This document shows positions 1-64,000 of a stretch of DNA of 64,000 bases, in pieces (positions within the stretch are counted from its first letter, which is position 1; each line of letters opens with the position of its first letter). The DNA is from Ginglymostoma cirratum (lineage: Eukaryota). The notes beneath the pieces were generated by a model. That model made no database searches. It was not told the DNA's origin and worked only from the letters and a program-made list of their open reading frames with translations. Position numbers and translations under genes: made by a program. The stretch lies in NCBI GenBank assembly GCA_024137785.1, contig JAHRHZ010000081.1, forward strand, positions 14,838,929 through 14,902,928, written 5' to 3'.

Positions 1-960
1 TCTGCTGGCCCCCAAGGACTGAATCTCCTAAGTTGGATTTCCCTGGCATGACTGCTGCCAGCAAGAGAGAGCTTGCCAACCCATTAATCCATTAGGCCAT
101 CGGTTGACACCATCTGTGGTGTTAGTCAGTGGGCAAAGTGGCTGAAAAGAATTGTAGGAAAATACAACTTTTCTACAGGTGGCTCAGATGCTTTCATTTT
201 TGGCAAACAAAAACATTCAGTCCATTTGCTTTACTTTGTTGAGTTAAGGACTAGAGAGTTAAGAAATAAAATGCAATTATTTCGAATGCATTGGTGAATT
301 TTTTTTATTCAGACCAGAGAATGTTCCCTTTTGACAAAATATCTCAGTGCAAATGCAACAAATGTGTATTTTTCTCAAATGCAATTAAAGTTTGGACGAG
401 CTGATGTTTGGCAGACTGTTAGTTTGCTTCCTGTGTCCCTAGCTAGAGGTACTAGTTTTGCAACCAACCATCAGAATTAGGAGTTGCCAAATTCTGTATT
501 TGTTCTAGTTTTTAGGTTTGTTTTTGTTAAAAGAACAATAATAGCAGTTGCATTTTATGTTAGCATTAATGCAAACTTGATTTTATGTATTGTTCTGTGG
601 GCATTAGACAGGATATGTAGATTTGCCTTTTGCTTTTGCCTTTTCATTGGTCTTTTATATTGTGTGGGCATTTCCTTTATGCTTCGTTTCCCTGAATGGA
701 CCCAAAGAGCAAACGTAGGAACTAACTTTGTCAGTTTGTGACTTCTAGTCCTGCCAGCTTTGGATCAACTGAATGTAAAACGTGTGAGGCCAATATATAG
801 CTGGACTGTAGTTTGAAGGAGTTTTCTAATGTGTAAGTATCCTAGGGAGCTGTACAGCTGTTGAACTGTGCAGATATTATTGTGTATAAAATCCCTTTGT
901 GCATTATTTTACCTTATCCTGTTTATTTTAAAGAGATAAACTCTTCCATTAAAAAGTCAA
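1..960 (+). other. Probable terminal exon / 3' UTR of an unidentified upstream gene
   Basis: Repeat-free, U-rich sequence ending with ATTAAA at 948-953, after which repeats begin. Frame 2 reads ...LLAPKD-stop (2-22), a possible CDS end that I do not recognise. Confidence 0.4.
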
Positions 961-1069
961 ACTGAGACACTTACAAATCAACACCAGCCATCAGGTAAGG
1001 ATCCTGCAATAAATGCTCTACACTCACTGTACCATTGTGGAGGAATAGTTTAAAGGTGTTTTTGCAAAC

Positions 1070-1345
1070 AAGAAAAGCCAATACGAGGTAAGAGACAGCT
1101 TTCTCACGCACTGAGTAGTTAGGCCCTGGAACTCAGTGTTTGAAGTATGTTGGAGGGATGTTCTATTGAGGCTTTAAAAACAACATTGAATGATTATTTA
1201 AATAGAATAATAATAATAGAATAAATAGAAACAATGAACAAGGTTAAGGAGAAAAGGCAGGATATAGGCACAAAGCTAAAAGGCTCAGAATGCCAGTGCA
1301 GACATGATGGGCCAAATGGCCCCCTCCTGTTCCTTGACAATTCCG
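1070..1345 (+). mobile_element. Old CR1-type LINE 3' fragment
   Basis: Degenerate 'ttctcacgcactgagtagttaggccctggaactc...gatgggccaaatggcccc' CR1 3' end signature. Confidence 0.6.
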
Positions 1346-2023
1346 TGATATTACCAAACAGTTACTCAACATCTTCACAAGAAATTGTTTCCTGTGCAAA
1401 AACAATGAAAGCGTTAAGGGATAACAAGCATGGGGCTGGATGAACACAGCAGGTCAAGCAGCATCATAGGAGCAGGAAAACTTGACGTTTCGGGCCTAAA
1501 CCCTTCAGCAGAAATGGGGAGGGGAAGAGGGTTCTGAAATAAATAGGGAGAGAGGGGGAGGCGGATAGAGGATGGATAGAGGAGAGGATAGGTGGAGAGG
1601 AGGCAGACAAGTCAAAGAGGCGGGGATGGAGCCAGTAAAGGTGAGTGTAGGTAGGGGGGTAGGGAGGAGATAGGTCAGTCCAGGGAGGACGTACAGGTCA
1701 AGGGGGCGGGATGATGTTAGTAGATAGGAGATGGGGGTGTGGCTTGGGGTGAGAGGAAAAACAGGTTAGGGAGGTGGAGATGAGCTGGGCTGGTTTTGGG
1801 ATGCGGTTGGGGGAGGGGAGATTTTGAAGCTTGTGAAATCCACATTGATGCCATTGGGCTGCCGGGTTCCCAGGCTGAATATGATTTGCTGTTCCTGCAG
1901 CCTTCGGGTGGCATCACTGTGGCATTGCAGGAAAAGAAAAGTTGTTGAGGGTGAGGACGAGTTCGGCTCGGCGGATGAGAGTGTCGGTGGAGGGGGATTG
2001 GTCCGTTCTGCGGGACAGGAAGA

Positions 2024-2938
2024 AGCTACCTGGAATACACCTCCTCCCACCCACCCTCCTGCAAAAATGCCATCCCCCATTCCCAATTCCTTCGCCTCCG
2101 CCGCATCTGCTCCCAGGATGAGACATTCCACTCCCGCACATCTCAAATGTCCTCATTCTTCAAGGACCGCAACTTCCCCTCAACAGTGGTCGAGAACGCC
2201 CTCGACCGTGTCTCCCGCATTTCCCGGAACACATCCCTCACGCCCCGTCCCCGCAATAATAACCAAAAAAGAATGCCTCTCGTCCTCACATACCACCCCA
2301 CCAACCTCCGGATCCAACGCATCATCCTCTGACACTTCTGCCATCTGCAATCAGACCCCACCACCAAAGACATTTTTCCCTCCCCACCCTTATCTGCCTT
2401 CCAGAGGGACCACTCCCTCCGCGACTCCCTTGTCCGCTCCACACTCCCCTCCAACCCCACCACACCCGGCACTTTTCCCTGTAACTGCAGGAAGTGCTAC
2501 ACCTGCCCCCACACCTCCTCCCTCACCCCAATCCCAGGCCCCAAGAAGACTTTCCACATCAGGCAGATGTTCACCTGCACATCTGCCAATGTGGTATACT
2601 GCATCCGCTGTACCCGTTGTGGCTTCCTCTATATCGGGGAAACCAAGTGGAGGCTTGGGGACCGCTTTGCAGAACACCTGCGCTCAGTTCGCAACAAACA
2701 ACTGCACCTCCCAGTCGCAAACCATTTCAACTCCCCCTCCCATTCCTCAGACGACATGTCCATCCTGGGCCTCCTGCAATGCCACAGTGATGCCACCCGA
2801 AGGCTGCAGGAACAGCAAATCATATTCAGCCTGGGAACCCTGCAGCCCAATGGCATCAATGTGGATTTCACAAGCTTCAAAATCTCCCCTCCCCCAACCG
2901 CATCCCAAAACCAGCCCAGCTCATCTCCACCTCCCTGA
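2024..2938 (+). pseudogene. PLE ORF C-terminus: RT thumb, Cys-rich linker and GIY-YIG endonuclease
   Basis: One frame: SYLEYTSSHPPSCKNAIPHSQFLRLRRICS...FPCNCRKCYTCPH...FTCTSANVVYCIRCTRCGFLYIGETKWRLGDRFAEH. A single TGA at 2330-2332 (likely CGA deamination) splits ORFs 2147-2332 and 2567-2938. Confidence 0.9.
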
Positions 2939-3190
2939 CCTGTTTTTCCTTTCACCTCAAGCCACACCCCCATCTCCTATCTACTAACATCATCCCGCCC
3001 CCTTGACCTGTGCGTCCTCCCTGGACTGACCTATCTCCTCCCTACCCCTCCACCTACACTCACCTTTACTGGCTCCATCCCCGCCTCTTCGACTTGTCTG
3101 CCTCCTCTCCACCTATCCTCTCCTCTATCCATCCTCTATCCGCCTCCCCCTCTCTCCCTATTTATTTCAGAACCCTCTTCCCCTCCCCCG

Positions 3191-3224
3191 TTTCTGCTGA
3201 AGGGTCTAGGCCCGAAACGTCAAG
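3191..3224 (+). ncRNA. Minimal hammerhead ribozyme motif in PLE pLTR (variant core CUGCUGA)
   Basis: ctgctga-agggtctaggccc-gaaa-cgtc. A mirror copy lies on the minus strand at ~1482-1513. Confidence 0.65.
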
Positions 3225-3639
3225 TTTTCCTGCTCCTATGATGCTGCTTGACCTGCTGTGTTCATCCAGCCCCATGCTTGTTATCTCGGATTCTCCAGCA
3301 TCTGTAGTACCTTTTATCTCTGATACAATGAAAGCATTAACTTGTTTAAGGTTTAAGAGTTAACACTTGCACTGAGAACAGGAGGAAATAATTTCATTGG
3401 AACATTTTTCCTGTCTCTACAATCACGTCGCACAGCCTGATTTCTTGGCTTTTGCACACATAGAACTTTTCCTGTAATTAGATGTAGATTAATTTGCAAT
3501 AAATTCATAGTAATAATGTTGCAATCCTCTTGTGTAAGTGTCAGTGGCCATTAAGGAGATGGAATGTGCTGAGTGTTGCCATCTGAACTAACAGCTGTTC
3601 CTTGACAAAATAACAGGGCAAGACAGACAGAAATAGACT

Positions 3640-3752
3640 GAATTTCCTACATTATAACACTGACTATGCTTGTAAAACAACTGATTGGATGAAAAGTGCT
3701 TTGAGATGTCAACTGATCATGAAAAACCCTATATGAAACAAGGTTCTTTTTT
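3640..3752 (+). mobile_element. Deu-domain SINE (SacSINE1/AmnSINE-like) 3' tail fragment
   Basis: 'tttcctacattataacactgact...aagtgctttgagatgtc...atgaaaaaccctatatg' resembles the recalled tail consensus. Confidence 0.55.
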
Positions 3753-3779
3753 GTAGCCACCCAAATGTTTCCACTGAGA

Positions 3780-4385
3780 TTAGGACTACAGACCGACATT
3801 AGCACGTCGGAACACCTGCCATTTGCGGTGGCTTGAGGTCGGTCACAGGCCTGGTCTCTCGAAGGCTCTCAGCCTGGTTTCTCGGCGGCTCTCAGCCCGG
3901 TCTCCCGGCGGCTCTCAGCCCGGTCTCTCGGCGGCTCTCAGCCCAGTCTCTCGGCGGCTCTTGGCAGTGTATTGGTTCTGTCTCTTGGCGACTCATGGTG
4001 GAGTGTTGGCTCGGCATGCGAGTGATTCCTGCCCGGGCATGTTCCCGAGGCATCTGCAGCGGCAGCATCGAGATCAGGCAGCTGAGATCTCCCAGAGAAC
4101 GAAATAAGTGGAGGACTCATCAAAGATCATTGAACTTTTAGTGCATTCCTTTATTTTCCTAGTTTAAACTACAAAAGACTTTGATGTAAACTACAACTTC
4201 TTTATTTTTCTGATATTGTGTGAAGTAAGGCTTAACTTTTTAAGTCTCGTTTTGTTTATCACTTTTTACTTAAGTTTGTTTTTGTACCTAAGTAGTCTGG
4301 TACCTAAGATAGCACCAAATGTGGCAAAATTATATGCTTCACCTGTACTTCTGTCCTTGAGTACGCAGGGCAATAAAATCTAAAA
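3780..4385 (+). mobile_element. VNTR-containing non-autonomous retroelement (23-bp unit)
   Basis: About 5 copies of ctctcagcccggtctctcggcgg (3845-3962), then a T-rich body and tail 'gtacctaagatagc...ttcacctgtact...gagtac...caataaa' shared with 13888-13985 and 44700-44830. Confidence 0.6.
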
Positions 4386-4684
4386 TATTATTTGGTTGCA
4401 ATAATTCACTAATGGAAAGGGAATACAAGAAAACCCAAAGGAAGTACAGGTTTTAACTCCCTAATCCAGTACTGTGGTCAGCGACCTCTGTGATCTGATA
4501 CCTGCAGAGCTTCCAATTTTCCGTCTACTGATTCTTCATTGATTTTGTATCCATATTACTTTTTATTACAATCTGTCCAGTTGATTACCCTCAATCTTGT
4601 CTGTATGTCCAACTGGAAATTTACCACTACGCATGTGACTGACACAAGTCAAGGTAACCTTATTGGAATATAACTTGTTAGAAA

Positions 4685-5030
4685 TCATGACAGGGTAAAT
4701 CCAGAGAGGTTGTTTCCCCTTGTGGGAAAGTCTAGGACCACAGGGTATAATTTCAGAGTGAGGGGTCACCTATTTGAAACAGAGATGAGGAGGAAATTCT
4801 TCTCTCAGTGGGTAACAAATCTGTGGAATTCGTTACTGCAGAGGGCTGTCAAGGCTAGGCATTTAAGTATATTTGCAGCTGAGATAGATGGATTTTTAAT
4901 CAGTTAGGAATGCGAGGTTTGTGGGGGAAAGGCAGTAAAATGGAGTTTAGGGTTATCAGATGTCAGCCCTGATTTTATTGAATTTTATTGAGGAGGCTTA
5001 ATGGGCTGAATGGCCTATTCCTGTGTTATG
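4685..5030 (+). mobile_element. CR1/HER1-like LINE 3' end
   Basis: ORF 4710-4907 FPLVGKSRTTG...MRRKFFSQWVTNLWNSL is the CR1 ORF2 C-terminus, followed by the 'gggctgaatggcctattcc' tail. Confidence 0.85.
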
Positions 5031-5179
5031 AGTCGTTCGTTTTAAAGTGTTTATGCATTAAATAGGCTTGATGTCCCATGGTTCAGCAAGTTCTCCGGTC
5101 TGACAGAAGTCCAGGTCCAGGGCTGCCGGATTGCAGATTGCAATTCAACCTGCATTGCATATTTTGTCTTTTATCTATG

Positions 5180-5470
5180 GCAGTCAGGATTGAAGATCGC
5201 TTCCTTCCATTCCAGTTTGATGGGTTCGGAGATGGCTAATAAATCCAATTTGCAATCTGCAGACTCTGCTGTCTGGTGCGAGGATGGGGCGCAGGATGAG
5301 TAATTGGGACTTTGATGTGTTGTTTGGAGGCTTGTGCATTCCCTTCAAGACCTCACCTTCACTTCTGCAGATTCTCTCCTTGTGTCTGGTGCCTGCTTTT
5401 TGATCAGTTATATGCCAAGGCCTCCTGCGAGGCATTGGGGATGTTTGATTTCTTCAGGAGACGTTTTGAG
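5180..5470 (-). mobile_element. RTE-clade LINE 3' fragment
   Basis: Minus ORF ends SRVCRLQIGFISHLRTH, resembling the RTE C-terminal C..C.R.C.S.IGL.SH.R.H motif. Confidence 0.6.
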
Positions 5471-5496
5471 GACACCCCACAGTGTTTCCATTATAC

Positions 5497-5680
5497 TCCA
5501 GGAAGAGGCTGGTACAATTACAACATTTAAAAGGCATCTGGATGATTATATGAAAAGGAAGGGTTTAGAGGGATATGGGCCAAATGCTGACAAATGGGAC
5601 TAGATTAATTTAGGATATCTGGTTGGCATGGACGAGTTGAACCGAAGAGTCTGTCTCCATTCTGTACATTTCTATGACTC
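5497..5680 (+). mobile_element. HER1/CR1 3' end
   Basis: EAGTITTFKRHLDDYMKRKGLEGYGPNADKWD plus 3' tail. Confidence 0.85.
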
Positions 5681-7507
5681 CTTCTCTGATCAAGTTCCAA
5701 ATGTCCAGTGTAACAAAATCTGAACTACATCATTTAGTTTTACTACAGTAGGAAACTGGTTGCTTAAAATACTCCTTCAGTTTTATTTAATATTCCTAAA
5801 TTAGTAATCGTTCTCTTTTCCCCGGAGAGTATTTTAGTCAAAAAGGTGTGAGTGTTACTTGTCACTTAATTAGATGAATACATCATTGATTCTGTCAATC
5901 CTGGAGCCTGTGTTGGCAGCAAATGCAGAAGTGCCTGAGGCTGCTTAGACTTTGTGCTGTTCTCCCTGCTAGTGCCATTTTTAAATTCCATCCACACACC
6001 TTTCAAACACTGCAAGCCAGGAACTGCCCCTCACACACTGCTGCTGGACCACAACTGCACAGAACATGGCCCAGGAGGGAAGTTCACAGCTCACTTGTCA
6101 GACAGGAACCTTGAGGTGCCAATGATGCGGAGGGCTACCCTGTATCCTCCAGATTGGCAAAGCCATTAGATCTAGCCAGCCCGGACCCAGCTAGCAGCCT
6201 GAGTCCGTACCATTCGTCTCACACTAACGAAATGCTCCCACATTTACAGCTGAAAACTGGGGGTTCTCCCCTGGGCTGCTGGATTGCATGTGAGACAATC
6301 CATTTTCTGAATTTGCCTTTTGCCAAGGGGTGTGTTTATGGAATTTTACTATATTGGAATGGTAAATTAGTAATATTTAATATGTCAATTATTCTGCTCA
6401 GTTTTTCAGTCGAGTTAAGATTTTCGAATTTGAGTGGGATCACAATCAGCTTCACAAAAATGACAGGTATTCATTTATTATAAGCAATGGAATGGTTGTG
6501 ATTACTTGACGCAATGATTTAAAATGTGCATTATTGGTTAAGGTTTGGGCTACACATGAAGCACAGTTTGACAGAAGATGTATGGTCTTGCTGAATCTAT
6601 GAGCGCCTGATTCATGCAATTGCCTCTTCCAGGGCCTCACATCATGAGTATTGGCGCCCTGCCCTTGCAGGACAAATGATTTAACTTATTCCGCCTGCTG
6701 TGAATGTGTTGACACCCTTCTGGCTTCCTTAGTGCATGTGGACTCGATGGGCTGAATGGCCTGCTTCCACACTGTAGGGATTCTATCATATCTGATCAAG
6801 TTGAGGTTTGGAGCATGACCCAGTTTGTGTTCTTGTGACTGAGCTACAGGTTCCATGTGAATATTAAGATTCCACTCCCACACTCATCATCTTCCATTTT
6901 GTATTGCTGTTCCTGTCAACACCATCAGCATTTTGGTTCAACACCTTCCTGTCCAAACCCTTTATTTGCCTGTAAGTATTCCTCATTTCCACCCCCCTGC
7001 CCTTCAACACTTGGACTAATGCATTGCCATGCCCATGGTAGCAATCCACTCTCCCCCAGTTAATGTGAGGGACCTGGTGACTTGCAAACACTCCCCAAAC
7101 ACACTACCCCATGCACTCCTACACTGTTTCAGTTTCCACGCCTACCACTGGAGTTTGTGGGTGTAGCTACCCCAAATAGAAGGCAGCTCACGGTCAACTT
7201 CTCATAAGCTATTAGTGATGTGGAATAGGTGCTAGCCCAGCCAGAGAAGGCTACATCCCTGAATGACTTATTGCTTAAACACCCCAGGGACTGACTATCG
7301 CCTAACCTCCAGACTGATTTCCAAGGACATTTCCCGACTGAGTACAGCCCTTGTATCGATGTCTCCATAGCTCCCCAAACTGACATGTCTGTGATGCCTG
7401 GACTGACAGTGACCCAGTCCTTGAACAGCCATAGGACCAAGTGACTGACTGACTGTGGTCAAACTCCTTGTATTGTAATCAAATAGGTCCCCTTGACTGA
7501 CATAGCC

Positions 7508-7797
7508 TCAAAGTAAGGAAGAGCAGATTTAGGACTGAGTTGAGGAAGAAGTTCTTCGCCGAAAGGATTGTGAATCGGTGGAATTCCCTGCCCAGTGAAG
7601 CAGTTGAGTCTATCTCATTGAGTGTTTTTAAAGCAAAGATAGATAGATTTTTGAATGGTAAAGGAATTAAGGGTTATAGTGAGCGGGCAGGTAAGTGGAG
7701 CTGAGTCCATGAAAAGATCAGCCTTGACATTTTTGAATGGCTGAGCAGGTTTGATGGGCCAAATGGCCTACTCCTGCTTTATTTCTGAAGTTCTTAT
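7508..7797 (+). mobile_element. CR1 3' end
   Basis: 'tttaggactgagttgaggaagaagttcttc...gtggaattccctg...gggccaaatggcctactcctg'. Confidence 0.85.
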
Positions 7798-8404
7798 GTC
7801 ATGTTCTGATGATGGTGACACCACCTGACTGACTGTAATATGACTCAACTGCACTGAGGACTGATTCACTTTGATTTTTGAGACATGACCATTTGACTGA
7901 AGCACCTACATTGTGTTAGATGTGAAAGCTGCTGGCATATGCCGTAGGTGTGACATTGGCACACCTAGGTGTGACAGGTGCCATACAGCAACATGACTGC
8001 TCAGTGCTATCAACCATGACAGGCTGTCTTCCTGTCTGTGTTAAAAGGCAGGGGACGCCAGAGGTATGAGCCCCACAGTAATTGCAAAGTGAGGAGTGTT
8101 AAGAAAAAGCAAGCTTAGAACTATAACATGCACACTGTGCTGATGTATTAGATAAGTGCAGAACAACCTGGCAGGAACATTGCAAAATAAGGGCTGAATA
8201 TTTATGTAATTGCAATATGAGCTCCAAAGTGCAATGGTGAGCTGCTGAAATGTATTGTGCATTAACTTGAGAGCAGCCACAATGATGTGGTGAGGCTGGT
8301 GTTTGTGCTTTATTCTGTGTGTTTTATTCCATGGATGACGATGGAAACAGATGCTGTCCAGGGAGAACGCAAAGACAGGTCAGTGAATGGGCTTTGAACT
8401 GGAG

Positions 8405-8566
8405 GCCATGATGTGGAGGTGCAGGTGTTGCATTGGGGTGGGGACAAGGTCAGAAATCAGATGACACCAGGTCACGTCACCTGAAGAAAGGGCAAATGCT
8501 CCAAAAGCTTGTGATTTCAAACAAATCTGTTGGACTATAACCTGGTGTTGTCTGATTTCTGACCTT
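8405..8566. mobile_element. Inverted-twin pLTR remnant, second hammerhead-bearing family
   Basis: 8446-8471 is inverted to 8541-8566. Degenerate hammerhead ctgaaga...gctcc-aaaa-gctt at 8481-8510. Flanking repeat ctttgaactggag / ctttagactggag. Confidence 0.65.
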
Positions 8567-9347
8567 TAGACTGGAGTCTCAGAGAAGAATGCAGCAAGCA
8601 TCAGGTACCATCACCACCTTGTTTCTGGGGAGAGGTGGGGAAGAATTACGAACTGCATATAAGTGAGGTCAGATTACCCTATAATGAGATAGAAATGCTT
8701 GGAAATAAGGTAGTCAATGCTCATGAGGGAGATTCAGATTCCTGGTTAAAACCTTAAGGGGACAATCAGAATTTTTCTCTCGATTCCAATACGTTCAATC
8801 TCACCATGTTTTCCCACGTTTCTCACCGTTGACTCGGCTGCTTGAGGGTTGGAAGATTCCACTCCAGGGGTTTGTTGCCATGTCAGCTCTGGCACCCTCA
8901 GTGAACTGCAATAGACAAAACCAGTTTCTCAAGGACTTTGTATTTTTCCTGTACTGGTGTTATGGACCAGACTGAACCCCCTTGAAATATATTCAGCAGC
9001 ACTGTTTCAACATTTGCAGGAAGCCACACCAGAAGGGCATAAGCATTTTCAGGGAGTTTTCAGGAGCATGTCGATTCTTTGCATGGAACTCCCAAATGTG
9101 CATTGATAACTTAGCAAGCTCTAAATGTGCGCCAGTATTTGCCCAGCATTCCTGGGATTGTGTTGACAATTTGTGTTATGTTCAGTTGAGCAAAACAAAT
9201 ACTTCAATCCTCATCACACCATTGTCTGATTTTCCAGGCAGTACAATGATATTCACAGTGCTCTGCAGTAAACAATTATACAACGAAAATCACTGATTTT
9301 ATTTTTTCAACAAGTGTGGGCATCATGTCCCAAATTGTCATTGAACT

Positions 9348-9438
9348 GACTGGCATTGCAGGAGGCCCAGGATGGACATGTCATCTGAGGAATGGGAGGG
9401 GGAGTTGAAATGGTTCGCGACTGGGAGGTGCAGTTGTT
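9348..9438 (-). mobile_element. Isolated internal fragment of the Neptune PLE GIY-YIG region
   Basis: Near-identical reverse complement of ~2697-2787 (QLHLPVANHFNSPSHSSDDMSILGLLQC). Confidence 0.9.
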
Positions 9439-10199
9439 GTGACTTTACCTTTGCCTTGGGCACATATAAGAGGAAGCTAAACAGGTTGTTGCTGCAAGTG
9501 TGTAGTGTCCCTGCCCCTGGAGCCCGAAGTTCTGAGTTGACATTCCACTCAAAGAAAGGTCCACTCAATGAAAGAAATTTGTTATCAAATTTCTCCAAAA
9601 CTCCAATGGCAGGTAGAACATGAGACAGCATCTCCTGGTCGGGCAGAAAGTGTGGTAACGTGGCAACATTCCCATGATAAAAGACTCCGTATGTACGTTC
9701 TTGCCATAGGCTATACTATGTCAAATATCCTACCTATTTCGAGCGACTGCCAGAAGAAGACACAAAAGAAATAGAGGTTTATTTTTGATGGAGATCAGTT
9801 TACAGTGTGAATGAAATTCACTCCGTGGATTACAGAGGAATAGAAAGTTCTGTCCCTTGCCTAAAGCTCAATCTTGCGATCGGTGTTCATTAATTCCACC
9901 ATGAAAATCAATGTCAGACCCACCCTGGGCTGTTAAGTGTGAATCCCGCACCCCCCCCCTCACTGTACCCCAACTCTGAAGGAATCACCAGCTTTCTCTT
10001 CTCTCCTTCATATGAAAATCCTCATGAAGACCGATAGAAATGGGCTTCATGGTTAGTATGAATACAGATTGTGCTGAATGAACACTTTCTCTGTGACCCT
10101 TTTGGACTGTTGTGATATAGAAATTATAGCAGCCAAGTTGAATAAAGTTAGCTCCTCAAGCAACAGTTAGATAATGACTAGAAAACCTTTTTTTTTGAG

Positions 10200-10335
10200 A
10201 CGCTGCAGAGGTAAAATATCAACCAGAACACCAGGAACAGCCCCATGCTCATGTTTGAAACAGTACCATGGGATCTTTTACTCTCCCTTCAGCAGGAAGG
10301 TGGGACCTTGGTTTAGTGTTTCAGCTGAAAAAAAA
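10200..10335 (-). mobile_element. Deu-domain SINE fragment
   Basis: Reverse complement contains 'aaaccaaggtccc...gtaaaagatcccatggtactgtttcaaa...cctggtgttctgg', matching the Deu core and 45040-45222. Confidence 0.65.
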
Positions 10336-11289
10336 TTTCATGAATTGCTGACATAATAATTCTGCCTCTGGGTCTTGCCATTTTAAACTCAGAGCTGTTC
10401 AACTTCCTGCTGAAACAAAGATAACACAATAGACCCTGTGGGTTTAGAGCGCATCACAGCACTGTGGTGGATTTTACCATTAAGATGCCTCCTAACTTCA
10501 AGAAGGAGGACGGATGGCTTATGCAATCATGCATTAACTAGCTGGAATTGCTTTGTTTGTTTTCCAACAAGTGGAATCGAATCAAATCCTTAAAAAAGAC
10601 ACAAAACGTGTTGTGTAAACCATCTTAGCAGTCCCTGCATTTTCTGCAATGTGAAATTATGCTGTGCTAAAGCACAGATCAGACTACCCCTGGTTGCTTT
10701 GGGAGCAACACCAATGTATCTCTACATGGTCTCATCTTGTGTCAAATGAGCAAGATATGTTTGCAAGATCTGCAAGAGGCAGGTGTTAAATTTGTTTCTC
10801 TTTGTTTGCATTATGCATGTTTCCCTTTGTGGTTTTGAGCGCGGGCAAAGTTGCTGCCTGCAGACATTTTAAGTTTCCTGAATGTATTAATTATTGCTGT
10901 AAATAAGCACTTCATTTAACTTGTGCAATTTTCCCTTCATGTTTTACTATTTAAATGTGTGATGATTAAATAGTTGGAAATGGGCAATGAATACAAAGCA
11001 CCAAGAGCAAATGGACCAACTGAATGGCATCGCCTCATTTATTTGATTGTAGAGAGTGCAGAGAAGGGAAACAAAGGATGGTTCTCAGCCAATTATTTGT
11101 GATGGGTACCACAAATAAGCAATGTCTCAGGAAATTTTGTTTGGGAGCCCTTCAAGTCTGAAAGTGTGCATTTAAGCCCAAGTCCAAAATTTGAGCCCAT
11201 CGTCCAGGCTGCTATTTAGTGCAGTATTGAGGGAATGCTGTGCTGTCAGAGGTAGTGTCCTTTCTTCTTACATCCCATCCTTGAGCCTC

Positions 11290-11792
11290 TAGTGAAGTCA
11301 TCACGGACTCCAGGCCTCAGTGCGGACTCCAGGCCTCAGCGCGGACTCCAGGCCTCAGCGCAGACTCCAGGCCTCTTCGCAGTCTTCANNNNNNNNNNAC
11401 GGACTCCCGGCCTCAGTGCGGACTCCAGGCCTCAGTGCGGACTCCTGGCCTCAGCGCGGACTCCCGGCCTCAGCGTAGACTCCCGGCCTCTTCGCAATCT
11501 CCAGGCCTCAGCACAGTCTCCCAGCCTCAGCGCGGACTCCAGGCCTCATTGCGGACTCCCGGCCTCAGTGCGGACTCCCAGCCTCAGCGCGGTCTCCTGG
11601 CCTCAGCACAGACTCCAGGCCTACAGGTGAAGCCAGAGCAGTCTCCTGGCCTTGAGAGCATTGAAGTGAAGCCCAGTTCGTTCTGGAGGCAAGGCCTGGC
11701 ATGGACTGAGTTGTAAGCACTTTAATTCTGAACTTTTTATTTCTTTATTTTTCTATTTCTCCCCTAAGGACCTGTACTTAAGAATCCGTACT
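11290..11792 (+). repeat. 19-bp VNTR (cggactccaggcctcagcg) in the 5' part of a non-autonomous element; contains a 10-N assembly gap
   Basis: Period 19 from 11304 to ~11625, with Ns at 11389-11398. The element resumes at 13888 after a LINE insertion. Confidence 0.8.
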
Positions 11793-13887
11793 GTTTTTTA
11801 TTCATTTGTGGGATGTGGGTGTCGCTGGCTGGCCAGCATTTCTTTCCCGTCCCTAGTTGCCCTTGAGAAGGTGTTGATGAGCTGCCTTCTTGAACCGCTG
11901 CAGTCCATGTGCTGTGGGTTGACCTACAATGCTACTGGGGAGGAAATTCCAGGATTTTGACCCAGCAACAGTGAAGGAACAGTGATATATTTCCAAGTCA
12001 GGATGTTTAGTGACTTGGAGGGGAACTTGGAGGTGGTTGTGTTCCCAGATGTCTGCTGCCCTTGTTCTTCTAGAGGGAAGTGGTCGTGGGTTTGGAAGGA
12101 GCTGTCTGAGGATCTTTGGTGAATTTCTGCAGTGCATCTTGTCGATAGTACACACTGCTGCTACTGTGCATTGGTGGTGCAGGGAATGGATGCTTGTGGA
12201 TGTAATGCCAATCAAGTGGGCTGCTTTGTCCTGGATGGTGTCAAGCTTCTTGATTGTTGTTGGGGCTGCACTCATCCAGGCAAGTGGGGAGTATTCCATC
12301 ACACTCCTGAAGAGTCACAGATGGTGCTGAACATTGTGCAATCATCGGCAAACATCCCCACTTCTGACTTTATGATGGAGGGAAGGTCATTGATGAAGCA
12401 GCTGAAGATGGTTGGGCCGAGGACCCTACCATGAGGAACTCCTGGAGCTGAGATGATTGACCTCCAACAATTATGACCATCTTCCTATGTGTCAGGTATG
12501 ACTCCAACCACTGGAGAGTTTGCCCCCTGATACCCGTTGATTCCAGTTTTGCCAGGGATCCTTGATACCACACTCAGTCAAATGCAGCCTCAATATCAAG
12601 GGCTGTCACTCTCACTTCACCTCTGGAATTCAGCTCTTTTGTCCATTGAACCAAGGCTCTAATGAGGTCAGGAGCTGTGTGGCCCTGACAGACCCCAAAC
12701 TGGACGTCACTGAGCAGGTTATTGCTGAGCAGGTGCTGCTTGATAGCACAGTTGATGACACCTTCCATCACTTTACTGATGATCGAGAGGAGACTGATGG
12801 GGCGGTAATTGGCCAGGATGGATCAGTCCTGCTTTTTGTGTACAGGACATACTTGGGCAATTTTCCACATTGTCGGGTCAATACCAGTGTTGTAACTGTT
12901 CTGGAACAGCTTGGCTGGGGGAGCGGCAAGTTCTGGAGCACAAGTCTTCAGTACTATTGCCAAAATGTTGTCAGGGCCCGTAGCCTTTGCAGTATCTAGT
13001 GTCTCCAACCATTTCTTGATATCATGTGGAGTGAATTGAACTGGCTGAAGACTGGTATCTATGATGCTGGGGCCACTGGAGGAGGCTGAGATGGATCATC
13101 CACTCGGCACTTCTGGCCGAATATTGGTGTGAAAGCTTCAGCCTTATCTTTTGCACTGATGTGCTGGGCTCTTCTATCGTTGAGGATGGTGATATTTGTG
13201 GAGCCTCCTCCTCCAGTGAGTTGTTTAATTGTCCACCATCATTCACAACTGGATGTGGCTGGACTGCAGAGCTTAGGTCTGATCCATTGGTTGTGGCATC
13301 GCTTAGCTCTATCTGTCACTTGTTGCTTTTGCTGTTTAGTGTGCAAGTAGTCCCGTTTGATGGCTTCATCAGGTTGACAGCTCATTTTCAGGTATGCGTG
13401 GTGCTGCCTCTGGCATGCCTTCCTGCACTCTCCATTGAACCAGGGTTGATCCCGAAGCTTGATGGTAATGGTTGAGTGGGGGATATGCCGGGACATGAGG
13501 GTACAGATTGTGCTGAAGTACAATTCTGCTGCTATTGATGGCCCACAGCACCTTATGGATGCCCAGTCTTGAGTTGCTAGATCTGTGCAAAGTCTGTCCC
13601 ATTTAGCACGGTGATAGTGCCACACAACACAATGGAAGTTATTCTCAATGTGAAGGCGGGATTTCATCTCCACAAGGTCTGTGCAATGGTCACTCTTACT
13701 GATACTGTCATAGATGGCTGCAACTGCAGCTGGAAGATTGGTAAGGATGATGATTGGTAAGTATATTTTTTCCTCTTGTTGGTTCCCTCACCATCTGCCG
13801 CAGACCCAGTCTAGCAGTTATGTTCTTTAGATCCCGACCAGTTCAATCAGTAGTTCTTCTGCTGAGCCAAACTTGGTGGTGGACATT
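11793..13887 (-). mobile_element. CR1/Jockey-group non-LTR retrotransposon, degenerate ORF2, 5'-truncated
   Basis: Minus ORFs include VWHYHRAKWD..DQPWFN, KATGPDNI..LKTCAPELA, QFG..ALDIEAAFD and EYSPLAWMSA. 3' tail 'aagggcaactagggacggg...ccacatcccacaaatgaataaaaa'. Confidence 0.9.
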
Positions 13888-13985
13888 TGTACCTAAGATG
13901 GTGCAGTAAGTGGCGACTTGTAAACTTTTCATTGTACTCATGTGAGTTCATGTGACAGAAAAGCTAATACTAATTCTAGTTTTAA
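13888..13985 (+). mobile_element. 3' tail of the VNTR element interrupted by the LINE
   Basis: 'gtacctaagatggtgc...aaacttttcattgtactc...gttcatgtgacag' is homologous to 4283-4380. Confidence 0.65.
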
Positions 13986-14090
13986 TTTTTTGATTTAATT
14001 AATCTGAAATCCTATCTGCCTGTTCTGGTCATTTGGCAGATAGTAAAAGTCCATACAATGCAAAGAGGAGTAGAGAATTCTTTCAGTAGG

Positions 14091-14244
14091 AGAAATTACT
14101 GCAGATGCTGGAATCTGCCCTGAAAGCAACAAATGCTGGAGATCACAACGGGTTAGACAGTATCCATGAAGACACAGCAAGCTAATGTCTCAAGTCTAGA
14201 TGACTCTTCCGACCCACTGTGATCGCCAGCATTTGTTGTTTTCA
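14091..14244. mobile_element. Inverted-twin pLTR remnant, third family
   Basis: 14121-14153 is inverted to 14211-14244. The left arm is longer and starts at 'gaaattactgcagatgctggaatc'. Confidence 0.6.
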
Positions 14245-14494
14245 ATAGAGCGTTTTCCCAGTTGGATAAGGGTGTAAAGATCACAAAGTGTTAATTACTG
14301 AGGAATGCCTTAAGCACCACTGTTAAACTCTAGGGAGCTGGTGGGAGATCCTTGGTTAGGATCTCAAAGGAGTAAGCCTTAACATCTGGGTCTTCCACAT
14401 AGTCGTTGAAATGTACCAGAGAGCTCATACAGCATGATCAATTGTGAGGATTTTACAACATTTCCAGCTCCTTTGCCAGTATTATTTGGTAGGA

Positions 14495-14972
14495 CACAAT
14501 GACTTAGTGCCAATGTCACAAGACCAATAACTCGTGCCCTAATCTAATGCTTTGTGGGTATGGGTTTAAATCCTACCATGGCAGTTTCTGGGATTTAAAT
14601 TCAATTCATCACAGAATTCTTACAATGCAGAAGGAGGCCATTTGGCCCATTGTGCCTGCAGTGGCCCCTCAAATGAGCATCATTATCCACCTCCTTGTCA
14701 CAATCATTCCCAAGCTAATCTCAATAATAGCAGCCATGAAACTTACATTGATTATTTGAAAGAGTCACATTTTCTTCAGAGCTGGACATCTGCCTTCCTT
14801 ACCAGATCTAACCTAGACATGGGTCCAGAGGCTTCAGATCTGAGATTACGTGGTTGACTCTTAAATGCCTTTTAAAATAGCCTAGCAAACTACTAAGTTC
14901 AAGATTAAGTAGGCATGGGCAACAAATGCTGGTCTTGTCAGCAACTTCCACAGCCTGTGAAATAATAAAGAA
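14495..14972 (+). mobile_element. tRNA-headed SINE sharing the tail of the CR1/Jockey-group LINE, with a nested CR1 tail (~14608-14700)
   Basis: B-box-like 'gggtttaaatcc', body 'ctgccttccttacc...ggttgactcttaaatgcc', tail 'gggcaacaaatgctgg'. Confidence 0.7.
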
Positions 14973-15774
14973 AAGTTTTCCATTCTTCAGAAAGTGAATA
15001 TGAGCTACTTCTGCACTAGCTCACTGCTTTACAGTTCTAGTTGGAAATCTGATGAGAGCCAAATGTTGCCTTTTGTGGGGCAAAGGCCCACACATTAAGT
15101 ACCAGTCAGACACTTCACCAGACCAGACACAGATTTTTATTTCTCTTGGGATGAAGGAACTGGGGGCAGAAATCTTGCCCTTACAAGAGCTGACAGCCAA
15201 TCAAAGGTCAGCTGATATACATTGCTCAGCAGCACCACTGGGAATGATGGTTGGTGCTGGTAGTGTACTCACCAGGATTGCTGAGTGACCTAGGCCACAG
15301 GTGAGTAATGGTGGCATGAGGGTCAGGGAGTGGGAGTCACAGGGGAAGGTGGTCAGCAGCAACGGGAGAGCAGGGGCAGTGACTCTCAGCATATTACTTG
15401 CTCCTTTGCATTGCTGTGTCCCTGGATCTGGAAAATGAGGGACTTTGAATCAGGGAAGTCCCACAAGCATTCCTGACTAGGTTTGATTACTGGGTTTCCC
15501 TCATAGCAAAACCTTTGGTCACCACTGGATGAAGACCAGCAGTAGCAGAACAAGACCCTTAAGTGTCTTAATTGGCTGAGGATTTTCCAATTCGCATTTA
15601 GTCAGAAACAGATTGGAAGACTGGTGGAGCCAGGCTTAGAAGTCCTCCCTATAGCTGCAGAGCCCCCAGTATAGATATGATAACCTAAGAATGAATAGAT
15701 GAAGTGTGCCTTTCAGGCTCTTGAGCATATTTCACCATGCATTATGATCATGGCTAATCTGAATTATAGGATCC

Positions 15775-15955
15775 CTACAGTTTGGAAGGCTATTTGGCCC
15801 AAAGAGTCCATCTGAAGAGCATCCCACCCAACCCATTCCTCCACCCTATCCCTGCATTTCCCATGGCTAATCCACCTAGCCCACATATCCCCAAACACCA
15901 TGGGTAATTTAGCATGGCCAATCCACCTAACTTGCATGTCTTTGGATTTTGGATT
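15775..15955 (-). mobile_element. HE1 (V-SINE) 3' part
   Basis: 'aatttagcatggccaatccacctaacttgcatgtctttgga' is the reverse complement of the V-domain/HE1 body. Confidence 0.75.
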
Positions 15956-15989
15956 GGGGCAGGGGGAACGATCTGACTGTGGCCTAAAT

Positions 15990-16250
15990 TGTTTTTATTC
16001 ATTCAGGGAATCGCTGGCTGGGCAAACATTTATTGCCCGTCCCTATTGTCCTTGAGAAGGTAGTGGTTAGTTGACTTTTTGCAGTCCATGTGCTGTAGGT
16101 ACACCCACATACCATGAGGGAGAGAGTTTCAGGACTTTGACCCATGGATACAGAAGGAACAGTGATATTTTCCCAAGTCAGGAAGCTGAGTGGATTGGAC
16201 AGGATATTTCAGTCGGTGATGTTCCCATGTATCTAATGGCCTTGACTTCT
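15990..16250 (-). mobile_element. 3' end of the CR1/Jockey-group LINE
   Basis: Aligns by eye with 11795-12070. Confidence 0.75.
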
Positions 16251-18344
16251 TGATGCCTGACAAAACATCTGACTTTGTTGTAGTGTGTTTCCCCAACTCA
16301 CTGAACCAATTTGAAGAGAGAGTACCCCCCCCCTCCATTTGCAAGTGGCATCCCTCTCATTAACCTACCAGTGCATTATTCAGTTTATATTGGACCATCC
16401 AGTTTTAGTGACCCGTTCCTTGTCTAGTACCGGGCACTGTTATGTCTGGTATTTTTAATTTGAAACCCAGAACCTTGAATGCTTTCAGTATTTGGCAGAA
16501 ACAAACACTATTCACTTTCCCTGTGACTGCCAAACAAGCTTGATTTATGTGGATACATAAACCTGTGTTCTTCACTGATTGGTGTACCTCATTGTCCCTA
16601 TCTTCTTCTGTTTTTCAGTCTTGTGGTTCCCCCACCTCTTACTGATTGTGACCATGGACCAGGAATAACTTGTAACACATTGGGATCCTGCAATGCTCAA
16701 AGCAGGTCTTGTGGAGCAGAGAATGGCATCCTGCATCTGATCCAGAAGTTCTAGCTTCGATTCCCACTCCAGACGTTTTGACCATGGAATGTCTGTTCAT
16801 AATGTAGCTAAACAGGCTAAGCATCTACTTCTATATCTTTCTAACACATGTCATTAGCAGACTGTAAAAGTGGTCAAGTATTCTGGTCAGCTGTGTGTTA
16901 GAAAGAAATTAGAACCTCTCCCATTACAGTTAAATGTGTGTGTTGCCTGAGCAACTGGGACTCCTTTGGATGGGGGTGGTGAAGGGTGTTGGCATTGGTT
17001 GAGATGGCTGGATGGCCAGTGTTGATTAGATTGGTGCCAACCATCGGTGTTTTCAATCAGTGAGCTGCCTAGGGTGGAGTTGAGATCTGCCTCTTTGCCT
17101 GCCCATGGCAGAGGTTGTGCTGCATTGAGTCAGAACTGCCTTTGAAGAAGAACATGCTAAACATTTGGTTGTCATTCAGGTACTTCTCCTAGTTTTAAAC
17201 TTAATCTTCCCTCCTGCTCATCATGCCGTATGACCTAGATGGTAGATTTGTTGCCACCATTCTCTTTCCTGGTAAGGATCTACAGGGCCTAATCTGATGT
17301 GGTAGAGAATAACCCCTTGCTTATCTGATCGGATTGCGGTAAACAATATATAGTTTATCACATGATTGCAAAAGATATAAGTTGCATATGTGCATTAGAC
17401 ATTGTTACAGAGGCTATGAGGGAGACACAGATAGTAGGTCTTTCTCCTTTGAGATCCAACGCTGTTCTCCCACCAAGTCCACATAACATCATTGTAGTGG
17501 GTGATGATTAAGATGCACCTTGATATTAACCTTTTCAGACCTTTACACTCTCATACAACACTTTGTTGTGTTTATATAAACTGGTCAAAAATATACCAGG
17601 TCATGCAGAGACACATTATATTATTTCATGTAGAGTTTGTTTTTCAAAACTTATTTTACTTTAACATTTGTTCATTCTGTCATAACTTGCAGTTGTATTG
17701 GATTGACTCAATGCTCAGAATTTTTTATGATAAAGTTTATTGAAGGATAACTTGTCTGTCTGTTCAGCAATGTTTTCATGTGGAACATGTATCATGAGTG
17801 TGAGAGTTGGCAGGGGAGTGTCTCATATTACTGAGCACAGGCAACAGTCACCCTGATTTGCTCTACCTGCTTTGAGATTCTGCTTGCCATCTTTGACTAA
17901 ATCGGGAACCTGAAGCTTAGTCCATTAATTGACTATCATGGGGGAAATCACAACGAATGACTGCTTCTTGCAAAGCCTAGGCATCTAACCCCTATTTCAG
18001 TTTGCTGGTGTGGTTGAGAAACCCTCAGCGAAGGTCCTACCCTTTCCCTCTGATTCTGTCTCTGCAGATGCTGTCTGACCTGTAGAGTGTATCCAACAGT
18101 TCTTGTGTTTTAGATTTTTGATAGCCAGTGTTTTGCTTTTGTATTACCTGGTTCTGAGTGTGTACGTGAGTATGAGTTTTATTTCCAAAAGTTGATAACA
18201 TTTATTGATGTCAAATACATGATGTTCAAAGCTAACATTACATAAGGTACAAAACCGAAACTCAGTTTTTCTCCACTGTTGCGTTATTTTTACAAGTACG
18301 ATTACAATTTCCAGGACTCATTGTAAACTAAAACCCGGGGGAGT

Positions 18345-18468
18345 TTTTGATGCTGCCTATTTCTGCCCTGTATCTTTCCAGATTTGGTTTGCATCTGGAG
18401 CAGATGGGATTTGAACCCAGGCCTGCTGGCTCAGAGGTAAAGACACTACCACTGCAGCAAAAGAGCCC
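18345..18468 (-). mobile_element. tRNA-derived SINE (relatives at ~16700-16940 +, 40570-40695 -, 59560-59780 +)
   Basis: Head 'gcagtggtagtgtctttacctctgagccagcaggcctgggttcaaatccc' with A/B-box-like motifs. Confidence 0.65.
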
Positions 18469-18477
18469 AACGTATGA

Positions 18478-18601
18478 TTTCTGAAGAAACGCCCCGACCC
18501 AAAACGTCCACTTTCCTGCTTCTCTGATGCTGCCTGGCCTGCGGTGTTCCTCCTCCACTGTGTTATCTCTGACTCCAGCACCTGCAGTTCTTGCTATCCC
18601 C
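18478..18601 (+). mobile_element. Solo PLE pLTR 3' end with degenerate hammerhead
   Basis: ctgaaga-aacgccccgaccc-aaaa-cgtc...tgttatctctgactccagcacctgcagttcttgctatcc. Confidence 0.75.
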
Positions 18602-18727
18602 AACATATTCATGATTGTTCTACCGCCGAGCTTTTGCCTGAATAAAGAATGCACTGTTCCATCAACTTTTTTTGGGGCATTATTGCAATCTGAAGCTGCA
18701 CAGTCTGGAATAGTTTTCATTCATAAT

Positions 18728-19470
18728 TTCGAATTTTCCCGCCTGAGTCTCCCCTGCGGGTTCAATCCCTGGTTGGCTGACACTGTCTGTCGCCCCGCCC
18801 ATTCACCATTAATGACAGCCGCGGCCAATGCCGAGGAGCGATTGGGTAGCCGGCCGCCACCCCCAAACGCTTCGACCAATGGAGAGTCGAGGACCGCCCA
18901 TTGTTCCGTATGGTGACCAATCAAGGCGGACCTATGGGGAAGCGCTCTCTGAATGGCAGACCGGCGGAGTCCCCGGCAGTCGATTGGACAAAGGGACTAT
19001 CCATCTCAGCGGTTGGCGCCCGCGTGGGTGGGTTTTGGAAGGCGGGGTTTGATTGGCGCAGGGCCCGGCAGCAAGGCCCCGCCCAGCGCTGCGCCCCGGC
19101 TGTTGTGCGGAGCGACGGGAAGGGGCAGCTCGAGCGGCGGCAGCGGGGAAAGGGGAAAAGCGAGAGACGGTGAGTCCTGGTCAGAAACTGATTAAAGGAG
19201 GGTGGGGTTAAAAAAAAACCCACAATGGGCGGTGACGGGCTTCATCCCCCTCACCACCAAACACAGCAGGTCGTTGAGCAGGAGGCCTCGGGGCCGACCC
19301 AACGGGACTCCCTTGTGTTTTTCGGATCCCGGGTTGTACCTGAGGCCTTGCTGCTGCCGCCTGAGCCGAAAGGGAAGGACTTCTCGCAGCCCTGGAGTAA
19401 TCAGGAACTACCCTAGCGGGGGAAGGGAGGGGTGTGGGTTGGAAGGTGAGCTCCGAGCTCCACGGGTGGG
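18728..19470 (+). promoter_or_regulatory. CpG-island promoter with NF-Y, Sp1 and E2F-type motifs
   Basis: Strong CpG enrichment in non-repeat sequence. CCAAT at 18825, 18876, 18917 and ATTGG at 18841, 18983, 19052. GC boxes at 18793 and 19041. TTTTCCCGCC at 18734. Confidence 0.85.
19095..19169 (+). other. Probable non-coding first exon (start approximate)
   Basis: Purine- and GC-rich leader after the last CCAAT box, ending in the strong donor ACG|GTGAGT (GT at 19170). An alternative donor AAG|GTGAGC lies at 19446. Confidence 0.65.
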
Positions 19471-19504
19471 GGAACTGGATGTACCCCCGCCTTCCCCAAC
19501 ATTG

Positions 19505-19785
19505 ATGGGGATCCCCTGGTAGAGCTGCTGTACCCTTACACCCCCCCCCAGGGGGCGGGACCCCCTGGGGGAGCGGGGATTCCCACCTCTCCTCCCCCTT
19601 CTCTCCCCCCTCCTCCCCTCCCAGGTGGAGGTCCCCTGGGTGGAGCAGGGTTCCCCCTCTCCAGGTGGAGGACCCCCCCTCGTGGAGCTGGGGTTCCCCT
19701 CCAAGTAGGATGACCCCTGGTGGAGTTTGTGCCCCACCACCCCATGCTCCGGTAGAGGTTCCCTGGTGGAGCTGGGCTCCTCCCT
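19505..19785. repeat. Degenerate ~40-bp G/C-run tandem repeat
   Basis: About 6 recurrences of cccctggtggagc(t/a)gggttccc. Confidence 0.6.
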
Positions 19786-20447
19786 CACCAATTCATTTTG
19801 ATTGTACACTTCACTTTAAAATATTTCCGTATTGCAAAGTGCATTGAAGGCATATCAAATTATTTAGTTTTTAAAAAAGCTATTCTTACATGACAGGGAT
19901 TTAGGAATGCTGGTAGTTATGAATCTGATCCCATACTTGGGTGTAATTTTTAAAGATACAACATATGACCATTTCCTGTGTTATATTTAACTGCATTGTG
20001 CTGTGACTACGTACAAGTCACCTTGTAGCCAGCTCAAGACCTGAACCACTTCGCAACCCAGGAACTGTGTGTATATATAATTAGAGGCCCTTTTTAAAAA
20101 AAAAAGTTGCCTCTGTTTAGTGCACTTCATGACCTCAGGATGTCCTCAAGTCCTCTAGTGTCAAAACAGTGATTTTTCGTTTGCGGTGTAGTTACTATTG
20201 TAACACAGACTATAAAGAGATTGTAAATTTAGGCCAGATATTGGTTTTGGCACTCAATGAACGTCCAATATCCATTCAACAGTTTAAAGCCAGAGGTACT
20301 ACAGCTTGCACAGGATAAGTGAGGGCAAAAGATGAAAGATTTCAAAGGGCAAAATGTTCGTCTTAATTTGTTAGGAGTACATTGGTATGTGTGAGTTTAT
20401 TAGGGAGTAGTAGTGCATTTGGAAAGGTTTGGGGAAAGAGTGTGCCT

Positions 20448-20780
20448 TCGTGGTAATGTGACTGGACTAGTAACCCAGAAGCCCAGACTAATGCTTTGGA
20501 GACATGAGTTCAAATCCTATTGCCCCAGGTGAAGACCTACTTTTCAGATTCAATAGTTAATCTGTGGAATTCTTTACCACAGAGGGCTGTTGAGGCTGGA
20601 TAATGAAGAGTATTCAAAGCTGAGATGAACAGATTTTTAATTATTAAGGGGATCAAAGTTGTTGGGAAAAGGCAAGAAAGTGGGTTGAGGATGATCAGAT
20701 CCACCATGACTTCATTGAATGGCGGAGCAGTCTTGATAAGTTGAATGGCCTACTTCTGTACCTGTATCTTATGGTGTATG
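20448..20780 (+). mobile_element. SINE head (20448-20540) followed by a CR1 3' end (20545-20780)
   Basis: 'gtggtaatgtgactggactagtaacccag...gagttcaaatcc', then 'aatctgtggaattctttacc...gaatggcctacttctg'. Confidence 0.75.
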
Positions 20781-21861
20781 GTTTGTTTTGAGTAATAGAT
20801 TTTCTCTCTGATCCCTCCAGTTAACATGGCAGATCTTGCTAATTTGAAACTGTCTACTAAAGCAAACATTAGCAGTGAAATTCTGGATTAAAGTGTTGTA
20901 CATTTCAGCAAAGCAGAGGTTGTTCTGCCTGACACGCTTGTACCAATTCCACATTAGAGGTGTAAATTCTGTTTCTCAGCTCTTTCCCAGTGTTCCTATA
21001 AATCAAAGCTATTAATCTGAATCCCTCTTAAATGTAATTGAAGCTACAATGAATAATTTGACAACTTTTTTCTGGTTGTATTTACATATGGTTTCTTTTG
21101 TACCGACTCACTTTTGTGGTTATTCTAAAGATACATTAAAATTGACCATGTGTGTAATCCAGTTGAGTCAAATTTGATTGTAAAATCATAGATTTGTAAA
21201 GCACAGAAGGAAATAATTTACCTATCATTCATTTAAAGCCTCTTTGCAAGAACTATCCAGTCCGTTTACTCCCTTGCTCATTTCGCGTTATTCTATCAAA
21301 TATTTCCCTCCAAGCATTTGTTCAATTGGCATTGGAATTTGCTGTTAAAGTTGGTTCCATTGATTTCCCCTTCAGGCAATCCATTCCAGACAATAATAAC
21401 CTGACTTGTAAAGGACCTCCTGACTTTTTTCCAACTGTCTTGAATCTTAACTCAAGATTCCATCACAATATGGGAAATGGGAGCAGGGAGTGAGTCTTCA
21501 ATTAATATTATATAGTAGATCTTCTATCACAGTACCTCCACCTGAGATTATCCCCATATCCTTTGACTTTTTCAATATCCAAAATTCTTTGTGGAAAGTC
21601 TTTATTTACTCTGTGAAAACCACTAATTTTGAACAGCTCAATTAAATCTCCAATTGCTGTTTTCTGGATCTGACTTCCACAAACACAACATATGTGCTAC
21701 TTATGCTGATGTCTTTGTCTGCATTTTATTATGTAAATTTGTAGTTAGGATGAGATATGTGCTTACTCTGTCGATACTAAATGTTGAATACATGAATTAT
21801 TGAGCAGCTGAATTGTGATCCTTAAACCTTGTTAAATAATTTAGATTGCTTCATTTTGTAG

Positions 21862-22013
21862 ACTGCAGAGGATCAAAGATGAGTGGCTTTCAACTTGTGA
21901 ATTGGTGTTGCACAATGTCTTATCCGTCCATCATCTTTTAGTTTTCACAACAGAAGCATTTAGTTGAGTTTTCTTATCTGAATATGGGTATGAGGCTGAT
22001 GCAGGTACAACTG
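21862..22013 (+). other. Candidate second exon (5' UTR with uORF, or first coding exon)
   Basis: Acceptor ttcattttgtag|AC and donor CTG|gtaaat. Contains ATG 21879 (MSGFQLVNWCCTMSYPSIIF-stop) and ATG 21984 (MGMRLMQVQL), which is open to the donor. Lies in repeat-free sequence. Confidence 0.35.
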
Positions 22014-23230
22014 GTAAATGTGAGGCATATTACAAGTTGTTTTTGTTGCGTGGTAAAACCATATAAGCCAAAAGGATTATATCTGAATTCTTATTACATT
22101 TTAATATTGCCAAATATGCTAGAAATGGAATTGCAGTGAAATTTAAAAACTGTCCCATAAAATGTTGTAGTTTGATTTATCTCTCGCTGATATTTATCGA
22201 TTTTATTTCTGTGCTGTAAATGTCTGCTTTATGTAGCAGAATAATGCCTGAACAAAGAATTAATTCTTTACGTGAATGTTGTATTTTCAAATATGAATCT
22301 GTATAGAGGATGCACAGTGACTGGAATTTACTAATACATTTCTATAGTGATTGAGCTCTGTGCACCCTTTCAAATCAGGTGTAAAGTTCATTGTAATTTA
22401 CATTTTCATACACTCTAGGTGTACTGTAAGACAGAGCTAATTAAGCTCTGTATGAAGCACAATGATAACTTTCAAAATAGTGTAAATTGTCTTGTAGTGT
22501 GATCGTAGCATGTAATGGTGATCAGGTGCTTTTAGTACATTGTAGCTGTCAAACAGGATTCTGGTATGTTGAGATATAATCTTGTCAGTTTTCTCTTGCC
22601 CTGTATTTAAAAAGGAGAAATTTGTGGTCTCTGTCACATGTGTAGTTTAAGATTATAAGCAGTGCTTTTGTTGTTTTTGATTCTAAACTAAGACTCTACC
22701 AGTGACGGATGTTTAGTCTTCAATGTTTTCTGCTCTTGTCTTTACTTCTGGATTGTTAGTAATTTCCATGCACAAAAATGATTGAAAAGATTTGGTTGGT
22801 TCTGTTTAACGACAGAAATGACTGCTCAAATCTAAACAACAAAAGTCTGGGTAGACAGAATCTGTGGAATGACACGCAGGGTCCCTGTTTCAGGTGGCGT
22901 TTCTTTCAAAGTGGAAAGTTGTTTGTAACATTTTGTGTTTTTTAACTTCAGTTTTGATTTTGTCAGTTTGAAAGCCTGCAATTTATGCTGTGTACTCGTA
23001 GGAGAAACACTTAGTTGTAAGTTGCTGTTATGTCAGCTACACAATTTGTTTGGTCTTCATTAAAGTTTTCAGGCATCAGCATGTTCATTTATGATTTCAT
23101 ATGTTTGATGCCTGGAGGTTACGTTTAACTGCACTGTTTTTACATGACCTTGCACTTTGTACAGAAATGCAGCAATTTGCATTGGAGCAGCTTCATCTAT
23201 AAAACATAACTTGCAAGGAGTTATGAGTGA

Positions 23231-23374
23231 GGACTTGACGTTTCGGGCCTAAACGGTTTAGGCCCGAAACATCAAGTTTTCCTGCTCCTATGATGCTGCT
23301 TGACCTGCTGTGTTCATCCAGCCCCATGCTTGTTATCTCGGATTCTCCAGCATCTGCAGTACCTTTTATTTCTG
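23231..23374. mobile_element. Miniature inverted-twin PLE pLTR
   Basis: Palindrome acttgacgtttcgggcctaaac-g-gtttaggcccgaaacatcaagt. TSD aaggagttat(g/a)agtga at 23215-23230 and 23375-23390. Confidence 0.85.
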
Positions 23375-25774
23375 AAGGAGTTATAAGTGATTGTTTATGG
23401 ATGATTTGTACAAGGTGCCGCATGCGTGGCCCCGAATGCTTTATTAAAAGGATCTATTCTGTTTCATGTACTCTTCTGAATTATGCTGATACGTGATTGG
23501 TGAGTGAACTTTTTAATGGGCATCCAAGATGGGGTAAAATTCTGTAACCTCCTCATAATTTGCTCTTTTGGTCCTTGTCTTTGTGTCATGGTATTTGAGA
23601 CAGTAGCTGCTGCAGCTCAGCCATAAGGACAGTGACACTTTCAGTTTGCTGATATTGGTAATGAGACTTCAAATCTGGGGGCTGATTAACAGAAAAATCA
23701 GTCGAAATTGTGAATTGTAGTGAGCGTGTGGATTGTAAAAGCAATGTGTTTATCAGTATGAAGAGATGGTTTCCCCTCATTTTCCAGTAGCTCACATTTT
23801 TTTGGAGTTCAGAAGTCAACTCAAATTAACATGCTTGCCCAACAATGGCCCTTTTAATCTGATGTATGGCAATTGCAACACAAAAGCTTGCATTCAGCGA
23901 GTTATTAGCTTAATTCTTGATGGGAACAAAATGTCTGCATTTTACTCTCCAGTCAGTTATACTCAATAAAATGTGCTTTAGTAAGGGCAGGGTGTAAGGA
24001 GAAGAGGAAAATCAATATTTCACCTGTGTTGGTTTGTCTTGATAATGAAATATGGGAAGTTTGTCTAGGATTGTTTTATTGTCCCTAAGAGCTTAATACT
24101 ACAAGGTTTGCCTCCTTCAATTCAATTTTGACAGTATGCAAATGTGAACTTGAAAGTTTTAAACACTCCTGTAAAGACAATTTTGCAGTATGGGCTGAAG
24201 TGATCCTTGGTGATATTGTACAATGGAAGTTTCAGGTCCAGTTATTTTTGTTTTCAAATATTGCCTCACCCTGCAACATTTAGTGCTGTTTTGAAGAGCA
24301 TTGTTTTTGTGGACTGTTGATTCGGTTTACAAAAGCTTTTGCAGATTTTGCGATATTCTAGGCAGCCTGTACCTGCAAAATAGTTGAGTATTCATCTCTC
24401 TACTTTTGGTTTATGTTCATTTTTATATCGACTTTGGTGTTGTAACAGAGATTAATTTAAGAGGATCAATCATCCATTCCTCTCTAACTGTTTTAGAATT
24501 TGAATCATTATATTGAAAATAAAAGTCCTACTTTCAATATGAAGTAAAAAGGACTGATAAAATAAGCGAATTGTTGCACCGATCCACTTGGTTGGCTACC
24601 ATCTTTACCTCATTTGCCCTTTATGCAACTTAAGTCCCATACCAATGCAGTTGACTGTTAACTGGCTTCTGCCACCAAAACAGGGATGTTCAGAAAGTTC
24701 CAGCCTTGCCTCACAACAAATACGAAGTCATATTTCTCAAATGTTTTAACATCATTTGCAAATTATGCATTAGTCACTATAAGTTTCATCAACTCATAAC
24801 AATTGTCATTTGTGCAAAAATATTTGTAGTTATTTCTGAAAGTAATGCATTGTTGACAACAAATCAGCTGTATTTAACTTTTAATTTGCATTATATGAAC
24901 CATTTCAAATGCACTTTCACATGCCACATCTGATGTTTCCTGCCAGTGTATAAATATCTTGCCAAGGTTTACAATACATACATTGTTCTCTACCTTTTTG
25001 CCTGAATTTGCATTTTCCAAAGTAGAAGGAGTTAACCCTTGTATAGCACTTGGTCATATTTGCACAGATCATGTGGCTTGGGTGTTATTCAGTGAAGTTT
25101 GAATATTACATTGTTATCATTTTCTAAAAGGTGTAACTAACAATAAGCAACTCTTATGTTTCATTTGAATTTTCCTCTTGCATTATATTCCTTCTACTGT
25201 TCAGATGCACTAAAACATGTCTTTCTAACTCCAGTGGAGGGTGCATTACTCCATGATTTAAGTACTTTTACGATTTGATGAGGAATATGGATCTAATAAC
25301 TTGGGTGGCGATGTGAAAAGCCCTCCTCATCAGTTTCTTCTTTATGCTTGAAGTTTTAACCCACAAATACTGCCCCTGATGATAGAAAGGTATAAACATG
25401 GGAGCAGGACAGGTCGTTTGGCCGATTTGGATCTGCTCTTCCATTCAAAATGATCATTACTGATCTTCTGTTAAAACGCTGTACTCCAACTCTCCCCATG
25501 ATCATTGACACCTTGCTTCTAGAAATCTGTCAGTTCTCCACCAAATTCTGGAATATGCCTTTGAAGTTCATCGCAAGAAGCTTTGTCACATAGAACTCTG
25601 CTCTATGGATGCACTGAGCTAAACACCAGCTGTGGCAAGTGGATCATCAATTCAGTTGAAAGGCACTTGTTTTCATGTTCTGAAACTTGCTTCCACTACA
25701 TAGTTGACCTCGGCTGAGTGTTACAAGGTTTAGGAATGCCCTACAACTTGGGCCAGCTGCATACCAGCGCAGAG

Positions 25775-25897
25775 ACTAAAAACCTGCAGATACTGGAATC
25801 CAAGATAGACAAACAGGAGTTTGGAAGAACACAGCAAGCCAGGCAGCAACTGGAGGAAAGGAGCCGTCAATATTTCAGGTATTACCCTTATTCAGGA
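25775..25897 (-). mobile_element. PLE pLTR 3' end (another subfamily)
   Basis: Reverse complement reads cctgaata-agggtaatacct-gaaa-tatt...ttccagtatctgcag. Confidence 0.6.
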
Positions 25898-26298
25898 CCT
25901 TTTGGTCTCGATACATTGAGGGGGCTAGAAACTGTATTGATCACCTTAGGGTGTGCATTGTGAATATCCAGGTTATTGAGATTGTATTGAGAAACCTCCA
26001 AGTGGAACTTTTTGTATAGAGATTTATTTCTGTTGCACTCTAACTTAGAAGTTGAGATATTTTGCTCGAGCTGTCTACCTAACATGGGCTGTGTCTTGTA
26101 AATATCAATACTATAATACAGTTGCATTGAGGTTCTTAAGAATGGAGCATGCTGTACAGATATGAGTTGAATTTCTTTGCACATTCTGTAATATTCAAAT
26201 CAATGCTTTGTAATTGATTTTTCTGAATTTTATGAACAAGGTTTATTTGAAGAGAAAAATATCCATGAGAATTCTGTGTAAAAGGTACTGAAATAATA

Positions 26299-26514
26299 GA
26301 GATAGTAGGAACTGCAGATGCTGGAGAATCTGAGATAACAAGGTGTAGAGCTGGATGAACACAGCAGGCCAAACAGCATCAGACAAGCAGGAAAGCTGAC
26401 GTTTCGGGCCTAGACCATTCTTCAGAAAATAGGTCTAGGCCCAAAATGTCAGCTTTCGTGCTCCTCTGCTGCTTGGGCCTGCCGTGTTCATCCAGCTCTA
26501 CACCTTGTTATCTC
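26299..26514. mobile_element. Miniature inverted-twin PLE pLTR
   Basis: Arms ~26332-26416 and ~26432-26514 are inverted. Imperfect flanking repeat tactgaaataata / tattgagataata. Confidence 0.85.
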
Positions 26515-26714
26515 ATTATTGAGATAATAAATTCAGGATTTGGGAAATAATCCAGTTGTCAGTTTGTTGCAGTGCTGAGTGTGCTGAATTGTTAAAAATG
26601 CTGTCTTTTGGATAAATTGGGTGCCAATTCTGCAATTTACCTCTGGCTACCAAAGATCCCGCAGAAGCAAGAGATTTGCCAGATTCCCTGTCCAGTATCT
26701 CATTCAATACGCTC

Positions 26715-27990
26715 GAAGAGGTTGCAGACTTGCTCACTGAGCCAGTGTGTTTGATTGCAGACATTTTGTCACCCTGCTAGGTAACATCGTCAGTGCGCCA
26801 CTGGTGAAGTGTTGGTGTTCTGTCCTGCTTGTTATTTATGTGTCTCGGTTTGCAGGGGTGGTTGCTATTACTTACGGTTCTGTTTCTCAGTGGTTTGTGT
26901 AAGCGGTCCAGTTCAACTAGTTTATTGACAGAGTTGCAGTTGGAATACCAGGCCTCCAGGAATTCCCTGACATGTCTGTTGGCTTGTGCTATTATGCTTG
27001 TGTTGTGCCAGTCAAATTGATGTCCTCCTTTGTCCGTGTGTATTGAGACCAGTGAGAATTGATCATGTTTCTTGGTGGCTGATTGGTGTTCATGTATCCT
27101 TATTGCCAGTTTTCTTCCAGTTTGGCCCATGTAATGTTTCTCACAGTCCTTGCATGGTATTTTTATACATCATGTTAGTTTTATTGGTTGTGGGTATGGG
27201 GGGCTCCTTTACGTTTGTTAGTGGCTGTCACAGGATGGTTGTTAGTTCGTGGGCTACCCTGATACCTAGGGGTCTGAGTAGTCTTATGGTCATCTCCGAG
27301 ATGTATGGTAGGGTGACTGGTCGTGTTCTGTCGTCTTGTTGTGGTCTGTCATGGAAGTAATGATGGATTGTGCTTTTTGGGTAGCCGTTCCTTTTAAAAA
27401 CTCCGTACAAGTGCTCCTGTTCTGCTTTGCGCAATTCTGGATTGCTGTAGTGTGTTGTGGCTCATTTGAATTATGTCCTGATGCAGCTCCATTTATGGGT
27501 ATTGGGGTGGTTGCTGGTGTTATTAAGTATCTGGTCCATACGTGTGGTCTTTCTATACACACTAGTCTGGAGTTCCCTGTTGTTCTTGCATTCCACCATT
27601 ATGTCCAGGAAAGGTAGTCGGTTACTCTCTTCTTTTGTGAATTTTATTCTGGTGAGAATGTTGTTTACTTGTCTGAGAGTTTCTTCTAGTCTTGCGCGTT
27701 TGATGATCGTGAAGATGTCATCTACATAGCAGACCCAGACTTTGGGTTGGATAGTGGGTAAAGCCGTCTGTTCTAATCTTAGTAGAAGCGGTAATGCAAT
27801 CAGTCCTGATATTGGGGATCCCATTGGTATTCTGTTGATTTGTTTGAATATATGGCTGCTGAAGGTAAAGTGGGTTGTGCGGCACAGATCTTGTAGTTTC
27901 ATGGTGCTGTCCTTGATGCTGTTGGTGTCATGGGATGGCTGCCTTTTCTGATTTGCCCAGCAGTGTGGCAGTTACAGTGGCAAATGCAGC
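26715..27990 (-). mobile_element. Penelope/Poseidon-like PLE, degenerate RT and GIY-YIG
   Basis: PMGSPISG..WVCYVDDIF..LPFLD..VYRKTT..SNHP (27471-27902), then thumb (27228-27434) and GQTGRKLAIRIHEH..REFLEAW (26777-27130). No Cys linker seen. Confidence 0.9.
26757..26797 (-). ncRNA. Hammerhead ribozyme motif at the 3' end of the Poseidon-like PLE (GAAA mutated to AAAA)
   Basis: gca-CTGACGA-tgttacc-tagcag-ggtgac-AAAA-tgtc-tgc. Helix II and a short helix I can pair. Confidence 0.65.
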
Positions 27991-28586
27991 CACCTTCACG
28001 ACTTGAGCTACAAAGCCTGATGCTCAAAGAGTTGACCTAATCGTTCGTCTCGTTTGTTAATACGTTTGATCACTGTTTGTTTCTGACTTTCTTTGGGATA
28101 TCCTGAGCAAGGCTATTTTGAAATCTTGAAGCTGGACCTCCAGCTTCAAGATTTATTTTTGTACATCTAAGCAATTTTAGACAATTTAAAAGAAAATTTT
28201 AGAGATTTTAAAGCCATGTTTTGTTGCCAAGGACTGTTGTATGTCAAAAATTGTACTTTTACCTGTGTGAAGAGATTTAGGGACTGGATCTTTCTGACAT
28301 GAATCATTTGTTGTTACCAACTGGATCAAAGTTGTGAATTTTCAATATTTTCCTAGTCCAGGAAGGCATTTTACCTGCGTTTCTTCTTGAGCTATATAAT
28401 TCTGATCTGTGGTCCTGTTAAAGCTGCAAGTCTGTTCAGTTGTTCATTGCATTGTTCTTCTCATAAAGCTAAACATGCGTGAGGGTAGCTCATCAGGGAT
28501 CAAGGGAAAATAGTTTATTAAACCAAACCTGCCAGGGTGGTGGGAAGGGAGAGAGTGCTCACTTCAATCAGTATTGTTACTCGTAA

Positions 28587-28607
28587 TTTTTTTTTTTTTT
28601 TTTTTTT
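28587..28607. repeat. Poly-T tract
   Basis: Run of ~21 T. Confidence 0.9.
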
Positions 28608-31600
28608 GAAACAAAATTACATTTGCTGTTCTCTTTTCAATATAAGATTGAGGCAGTGATGCACAGGATGCCAATCTATCAATCTAGTATTGGAGAACTG
28701 AGGGCAAGCTGCACAGCTGACAAGTTGGCATTTCAAATAGACATGACGCAAGTAGCTTGGAGTGTTCAAACAAGACAGTATTCCAACATAGTGCAATAAA
28801 CAGTTGTGTGCTAGATACCACTGGCATGCAGTAGAAAGCTGTAGTGATTTATGAGATATGTTGCCTATATAAGCCTAATAGAAACGGCATCTACTAAATC
28901 TATTGGTGTTATCTCAAAGCACAGTATTGTAAAAAGCTGGCATTCAGTGGTGTATTTTGACAGATGACTCATTTTGGATTCTTGTATGTTACCACCTGGA
29001 GTTTGTTTTAGTTTTATCCCCACATGTAGACATTTTAAGCATGATTGAAACAGTTACACTATATTGCCATTTCCCACTTTATCTGCAGGGTTACAAATTG
29101 AAGTAAAGATAAACAATCTTATACAGTGTCTCAGTAAAGGTCACCATTATTTCCTCACTTATGATTGTTGAAGGTTTGATTTATAATGCACAATAAGCTC
29201 TTGGCTTGACATTGCATGAAAGAAATGTCTCATTGACCAGCCAGAAAAGGGAGTGATTTTTTGCAGATTTAAAGGATGCATTTGCAGCAACCATGCTGAT
29301 GAACACTAATGTTGAAAGTAAATTGCAAATCATGTGATGAATGTGTCTCGGATATGAATAACTCTCCAATTGTCTTGGAACTGGATAATGTTTATAAACT
29401 GAAATTCATTATCTTCCAAACAGGTTCACAATGATGGTTATGAAATGTTTCCCAGAATATCTTACTCTGGTATCTGATTCTGAGAATCTCTTTGACTGCA
29501 ATAATGACGTTCTAATAGCCTATTAGAATCCAATGTAAATGTCCTTACTATTAAACTGCAGTATCAACATTGTTTAAATTTTAAGATTGTAGTGTTCTGT
29601 TTAAGGTGATTACATTAAAGGTATGATTCATGCGGCTTCAATTTAATCCAGGCTCCTGATGCTATTTAAATCTCTGACAAATTATAACCCTTCTATCCCA
29701 GTCGTCTGTATTATACTGTGTAGTAATTGCAGTTCCTTTAGGGATCCAGCCGTAACTTGTGAATTGGTTTGCAGTTACTGTAGATAGAAGGAAAATGTTA
29801 AGCCAGACAGATCAGATGGGTACTACTTTTGTTTCTGGAATACACCAGTAAACATGCAAGGCATGCATTTCCACCTGTTTAGTGAATCTTATTGGGATGG
29901 ACTACAGTGGGAACTTTTGGTTAAAAAACAGCATGTATCGTGACAGACGGTTCACTATTGTGCTGACTTGCTTCAGGCAGAACAAGTAGTTTCTTTGGCA
30001 AAATATTGGAATAGGTTGCTTCTACTGGAATTTTGTGGCTTGAGGATATTGGAGTGCCTTCAAAGGTTTCAAAAAAAATACTGTACCCCCAGAGTGAGTT
30101 GGGGAGAAGGGTTTGGGGCTGTTTTAAACTGCTGAGATTTTTGGAGCAGCAGTTGACAAAGATCATACAGTTAGGCTACACCTGCCATTCTTTTTTTCAG
30201 AAAAGTAAGGATTTAACTTGACCTCAGGTGCTTGAACATAGTCTTATTGCTACCTCTTCACCTTGCAGCTTGTGACCTACACTCTGGAAGCAGGCAAAAG
30301 AGGAAATTATTGGTTCTTAAATTCTTGGTTTTGGACAATGTCAAAAACATAGGTGCAGTTTCACTTTTTCCAACAAAGTTAAAAAGTGCCTCCTGCGTAT
30401 ATGTTTAAATATAAGAGTTTGTTTCACACTGTGTTCGTGATTTAACGAAGCTGGGGGAAACATTGGAGGTGATCAAATTGTTAAAAGCGGAGATGGGAGG
30501 AATGCAGTGTCTTTAATTCCAGTACTCCTTGGGTCAAATACAAACTAGCTTGTTTTACCCAGTTCCCCAAATGCTGACAGTATGCCATCTCTATTTTATT
30601 CTTAAAATAAAAGGATCCATCAACCAGATTTCTTCAATAAACACTGAAGTTTTGTTTTACAATAAATTGAAGATGCAAAACCGGTTAACGTGCCATTTAA
30701 AATATGAAAACATAAATGTTTGCCCCTCTAAGTAACACAAAACGTGCACATACTCTTCAGGTAAAGGGGAAGAAAAGGATTTATCTGTAGAGATTTCTTT
30801 TTTTTTTTGGAGGGGGGCCAATGTGAAGATATTTGGGCCAATAGCTTTTAGTTCTCAAAAGCAAAATGGATAAGATTTGAAATATTCAGATGGTTGTTGG
30901 TCTGACCACCTGGCAAGTCATTCTCCGAGGTCTACAACATTTTAAAAATAAGGCCATTCAGCTTAGTGAATCTGCCAGTGAAAAACAAGAACTTAACTAT
31001 TCTCACTATTATGTCGACAGGTGTCATCAAACATGGGCAGTTGTCTCTGGGATCTTGGCAGTTGAAGGTTGTTCGGTAACAAAATAACAAGGAGTCTTCC
31101 AGTCACTTTCCAGAAAGACAACTCAGTTTCACATGAGTTTCACAAGGAAGGTGTTTCAAGAGCAGGAGAAGTGAGCTAAATAGTTTATCCTGAAGCAGGC
31201 TTTCCCTAACTGGAAATGCATACACGCACTCCAAGCCTGCAAAATACTGTTCAAACACAATAACTACAAAATCCAGTTGTAACAACACTTAGGTGTTATA
31301 CCTAAAGTGAGTGCAAGCAACCAAGTTTAGCAATTATCTGGAATCCTAAGGTTTCCCAGAAATGCCTTGTTGAAAAGAAAATTCCAATGTGTCACTTCAT
31401 TGATGCTCTCTTGAAAGAAAAGTCCTGGTATCCCCACAGTCCTTTAAACTTTCCCACAGAGAATATTCAATATGAAACCATCATAATGTCCTTTAGATAT
31501 TTTTGACAGTGAAGATAAAAATGACAAGCGTACTTATTTCAAGTGTTGCCCCAATAGTTTATGACTCAACACAACTTTGGCAATGCATACATTTGCTGAA

Positions 31601-31612
31601 TCGACAGTAATT

Positions 31613-32486
31613 GAACAGAGAATAAACCAGCGCAGAACAGGCCCTTCGGCCCTCGATGTTGTGCCGACCTGTGAACTAATCTAAGCCCACCCCCTACACT
31701 ATCCCATCATCATCCATATGCTTATCCAAGGACTGTTTAAATGCCCCTAATGTTAACTGAGTTAACTACATTGGCAGGCAGGACATTCCACGCCCTTACC
31801 ACTCTCTGAGTAAAGAACCTGCCTCTGACATCTGTCTTAAATCTGTCACCCCTCAATTTGCAGCTATGCCCCCTCGTACTAGCTGACGTCATCATCCTAG
31901 GAAAAAGACTCTCGCTGTCCACCCTATCTAATCCTCTGATCATTTTGTATGTCTCTATTAAATCCCCTCTTAGCCTTCTTCACTCCAGTGAGAACAGACC
32001 CAAGTCCCTCAGCCTTTCCTCATAAGACCTTCGCTGCAGACCAGGCAACATCCTGGTAAATCTCCTCTGCACCTTTTCCAATGCTTCCACATCCTTCCTG
32101 TAATGGGGCGACCAGAACTGTATGCAATATTCCAAATGAGGCCGCACTAGCGTTTTGTACAGTTGCAGCATGACATCACGGCTCTGGAACTCAATCCCTC
32201 TACCAATGAAACCTAACACACCGTATGCCTACTTAACAGCACTATCAACTTGGGTGGCAACTTTCAGGGATCTATGTACCTGGACACCAAGATCCCTCTG
32301 CACATCCACACTACCAAGAATCTTTCCATTGACTCAGTATTCTGCCTTCCTGTTATTCTTCCCAAAGTGCACCACCTCACGTTTATCTGCATCGAACTCC
32401 ATTTGCCACCTTTCAGCCCAATTCTGCAGTTTATCCAAGTCTCCCTGCAACCTGCAACATTCTTCCACACTGTCCACCACTCCACC
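31613..32486 (-). mobile_element. Young CR1/HER1-like LINE 3' portion
   Basis: MLGFIGRGIEFQSRDVMLQLYKTLVRPHLEYCIQFWSPHYRKD and FKTDVRGRFFTQRVVRAWN. Confidence 0.95.
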
Positions 32487-33202
32487 GAGTGCAGTGAAGG
32501 AAATTTATCTTTATTATTCTGCTGCAAGGTTTGCGTTGGGCATAATCAAAACTTGCTCTTTTGACGTGTGTCATATTTGCATACTGAATCTAAACATTAT
32601 TGTTCCTAAAATGTCATGGTCAAGCTTATAATTAAGTTACTAATACAGTTCCTACCTTACATCAGTGGTCACATTTGAAAAAGGTACACTGGCATTCCAG
32701 TAAGTCCTGCAGTTTGTGGAAAGTGCTTCATAAATAGTTATTTCTAAAAGAACTTGGCTGAACACTTGAGACATCTTAACATTCAAGACGATGGTCCAAG
32801 TGCTGCTAAGTGGCACTAGTGTAGTTTGTGTTGGTGCAGACTTCATCGGCCAAAGGGCTTCTTGGTACTGCATTGAGAAATACAGTCCCTTAAAAGGACC
32901 CAAATGTTTGCTATGGTTGAGTCAGATTTAGTGACGACATGTTGCCACCAGGGTATAAGTTCCAATTTGGGTACAGAAAATGCCACTTGCAGCTCTTAAG
33001 GTACCACTGGTTATTATCTTCCTGCTCAGTCTAAATGTTTTGAGCCAATTGAATGTTGCTTCATTGCAGAATAATTTGTTGCTTGCTTACTGCCATGCTT
33101 CATCCATTTTAACCATTTATAATGATGATTCTGTTGAAGTTGACTGGCTTCAATTGTATGTACTGTCTTTCTTTTCAAAAAAAAAAGGCTGTTTGTAGCT
33201 GG

Positions 33203-33422
33203 AAAGAGATAGTAGGAACTGCAGATGCTGGAGAATCTGAGATAACAAGGTGTAGAGCTGGATGAACACAGTAAGCCAAGCAGCATCAGAGGAGCAGGAA
33301 GGCTGACGTTTCAGGCCTAGACCCTTCGTCAGAAAATGGGTCTAGGCCCGAAACATCAGCCTTCCTGTTCCTCTGATTTTGCTTGGCCTGCTGTGTTCAT
33401 CCAGCTCTACACCTTGTTATCT
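33203..33422. mobile_element. Miniature inverted-twin PLE pLTR with a hammerhead on the minus arm
   Basis: Perfect 14-bp TSD ctgtttgtagctgg at 33189-33202 and 33423-33436. Minus strand ctgacga-agggtctaggcct-gaaa-cgtc at 33305-33332. Confidence 0.9.
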
Positions 33423-33619
33423 CTGTTTGTAGCTGGGCTGCATATGCCGTTTTGTTTATTCCAGGAGCTCATTATTTAAATGCCATGCTATAATCCAAGA
33501 TTTTGCTGCAAACCAGAGTTGTTGAGAGCTGTAATTATGATAGACAGGAAGTTCATGTCACTATTTGCAAATGTGAAACCATATTGAACTGTCTTGCTTT
33601 TGGCACACCTTCAAATGGG

Positions 33620-36600
33620 AATACAAATGTAGTACTGGAGAAACTCAGCAGGTCTGGTAGCAACTGTAGAGAGAAGAAAGTTAACATTTTGAGTTCATTG
33701 TTTTGAATTCATCCTTTGTCAGAATTGACTTTTCAGGACTGGTGAGCATGTTTAGCAGCAATTATGAAGTCGATGGACTGAAAAAAATTGCATTTTATTT
33801 TTACAAGGCAAAAGAATGTTCACTAAACTCCTTGGAGAAATCCCCACCAACTGTGGTCGACAGGACCCTTGCCCGTGTCCAGCCAATTTCCTGCACTTAT
33901 GTACTCACCCCTTCTCTTCCTTCCCACAGCACCCAAAAAGGAACCCCCCTGCCTTTTATTCCTCAGTTGTCACCCCACTAGCACTTGCATCTAAGGGCTC
34001 ATAAGCTGACAATGCCATCACCAGACAGACTATCTCCTTCCCTCCTTTGTCAGCATATCATAGGGATTATTCCACCTGGAACACCCTGGTCCACTTCCCC
34101 TGCACTCCCAACATCCCCCGCACGGGACCTTCCCATGTGGTTGCAGAAAGTGCAGGATTTGCCCATTTAACGCCAGCGCCCCCTTCACTAATCAAAGCTC
34201 CAGACACACCTTCCAGGTAAAGCAGCAAGTAACCTGCATTTCACTCAATCTGCTGAATTCACTGCTCGCAATGTCTCCCTCTACATTGAGGAGACAAAAT
34301 GCTGCGTGGGCAACCACTTTGCTGAGCCAACTACATTCTGTCTGAAAAGCCTATCCTGAGCTTCCAGTTGCCTGCCACTTCAACGTGTTACTGTGTTCCC
34401 TAGCTAACCTTTCTGTCATGGACCTGCTGCAGTGCTCCATCAAGGCTCAGGGCAAGCTGGAAGAACAGCATTTCTTTCTGCTCAGGTATCCAGCAGCCTT
34501 CATGACTCAATACTGAGTTCATTTACTTTTGAACCCACAACCCAGTCTTTGTTAGCACAGCCTTCTTCTGGTCCCCATTATCAGTGTGGCTTTCTCTCTC
34601 TCAATCATCTATCTTGTCGGCCTAATTGTTGTTCTCTGTCTGGTCTTCATCTCTGCCTATCTGTTTACCATCCACACCCAAACTCCTGTCTTGTAAGGCC
34701 ATAAGATACAGGAGCAGAAATTGGGCCATTCAGCCCACAGACTCTGCTCCACCATTCAATCATGGCTGATAAGTTTCTCAACCTCATTCTCCCACCTTCT
34801 CCCTGTAATTTTTGATCCCCTTCATCAAGAACCAATCTATCTTTGTCTTAAATATACTCAGTAACTTGGCCTCCACAGTCCTCTGCAGCAATAAGTTTCA
34901 CAGACTTACTGCCCTCTGGATGAAGTTTCTCCTCATCTCTGTTCTGAAGGGTCTTCCCTTTACTCTAAGGCTGTGCCCTTGACTCTTAGTCTCTCCTGTT
35001 AATGGAAACATCTTTCCGACGTCCAATCTATCCAAAGTCCTCAAACATTCCTCAAATGTTAAGCCTTTCATTCCTGGGATCGTTCTTGTGAACTTCCTCT
35101 GGACCCGTTCCAGCGCCAGTACATCCTTCCTGAGTTACGGGGCCCAAAATTGCCCACAATGTTATAAATGTGGTCTGATCAGAGCTTCATAAAGCCTCAG
35201 AAGTACATCCTTGCTTTTATATTCTAGTCCTCTCGAAATAAATTCCAACATTGTAAGTTGCCTTCCTAACTAGTGACTTAACCTGCAAGTTAACCTTCAG
35301 GGAATTTTGGACTAGGACTTCCAAGTCCCTCTGCGCTTCAGATTTCTGAATTTTCTCCCCATTTACCAAAATAGTCTATGCCATAATCTCAGGAAGGATG
35401 TATTGGCCCTGGAGCGGGTCCAGAGGAAGTTCATGAGAATGATCCCAGGAATGAAAGGCTTATGTTTGAGGAACGTTTGAGGACTTTGGATAGATTGGAC
35501 GTTGGAAAGATGTTTCCGTTAACAGAAGAGACTAAGACTCTGACCAAAGTGCTTCACCTCACACTTTCCCACATTGTATTCCATCTGCCATTTCTTTGCC
35601 CACTTCCCTAACCTGTTTAAATCCTTCTGCTGCCTCCTCACTGCCTCAACACTTCCTGTCCCTCCACTTATCTTTGTATCATCTGTAAACTTAGCCAGGA
35701 TGCCCTCCGTTCCTTCATCGCTAGTCACCAGCTGCTATACTGAGAAGGACCCTTTGATCCCCATTCTCTGCTTTGTGCCAGACAGCCACTCTTCTGTTCA
35801 AGTTAATACCTTGCCTCTAACACCGTAAGCCCTTATCTTTCTTGGCAGCCTCTAGTATGGCACCTTGTCAAAGGCCTTCTGGAAGTCCAAGTAAATAATA
35901 TTCATTGGCTTTCCTTTGTCTTGCCTGCTCATTGCCACCTCAAAGATTTCTAGCAGATTTGTCAGGCATGACCTCGGCTTGATGAAACCATGCTGACGTT
36001 GCTTTATTTTACCATGCACTTCCAAGTATTCTGAAATCTCATCCTTCACAATGGATTCAAAGATCTTACCAATGACCGAGGTCAGGCTAATTGGTCTGTA
36101 ATTTTCTGTCTTTTGCCTTGCTCCCTTCTTAAAAAGGGGGGTTGCATTAGTGATTTTCCAGACCTCTGGGTCCCTCCCTGACTCCAGTGATTCCTGAAAG
36201 ATCACCACTAATGTGAGCACTATCTCTTCAGCTGTTTCTTTCAGAGCTCTGATGTGTAGTCCATTTGGTCCAGGTGATTTATCCACCTTCAGACCTTTGT
36301 TTTTCTGGCACCTTATACTTAGTGATGGCCATCCGATTCTCAAATTTTGGGATGTTGCTCGTGTCTTCCACCATGAAGACAGACTCAAAGTACATGTTCA
36401 GTTCTCTTGCCATTTCTTTGTTCCCCATTGCTACTACTTCAGCATAATTTTCCCGCGGCCCAGTGTCCACTTTTGCCCTTTATATATCTAAAGAAACTCC
36501 TGCAGTCGTCTTTTATTGCTGGTTAGCTTACCCTCCTATTTATTTATTCTCCCTCCTCCTCTTTCTTTTTTTTAGTTATGCTCTTTTGGTCTTAGTAGGC

Positions 36601-37230
36601 TTCCCAATCCCCTGGCCTCCCACTGCCCTTCGTATTATGTGCTTTTTCTTTTGCTTTTATTCTATCCCTGATTTTCCTTGTCAGCCATGGTTGCCTTGTC
36701 CTTCCTTTCGTATGCTTCTCTTTCCTAGGGATGAATTTTTGCTATGTCTCCTGAATTACTCCCAGAAACTCCTGTCATTGCTGTTCCACTGTCTAGGCTC
36801 CTCTCCCAGTGAATTCTGATGAGCTCCTCCCTCTGTAGTTGCCTTTATTCAACTGTAATACTGTTACATCTGATTCCATTTCTCCCTCTCAAATTGTAGA
36901 GTAAGTTCTATTATACTATGGTCACTGCCCCCAAAGGGTTTCTTCATCTCGAGCTCCTTTACAAGTCTGCCTCTTTGTACGTTACTGAATCCAGAATTGC
37001 CTGTTCCCTAGTGGGCTCCACAAAGTGCTCCAAAAAAACCATCTTGTAGACATTCCACAAATTCCTTTTCTCGCAATCAACTGCGACTGCCTGATTTTCA
37101 GCATATATACCATCCTCTTCTAGAAAATCAGTTCTGAAAAAAGGGTCACCGGACTTCACATTTTATCTCTGTTTCTTTCTTCTCAGATGCTGCCAGATCT
37201 GATGAGTTTCTCTAGCTGTTTGTGTACTTG
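33620..37230 (+). mobile_element. Old Neptune-like PLE split by a CR1 insertion
   Basis: Inverted pLTR at ~33620-33727. Degenerate thumb/linker/GIY-YIG at 33835-34530 paralleling 2160-2880. pLTR with decayed hammerhead resumes at ~37095-37230. Confidence 0.7.
34695..37095 (-). mobile_element. CR1 LINE ORF2, degenerate, with internal deletions and an inverted duplication
   Basis: KSPGPNGLH..ENYRPISLTSVIGK..QHGF..SCLTNLL..YLDFQKAFDKVP (35852-36388) and KFTDDTK (35519-35728). Confidence 0.92.
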
Positions 37231-37584
37231 AAGACAAAGGATCTGTCTGTGCTGTAGACTTAATGTTTTGACAACACATAGCACCGTCAAAAATGAAGAG
37301 CATTTTTTTTTTTGGTTAGCTGATCTCTCTCACGTTAGAGTGGGCCAGCTCTAGGGTCAAGTGTGGTGGGAAAGCAAATAGGACATAACCAGAGATATGT
37401 AGTTTGAAGTGCCTGTACTACCGTCTTTTGCCAAATTCCTGTGACTTGCATAATCATGATTACACCATTCCCTTTCTCAACTCCAGAAATGGTGTACTAG
37501 TTGATCACAGTGCAATCATTTGGAACATGTGGGAACAGTATTCATATATGAAACATAAGGTGCTTCTTTACTGTCCATGAAATA

Positions 37585-37950
37585 GTTATAGTTGTACAAC
37601 ATGGAAACAGACCCTTCGGTTAAACTCGTTTGTACCAACCAGATAGCCTACACTAATCTAGTCCCATTTGGCGCGTATCCCTCTAAACCCTTCCTATTCA
37701 TGTACCCATCCAGATGCCTTTTAAATGTTGTAATTATACTTGGCTCCACCACTTCCTTTGGCAGCACATTGCATACACGCACCACCCTCTGCATGAAAAA
37801 GTTGCCCCTTAAGGTCCCTTTTTAAATCTTTCCCCTCTCACCTTAACCCTGTGCTCGCTGGTTTTGGACTTCCCTACCCTGGGGGCAAAAGACCTTGACT
37901 ATTCACCCTGTCCGTGCTCCTTATGATATTACAAACCTCTCTAAGGTCCT
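37585..37950 (-). mobile_element. HER1/CR1 3' end
   Basis: 'gtcccatttg...ccctctaaacc...cagatgccttttaaatgttg...aaaaagttgcccct'. Confidence 0.85.
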
Positions 37951-38449
37951 GAATCAAAGGTTCCTCTTCCCCTCCTCTTTTGCAGCCCTCCGCCCTTTCC
38001 ATCCTTCCTATAGCATCAATACCCTGGAACATTACGTTGCCAGTCCTGCTCTTCCCTGAGCAAATGGGACTTGATTAATTTAGGGTAGCTGGTTGCTGTT
38101 TACGAGTTGAACCAAAGGGTCTATTTCCGTGCTGCACAACACTAATGCGTGTTCTTTTTAAAAATAAATTCCCATTTCATTCCATAAATTAAAAATAGAA
38201 TTAAAGGAGATATTGTCTTTACACCTGTACTCAAGTTTAGTCTTGGTGTCAGATTCAAATTAATTTCAGGAAAGGAAACTTCATGCTATCAGGAAATTGC
38301 TAGACTTTGAGTGTCTTCACGTCCTGTGACAACTATTATTGTATTGCTGGGAAGCCAGAAAACAGGGTCTAGGTGGTTGTTTATTGGGACAAAAACATCA
38401 AATATAAAATTTTATTCCAAATGGCTGTGCACAGACAATTATCCAGGCT

Positions 38450-38630
38450 AAGGCAACAAGGTGTAGAGCTGGATGAACACAGCAGGCCAAGCAGCATCAG
38501 AGCAGCAGGAAGGCTGACGTTTCGGGCCTAGACCCTTCAGCTCCTCTGCTGCTTGGCCTGCTGTGTTCATCCAGCTGTATACCTTGTTATCTCAGATTCT
38601 CCAGCATCTGCAGTTCCTACTATCTCTGAA
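38450..38630. mobile_element. Miniature inverted-twin PLE pLTR
   Basis: TSD acaattatcc(a/g)ggct at 38435-38449 and 38631-38645. Arms 38455-38495 and ~38548-38589 are inverted. Confidence 0.88.
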
Positions 38631-39769
38631 ACAATTATCCGGGCTTATTCTTTTTCCAAGCTGTTCATTCTCATACAGATGTTAAGATTACCACTCAGTT
38701 TGAGCTGTTCGTATTTCTCTGCTCTGTCTTCATAACTGGGGGATCATCATTACAGCTCTTTTCAATGCCTCATGATTTGAATGTCCTGTGTGTTTTGGCA
38801 AAAAGAGCTTGCTGTGGTACTCCATGCTGTACTTGGAAAATTTCACAGCACCTCCTCAGTAGTATGTTGCTATTTTACCCATATAGATCAATGGTATTTA
38901 GCTTTGCTGATTCTGTCTTGATGGCTTTTGAGAATCAAGAATTACAGGTCTTTTTACCGGCATTTCATATTTTAATGCTGTCCAAGAATACACCTTTTTT
39001 TTAGAAAAAAATGTTTTAAAGTTAGTTAAGAGGCAACTTAATACAATAATGTCTGAGCTGCAAAAACAATAGAAATGAGCTAATCTAAATTGTGTGATTC
39101 ACAAATCTGGCTAGAATCTGCTGCACTTAGCGAATAAGGATTCGGCTCTCAGACAGTAGTCAGCCATTCAGAACTAAGATGAGGGGACACTTCTTTGCAT
39201 AAGAACACTACTTTGAATTTTTGGATTTCTTTGCAGAGAATTATAGCAGCTCAAATGATCATGTCTTTGTCAGATCAACAGACTTTTGGATGCTAAAATA
39301 ATCAATTAATATGGAGACTAGGCAGTGAAGAACAGCTGAGGTAGATGACCTGTGATCTTATTGGAAAGTGGAGCAGGCTTGAGGAATCTGATGACTCATT
39401 TCTCATATTGTGGACTGCATCTAAACTGGTTATCTGGAATTATTTGTACAAGGATGTTTCCGAACTGTTACTTATTGACTTCTCAACTTGAGCATATTGC
39501 ACAGTGTAAATCTAAATTGAGAGATTATCTTACGGCAGAATTGCGCCCAATTAGTCAAGATTGAGAGTCTTAAGACAAATCCAAACAGTGATTAAAATCT
39601 GAAGTCATTTGTAGTTGGATCAAATTTTTCACCTCAATTGAAACCTTGAATTAAATTGAAATGTTTGCATTATTACTACTTAGTTGTTTTTTGCCTGTGT
39701 AAGTGGTGTCTGTTAATGACAAAAATTGTACTTTGACCGTTAGGGGCATCATTACTTCTAATTTTCTAC

Positions 39770-40140
39770 TTTGTGTAAATATCCTAGACTAGAGATTTGC
39801 TACTGCTACTCAGGAGGCTCTAAACTAGTTAGGGTGTGGATGAGATAATGAAAAGAGACAAGTCTGAGGCTGGTGCAGTTGAGAAGAGGAGCAATCAAAT
39901 AGTCAAGGCAGAGAATGAGGTAAGACTGACGAATTAAATAGCTTTTATTTCAAACCAAGAGGCCTGACAGGTAAGGCAGATGAACTCGGAGCACAGTTGG
40001 GCAACATGAAATTGGGATATCGTAGCTATTACCCCTCAGCCTCAGTGCTCCAGGGAAAATATCCCCAGTGTATTCAACCTCTCCCTATTGGTTGAATCCT
40101 GGCAACATCCTTGTAAATCTTTTCTGAACCCTTTCAAGTT
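39770..40140 (+). mobile_element. CR1 ORF1-end / ORF2-start fragment followed by an inverted RT-region piece (40033-40140)
   Basis: 'agatttgctactgctactcaggaggctctaaactag' (ORF1 end) and GLTGKADEL...DIVAIT (APE start). Confidence 0.65.
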
Positions 40141-40699
40141 GCATTATTGTGGAAAGGATTCCTGAACTTTATAAAATAAAGTTATCTGACCCTCATTTCA
40201 AATGCTGTTTGCTCTGTTTGTTCAAGTAGTGGGAGAATTCTGGTTGTAGACAAGCTGGAGCTAAAGGGTGCTCATGTACGGAAATTGGGCTGGCAATAGG
40301 TAGCATAGAGAATGGCGACCTGTTGTCAGCGATAAAGGCCTTCTGCCTGCCAGCATCTTTGAGCTTGGTTCCCAGTTGTCAAACCTGTGTGTCTGAACCT
40401 TTGAGCAGTTGCAGCTCTGTTGCAGGCAGCCATAACTCTTAATCAGTAAGTCAAAGATTTTATATGTGTGAACTACTCATTTTGTTCTCCTGAAAGCAAG
40501 TTAAAGCACATGGAGAATGAAGATTAAGGAGTAGCAAGTCCTGCCAAGGTCAAAAGATAATATCAGTGGTGATATTATCGAATATTTTCGAATCATTCTG
40601 TTCAGAAATGTTATTACACACCTACAGCAGGTGAGACTTGAACCTAAGCCTTCTATCTCAGAGGTAGGGACATTGCCACTGCACCACAAGAGCTCCCAT

Positions 40700-41047
40700 C
40701 ATATGTGTATCTTGTGGACAATTGAACTGCCTTCCCAGTCTTGTCCTCACGCAAAGCTGTCTGTCTGTATGTGTTTGCATTTTTTTAATAATAGGGTTAG
40801 AATTTTAACTTCTAATGTTAGAAATCAGAGGTTCACGGTTATTTAATTATCACTAGAATTTATTTATTTCTAAAAAATATCAATTCTTGTAAAATATAGA
40901 AACCTAATCCATGCTTTCTGTCAACTTGGGTCTAACATACTGGCAAACAGGGAAATTTTCCACACTTTTTTGTAAATTTTTAACTTGTGATTGTGGGAAT
41001 AGTGGGGCAAGATTTTTTAGCCTGTTGCCCCCAGTTAGGCATAATAC
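40700..41047 (+). mobile_element. LTR-like repeat fragment
   Basis: Similar to 55170-55450 ('ttctaaaaaatatcaattcttgtaaaatatagaaacc..tccatgctttctgtcaacttgggtcta'). Confidence 0.4.
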
Positions 41048-42074
41048 AAGGCTATAAGGATGTTCGGGGGTAATTTTGTACTACTTAAATCATTAAACAG
41101 AAGACTTAACAGTCCAATGTAAAATCACTGACTATAAGTTTCTTTATTTAACTGAACATGGCTGGACTCTCAGCTCCTCTCAAAATCAGGAAGTAATGAT
41201 GGCAAATAATACTAGTTTCACCATCGTTAGCAGGGCAAACTGTGAGCTATGGAATTGACTCAAATAGTGCTGTATTTTTAGAAGACGAAATATATTGGCT
41301 TGGCAGTATCATACCCTTAGAATCCTCGTCACAAAATTCATTTGCTGATATAAGCCCTTGTCGGACTAAGAGTAAAGCTTTTCTCCTTTTTTTAAAAAGA
41401 AAACTCCCTTCACCTAATTTGCTCAAAAAAAAACCAGAAGTGTGCAAAGAAAAATATGAAATATTAAAGTTTGACAGTTGAAAACTGGACCAACTTGTAA
41501 ACTGGAGTCACATGATGCTAGTTCATGTCCCTAGAGAATGTTAAGAGAAAGAGCCAAGAAAATCATCTGTAATGCTGCCATTTTCAATCTAACTTCAGCT
41601 TATTTGAGAACGTTTAGCTCAAAATTTCCCCAGATCAACATGAAAACAATTCAACTGTAAAGTCACTTAACACTGAGGAAATCAGTATCAAAATGTACAG
41701 CAATGAAGTGCGTTTATTAGAGGAGTGATTTGAAGATTTAGTAAATGCTAAAATTTAAACATGAGGAAGCATTTCATTTCTGTGCATTTAGTTAGAAAAA
41801 TGTGGCATTGATATTTAAGGATGTTGGTAGATATTAATAAAATTGCATTTAGAGTTTACCAAAGTACTGCTACATTTGAAGGATTTATCAGTTCAATTCT
41901 CTGATTACTTTGCACCTGTGCTAAAACACTATGTAAGTCAGATTCAAAACAGAAGTTTATATTCTTAGGTAAACTTGCAAGAAAATGTCATGCAATGCAC
42001 AATAATCTAATGCTGCACAATAGGGAAAGCTTTGGCAAAATAATTACCTCGTTTCGTGCCTTTTGTGGGGCGTG

Positions 42075-42428
42075 GGGTATATACCATTGATCCAACGATC
42101 CAGCAATCCAGAAACCCAGGCCAATGTTCTGAGGATACGGATTTGAATCCTACCATGGCGGATGAAATTTGCATTAAATAAAATTCTGAAATAAAGAGCT
42201 TGCTTAATGTCAGGCACGTCACCATAGTCAATGGCTTTTTAACCAAAAAAGTTCTGTTCACTAACATCCTTTTAAGGAAGGAAATCTGCCACCCTTGCCT
42301 GGTCTGCCCTAAATGTGATCCCAGGCACACAGCAACGTGTTTGACTGTAATCTGAGACCTGGCATTTGGGGATGAGCAACAAATGCTGGCTGAGCCATCA
42401 ATGCCCATGTCTTAAGAATGAATGAAAA
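42075..42428 (+). mobile_element. tRNA-headed SINE with CR1/Jockey-group LINE tail
   Basis: 'ggatttgaatcctaccatggc...ggaaggaaatctgcc...gatgagcaacaaatgctggc...atgaatgaaaa'. Confidence 0.8.
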
Positions 42429-43261
42429 GCTCGATTAGTTTACTTTCTGCATTAGGAAATGCCAATAAAATGCAAGGAATGTAACTGAATATTCTTATTA
42501 CAAGATTTTTGTACACCTTTACCAGCTGCCAAGGCTACGATCTCACAAATGCCAACAGCGTTTTGGAACCTTTCCCAAGTGGTTAATGTCTCTTCATGAG
42601 CACAAATGTATATCAACTTGGGTGAGGAAAGGTGTAGTGCAATCAGGTCAACACCAAATTTACATTCTCTTTGCACATATTTTCAGGGTTTCATATTTAA
42701 ACAAGCAGGGACAGACGAGGAATTTAGCACTTCCCAGATTGAAAATATGGCAATGGACTTCTTATGCCTGCCACTGCCCTGGCCCAGACCTGTGAAACAG
42801 TTAAAAATTGGAAAATGTTGTCTCAGATTCAAGTACATAAATACGCTAGGAGCCAAATATTATCCTGATCCCTGCACAGAATTCCAAACAACCGAATCAC
42901 TTCCTGTTAGCTCCCATGATGTACATACTTGATGAAACACTCTAGGGATAATCATATTGCATTCATATTTTCTACACAGATTCGGCTTCAGTGAATCATG
43001 TTAACTGGCTATCAATCCAAAAGCCCAATTGCACTGAGATAGCCACAGCATCTACTACTGATTAACACTTTAATTCAAACCTCTTTGCAAATATTTTCGT
43101 ATCGTTTAAAATTTCCAACTTCCTTTCCCAATTCTGATTCATACTTATCACCAGTGTAATGTTTTAACTAACTAACTTAGAATGCAGTAAAATGTAGGTA
43201 TTTTACTGCTTAGCAAGTTGGGAAATAATTTGCAATCAGCATTTATCCTTTTGCTTTAATA

Positions 43262-43700
43262 ACAAGGACTTGTGTATTATCATGTATGTTAAAGGTGTGA
43301 CATAACCGCATCAAGGCATTTTAAAGCATTAACAAATTTTGACACAATTGCAAAATCTTAAGAAGTAGGATTTTATGTAGGCAAAAAAGTAACAAGATGT
43401 GGAGCTATTAAAGAGGAAATGCCAGAGCTTAAAGCCTTAGCAGAGATGGCATGGCCACCAATGGAGGAGCAATTAAAATCAGGAATGCTCAGGAGATCAG
43501 AATTGGCAGAGTGTAGAGATCTCGGAGGACTGTAATGGTGGAAGAGATTACAGCGATTTTAAAAAGGAGTGAGACAAAGAGAAGATTTGAGAAAAAGGGC
43601 AAAATATTTTAAATTGAGGCACTGCTTAATTAGAAATTGATGTAGAGCATCAAACACAGCAGGAAGGTGAGTGAGCCTGGTGAGAATTAGAATCAAGAAG
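43262..43700 (-). mobile_element. L2 LINE 3' fragment
   Basis: 'gaggaaatgccagagctt...ggcatggccaccaatggaggagcaattaaaatcaggaatgc' resembles the reverse of the L2 ORF2 end. Confidence 0.6.
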
Positions 43701-45039
43701 GGTTTGAATCGCCTCAATATATGAAGCCTTCCATTTGGGCTGTTGAAAGGTGTAGTTTAAGTACTGATATTTCAGCCCACACAACCAATTGATACCCTGC
43801 CAGTCAACAGATATTAGCTTTTTCACTCCATGAAATCATGAGCTCAGTCGGCAAACATGTACGAAACAGTCATCCACTCAAAATAAAAAAAAATCAACTG
43901 CCACACAAACAAAACCAGCTCCCTTGTTTCAAGACTGTTTCCAGCTATCCTCCTTGTGTTTCACTGCAGCACAGGCCTACATTACACAGCTCCCACAGGA
44001 CAGCTAACAAAGGAGTCACACAGTTCATAGTGTATGACAGATGTAGATGTAGATGTGGAACCAGGAAAAGCAGGCTTCATAGACGGGGTGTCTAATTTAT
44101 CAATTCATGAACATTGCTCAAATGCAATGATGGAACTGAAAAAACAAATGACTACAGCACATTTTACTTTAGTACAGGATACTCTAGAACGTACTAGACT
44201 GTTGACATAAAATCTTCTGCAAGTAGTTTGTACAACTCCAAATTTAGGAAAATAAACAACTGTGTATGCTGGAAATCTGAAACAAAAACAGTTTACCTTC
44301 TGTTTTAATCCAATCAAATTTTCAGATTACAAAATAAATGTTATTATAATAATGTAAGTAGTAAACTTTTAGCTGGCTGATTTGTTGTCTGAGGAAATGG
44401 CCATCTCCAGTACTGTCATTCTGTGTGAACATGCTGCTGCTTATTCTGAAGATATTTTAATGCACTAAATGTTGGCACAGCTGCTGCATGTGATTGGAAA
44501 ATGTGTCTGGAAGAAGGCAGTTTAAATGGGTTATTAGTTTTTGCATTTCCTGTCATCTGTTGTATATAGCCTTCATGTTTCAGCACAGTTATGTTTTTTG
44601 TACTTGCAATAGATCAAATTGTTTGAAGTGTGTTTGGCGCTACTAGGCAATTAAGATGGTGTTCGTGTTTATTGTGGAGAAAGTGCTGTGCCGTCATATT
44701 AACTTGTAATTTTATATTTTTTTTACTTTGTACCGAAGATGGTGCTGGGAATGGTGACTTTGTACACTTTTCACTTTATTCCTGTATCCCTGTACTTGAT
44801 TATACATGACATTGAAATCCTAGTTCTAATGTCAATTTGGTATTCCATTTTTTAGAAAAAACTAAGCTCAGTTCGTTTTCTTTGAAAGAACAAATTTTAT
44901 TTCTGCATTTACTTTTTACAAAGTGTTTGTCATTTCAGTCTTCAGCCTGTGGGGAAACCTTCATGCTGTATTTTTTTGTTCATTATGTTCTTAAAATCTT
45001 GGTAATTAGTTTGCCTTTTTGACTTGAGCTCAAAAATCA

Positions 45040-45222
45040 TAACTGGTGTTCCATTGCAAGTCTGAGGGAATGATGTGTTGTTGGAGTTCACGTCTTTTAG
45101 ATGAAACATTAAACCAGGACCTCCCTTATCCGTGGTGAATGTAAATGATCCCAGGGCACTATTTCAAAGAAAAACAGGAGTTGTCCTGGTGTCCAGGCTA
45201 GTATTTAGGCCTCAAGAATCAA
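45040..45222 (+). mobile_element. Deu-domain SINE
   Basis: 'ctgagggaatg...tttagatgaaacattaaacc...gtaaatgatcccagggcactatttcaaaga...gtcctggtgtcc'. Confidence 0.7.
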
Positions 45223-47653
45223 AAGTGAGTATGGAAATTGTATTGGAGGCTGGCCATAAGTGCTTAAATAAGTCATTATAATGAACAAAATTTCTGATTA
45301 TTTATGCATTGTTCTGATGATATAATGAAATCAAACATTGCATTATTGTTATGCCCCTTTGGCTTAATGAAAGAAATGCTTTTGGCCCTCCTTTTATAGT
45401 GCTATCAGAGTTTGATATCATCTTTTCCCCTCTTGGTGGATGTTGCTCAATCTGAGGAGTTCCAGTATTTTCTGTTTTGTATTTTCAGAAATCCAGTAAC
45501 CGAAGTAGTTTGTTTTTTGACTGCCAATATACCTTAAATTCTGCTTCACTGTGATCTACTAAAGGGGGTCTTCATGTTTTTCAAGAGCTATTTTGGAAAC
45601 TCCTTTTGGGGTCAGTTTTGATTTTCAGTTATATCTACCTTTAGCTTTGGCCTCTCCCACTTTACTGGAATTCCAATTCGCTGGTGTCATTCTAAATTAG
45701 ATGGAGGGGATTTTTAATAAAAAAAAATTGACAGGATGCCTGCACAAATGCAAGATTTGTTAGTACAATATCATTTTTGTGGGTGAAGTTGCTTTTCATC
45801 CTAGTGCACACTTGAAGGTTGCAACTCTTAAATCATGACCTGCCATTACCCATGACACCAGACCTCAACAAGAAGCAGCACCTTCAGTAATAGTGTGACA
45901 AAAATCGGGAAAGGAAATTGTTTAAAGACATCTCATAAAGAGCATTAAAACCAAAGTGTAAAGTAGGAAATTTTGAAATTGATATATTGCAAAATCAAAA
46001 AGCAAGTCAAAACTTAGCAATCTGATCTTAATCTTGAATCCATGCCCGCGTTGTGATGCTATCACTGCTGTTCCTTGTCTGTTCATCCTAATTAACTTAG
46101 CGACCACGTACTGAAGAAAAGTCTGCCTGCAGCTTCTCAGTGTTGACTGACCAAACCATCCTGTAAGTACTTTGGTTTGCTTTGAAGTGTAGCCTTGAAT
46201 CTCTTCATAGGCCAGATCTACATTTCACTTAAATGACTCCTGACACCGACTGGACAATGGTTCTAATTTACCCAGGTCTGCTCAATGATTATCATTAAAA
46301 ACAGGTTGGTTGTTACTATCATGCAAGTTGTAGGAATATGGAAAAATGGTGGCCAGTTTTCATACATGTTACAGGTTATGTACTTCATTGCCTGTGAAAT
46401 TTTTTTGGGACATTCTATAGCTGTGAAACATGCTATTCAAATTCAAGTCTTTATTTTAATTTTTACTTTTACTTTTGGGCTTTTCATTTCAATTTAGGGT
46501 AAATTGGTTTGAGAATTCTAAGTAACCCCTTTCTAAATAATTTAATGTTAAACTTTCAGGAAATGTTATTATCCCCAAACAATTCTGCATTTTTAACATT
46601 TACATTAGTTAATTGTCTGTTTATCCTTGGGTTGCTTTCTGTTGCCATTTTACTTTTACAATAAAATGAATATCTGACGTGAGAGTAGTGAGGGATGTGA
46701 TCATTGCAAACGTACACTCTGCACCAGACCTTTCTGCTAATGCTTCAACCCTGTACTTGTGTGCAATGAATTCAATAGAGGATATAACATGTTTAAGTTT
46801 AAATAGTGTAGACAATTAAGCATGGCACAAAGTTTTACTTCATTTCACTATCTTGAGTCCTGTGGTTGTTTTTCAGTGCACAAAGGCTCAATGTTATTTT
46901 TAAAGTGCAATATTGAATTGCAAAAGAATTTTTTTCAAAACTTGATGTGACAGTAAGTTTTCTATGCATTTGCATCCTGTGAATCTACAGGCTTATGATA
47001 TAGGCTATTTGAAAACAGTTTGTATTTGTCTGGTGAGGTACTATACAGCGGAAAAGCTTGCAGAGTTGTTTGAATGCCCTGTCAATAAATATTTTGGGTT
47101 TAAAGATTGGCCTAAACTTTCAAGGCAGAGGCTTAGGAAAGATGATTTGACATATTGTTACTGAATGATGACTAAGAAGGAGAATACAATACACATCAAA
47201 GCATCCTAAACTACTTGAGTGAAGCTCAATTGTTGTCTCGTAAAATGTACGGAATGTTAATTTGTAAATAAGAATATGCGTTGCCAGAATCTCAGGATGG
47301 CCACTGCTCACCCGTGCATGCACAGATGGCGGCAATGATATCACAGTGTTCACGAGAGACTCGTCTGATTTGTCTCCCCATCCAGGCTGCCCTGCTGGCC
47401 TTTATCCTTCACTTGCACAACTTGCCATTCTGCTTAGGGCATGGGGCAATTGATGTGGCAGCTAGGGATCTCCTTTTTCTGAGCATGTCTGGATCAGTAT
47501 TTTTCTGATTCACTTCGGGGCACATCTTGCATGGATGCTTTAGTTTCACATAATCTCTGACAAGTACGTTCTGTCATACTGTCTACTGTTTGATTTCAGT
47601 GAGCCCAGGCCCAAGAATTTGTTGGCAATGTTATTTCTATGCATTTGCGGAAG

Positions 47654-47672
47654 CTGTGCCACCTAGTGGTGA
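47654..47672 (-). promoter_or_regulatory. Candidate CTCF binding site
   Basis: Minus strand TCACCACTAGGTGGCACAG matches the core CCASYAGRKGGCRS. Confidence 0.6.
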
Positions 47673-47824
47673 CGCTGTCAGGAAATGTAGTATTGTGTAC
47701 ACGCACGAATTGCGGTGTCAGAGCATTAAAACTTAACTGTCAGTATATCCTTTAGTGCTTAAGCAAGACTAGTGTTGATTTTATTAGCATTTTACTCATC
47801 TGTATTGAGAACAACAATCCACTC

Positions 47825-48608
47825 GGATAGTAAGAATTGGCGATGCTGGGGTCAGAGATAAGTGTGGAGCTGGAGAAACACAGCAGGCCAGGTAGCGTCA
47901 GAGGAGCAGGAAAGTTGACGTTTTGGGTCGGGACCCTTCTTCAGAAATGGGGGAGGGGGAAGGGAGCTCGGAAATAGATAGAGAGGGGAGGGGTGGTGCA
48001 GGGGAAGGTAGGTGGAATGGAGATAGATGAGTGCAGATAGGGAGTGGTGGGGATTGGTCAGCGAGGTGGGAGGACCGGATAGATGAGAGAGAAGATGGAC
48101 AAGTTGTGTCAGGTCAAGGAGGCGGGGATGAGAGGGAGGGTTGGACATGGGATGAGGCCAAGGGGTGGGGTATCAATGGTATCAGTGTGGACTTCACAAG
48201 CTTTAAGATCTCCCTTCCTCCAACCGCATCCCAAAACCAGCCCAGCTTGTCCCCGCCTCCCTAACCTGTTCTTCCTCCCACCTCCAGCCTCACGCCCATC
48301 TCTTACCTACTAGCCTCATCCCGCCCCCTTGACCTGTCCGTCCTCCCTGGACTGACCTATCCCCTCCCTAACTCCCCACCTACACTCACCTTTACTGGCT
48401 CCATCCCCACCTGTTTGACCTGTCTGTCTCCTCTCCACCTATCCTCTCCTCTATCCATTTCCTATCCGTCTCCCCCCCGCTCCCTGTTTATTTCAGAACC
48501 CCCTTCCCCTCCCCCATTTCTGAAGAACGGTCTAGGCCCGAAACGTCAGCTTTCCTGCTCCTCTGCTGTTTGGCCTGCTGTGTTCGAGTTCTACATCTTG
48601 TTATCTCT
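47825..48608. mobile_element. Divergently joined PLE 3' ends from two subfamilies
   Basis: Minus arm 47825-48170 (hammerhead stem gggtcccgaccc). Plus arm 48171-48608 (NGISVDFTSFKIS; hammerhead ctgaaga-acggtctaggccc-gaaa-cgtc at 48520-48547). Confidence 0.85.
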
Positions 48609-49902
48609 GCATCTCAAGGTCCTGTAGTTGTTGTAACCTTTGTCTAGAAGAATGTGTTAAAGTAGTATTTAGTAAATATGTACAATGGTGATTTAAGAAT
48701 GACAATGAAGTTAGATTCTACTGATGTAATCTGAGACTGCCTCTCCTGTTGCCTTTGCAATCGTATGATCACACACTGTTTTAAAGGCTACAGTTTCTAG
48801 TTAGAATATTGTTTATTTTACTTACATGTATATACCTTCCCTACTGTTTACAAGTTGTTCTACCTATTTCATGCAGTTGTTTTTATCTGAAGATATACTA
48901 ATCCTGTAAAACTTCTAGATAATGTTTGAATACTTTGCATCTCCAACAAATTTTTTGACTTAAATGTCAAAACTGATATTCTTTTTTAAATTCCGTATCC
49001 ATACGGAGATGTTGATTTCAAGTTGGTTGAAAATACAGCTAGCAAGATTTGTAGATTGGTGTCTTGATCCAGACAAGCCATTGGCCTTGATTCAGATAGG
49101 GACTGATAACAATCAGAATTTGAGCATTTACTTTGGCTCCTTCAACAGGCACATTTAGTACAGGAGCTTGCCACTCCAGAGTAGCCCTTCTGCTTTTACC
49201 AGTTTGACTGCAGATTTTGGATTCATCCCTTAATTCAATTTTCAGAATACCCCAGAATTAAGCTTGAACATTTAAACATTTTGAAGTCATTTTGATCTTT
49301 GGTTTTACTACATTTGGAATTCTGATTTTTGCTCCATTGTAAAATGAAATTCAGGACACTGGAGTGAACAAAGAACAAAGAAAATTACAGCAGCGGAACA
49401 GGCCCTTCGGCCCTCCAAGCATGCGCCGATCCAAGAGGGTAAACAAGATCTGCTAAAGTGATAATTTAGTTGAGAGACTCTGAGGAAAGTCTGAACAGAT
49501 CGGGATAATTTCTTCTGAAGACTGAGTAGTTAGTGACCTAATACATGTCTGTAAGGCTCAAAAGGGGAGACAACTGCCTGGTGATGCTATTGCTAAACTA
49601 TTCATGCAGAACAAGAATGAAGTTAGAATCCACTAAGGCAATCTGATTCTGCCTGTTCTGCGGACCCAAGTTTGAATCTTGCAACAACAGATGGAATTTG
49701 AATTCAATGAATATCTGCAATTAAGAATCTACTGTGATCATGAAACCATTGTTGATTATCGTAAAAACCTATTTGGCTCAATAATATTGTTTAGGGAAGA
49801 AAATCATCCTCACCTGGTCTGGCCTACACGCCACTCCAGATCCGTAACAATGTGTTGACTCTTAACTGCCATCTGAAACGGTCTAGCCATCCACTCATTT
49901 GT

Positions 49903-50127
49903 CCTAGAGATAATAGGAACTGCAGAAGCTGGAGAATCCGAGATAACAAGGTGTGGAGCTGGATGAACACAGCAGGCCGAGCAGGAAAGCTTTACGTTTC
50001 GGGCCTAGACCCTTCATCAGAAATGATGAAGTTTTCTGATGAAGGGTCTAGGCCCGAAACATCAAGCTTTCCTGCTCCTATGATGCTGCTTGGCCTGCTG
50101 TGTTCATCCAACTCCACACCTTGTTAT
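49903..50127. mobile_element. Miniature inverted-twin PLE pLTR with CUGAUGA/GAAA cores on both strands
   Basis: Minus core at 49993-50020 and plus core at 50036-50063. Flanking repeat cactca(t/c)ttgt at 49892-49902 and 50128-50138. Confidence 0.88.
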
Positions 50128-50305
50128 CACTCACTTGTATTAACTGTTGCGAAGTCTCAAGAAAGAAATGAAACCAGACGGACCACCTGGCATCAACCTA
50201 GGCACCAGAAAAGACAATAGCAGAAACAGCCCTGTTGACCGTGCAAACTCCTGACTAACGTCTGGGGGCTAGTGTCAAAATTGGGTCTCACAGACCAGTC
50301 AAGCA

Positions 50306-50410
50306 GTTCCTTAGTTCTGAGGAAGGGTCACTGGACCCGAAATGTTAACTCTGTTTTCTCCTCCACAGATGCTGCCAGACCTGAGCTTTTCCAGCAACTT
50401 TGTTTTTGTT
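50306..50410 (+). mobile_element. Solo pLTR insertion starting with a hammerhead
   Basis: agtt-CTGAGGA-agggtc-actg-gaccc-GAAA-tgtt-aact. Flanking repeat ccagt(c/t)aagca at 50295-50305 and 50411-50421. Confidence 0.8.
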
Positions 50411-52559
50411 CCAGTTAAGCAACAGCCTGACATTTGCTGTAAGGTATGATTGCATGAGTATGACTGTCTTGGGCACCACCATCGCCATCCCCAGCTATGT
50501 CATGTCCCAGCAACAGGATAGACCCAGTAAAGGTGAAGGTACAATGTAATGCAGTCAGAAAGGGGTTTCCCTGGAGTTATCCACATTGACTGGACCCCAT
50601 GTAGTCTCATGGTTTCAGGTTACATGTGGACAAGGAAACCTGCTGATTACCACGTACTTTCCACCCGCAGCTGATGAATCAGTACTCCTCAATGGTAAAC
50701 AACACTTGGGAGCAGAGGGTGCGAGAGCAGGAAACGTAGTCTGGGTGGAAGATTTCAATGCCCACCAGCAAGAGTGGCTTGGCAGTAACACTACTGATTG
50801 AGCTTGTCAGCCCTAAAGGATGTAGTTGTTAGACTGGGTCTGCGGCAGGTGATGAGTGAGCCAACAAGAGCGAAAAACGTGTTTAACCTCATCATTACCA
50901 GCCTGCTGGCTGCAAACTCATTTGTCCATGACAGTATTGGTGAGAGTGACCACTGCACAATTCTTGTGGAGGTGACGTCCTGCCTTGACATTGAGAACAC
51001 CCTCCATGTTTGATGGCACTATCACTGCACTAAATGGGACAGAGTGCAAAACAGATCTAGCAACTCGACTGGGTACGCATGAGGTGCTGTGGGCAATCAG
51101 CAGAATTGTACAAGAATTGCAACTTCATGGCCTGGCATATCCCCCTCTCAACCACTACCATCAAGCCACAGGATCAACTCTAGTTCGCTGGAGAGTGCAG
51201 GAGGGCATTCCAGGAGCAGCACCAGGCATTTCTAAAAATGAGGCGTCAGTCAGGTGAAGTTATCAGACAGGATTACTTGTATGTAAAACGGCATAAGCAA
51301 GTGATAGACAGAGCTAAGTGATCCCACAAACAACGGATCAGACCTAAGCTGTGCAGTCCTGTCTCGTTGAGTCAGGAGTGGTGGACGACGTTAAGCAATT
51401 CACTGGAAGAGGCTCCACAAATATCCCTATCCTCAATGATGGAAGAGCCCTTTTGCATCAGTGCAAAAGATAAGGCTGAAACTTTTGCCACAATCTTCAG
51501 CCAAAAGTGCCGAGTGGATGATCCACCTCTGCCTTCTGAAGTGGTTCCCGTCATTTCAGATACCAGTCTTCACCCAATTCGATTCACTCTATGCAATATC
51601 AAGAAATGTTTGGATTATGGGATACTCTGAAGAGCCCTGACAACTGAAGACTTACGCACCAGAACTTGCCACTCCCTTAGCAAAGCTGTTCCAGTGCAGT
51701 TACAACACTGGCATCTACCCGACAGTGTGGAAAATTGCCCAGCTGCATCCTGTACACTGTAAGCAAAACAAATTTAACCTGGCCAATTACTGCTAGTCTA
51801 CTCTTGCTCAATCATGAAAAAATGGAAGATGTCATCAACAGTGCTATCACTTGCTCAGTGCCTAATTTGGGTTCTGCCAGGGCCACTCAGTTGCTGACTT
51901 CATTGCAGCCTTGGTTAAATAGTGGACAAAAAGAGCTGACTTCTGGAGGTGAGTTGAGAATGGTGGCCCTTGACATCAAGGCCACATTCAATGGGGAGTG
52001 GCATCAAGGAACTCTAGCACAACTGGAATCAATAAGCATCAGGGTCCAAAACTCTGTGCTTGGGGTCATACCTGGCACACTTGAGGATGGTTGCAGCTGT
52101 TGGAGGTCAGTCATCTTAATTCCAGGACATCTGTGCAGGGGTCCCTCAGGGTAGGCCCAGCCATCTTTAGCTGCTTCATTAAGACCTTTCCTCCATCATA
52201 AGATCATAAGTAAGGATGTTCACTGACTATTGCATAACCATAATTTATGACCCTTCAGATACTGCAGCAGTCAGTGTTCAAATGCAACAATATCTGAACA
52301 ATATTCACGCTTGGGCTGGCAAGTGCCAAGTAACAATCACAAGTCATAAATGCCAGGCAATGACCATCTCCAATAAGAGACCCTCTAATCACTGCCCCAT
52401 GATATTCAATGGTGTTACCATCACTGAATCCCCTACTATCAACATTCTTGGGGTTAGTATTGACCAGAAACACATCTGAGTTTACCACACAAAAACAGTG
52501 GTTACAAGAGCAGGTCAGAGGCTAGGAATGTAAAAGAATGAGTTGGGAGATCTGATTTT

Positions 52560-52870
52560 AAAAAAAAAATCATTTGAGGGCATTGCTAGCTAGGGGCAGC
52601 GTTTATTGTGCATCCCTTGTCCAGAAGGCAGTTCAGGGTCAACCACATTGCTGAGAGTCTCGAGTCACATGTAGGCCAGACCAGGTAATGATGGCAGTTT
52701 CCTTCCCTAAGGACATTAGTGAAACAGCTAATTTTTCTGACAATTTATAATGGATCCATGGTCATCATTAGATTCTTAATTCTAGGTATTTTTATTGAAT
52801 TCAAATTCCATTATCTGCAGTGGTGGGATTTGAACCTGGGTCCCCAGAACATCATCTTGGTCTCTAGATT
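52560..52870 (-). mobile_element. tRNA-headed SINE nested in its partner LINE
   Basis: Reverse complement of the 58385-58740 family ('gttctggggacccaggttcaaatcccaccact'). Confidence 0.8.
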
Positions 52871-53257
52871 TAGGTATATAAAATGCTAAAAGGGGTTGAT
52901 AAGGTAAACATTGAACAGAAGATCCCCCCCCCCTAGTGGAACAGTCTTGAACAAGAGGTCATAGATATAGAGTGAGAGGAGTTGAGTTTAAATCTGAGAT
53001 GAGGAGAAACTACTTTTGTAAGAGGGTTGTGAATCTGTGGAACTGACTGCCCCAGAGTGCAGTGGAGGCAGAATCAATTAACAGATTCAAGAAAGAAATA
53101 GATACATTTCTGATGAAAAGCAGGATAAAGAGCTATGTGGTGTAGGCAGAAAAGTGGAATTGAGACCAATACAAGATTAGCCATGATCATGTTAAATGGC
53201 AGTGTAAGCTCGGAAGGATTGAATTGCCCACTCCCGCTCCTAATTCCAATGTTCCTA
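52871..53257 (+). mobile_element. CR1 3' end nested in the LINE
   Basis: 'gagatgaggagaaactacttt...gaatctgtggaact...ctcctaattccaatgttcct'. Confidence 0.85.
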
Positions 53258-54639
53258 ATACTGCGGTGAGTTACTCGCCTCCTGACACCCCAGAGCTTGT
53301 CTGCCATCTGTGCGGCAGAAGTCAGGAGTGTGATGGAGTACTACGCACTTGCCTGGATGGGTACAACTCAAACAACACCTCAAGAAGCGCAACACCATCC
53401 AGGACAAAGCAGCCCACTTGATTGGCACCATATCCACAAGCACCTACTCCCTCTATCACCAATGTTCAGGAGCAACACAGTGCACTGCATAAATTCACCA
53501 AGGCTCCTCAGACAGCACCTTCCAAACCCATGAACACTTCTATATAGAAGGATGAGGGTAACAGATACATGGAAAGGCCACCACCTGCAAATTGCCCTCC
53601 AAGCTACTCGCCACCCTGCCTTGGAAATATATTGTTGTTCCTTCACTGGTGGGTCAGAATCCTGGAATTTCCTCCAAGGGCATTGTGGATCAACCTACAG
53701 CATATAGACTGCGTTGGTTCAAGAAGGTAGCTCAATAGCACTTTCTCAAGTGGCAAACAGGAACAAGCAATAAATGCTGGCCAGCCAGTGATACCCATGT
53801 CACACGAGTGAATACAAAGTTCAAATTTTTGTCCTGTAGAACATTGACAGGATCTGTGTGCATTCAAATTTAAGCAAGCGAACGAGATGTGAAGATGTAA
53901 TATAAAGCCATGAGGGAAGATGCACATTTAGTATGCAGTATTTAGTTCCTTAGGCCCTAAGCTCAGAATTCCCTTCTCTTTCTCCCAATGATGTGCTCCT
54001 TAAAATTGATCTGTTTTTCCAAGCTTGTCTTATTCTTTCCTTATTTATCTGTCAAAGTTTGATAAAGCTTCTATGAAGCATTTGAATCTTTTACTACACT
54101 AACTGTTCGAATCAAGATTAATGAATATAAGCAACGAAAGAAAAATTGCAAGTTACTCTTTTGTCATGTTTGATGTCTTACTGAGCTCCGTTTACGACAG
54201 ACTGGTCAAAGAGAAGACAAAGTCAACAGCTGTATTCAGACTTCAATTTCAAAGTATCACTGTTTGTTATACAATTGCATTTGGTAGTTACATATATGGC
54301 ATTTGCAGTTATACCAGGCTCTGATTTGTTAAATTAGCTAATGGTAAATCCACGTTCCCTAACTGTGTATGGCCATGTGGTGTCAAGATTCTTTCATTCC
54401 AGAATATTTTAACTCTGCTCGCATTGTGCTATTTATACTACTTGACATGTAGCTGCAGTGTGCCTGACCAGTTATATAATACCCCTCCCCAAGCTTTTAT
54501 CCCTTTTCCTCAGCAATTATTAATTAGATACATTCTCAATGAAGTTAAAGTTGACAATTTTTGTAACAAATCCTTGTCAGCCCATGCTTCTTTATTGTCC
54601 TGTGTTGATTATAGACCAAAATGTGAAAGGAAATTTTAA

Positions 54640-55450
54640 AAATCAAGGACTGTTGAAAACTTACAGTAGCCTTTAAAAGGAGATAATCTGTCACTCATTG
54701 TATTTCACACTTTTCTTTTCAAGTAACAGATGGTTTGCAGAGGAGCTGGAGCCAAGGGCTGAGCAAAATGCAGATTTGGTCAGCAGCAAATAGCTGATTG
54801 GTCTGTGGCCAAGTCTGCAGTTAACAATGACAAAGGCCACCTGCCTGTCAACAACTATAATCGGCTCCCAGGAAACAATAGTCTGTGGGTGTCAACAAGG
54901 TCATGAGAAATCATCCAATTTCCACAGACTCAGGAACTCTTTGTTCTCTGCAGTAAAAGCCACTTTAAGGGCTGAAGAAGTTTAGTTCATCCTCAACAGT
55001 TGCTGTAAGCCATGACTTTTAATTAATAAATGAGAAATCTTTAAATGTGCACCAGTGATCCAATGCCTCCTGCAAGCAAGTGAAAGCAATCAGAGAAAAG
55101 ATAGAGGAGCAGCATTCTGATCAGCACATCGATCATCTCAGCGACTACCTTCCCTCCAACCATTTTTTAAAACTTGTTTGTAGAGGCATAGTTTATAAGG
55201 GGGTGGGTTAGACTTTTTAATTGGTAGAGTTAAATGCCAAAGGCGTACAGTTGTTTACCAGCGGCTAGAGTCCACTATTTCTAAATAAATAGTGATTCCC
55301 GTTAAATACAGAGTAAGTCCATGATTTCTGTAAACCTGAGTCTAGAAATCAGATAAATTGGAGAATTGTGGTTCTTAAAATTTTTTTAAACTTTTGTGAT
55401 GACTGCACATACAGTGAGGTTTGATTTCCAGTGCACTATCTCAATGAGGT
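54640..55450 (+). mobile_element. Solo-LTR-like repeat
   Basis: The 3' part is homologous to 40750-41040 and contains AATAAA. The LTR assignment is from recalled shark LTR composition only. Confidence 0.4.
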
Positions 55451-55571
55451 GTTGCACTATATATTTTTCTTTTGTTTTTTCCTGCCCATATTTTTGACCT
55501 GATCTGACGACTATACAGAATGGATTGGGAATTCTGTGTCTGGATCTAGAAACACTTGAGACAAAGTTACT

Positions 55572-56250
55572 GATAGTCGTACAGCATAGAAACAGACCCT
55601 TTTGGTCCAACCAGTCCATGCTGAACATAATCCCAAATGATAGTCCCACCTACCTACACTTGGCCCATATGTTTCCAAACGTTTCTTATTTGTGTACTTA
55701 TCTAAATGTCTTTTAAACTTTGTAACTGTAACTGCATCTACCACTTCCTCTGGAAGTTCATTCCACACGTGAATCACACTCAATGTTGCTTATGTCTTTT
55801 TGTTTTAAATCTTTCCCCTCTCACCTTTAAAAATATGCCCTCCTAGTCTTGAAATTCTCCGCCCTAAGGCATTCATCTTAAAAAGTCCCACGCTATCCAG
55901 CCTCTCCTTATAACTCAAGCCCTCCATTCCTGGCAACATCCTGGTAAATCTCTTCTGAACCCCCTCCTGTTAATAATATCCTTCATATAACAGGGCAAGC
56001 AGAACTGGACACAGTATTCCAAAAAAGGCCTCACCAACTTCCTGAAGAATCTCAACATGACATCCCAACCCATGCTCAAACGTTTGAGCAATAGAGGCAG
56101 GTGTGCTAAATGCCTTCTTGACTACTCTGTGTGACACAAATTTGAAGGAATTATATACCTGAGCCCCTAGGTCTCGGTTTTACAGCACTACCCAAGGTCC
56201 TACTTTTAGTTGTATAAGTCCTACCCTTATATTGCTGTCATCTGCTGGCT
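55572..56250 (-). mobile_element. HER1/CR1 3' portion
   Basis: VWNELPEEVVDAVTVTKFKRHLDKY, with upstream 'gaatactgtgtccagttctg'. Confidence 0.88.
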
Positions 56251-57292
56251 TCCAGTAGATCAGAGATTTAATTGATCCGGTGGTCTGAGCACATCCCCTG
56301 AATGGGTAGTATGAAAAAAGGGATCCAGTGGATGTACTGGTGTTTGATGATACGCTGCCAGTCATGTCTGATTTTGTTCCAGTTGAGTAGGTACCTCCAG
56401 CAGTAAGGATGGTAACTTAGTACGCTGGAACAATGAGATGAGGTTGCAATGGAAAGGGCCTTTAATTGTGGCCTAAAGATATGATCAATGCTGCCCAGAT
56501 AGTTGCTGTCTAACAATACCCTTCTATGAAGCTCATTTATTGTAACTTAGTTGTCCATGTCCCCTTGCAGGCAAATGTATTAGTGCAGGAATATTGATCA
56601 CAAGTCTGTGCATACGTGCTGTGGAATTCCTGCTACTTCTGGGAAATTTTCCTTTACCAATATGGTGTCTGATAGATAAGTGAAGACATTCCTCTCCAAA
56701 CATAGCTGAAGAATTTCCAAAGGATCTGTAGTCAAAGCTTTCTCCGTATCTCATGCACTAAGATTTAATTATTTTAATTGTATGAGAAATGTCTGCTGTG
56801 ATGTTCGCTTTGTTTTGGTCAGAGGTATTTTTGTGCCAAAGTCGACACCATGTGAACAGATTTGGGCTGTCTCTCTTCATCTGATTATTTTTTATTTAGT
56901 GATTGAAATCAGTAAAATGTCTTAGCTGTGAAATAAAGCTTTACATTTTCTATTCAAACAGTGGACATAATAACGCATTCACTACTTTCACTGGAAGTTC
57001 TAATACTTTGAATTGCAATAGCAGTTTGTGCTCCTTTTTTCCAATTGATTATCTTTAAGTCTATGCCTGAGGAGAGCTTAATTTGCTGTTAAGTTTATCA
57101 TTGAATAAATTGTTCAGCTCTTTGTCAACTCATTGCTCTGAGTCTTAATTGTCCTCCTCATTTCTCAGGTCTAAACAATATTTTCTTTGGCTCTTCCCAT
57201 AAAGCACAAAATCTGCTCTGGGTGTTTGGTAATTGGCTTCTCTTTGTTGGTACTCAGTTTGGACTTATCTACAAATGATCATTTACTGGTCT

Positions 57293-57612
57293 TGCTATGG
57301 TGGCTCTGTGGTTAGCTGTGCTGCCTGATAGCGCCAGGAACCCGGGTTCGATACCACTTTTGGGCGACTGTCTGTGTAGAGTTTTCACGTTCTCCGTGTG
57401 TCAGTGTGGGCTTCCTTTTGGGTGCTCCGGTTTCCTCCTACCGTCCAAAGATGTGCAGGCTAGATGGATTGGCTATGCTAAATTGCCCCATGGTGTCTGA
57501 GGATGTGTAGATTAGGTGGGTTGTAGGGGGATGGGTCTAGGTGGGATGCTCTAATGGTTGGTGTGGACTTGTTGGGCTGAAGAGCTTTTTCTACAGTGTA
57601 GAGATTCTATGA
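57293..57612 (+). mobile_element. HE1-type V-SINE, near full length
   Basis: tRNA head 'ggtggctctgtggttagc...cccgggttcgatacc', V-domain 'gggtgctccggtttcctcc..ccaaagatgtgcagg', HER1-like tail 'tagagattctatga'. Confidence 0.9.
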
Positions 57613-58384
57613 TCATAATTGCGAGGTTGCTCCAGGGTCCTGAAGCCTTTGCACAACAATTATACAAACCAAATATAATGGAAGTTTTGGGTATCTTGGT
57701 GGAATCCATGTTTTAAAAATAAATCCACACTCACCAATGTGCATGAATTATTCTTTTTAAGAGTGCTAATCATGGGTAAGCTGAAGGAACTAGCAGCATG
57801 TCAGCTAAGTTCAATACAAAACTGGTTTTGTAATGAAACAACCAGTTGTTGGCAGCATGATACGCAGCTTGAACTGATTTGATCCAGGTGAAACTAGTCA
57901 GAAATTATTATTGTTTTGAGGCATTATCAGAGCAGGAATGTCCAAACACTTTTTTATGGACTCCTTAGGTATTAAGCAGGGTGCATATGTAGCCTGTCTA
58001 CATTATTCTAACTTTTCATATGCTTGACGTTCTGGATGTGAAGTTATTAGACGTTCTGTGTTCTGGTTTGTCCAGCATTGGGTATTGGTACGAACTCCGA
58101 AGCCTGCAAAATTCAAAACAGTCTTCTGAAAATGGGTTGCAATGGGTGGACAGACTTGACGTGCACCCCTCGGGTGTCTCAGATTCAGTTTTAAGAGTTC
58201 AGACTTGATTAACAAAAGAATCAAGTCTCGCCTTTGCCATTTCTCAAGACTTGCACGGCAAAAACTGTCTCCAGTTCCCCAAAACACAGACTTTCTGATA
58301 ATACTTTTATTCCAATGGTGGGATGCAGGTATTGCTCTATTTACCCTTAAACTGAGTGGCCTGCTTGGTCATTTCATAGGGCAT

Positions 58385-58742
58385 TGGGCAATCAACAGCC
58401 TAGTGCTATTATCACTTGACTATTAATCCCGAAACTCAGCCAGTGTTCTGGGGACCCGGGTTCAAATTACACCATGACCGATGATTTGAGTTGGAATTCA
58501 AGGAAGAATCTAGAATTAAGGGTCTAATTATGAACATGAAACCATTGTCGATTGTCGGGAAAAATCCGTCTGACTCACTAATGTCCTTTAGGGAAGAAAA
58601 TCTGTCATCCTTAACCTGGCCTGCCCTACCTGTGACTCCAGACGCACAGTAATATGGGTGACCATTGTCAATTAAGGATGGGCAAAAAAATTCTGGCTTA
58701 ACCAGAAACCCACATCGTGTGAGGAAATAATAAAAGAAAATG
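58385..58742 (+). mobile_element. tRNA-headed SINE with CR1/Jockey-group LINE tail
   Basis: 'gttctggggacccgggttcaaat...catgaaaccattgtcgattgtc...gggaagaaaatctg...caattaaggatgggcaa'. Confidence 0.85.
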
Positions 58743-61700
58743 AATCAGCCATGTTTCAATGGGTTTGCAGTCACATGTAGTTCAGACTAGATATCCTTCC
58801 CCAAATGATGGTGAACCATTTAGGCTTTTGATCATCTAGGATAGTTTTCAGGTTAGCACCACAGAGATTGGCTTTTCATTCCAAATTTTAGAATTCAGTT
58901 GTTCATATCAGCTGCCACAGTGGGATTTAAATTCACTTCTGCAGAGCCTCTGGATTATTTGTTGAGTGACATCACCACTATGCCATCATCTCCCCTAAAT
59001 TGAGCTTATTTAAGGTTTGTTAGCAAGGCTCATCTTGGTGAAGTGGGTGAGATAAGTGTTAAAATACCTTGGTTTCAAATGCATATAAGAACATAAAACT
59101 AGGAGCAGGAATACACAGTTCAACCCCTCAAGCTTCCTATGTCATTCATTCAATGTAACAGATTTCATCTCGGCCTCAACTCCATGTTCCTCCCTGTTCT
59201 TCATAACCCTTTAACTAGTTACTAATTATAAATCTTCTCCTAAAAAGATTCATCGATTTAATGCTGAGCATCAATTCGATTGAACACCTTTGGAAAGTAT
59301 TTCTCACACCATTTTACTGAAAACTAATTTCTGAAAGTGAATCAAAAAAGGTGAAATTCTGATAGAACCTAGATTATTTTCATTATCTTTATTCGTAAAA
59401 CTTGTAAAAGTGCATAACAGTTCAAATTTGACATTTTGGTACAATGTTACATTTGGTGTCTCAACATAATGCAAATTGGAAATAAAATGTAATTGCAGTT
59501 GTATTTCACGTCGAAGATTTTCTGGTGCTTCCAGACCAGGGACTTTACATGGGTTCAGACTCTTGTGGTGCACAATGGCAAAAGGCCTTGAGGTGTGGAC
59601 TTTGCCTCATGAGTCTTTCTGGCACCATACCTGAGCTTTAGTGCACTCTCGCCACCAGCATCCTTGCTAAAACAAACGCACCTAGAGAATCCTCCAGTCT
59701 ATTACAACACTCAGTGGTGGGCAACACTCTGCACTGCGTGACCAGGTTTCTCACAGCCTGTAGAGTACCTAGTTGCTAGTTCTCCATTCGCAGTTAAGTT
59801 TGTCTTGCTGATCATCCCTGGGAACAGCCCACTGAGTACAGAGTCCTGTTTTACAGAGAAGGTAGGAACCTAGATTGCTGTAAAAAAAAAACCTTGTCAG
59901 GAGAGTTTAGTGGTTGTGAGTCAGTCATAATGAAGTGTGCCATGACTTACTGGGTGGTGTGTTGGAAATCGAGCCCCATTATTTCAGTTGGTACAAATGT
60001 GAAAATCTTCACTCTAGCTAGTCGAAGCTCCCTTTTACCTCACGGATAAATTGAATAAAGAAACATTCTATATGCACTGCACAATGAGTTCTGTTAACTT
60101 TTTTTAAAGAAATGCATCTTCTGCAGTCTGGTATTTTTTTTAAAACCTGTATCCTTTCCTATTTTTAAATCCACAGTCCAAAAAGTAAAGATAGCCTTTG
60201 AAGTATCATTATATGCCAATGGTGAAAGAGGCAGGTCTTCAGCTTGTAGATGAGAATGCTAAACACAGCATCCTGAAACTCTTAACATATTGTGGAGCAA
60301 GATTGATTCCCCACAGCTGACATTGTTGTTAAATGCATTAGTGGTGCCTATGTGCCATTAATGACATTTTAAAATAAATCTAGCAATCTTGTTAACATCT
60401 TCTTTTATTCACCCAGAACCTTCAAGATAGTGCAGCTTCAGTGGGGCTAAGACTGATCCAGCATCCTACCACTTCTTTCCACTGCTCTACAATTCTTCAT
60501 GTTGAACAGATGCATCTGCTGGATTAGTTGCAAATATTGACGGGTAGGGATGCTTTAATTTTCAGTGTGCAAGTATTTGTCTGTAATTTGCAAGTGAAAA
60601 TCATTCTCTCGATTGCTGTGCCCTGGACCAAAAAGGATTTGTTTCCTGCTCAAGTCAATTTCCATACTGTACAGTGCAAAAGAAATCAAATCTGAATGAA
60701 CTGTGCTTTGATCATCTTGAACGAGTTACTGTGCAAGACTGGGACCAATCATCTAATAAGAAAATATTTCTTTCCAATTTGCTTCCTTCCAAAATCCAAG
60801 ATACTACTTTTGTTGAGTGATGTCTGAATAGAGAAGTGGCTTCATGAAACTGTAGGTTTGCTGTGACAGATACAGTTGTGAATAATGACTTGTGTGAATT
60901 AAATTGTAGTGAATATCTTAAGTTTCTTAATTGGATAAAGGCAGGTTGAATGCAGCTTATCAAATGTTATGATGTTTTATTATGAGTTTTGAAGTATTGA
61001 GCCTTAATGTCGATTGATAGAGTAGTTAGTTACTCAAGTCCCTTTTGGATATTTAACCTTGACATTGTACTCCATACACTAATCATATTTTTGGGTTGGA
61101 ATTTTATTGTTTGTGTTCACCATAGGGCCAGAATATAGTCAAAACAGGGTGTTACAGCACAGGAAGCCATTCAGCCTTTTGTTGCCATATCAGCTTGCTG
61201 CAAAAGCAGCTCAGAGTTTCACAGATTTTGCAATAGTTTAGAGCCTGATAAATGATAGCAATACAGACTACTCAGTTTTATTTGCCAGGTTGTTCAGGCT
61301 TAGTTGTCTTCAAAATGAGAAGTGAATCTTGAAAGATTAGAAAAACAATCTTCTACTTTCTTCTGCCCCATTTCTTGGACTTTGTGTACCCTGGATCCAG
61401 TAAACACATTAAACTGTATCAAAATTCTTGATTCAACAAAATTCACTTCTTTGTCCCTTTTAACTATTGTTCCAAAGGACATTGTGCTCAGTAATTTCAT
61501 TTCAGTTTAGAAGCTGACGGAATTTCTCTTTAATATTGAAGTAATGGAAGTATACCACTTGTAACAAAGTTATAATGGCGATGGTGTGTTGCAGATCATT
61601 TCAAATGCAAATTACTCTGTTTTATGAACATGCATGGCGAGAGAGACTGCAGTTTCTATCCATGACATTACTTGCCAGGTATATTTCCTGCTCATGCTGC

Positions 61701-63479
61701 TTACCAATGATGTCCTTCTGAAAGATTTACAGGTTGAAACTCAACCAAACAAACATATGTTTGACCATATGAAGTGGGTCTCAACCCGGGAACTTATGAT
61801 TCAGAAGCAGAGCATTACTCATTGTGCTAAAAGACCCTCAAAATAGATAACGCTAACTACTTTTTAAAACGATGCAAAGAAAAACAACTCTTGAAGGCTT
61901 TGAAATAAATTTGCCCTTTTCTCCCAATCCTTGTTTTTCCTTTGAGCTTATATGACTTATTAATTGCCACTTATTTAAAAGAAAACATAAATATGTTTGA
62001 ATTCGAGTCCCACAGTGTCATGAATTTGGTTTGTGGGCTGATGGGTGTTTAATGATAGTGTGGAACAGATGAGAATTACAAGGTGCCAGCTTGACTCTCC
62101 ATAATTGAAGTAGAAAACTCTGATTTAGTATTCTGTGTTAGAATTGAATCACACTTCCTAAACTAAAATTTAAACATATCTGCAAGAGGTGGCAGAGTGC
62201 CATATTTTTGAGGGGTTTAAGACTCTATTCACCTGTTGAGATGACACTTGAACAAACAAGTTTTCTGTGTTGTGGCCAACATTTATTCTTTCAGCATGCA
62301 CTGCAGAAACAGGTTGATGGGGTTCTTGCTGGGTGCATGCTGTTATTGTACTTGTCAGCAAATCAAGCAAACATATTTCAGAAATGGCTTACTAACTGTG
62401 AAGTGCTTTGTGACTTACTGATAGGAATGGGAATTCTTTGTCTTCCCTTCTGCTCCCACCACCCCCTCAATTCAAAAAGTAAACGATATGAGTTTAAAGG
62501 CAAGAACCTTAAATATACATAGCAATACACCTCAGACATGGTGTTTCGAATTGATTTGTAATGGACATGTAATATTGCTGCTTATTTAAACTATTTGCAT
62601 GCTCAGTATTTAAATTTTAAACATTGCACTTCGTAAATACTGTTTACCAGTTTTCTGTGCTCCCCTCCCAAAAATATTGTGTGAAGTCATTGCAATTCGC
62701 AAAACTATCACTTCAGTCAACTAGCCACACCCCAGCACACCAAATGGCCATGGATTACACTAATTTGATCATCCTTCTACAAAGCTGTGTAATGGTGAGA
62801 ATTTGAGTGGAGAATATACATTTCACGTGACTAGGTACAGCAGTTATATTTCTGTTGAAATTAACAACCTGGTCAGTGGTATCAGCCAACACTGAATATT
62901 TTAAAGCCCTTGGGAGTGAACCTCTGGGGAAAAGAGTTTAGTATTTGAACAATGGCCACAGCCTCAATTTGAGGTGCTCCTTATGTTCCATTGTGGAGTA
63001 AGTGGGCAACTCCTCCCAGTCCCATCCTCAACTTGTTGAGGGTTGTCCACATAAAATACAGAGACAGTATGTGTGCAAGGATGTGGAGTTATAGTCCCAG
63101 TTCAGTAGAAGGTTGAAATCTGGGATTTCACGACGTGGGTCATTTGCTAAGTTGTCGGTGACATTTTGATATTTGTGGTCAACAAGGAGATGGTCTTACT
63201 TCTTAGTGACATGTCAGTCTTTAAAAAGCAAGAGTGTATTCCCGATAGGTACATGAGAATTGGCTGGCTGCCTTTTGTCGTTCTGTCCATTTCCAGAGAG
63301 GAAGCATGCAGAGTCCACTGGTATGCAGGAGGCCTTCTTTTACTGATGGGCATCATTGTCCTATCTCTACCCACAACAACATTCCAATTTAAATTTTGAA
63401 ATTATATTAGAACTTTTTGTTTTCAGTGCCCACAAAATGGCTGTTTTCTTTTTGATTTGGTTTAATTTGTTTAATGTAA

Positions 63480-64000
63480 TTCTTCTTGATCAGAGCATTG
63501 AGCATAGGAGTTGGGACCTCATGTTGAGGGTGTACAGGATATTGGTGAGATCAGTTTTGGATTACTGTGTACAGTTCTGATCACCCTGCTATAGGAAGGA
63601 TATTATTAAATTGGAAATGGTGCAGAAAGGATTTACAAGGATGTTACCAGGACTGGAGAGTTTGGGTTAAAGGGAGATGCTGGGGTGAGGTGTGACCTTA
63701 TAGAGGTTTATAAAATCATGATGAGCATGGATAGGTGAATAGCCAAGGTCTTTTCCCTAGGGTAGGAAAATTCAAAAACTAGTGGGCGTAGGTTTAGTGT
63801 GAGAGGAGAAAGATCTAAAAGGAACTCGAGAGGCAACTTTTTCAGACAGAAGGTGGTGCGTTTATGGAATGAACTGCCAGAGGTGGTGGTAGATGCAGGT
63901 ACGGTTACAACATTTAAAAGACATTTAGACAGCTACATGATTATGAATGGTTTAGAGCGACATGGGCTAAACACAGGCAAATGGGATTAGTTTAGTTTGG
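63480..64000 (+). mobile_element. HER1/CR1 3' portion (runs to the window end)
   Basis: IEHRSWDLMLRVYRILVRSVLDYCVQF and GNFFRQKVVRLWNELPEVVVDAGTVTTFKRHLD. Confidence 0.92.

What the first reader, a model, noticed from the sequence alone, without database searches (positions are those of the whole stretch)
1402..50138. Stereotyped inverted-twin Penelope insertions: two 3' ends facing outward, offset by ~25-40 nt, inside one target duplication, in at least three families
Seen: insertions at 1418-3324, 23231-23374, 26299-26514, 33203-33422, 38450-38630 and 49903-50127 each consist of a full pLTR 3' end (…CAGTTCCTACTATCTC type) joined to an inverted second 3' end. They are flanked by 11-16 bp direct repeats with 0-2 mismatches. 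In all but 23231 the second arm stops at the internal TTGTTATC(TC) motif, ~35 nt short of the true end. Sequence-distinct families at 8405-8566 and 14091-14244 show the same long-arm/short-arm asymmetry. Established: PLEs are known to have inverted 5' pLTRs, a short 3' tail extension and minimal hammerheads. Inference: both target strands are primed at fixed points on pLTR RNA 3' ends, possibly on two RNAs held together by dimeric hammerheads, producing 150-220 bp MITE-like palindromes at roughly one per 8 kb. The inversion itself is known; the density, miniaturisation and clean TSDs are what stand out.
Basis: partly seen in the sequence, partly recalled or inferred. Interest (0 to 1): 0.75.

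Follow-up and report, generated by a model that had tools for sequence, protein, structure and literature searches.

The report
Miniature head-to-head Penelope insertions in shark
This shark DNA holds eight insertions of Penelope-type jumping genes, each made of two inverted copies of the element's 3' end inside one duplicated target; the layout is already known from other animals, but each insertion has exactly one long end, which likely means both cut DNA strands were used to prime copying at two set RNA sites in one event.

Summary
Eight inverted twins lie in 64 kb: six of one family and one each of two others. Seven are 144-225 bp; one is 1.9 kb and carries a GIY-YIG endonuclease with Neptune-type cysteine motifs. 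Target duplications are 9-16 bp: four are far beyond chance, three modest, one weak. All eight carry the 31-44 nt tail on one arm only; five of six family-1 short arms end within 7 nt. Orthologous contigs from two related organisms stop aligning exactly at the duplication of the 1.9 kb copy, as an empty site would.

The architecture is published: inverted pLTR, duplication and one-sided tail in rotifer and other PLEs; two RT start sites, both-strand priming and a predicted dimer in the anole element. What the window adds: strict one-tail pairing, three twins whose arms are not nested (against simple fold-back), arms sharing a rare hammerhead-core change (one source, cleavage dispensable), and junctions clustered at the hammerhead. 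Best reading: two-strand target-primed reverse transcription. The hammerhead-dimer tether is neither shown nor excluded. No genome-wide count was possible.

The parts
1402..1417 (.). Twin A, left target duplication (16 bp)
   Evidence: 1 mismatch to 3325-3340; 0 of 1495 random pairs as good
1418..1932 (-). Twin A short (tail-less) arm: end of endonuclease, 3' UTR, pLTR to ref 100-102
   Evidence: 514 nt, 97.9% to 2772-3285, 11 differences
1933..2021 (-). Twin A short arm, RT island joined to the endonuclease end across an internal deletion; absent from the long arm
   Evidence: matches residues about 20-51 of P0001, while the long arm starts at residue 166
2022..3324 (+). Twin A long (tailed) arm: RT thumb, CX4CxxC linker, GIY-YIG endonuclease (one stop codon at 2330), 3' UTR, minimal hammerhead at 3194-3221, tail
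   Evidence: GIY-YIG E 2.4e-5; 91% to P0001 over 297 aa
3325..3340 (.). Twin A, right target duplication
   Evidence: contigs of organisms B and C begin aligning exactly at 3325 (table 8)
8405..8563 (.). Family-2 miniature twin: tailed arm on - (about 8405-8472), tail-less arm with hammerhead-like motif on + (about 8473-8566); duplication 8392-8404 / 8564-8576
   Evidence: hammerhead-like motif read by eye, family assignment inferred
14090..14239 (.). Family-3 miniature twin: tailed arm on -, 33-nt tail-less arm on +; weak duplication 14081-14089 / 14240-14248
   Evidence: (P 0.082)
18476..18598 (+). Solo tailed arm of a related subfamily, 5' end at ref about 4; duplication 18466-18475 / 18599-18608
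   Evidence: 10/1, P 0.027
23231..23374 (.). Twin B: 23-nt arm on -, tailed arm on +; duplication 23215-23230 / 23375-23390
26299..26516 (.). Twin C: tailed arm on -, tail-less arm on +; duplication 26286-26298 / 26517-26529
33203..33422 (.). Twin D: tailed arm on -, tail-less arm on +, same junction as C; perfect duplication 33189-33202 / 33423-33436
38450..38630 (.). Twin E: tail-less arm on - (ref about 13-97), tailed arm on + (ref 46-139), arms not nested; duplication 38435-38449 / 38631-38645
47826..48629 (.). Inverted pair of two different subfamilies, no duplication; not counted as a single-event twin
   Evidence: arms 235 of 305 aligned bases identical
49903..50127 (.). Twin F: tailed arm on -, short templated-looking insert, tail-less arm on +; duplication 49892-49902 / 50128-50138

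Best explanation
These are insertions of Neptune-type Penelope-like retrotransposons in which two inverted copies of the pLTR 3' end share one target duplication, likely made in one event in which both nicked target strands primed reverse transcription on element RNA from one source copy. Inferred steps: (1) the element protein, likely as a dimer, nicks the two strands 9-16 nt apart, leaving 3' overhangs that become the duplication; (2) one 3' end primes at the distal RNA start site (tailed arm) and the other at the proximal site 31-44 nt upstream (tail-less arm); (3) both cDNAs usually stop near the hammerhead, 60-140 nt in, which gives the miniature size; (4) the two cDNA ends are joined by 0-3 nt microhomology and gaps are filled. 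Whether one RNA is read twice, a tandem transcript supplies two pLTRs, or two sister RNAs pair is unresolved. Shown: geometry, duplications, end points, one tail per twin, protein motifs. Inferred: every biochemical step, by analogy with the anole element.
For: Duplications flank the whole inverted unit. Contigs of organisms B and C align to the right flank of twin A and stop exactly at 3325 although the family is abundant in those runs (records 32 and 16). 8 of 8 duplication-flanked twins carry exactly one tail; independent choice of site at each end would give at most 0.5^8 = 0.004 (hand calculation; the 16 local inverted hits held no duplication-flanked long-long or short-short twin). In 3 of 8 (A, E, family 2) each arm holds sequence the other lacks, which copying one arm from the other cannot give without later deletions. 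In the anole element both ends of the tail are RT start sites, both strands are cut and extended, and a dimer is predicted (PMC11167929). Both arms of A share C at 3197 where 96-99.8% of laid depth in four runs reads A: one source, with a changed hammerhead core base. 10 of 11 miniature family-1 arm 5' ends lie at ref 1-19 (P 3.5e-5). Loose-end consensus in all four runs follows the element through the short-end motif and then decays (table 7; rough).
Against: 5 of 8 twins are nested or tied and their junctions also fit a fold-back hairpin (C and D: 3-nt microhomology around a 13-15 nt loop; B: near-perfect hairpin). Palindromes tend to lose their centres (own knowledge), and A has at least one internal deletion, so non-nesting may be secondary. 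Twin B's short arm does not end at the proximal site. In vitro the anole element showed no difference in start site between strands, so the pairing is not explained by that paper. C and D share one junction, and a consensus of 531 loose ends in organism C begins with the same letters, as a replicating miniature would give. The letters left of the break in B and C were not shown, so the empty site is inferred. n = 8, one window. Start-site data come from a Poseidon element, not a Neptune one.
Confidence: 0.6

Rival explanations
1. Fold-back (self-priming): one strand primes at the distal site, the cDNA folds back at a short complement near the hammerhead and copies itself, stopping about 35 nt short; related to the self-priming proposed for Adineta vaga.
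For: Junctions of B, C and D read as hairpins with 2-3 nt stems; 5 of 8 twins nested or tied; arms always of one subfamily and sharing rare variants; B reads as an aborted fold-back; both solo arms carry the long end. Self-priming is the published proposal (PMC3846280 Discussion).
Against: A, E and family 2 are not nested. It gives no reason for the copy to stop at a point that is an RT start site on RNA in the anole element.
Confidence: 0.2
2. Replicating miniature masters: a few palindromes arose once and are retrotransposed as units, as non-autonomous elements.
For: C and D share a junction; the same letters head a consensus of 531 loose ends in organism C; depth in run X5 piles up in the last 130 nt (1.34 million against 18-56 thousand upstream, not a copy number).
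Against: Five different junctions among six family-1 twins. C and D share no arm-specific variant, and at one site both arms of D differ from both arms of C. A copied palindrome should show ragged 5' ends, not a fixed short end in three families. No such pile-up in run X6.
Confidence: 0.1
3. One reading: two RNAs held together by a hammerhead dimer, each primed by one strand, with both RTs stalling at the tether. A special case of the best explanation.
For: Junctions cluster at the hammerhead. Family-1 helix II is self-complementary: homodimer 15.2 kcal/mol better than two monomers, 3-7 of 200 shuffles as good, best of 84 windows along A. Minimal PLE hammerheads are thought to act as dimers (PMC4209133).
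Against: No such self-complementarity in the 8405 family, the 18476/47826 subfamily or the Poseidon copy (34-170 of 200), weak at 14090 (26 of 200). Two equal RNAs do not explain one tail per twin. A's junction is over 1 kb from the hammerhead. Catalytic mutants did not affect insertion in vitro, although that tests cleavage, not pairing.
Confidence: 0.2
4. Independent insertions side by side in opposite orientation, or DNA-level rearrangement after insertion.
For: The 47826-48629 pair has arms of two subfamilies and no duplication, so this does occur.
Against: One duplication around both arms in eight loci; same-subfamily arms in 6 of 6 family-1 twins; clean break at 3325 in two relatives.
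Confidence: 0.04

Closest known systems
Adineta vaga Pen2a/Pen2/Pen3a and Drosophila virilis Penelope inverted-pLTR insertions (PMC3846280; PMC2377424)
   Same: Inverted pLTR copy at the 5' side, whole unit inside one 8-10 bp duplication, 31-37 nt tail optionally on one of the inverted ends, palindromic junction.
   Different: Those units carry the ORF or cargo; here seven of eight are 144-225 bp of pLTR only, at eight per 64 kb, with 9-16 bp duplications. The published explanation was self-priming.
Anolis Poseidon PAc in vitro (PMC11167929)
   Same: Two start sites bracketing a 30-40 nt tail downstream of a hammerhead; both strands cut and extended; cleavage by the ribozyme not needed.
   Different: Poseidon clade; no strand-site coupling seen in vitro; the text read does not treat inverted genomic insertions (one hit for 'inverted', about a blocking nucleotide).
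Neptune/Naiad PLE structural scheme (PMC8557442)
   Same: Inverted 5'-truncated copy, tail often at one end only, CX2-5CxxC linker and CCHH cysteines.
   Different: No count of tail pairing or of miniature palindromes in the passages read; mechanism called undefined there.
L1 twin priming (recalled, not read)
   Same: Both target strands prime; inversion inside one duplication; microhomology at the junction.
   Different: L1 arms are adjacent, non-overlapping parts of one RNA, with a variable second site set by complementarity; here the arms overlap by 23-514 nt and the second site is fixed.
MITEs; non-LTR retrozymes (bioRxiv 10.64898/2026.07.22.740005)
   Same: Small, non-coding, inverted (MITE) or hammerhead-bearing and PLE-derived (retrozyme).
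   Different: Ends asymmetric, duplication length variable, arms are retroelement 3' ends; head-to-head pairs, not tandem arrays.

Membership tests
EN+ Penelope-like element | RT followed by C-terminal GIY-YIG endonuclease | tested here: met
   Twin A: Pfam GIY-YIG E 2.4e-5; RT island and thumb match P0001, which has RVT_1 and GIY-YIG hits. Miniatures belong by pLTR sequence.
EN+ Penelope-like element | Two cysteines of the CCHH motif between GIY and YIG | tested here: met
   VVYCIRCTRCGFLYIG in the 2333-2938 frame; definition in PMC8557442.
EN+ Penelope-like element | Minimal type I hammerhead in the pLTR | tested here: met
   Core motif in 7 family-1 arms among 9 pattern hits, with the extra base after A9, G10.1-C11.1 and palindromic 15.2-16.2 described in PMC4209133. 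Rfam gave 0 hits at gathering score. Motif only.
EN+ Penelope-like element | Hammerhead self-cleavage | not testable with these tools
   Needs an RNA assay.
EN+ Penelope-like element | Optional 30-40 nt tail | tested here: met
   31-44 nt offsets in 7 twins.
EN+ Penelope-like element | pLTR and tail overlap the start of the ORF | tested here: inconclusive
   A frame is open from the hammerhead through the tail in some copies, but a search for longer proteins beginning with it found 1 hit among 14 candidates, a chimeric model.
Neptune clade | CX2-5CxxC linker between RT and endonuclease | tested here: met
   CNCRKCYTC; feature shared with Nematis and Naiad, absent in Poseidon.
Neptune clade | RT phylogeny with reference Neptune elements | not tested
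   No reference set held; 'Neptune-type' rests on the linker and domain order.
PLE (families at 8405 and 14090) | Link to a PLE coding region | tested here: inconclusive
   No coding part in the window. 14090 shares a tail motif with family 1; 8405 rests on a hammerhead-like motif and the asymmetry.
MITE | Symmetric terminal inverted repeats abutting the duplication | tested here: not met
   One arm extends 31-44 nt further.
MITE | Fixed duplication length; uniform copies | tested here: not met
   9-16 bp; five junction types in six twins.
L1-type twin priming | Inverted arms are non-overlapping segments of one RNA (recalled definition) | tested here: not met
   Arms overlap by 23-514 nt. It works like twin priming but is not that product.
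Non-LTR retrozyme | Head-to-tail tandem units each with a hammerhead | tested here: not met
   All pairs are head-to-head; definition from the preprint.

The most novel reading that the evidence does not exclude
The twins are a genomic footprint of an asymmetric Penelope dimer: in each event one subunit primes at the distal and the other at the proximal RNA start site of RNA from one source copy, and both stop at the hammerhead, which acts as a structural stop or tether rather than a cutter. This would explain the inverted pLTR and the one-sided tail of PLEs by one rule, and shark genomes would hold many thousands of miniature records with which to test it.
Probability: 0.4. Interest if true: 0.65.

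Novelty: new variant of a known kind. Interest (0 to 1): 0.43.

Why it matters
How Penelope-like elements make their inverted ends and one-sided tails is called undefined in the literature read (PMC8557442), with self-priming proposed in 2013 and two-site, two-strand priming shown in vitro in 2024 without being tied to the inversions. A dense set of short twins with intact duplications lets these models be told apart by counting alone (tail pairing, nesting, shared variants). It also warns that such 150-220 bp palindromes can be misfiled as MITEs. The element class, the inversion, the tail, the duplication and the hammerhead are all known, which caps the interest.

Tried and rejected
No whole genome is held for this window, so no genome-wide table. 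Exact-pattern scans for more copies found 0 in viral contigs, prokaryote genomes and metagenomes. Rfam at gathering score: 0 matches. No RNA holder listed among 24 runs; no evidence on expression. Runs X1 and X5 (organism A) do not cover the unique flank of A, so no within-species test. The joint tables were cut (15 shown, 538 more not shown; 4931 loose ends not shown), so inversion junctions could not be counted; table 6 reported no place where many molecules begin or end. Depth drop over the tail was not used as evidence. A protein search with the pLTR frame did not show that the tail codes for the ORF start. Earlier findings of this scan: nothing returned. Supplementary Fig. S2 of PMC11167929 gave only labels and may show inverted copies. 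Lunse et al. 2017 is not held. Rejected: MITE, retrozyme, L1-type product, hammerhead cleavage as the arm boundary (cut after ref 36; no arm starts at 37). The 47826 pair was left out of the twin count for lack of a duplication, and the 34-bp palindrome at 28121 because its family is unknown. A possible inverted arm on the Poseidon-like copy was not significant (7.3% of 2000 shuffles as good). A recurrent 3-nt difference between arms of C and E could mean two templates, but lies in a short repeat where slippage is likely; not used.
Full report
Check of the observation. I aligned every arm to a 136-nt reference taken from the window (reverse complement of 33205-33340; positions called 'ref'). 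All six family-1 loci are inverted pairs with 3' ends outward. Long arms end at ref 135-139 in 6 of 6. Short arms end at ref 97-103 in 5 of 6 and at about ref 41 in twin B (23231); the clustering has a simulated chance of 0.0005. The loci at 8405 and 14090 show the same asymmetry, with tails of 41-44 and 31-36 nt. Direct repeats were scored against 1495 random position pairs: A 16/1, B 16/1, D 14/0 and E 15/1 were never matched; F 11/1 gave 0.011, C 13/2 and 8405 13/2 gave 0.027, and 14090 9/1 gave 0.082. An unbiased self-comparison gave 16 local inverted hits, which include these eight and no duplication-flanked twin with two tails or none. The same work found an inverted pair at 47826-48629 with arms of two subfamilies and no duplication, and two solo tailed arms.

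What it is. The long arm of twin A encodes an RT thumb, a CX4CxxC linker and a GIY-YIG endonuclease with two cysteines between GIY and YIG. These are the marks of Neptune-type EN+ Penelope-like elements as defined in PMC8557442 (passages); no RT tree was made. The closest proteins are from Rhincodon typus (93%) and Stegostoma tigrinum (87%) among 13 hits, so the host is close to carpet sharks. The pLTR holds a minimal type I hammerhead motif of the kind described in PMC4209133 (passages); Rfam does not score it. Families 2 and 3 have no coding part in the window, so their PLE status is inferred.

Single event. Contigs from four runs were laid on 1940-3830, one arm of A plus its right flank. 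In organism B (record 32, 688 nt) and organism C (record 16, 1124 nt) the flank aligns from exactly 3325, the first base of the right duplication. The remainder does not align to the element: 195 and 555 letters if record positions run in the record's own direction, at least 64 in C otherwise. This is what an empty site gives, but those letters were not shown and the left flank was not in the stretch. Loose-end consensus at 3270-3274 follows the element through the short-end motif and then decays in all four runs, a rough sign that the short end is common in these genomes. Most joints and loose ends were cut from the output.

Evidence on mechanism. (a) Each of 8 duplication-flanked twins has exactly one tail; independent choice gives at most 0.004 (hand calculation). 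(b) Nesting: in B, C, D, F and family 3 the short arm lies within or level with the long arm. In A, E and family 2 it does not: A's short arm holds an RT island (residues about 20-51 of P0001) upstream of where the long arm starts (residue 166), E's short arm reaches ref 13 while its long arm starts at ref 46, and family 2's short arm extends about 65 nt beyond the long arm's 5' end. (c) Source: arms are of one subfamily in 6 of 6 family-1 twins, and both arms of A carry C at 3197 where 96-99.8% of laid depth reads A. That base is A6 of the hammerhead core (numbering from own knowledge), so the source RNA likely had an impaired ribozyme and still transposed. (d) 10 of 11 miniature family-1 5' ends fall at ref 1-19, the 5' half of the hammerhead (P 3.5e-5); none starts at the cleavage site after ref 36. 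(e) Junctions show 0-3 nt microhomology. C and D share one junction, seen also at the head of a 531-contig consensus in organism C, but they share no arm-specific variant. (f) Family-1 helix II can pair between two RNAs (15.2 kcal/mol better than monomers; 3-7 of 200 shuffles), but the 8405 family, the 18476/47826 subfamily and the Poseidon copy cannot, and 14090 only weakly.

Best model (0.6). Staggered nicks 9-16 nt apart, each 3' end priming on element RNA from one source, one at the distal and one at the proximal start site; cDNAs mostly stop near the hammerhead and are joined by microhomology. Geometry and counts are shown; the biochemistry is inferred from the anole Poseidon element. The stop near the hammerhead could be an RNA 5' end, a structural stall or a tether; I cannot tell. 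Rivals: fold-back (0.2), replicating miniature masters (0.1), independent insertions (0.04). The hammerhead-tether version (0.2) is a special case of the best model. Against the best model: five twins fit fold-back equally, central deletions can fake non-nesting, twin B breaks the short-end rule, no strand-site coupling was seen in vitro, and n is 8.

Comparison with what is known. PMC3846280 (passages; Discussion) describes inverted pLTR units in 8-10 bp duplications with a 31-bp tail optionally on one inverted pLTR and proposes self-priming. PMC8557442 (passages) says the tail is often at one end only and the inverted structures are mechanistically undefined. PMC11167929 (parts 1-2 of 4; passages; supplement list and an unreadable figure) shows two start sites bracketing the tail, both-strand cutting and extension, a predicted dimer and no need for ribozyme cleavage. 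PMC2377424 (passages) describes inverted terminal repeats of variable size and the 34-bp repeat in Drosophila. Also seen in passages only: PMC6155905, PMC7761336, PMC8455134 and the 2026 retrozyme preprint (part 1 of 5 and passages). L1 twin priming is recalled, not read. Eight full-text searches returned no listing that describes miniature PLE palindromes in sharks or a count of tail pairing; most hits were seen as listings only, subscription papers and Repbase/Dfam were not searchable, and the unseen Fig. S2 may bear on this.

Verdict. Real, and largely an instance of known PLE behaviour in miniature. The added value is that the shark twins make the open question of how PLE inversions form testable by counting, and already lean towards two-strand priming with coupled start sites. 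Novelty: new variant of a known kind. Interest 0.43; 0.65 if the coupled-dimer reading (probability 0.4) holds.

Noticed in passing
window 26721-28021 (- strand): Decayed Poseidon-like PLE: RT (RVT_1 E 8.5e-5) and endonuclease remnants, hammerhead-like motif near 26770-26800, candidate 10-12 bp duplication (26709-26720 / 28020-28031); a possible inverted arm at 27930-28020 was not significant.
   Followed up: partly
window 33635-34480: Old Neptune-like fragment: inverted pLTR-like arm at 33635-33694 followed by thumb/endonuclease remnants on +; 3' end not found.
   Followed up: partly
window 47826-48629: Head-to-head pair of two PLE subfamilies, no duplication; probably two insertions fused by a deletion, though a two-RNA event is not excluded.
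   Followed up: partly
window 28121-28154: 34-bp near-perfect palindrome with a 6-bp flanking repeat (P 0.08); family unknown.
   Followed up: partly
window 33205-33240 and equivalents: Both family-1 ends finish in the same hexamer TATCTC, about 35 nt apart, with a predicted short hairpin between them; a candidate signal for RT initiation, not seen in families 2 and 3.
   Followed up: partly
window 1418-1419 and 23231-23232: Both twins of the A/B subfamily have the same two extra bases between the short arm and the duplication; unexplained.
   Followed up: no
window 34981-35540 and 37591-38140: Local inversions in non-PLE repeat fragments (LINE-like by eye), arms 154 and 80 nt, no convincing duplication.
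   Followed up: partly
window 9351-9438: Isolated 88-nt endonuclease fragment 98% identical to twin A, with no pLTR end.
   Followed up: no
run X17, places 2885-2922 and 2033-2063: Many contigs in organism C show joints between 2919-2922 and 2885-2887 with varied filler letters: a recurrent junction near the ORF end, kind not shown.
   Followed up: no
window 11265-11660 and 3849-3985: Tandem arrays of 19-nt and 23-nt units; the first spans the window's only run of N.
   Followed up: no

Follow-up and report, generated by a model that had tools for sequence, protein, structure and literature searches.

LINEs are usually transcribed by Pol II and SINEs by Pol III, and the SINEs of sharks include HE1, which has a V domain. 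The described LINEs closest to the element studied here are likely those of the CR1-Zenon group, for which the lack of ORF1 and the occurrence of internal-deletion derivatives are already known. In Lepidoptera, Zenon is an ORF1-less LINE of ~3.3 kb (elements measure 3.06-3.74 kb) whose joined ends form a short element, Persaeus, an abundant, non-autonomous internal deletion of Zenon with variable breakpoints and with neither tRNA homology nor a Pol III promoter (PMC6740152). Elasmobranch CR1-Zenon LINEs likewise have a single APE-RT ORF, no ORF1 and an A-tail, and the preprint describing them reports that all surveyed Zenon elements, including those of sharks, lack ORF1, that they have poly-A tails and occur at full length in elasmobranchs, and that formal annotation of those in sharks is lacking (bioRxiv 10.64898/2026.01.13.699120). 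Its text does not contain the terms tRNA or promoter, uses SINE once in an unrelated context, and, in the available part, describes neither a head nor a partner SINE, unlike what is found at the locus below. CR1-Zenon has also been named in whale shark (bioRxiv 10.1101/443036).

Several described SINEs resemble the local one in part. Bipartite SINEs of RTE and Vingi LINEs (Bov-tA, Mar-1, AfroSINE, CoeSINE4, SINE2-1_AMi) combine a tRNA-type head with a piece of a LINE 5' UTR and a LINE 3' tail; in that survey RTE and Vingi are the only donors of SINE bodies, and the head was added after the deletion and is absent from the LINE (PMC5786205). In contrast, the donor at our locus is likely of the CR1 group, and the LINE copy itself is headed. 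The LINE RTE-1_DAn and LINEs akin to it hold tRNA-like sequence matching many SINE2 elements, which gives the idea of a headed LINE a precedent; however, RTE-1_DAn belongs to the RTE clade, and its tRNA-like part is set aside as an accidental hit, its position and role not being given (PMC5786205). ZenoSINE of heliconiine butterflies (PMC6685494) and bivalve SINEs with CR1-Zenon tails (PMC11481361) are likewise mobilized by Zenon through a common 3' tail; in the available portions of both sources the tail alone is shared, with no report of a LINE head or body, unlike in the local pair. Cartilaginous fish also have tRNA-headed SINEs such as SacSINE1, with a Deu domain and an L2-2 tail (PMC5499810), and HE1. 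No Zenon-like LINE of sharks that combines a tRNA-type head with a bipartite SINE turned up in a literature search.

Here, we studied one LINE copy (copy A) and its SINE relatives within a window of 64 kb, the whole stretch of Ginglymostoma cirratum DNA that was analysed. The copy is laid out as follows:

49553-49562, forward strand: candidate whole-element target duplication, 8 of 10 positions identical to 53816-53825; suggestive only
49563-53815, forward strand: LINE copy A, 5'-complete and decayed, with a single ORF (APE + RT); 73-77% identity with copy B; likely of the CR1-Zenon lineage
49563-49695, forward strand: head common to the SINEs, with a decayed A box (~49574-49584) and a decayed B box (49669-49679)
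49610-49651, forward strand: 42-nt stretch interrupting the head, 77% identical over 53 nt to 48696-48748; copy-specific, origin unexplained
49696-49902, forward strand: body common to the SINEs, part of the LINE 5' UTR; found in translation upstream of APE in proteins P0010 and P0051
49903-50138, no strand assigned: nested insertion in palindromic form, akin to the ends of a GIY-YIG (Penelope-type) element at 1417-3330
50139-50251, forward strand: LINE-specific leader of 113 nt, matched by protein P0042 (E 2e-10) and by P0051
50252-51022, forward strand: APE endonuclease region of ORF2, interrupted by stop codons, by frameshifts and by a single nested insertion; weak match to PF14529 (E 0.024)
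50306-50421, no strand assigned: second nested insertion, with an 11-bp target duplication (50295-50305 / 50411-50421)
51067-52530, forward strand: ORF2 linker, RT and thumb region, broken; the homologous copy B gives RVT_1 at E 4.7e-14
52531-53257, no strand assigned: nested block within ORF2, made up of part of another repeat and of the SINE copy at 52565-52875 (reverse strand)
53258-53815, forward strand: C-terminal part of ORF2 and the 3' tail, with the final ~80 nt corresponding to the SINE tail

The order along copy A is thus head, body (~200 nt), leader, APE, RT and A-rich tail, and without its three nested insertions the copy measures 3,132 nt, small deletions included. The initial annotation had described a LINE that begins at 49625 with a SINE head and body and passes directly into ORF2. 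The homology to the SINEs is real, but it begins at ~49563, where the SINEs also start, and the 42-nt stretch interrupts it; 49563-49610 exceeded 500 of 500 shuffles against two of five SINE heads and was not significant against the remaining three. The nested palindrome that had been proposed proved genuine, with an 11-bp target duplication containing one mismatch (49892-49902 / 50128-50138), and once it is taken out the body continues via the leader into LTNVWGLVSKLG at 50252. A second nested insertion, similar to 37130-37202 and 33618-33700, and a frameshift separate LVSKLG from KQQPDI. In the ORF2 frame the leader reads as a basic peptide with 8 K/R among its last 30 codons and two stops. 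As had been claimed, there is no room for an ORF1, since only 298 nt of head and body and the leader precede APE in this single copy; given that all surveyed Zenon elements lack ORF1, this is less surprising than first thought. The ORF2, a single ORF with APE and RT, matches L1 ORF2p (E 3e-11). The candidate target duplication around the whole element is marginal, an equal score being reached in 6% of 3,000 random site pairs. A search of the window for the leader gave no other leader-bearing copy (best other match E 0.74).

Two further LINE copies and several SINE copies or fragments occur in the window:

11795-13890, reverse strand: LINE copy B, 5'-truncated within APE, with an internal deletion and an A run at its end
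15995-16255, reverse strand: LINE copy C, 3' end only
14490-14975, forward strand: SINE copy with the longest body, carrying an internal insertion
20431-20545, forward strand: SINE head alone, by sequence match
24590-24700, forward strand: SINE body fragment, by sequence match
42068-42430, forward strand: SINE copy with a shorter body before the tail
52565-52875, reverse strand: SINE copy missing its 5' end, nested in copy A
58385-58737, forward strand: SINE copy
58745-58998, reverse strand: further SINE copy without a tail, with a perfect A box

The local SINE consists of the first ~300 nt of the LINE followed by its last ~80 nt. Over head and body, 49654-49875 is similar to SINE sequence at 52851-52622 (73.7%, E 1.5e-35), 58444-58642 (72.4%, E 2e-27) and 42125-42361 (62.9%, E 2e-14), and 49834-49900 matches 14832-14899 (70.6%, E 2e-5). 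The proposal that the SINE tail equals the LINE 3' end also held: compared with three LINE tails, each of the four named SINEs outscored all 200 shuffles for one tail or more (scores of 45-59 versus shuffle maxima of 30-40), with 5 of the 12 pairings failing to beat the shuffles, and the fragment at 24590 matched none of the three tails. Homology of the SINE at 14490 to the LINE 5' end reaches as far as 14899, and its homology to the LINE tail begins at that same base. This abutment of the 5' and 3' ends of a partner LINE is the structure of a bipartite SINE or SIDE, and it bears out the two-part make-up that had been expected of an internal deletion; because the SINE is a LINE start joined to a LINE end, it was likely born by loss of the LINE middle. 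Target-site duplications did not rise above chance in any of the four SINE copies, nor did that of copy B. In copies B and C, GAAT is followed by a short terminal A run, and the end of copy A is decayed.

With A and B boxes near its 5' end and a tail shared with a partner LINE, the short element has two of the characters of a tRNA-derived SINE (SINE2); copy A carries the boxes as well, and the pair differs in this from Persaeus, a type of SIDE without a tRNA head or Pol III promoter (PMC6740152). SacSINE1 was tentatively set aside as the identity of the local SINE, its tail being L2-derived by description and the local tail matching a LINE of the copy A type. Short motifs taken from the body and the tail had no match in the hagfish SINE supplement, and those they had in the supplement of Kojima 2018 were all short and unrelated, or partial.

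The head had been called tRNA-like, and A/B-box motifs are indeed present. Scored against an A/B-box consensus, the consensus of seven heads has an A box with one mismatch at +13 and a B box 63 nt further on, a distance that may hint at a tRNA with a long arm. At the B-box dinucleotide the seven heads show CA (three), TG (two) or TA (two), the pattern expected from a decaying CG, so the B box would be perfect if CpG decay were undone. The Pol III-type boxes are clear only across copies: those of copy A are decayed, with four (A) and three (B) mismatches, and at two mismatches per box seven A+B pairs occur in the window, just two of them at SINE heads. Programs for tRNA detection did not call the heads. 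ARAGORN on the window made a single call, unrelated and within the RT of copy B (12827-12920); on the head consensus, at thresholds from 95 down to 70 (-ps70), it made none, while 36 of 300 shuffles received a call. Rfam, with E up to 10, returned no tRNA for three stretches, and RNAalifold on five heads, which are 20-30% diverged, gave a weak hairpin (-2.5 kcal/mol) and no cloverleaf. As read from the sequence, the A/B-box motifs are the sole ground for the label "tRNA-like". The head is present on the one LINE copy in the window that is 5'-complete (1/1), and the evidence from proteins extends to the body only.

That evidence comes from 66 database proteins, all retrieved by APE searches, which were compared with the LINE 5' targets. 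The SINE body or the junction lies upstream of the same APE in three of them, P0010, P0051 and, weakly, P0042, all predicted gene models known as protein sequences alone. Residues 119-168 of P0010 cross the body, continue past the junction as the LINE does and not as the SINE does, and then enter APE; the body portion aligns to the SINE at 52560 with a score of 90 and to copy A with one of 58, and none of 60 shuffles reached either score. The N-terminus of P0051 consists of 14 body residues followed by leader and APE, with none of 200 shuffles matching it against each of four SINE copies, and it is the best of the 66 N-termini (46 versus 31). The P0042 alignment is continuous from 49886, inside the body, through the leader into APE, and its nine body residues are not significant on their own. 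Two of the three proteins pass abruptly from one segment to another, presumably as a result of splicing or of a deletion. Querying with the ATG-frame leader (28-91 aa only) retrieved no candidates. A junction confined to this locus had been considered at the outset; since proteins predicted at other loci share the order, body-to-ORF2 linkage is, on these gene models, not unique to 49563-53815.

On architecture and motifs rather than a tree, the LINE family is likely CR1-Zenon, and copy A is likely of the same lineage as the elasmobranch elements. We take its RT motifs to resemble those of Zenon, and 3,132 nt falls within the ~3.1-3.7 kb of lepidopteran Zenon values. It is not a canonical (HER1-type) CR1, having no ORF1 and only 29% RT identity to another RT in the window (35855-36361), which we take to be CR1. 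An APE tree of 23 rows contained no named clade references. Among 199 candidates for longer relatives of the linker ORF there was one match and no full-length ORF2, and in the ESM Atlas P0006 fell into generic endonuclease clusters and the C-terminal region into unnamed ones, neither carrying clade information.

On balance, we lean towards the following reading: copy A is a dead copy, complete at its 5' end, of a LINE without ORF1, which is likely a shark CR1-Zenon; the ends of this LINE compose the local SINE, likely by internal deletion, and its head is likely family-wide and maybe an internal promoter. The active element would have produced one transcript of ~3.2-3.3 kb beginning at the head, with ORF2 translated behind a UTR of ~400 nt carrying the short basic leader, and its RT would have recognized the 3' tail for target-primed reverse transcription. 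Loss of the whole stretch that separates the body from the last ~80 nt would have retained both promoter and recognition signal, yielding a ready-made SINE that the LINE protein could move in trans; shorter SINE variants may have arisen by further small deletions. Such a pair would address the open question of where SINE bodies originate and would bring in, from sharks, a donor of the CR1 group; should the head prove family-wide, a one-step route from LINE to SINE would follow. In repeat annotation, a LINE of this kind would be split in two, as a "SINE" and as a LINE truncated at its 5' end.

The least certain step is that Pol III itself transcribed the full LINE, which we consider conceivable and rather doubtful. 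The sense strand of copy A has two runs of four or more T versus 7.8 expected (P 0.007), or versus 5.9 under dinucleotide shuffles (P 0.04); it has no T5, and runs of A, C and G show no deficit. Copy B has one T4 run versus 3.5 (P 0.115, not significant; P 0.13-0.52 in a synonymous-codon control), and the two copies have no T4 run in common. The preference for TTC at Phe is present in Penelope-type controls too. In a fuller and somewhat less probable form, the autonomous family would in effect be a Pol III-driven SINE encoding its own RT, its sense strand purged of T-run terminators over 3.2 kb and its single ORF translated from uncapped RNA, so that one internal deletion could give a complete SINE without head capture. 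This would be a new route of SINE birth from a CR1-group parent. A Pol III promoter on a protein-coding retrotransposon would be unusual; transcription of the LINE by Pol III would break the split between Pol II LINEs and Pol III SINEs, and would open to direct test whether a long Pol III transcript is translated.

Another account, which we judge unlikely, follows the published route to bipartite SINEs (PMC5786205; PMC6740152). The body would be a native Pol II 5' UTR, a headless derivative like Persaeus would have gained a tRNA head to become the SINE, and copy A, singly or as one of a minority of copies, would have regained the head by homologous template switching or recombination within the shared body, whose ~200 nt are an easy switch point. 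All independent evidence ends at the body, and a search for odd loci would favour such a rare copy; however, the sole 5'-complete copy in the window does carry the head, in register with the SINEs, and the shortage of T4 runs extends over the full length of the LINE, something not required of a late recombinant.

The reverse order of events, in which a SINE using the LINE tail donated head and body in place of an older 5' UTR and the hybrid then amplified (the "SINE that captured ORF2" of the initial annotation), seems improbable. It predicts the same present-day architecture, and copy A is no closer in the body to four SINE copies (68-79%) than the SINEs are to one another (69-82%). The N-terminal extensions of nine distant relatives match neither head nor body (best E 0.11), so the LINE may have acquired its 5' end in sharks only. 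Yet a join exactly at the SINE body/tail boundary (14899) would here be a coincidence, which a deletion does not need, and the SINE at 52565-52875, being nested in copy A, is younger than it. A one-off event at this locus, whether a LINE landing in a SINE or a SINE RNA fused to a truncated LINE as in U6/L1-type chimeras, is very improbable. Nested insertions are common here, as the three within copy A illustrate, and Pol III RNA/LINE chimeras are known (PMC6789731), but the body-leader-APE order at other loci, in P0010 and P0051, largely refutes it. No second SINE tail follows copy A (scores of 18-22 versus background means of 19-22.5), which makes chance insertion into a SINE unlikely, and the junction coincides with the SINE body/tail boundary, upstream of an intact ORF2 start.

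The window is eukaryotic and rich in repeats, and it holds three copies (A, B and C) of a LINE whose nearest named proteins are from sharks, Heptranchias perlo (69%) and Heterodontus francisci, which makes a shark the probable host.

Copies of the LINE, and insertions within copy A.
49563-53815, plus strand: LINE copy A
11795-13890, minus strand: LINE copy B, truncated inside the APE
15995-16255, minus strand: LINE copy C, tail only
49903-50138: palindromic insertion in copy A, flanked by an 11-bp target duplication and related in sequence to the ends of the GIY-YIG element (1417-3330)
50306-50421: second insertion in copy A, with its own 11-bp duplication; splits the APE N-terminus

Once nested pieces are taken out, copy A measures 3,132 nt. 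Its head, which the initial annotation started at 49625, begins at about 49563 instead, the first 48 nt scoring above 500 of 500 shuffles against two of five SINE heads and not significantly against the other three. A 42-nt stretch (49610-49651), 77% like 48696-48748, 900 bp upstream, breaks up this head and is possibly a locally templated insertion. The body follows and then, with the palindrome left out, 113 nt of leader before the APE start at 50252. As first annotated, the palindrome is a later insertion beyond which the body continues to the APE; the second insertion had gone unmentioned. Head and body amount to only 298 nt, so there is no space for an ORF1 in copy A, and the description of the element as ORF1-less stands. 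A candidate duplication around the whole copy (49553 versus 53816) matches at 8 of 10 positions, a score that 6% of random pairs equal. Copy B is without some 330 nt of the thumb region kept in copy A (about 52240-52530 and 53258-53320), an internal deletion sited at 12334 / 12310 (minus strand), and just past its tail (11298-11622) lies a tandem array with a unit of about 57 nt, internal matches offset by 19 nt and an N gap inside.

At least seven SINE copies, whole or partial, occur in the window. The region of copy A that precedes ORF2, the APE and RT reading frame, matches them at 63-74% identity (E 1e-35 to 2e-5), far above chance and in keeping with the head and body match originally noticed. 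The accompanying claim that the SINE tail equals the LINE 3' end holds, though not in every pairing: each of four SINEs (14490-14975, 42068-42430, 52565-52875 on the minus strand, and 58385-58737) beats all 200 shuffles against at least one LINE tail, 5 of the 12 SINE-tail pairings fail to do so, and a SINE fragment at 24590 matched no LINE tail in the same comparison. In the SINE with the longest body (14490), homology to the LINE 5' end stops at 14899 and homology to the copy B tail starts at 14899, so that this SINE consists of the beginning of the LINE joined to its end. The join lies somewhat earlier in the remaining, shorter copies, a difference that fits either additional deletion or independent origins. 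Two SINEs, at 58385-58737 (plus) and 58745-58998 (minus, without a tail), stand tail to tail, nearly abutting. Positions 49783-49800 and the SINE bodies carry a 13-nt purine-rich motif (TAGGGAAGGAAA-like) similar to a portion of the RTE 5' UTR domain shown as conserved in supplementary material (PMC5786205), a likeness too short to indicate homology.

Recurrence of the junction was checked at the protein level, in predicted proteins. A search with the window APE as sole query gave 16 proteins, and an alignment with the window leader and a P0010 stretch added gave 56 among 4,529 candidates; 66 of 68 were compared with head, body and leader, the two excluded being low-complexity false hits. Of the 66, we judge about 17 to be shark-type copies, most of which start inside the APE and are uninformative on the 5' end. 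At E up to 0.01, three of the 66 matched (P0010, P0051 and P0042), all gene models at other loci with 39-54% identity to the copy A APE. P0010, from the APE-only search, opens with an N-terminus that bears no relation to the window, followed by translated body (residues 119-168) and then APE; past the junction it reads PATYLYQ, as copy A does (PSTHLY*), where the SINE reads QTTKFK. For its body part, alignment to the SINE at 52560 scores 90 and alignment to copy A scores 58, values that none of 60 shuffles attained; with the SINE at 14490, 3 of 60 shuffles did attain the score. P0051 opens with 14 body residues (the score is equalled by 0 of 200 shuffles for each of the four SINEs compared and by 5 of 200 for copy A), the top-ranking match among the 66 N-termini, and continues into leader and APE. 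P0042 aligns unbroken from 49886 via the leader (E 2e-10) into the APE, its nine body residues not being significant by themselves. On this evidence the body is a component of this LINE family's 5' UTR, and the junction, which might have been unique to this locus, is real and recurs beyond it.

On balance we favor, without great confidence, a headed, ORF1-less, Zenon-like LINE family from which internal deletion would have produced the SINE. None of the three proteins reaches the head, so that of the proposed linkage of head to ORF2 the body part recurs elsewhere (P0010, P0051) and the head on the LINE is seen in copy A only; the head may instead be native to the SINE and have been regained by copy A, which we consider rather unlikely. 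That the SINE donated the LINE's 5' end altogether, body included, seems improbable. The SINE at 52565-52875 is nested inside copy A, and SINEs were therefore mobile after that copy inserted. A local accident at the copy A locus is barely credible; against a LINE having landed in a SINE there, no second tail was found behind copy A.

Scored with A and B box consensuses that we take to be standard, the consensus of seven heads has an A box at +13 with one mismatch and a B box 63 nt after it; a perfect A box occurs at 58985. Bases 5 and 6 of the B box are CA (three heads), TG (two) or TA (two), decay products of CG that imply a perfect ancestral B box. In copy A both boxes have decayed, and loose A and B pairs occur seven times in the window, two of them at SINE heads. 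The head had been called tRNA-like; the boxes agree with this, but ARAGORN, Rfam and alignment folding recognised no tRNA in the heads, and "Pol III-type" is a fair reading of the sequence.

Pol III terminates where at least four T stand in a row, and for this reason such runs were counted along the LINE sense strand. Copy A has two, where base shuffles predict 7.8 (P 0.007) and dinucleotide shuffles 5.9 (P 0.04); it has no T5 run, and its runs of A, C and G are not depleted. Copy B, not an independent sample, has one versus 3.5 (P 0.115), a deficit not significant against synonymous-codon controls (P 0.13 and 0.52). Four control stretches from other retroelements, 3,912 nt in total, contained 8 such runs, of which 5 measured at least T5. 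The two runs of copy A are not T runs in copy B, and that of copy B falls in a stretch deleted from copy A, where the database protein P0001 has Pro; being unshared, all three may stem from decay. TTC is preferred for Phe (13:2), as in two Penelope-type controls. The deficit is at most suggestive of Pol III reading the whole LINE.

The LINE fits CR1-Zenon in its single APE-RT ORF, lack of ORF1, A-tail, length of about 3.2 kb and presumed shark host, and its motifs are, we assume, Zenon-like. Distant relatives from the second search, including proteins of Leuciscus chuanchicus and Branchiostoma belcheri, mostly have a basic leader before the APE. Ahead of it, P0006, P0023, P0024, P0043 and P0049 share a similar N-terminal stretch of about 30 residues that did not match the shark head or body; it may be the translation of an element conserved in the 5' UTR of that group of LINEs. 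According to the accessible text of a 2026 preprint, full-length Zenon was recovered from five elasmobranchs, all Zenon are ORF1-less and poly-A-tailed, and shark Zenon is unannotated; a term search of that text returned neither tRNA nor promoter (10.64898/2026.01.13.699120). The searchable text of a whale shark preprint mentions CR1-Zenon once (10.1101/443036).

Loss of ORF1 and deletion derivatives are known themes; a Pol III-type head on an autonomous element and a CR1-group origin of a SINE body would be new. In the excerpts available, lepidopteran Zenon also yields internal-deletion derivatives, but without a tRNA head (PMC6740152); bipartite SINEs have only RTE and Vingi as known sources, with the tRNA head joined later, and a tRNA-like sequence is mentioned within the LINE RTE-1_DAn (PMC5786205); SINEs with Zenon tails occur in butterflies (PMC6685494) and bivalves (PMC11481361); and SacSINE1 pairs a Deu body with an L2 tail (PMC5499810). 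No description of the SINE-LINE pair was found in full-text literature, a scope outside most subscription journals, Repbase Reports, Repbase and Dfam, and the SINE may already be named elsewhere.

The element at 1417-3330 is of Penelope type and has a GIY-YIG ORF at 2333-2938 (Pfam E 2.4e-5); its inverted terminal repeats are about 98% similar to each other. Copies lie at 48174-48630, and numerous short palindromic elements match the ends of the element (18477, 23239, 26298, 33205, 38455, 47826 and 49903). A second Penelope-type element, at 26777-27971 (minus), has decayed RT and GIY-YIG-like ORFs on translation. Another abundant LINE, presumably CR1-type, occurs at 35852-36397 (minus) and 32010-32630 (minus) and as fragments (e.g., 20553-20774, 34699-34943 and 52880-53257); its RT is 29% identical to that of the LINE studied here, and one of its fragments is nested in copy A.
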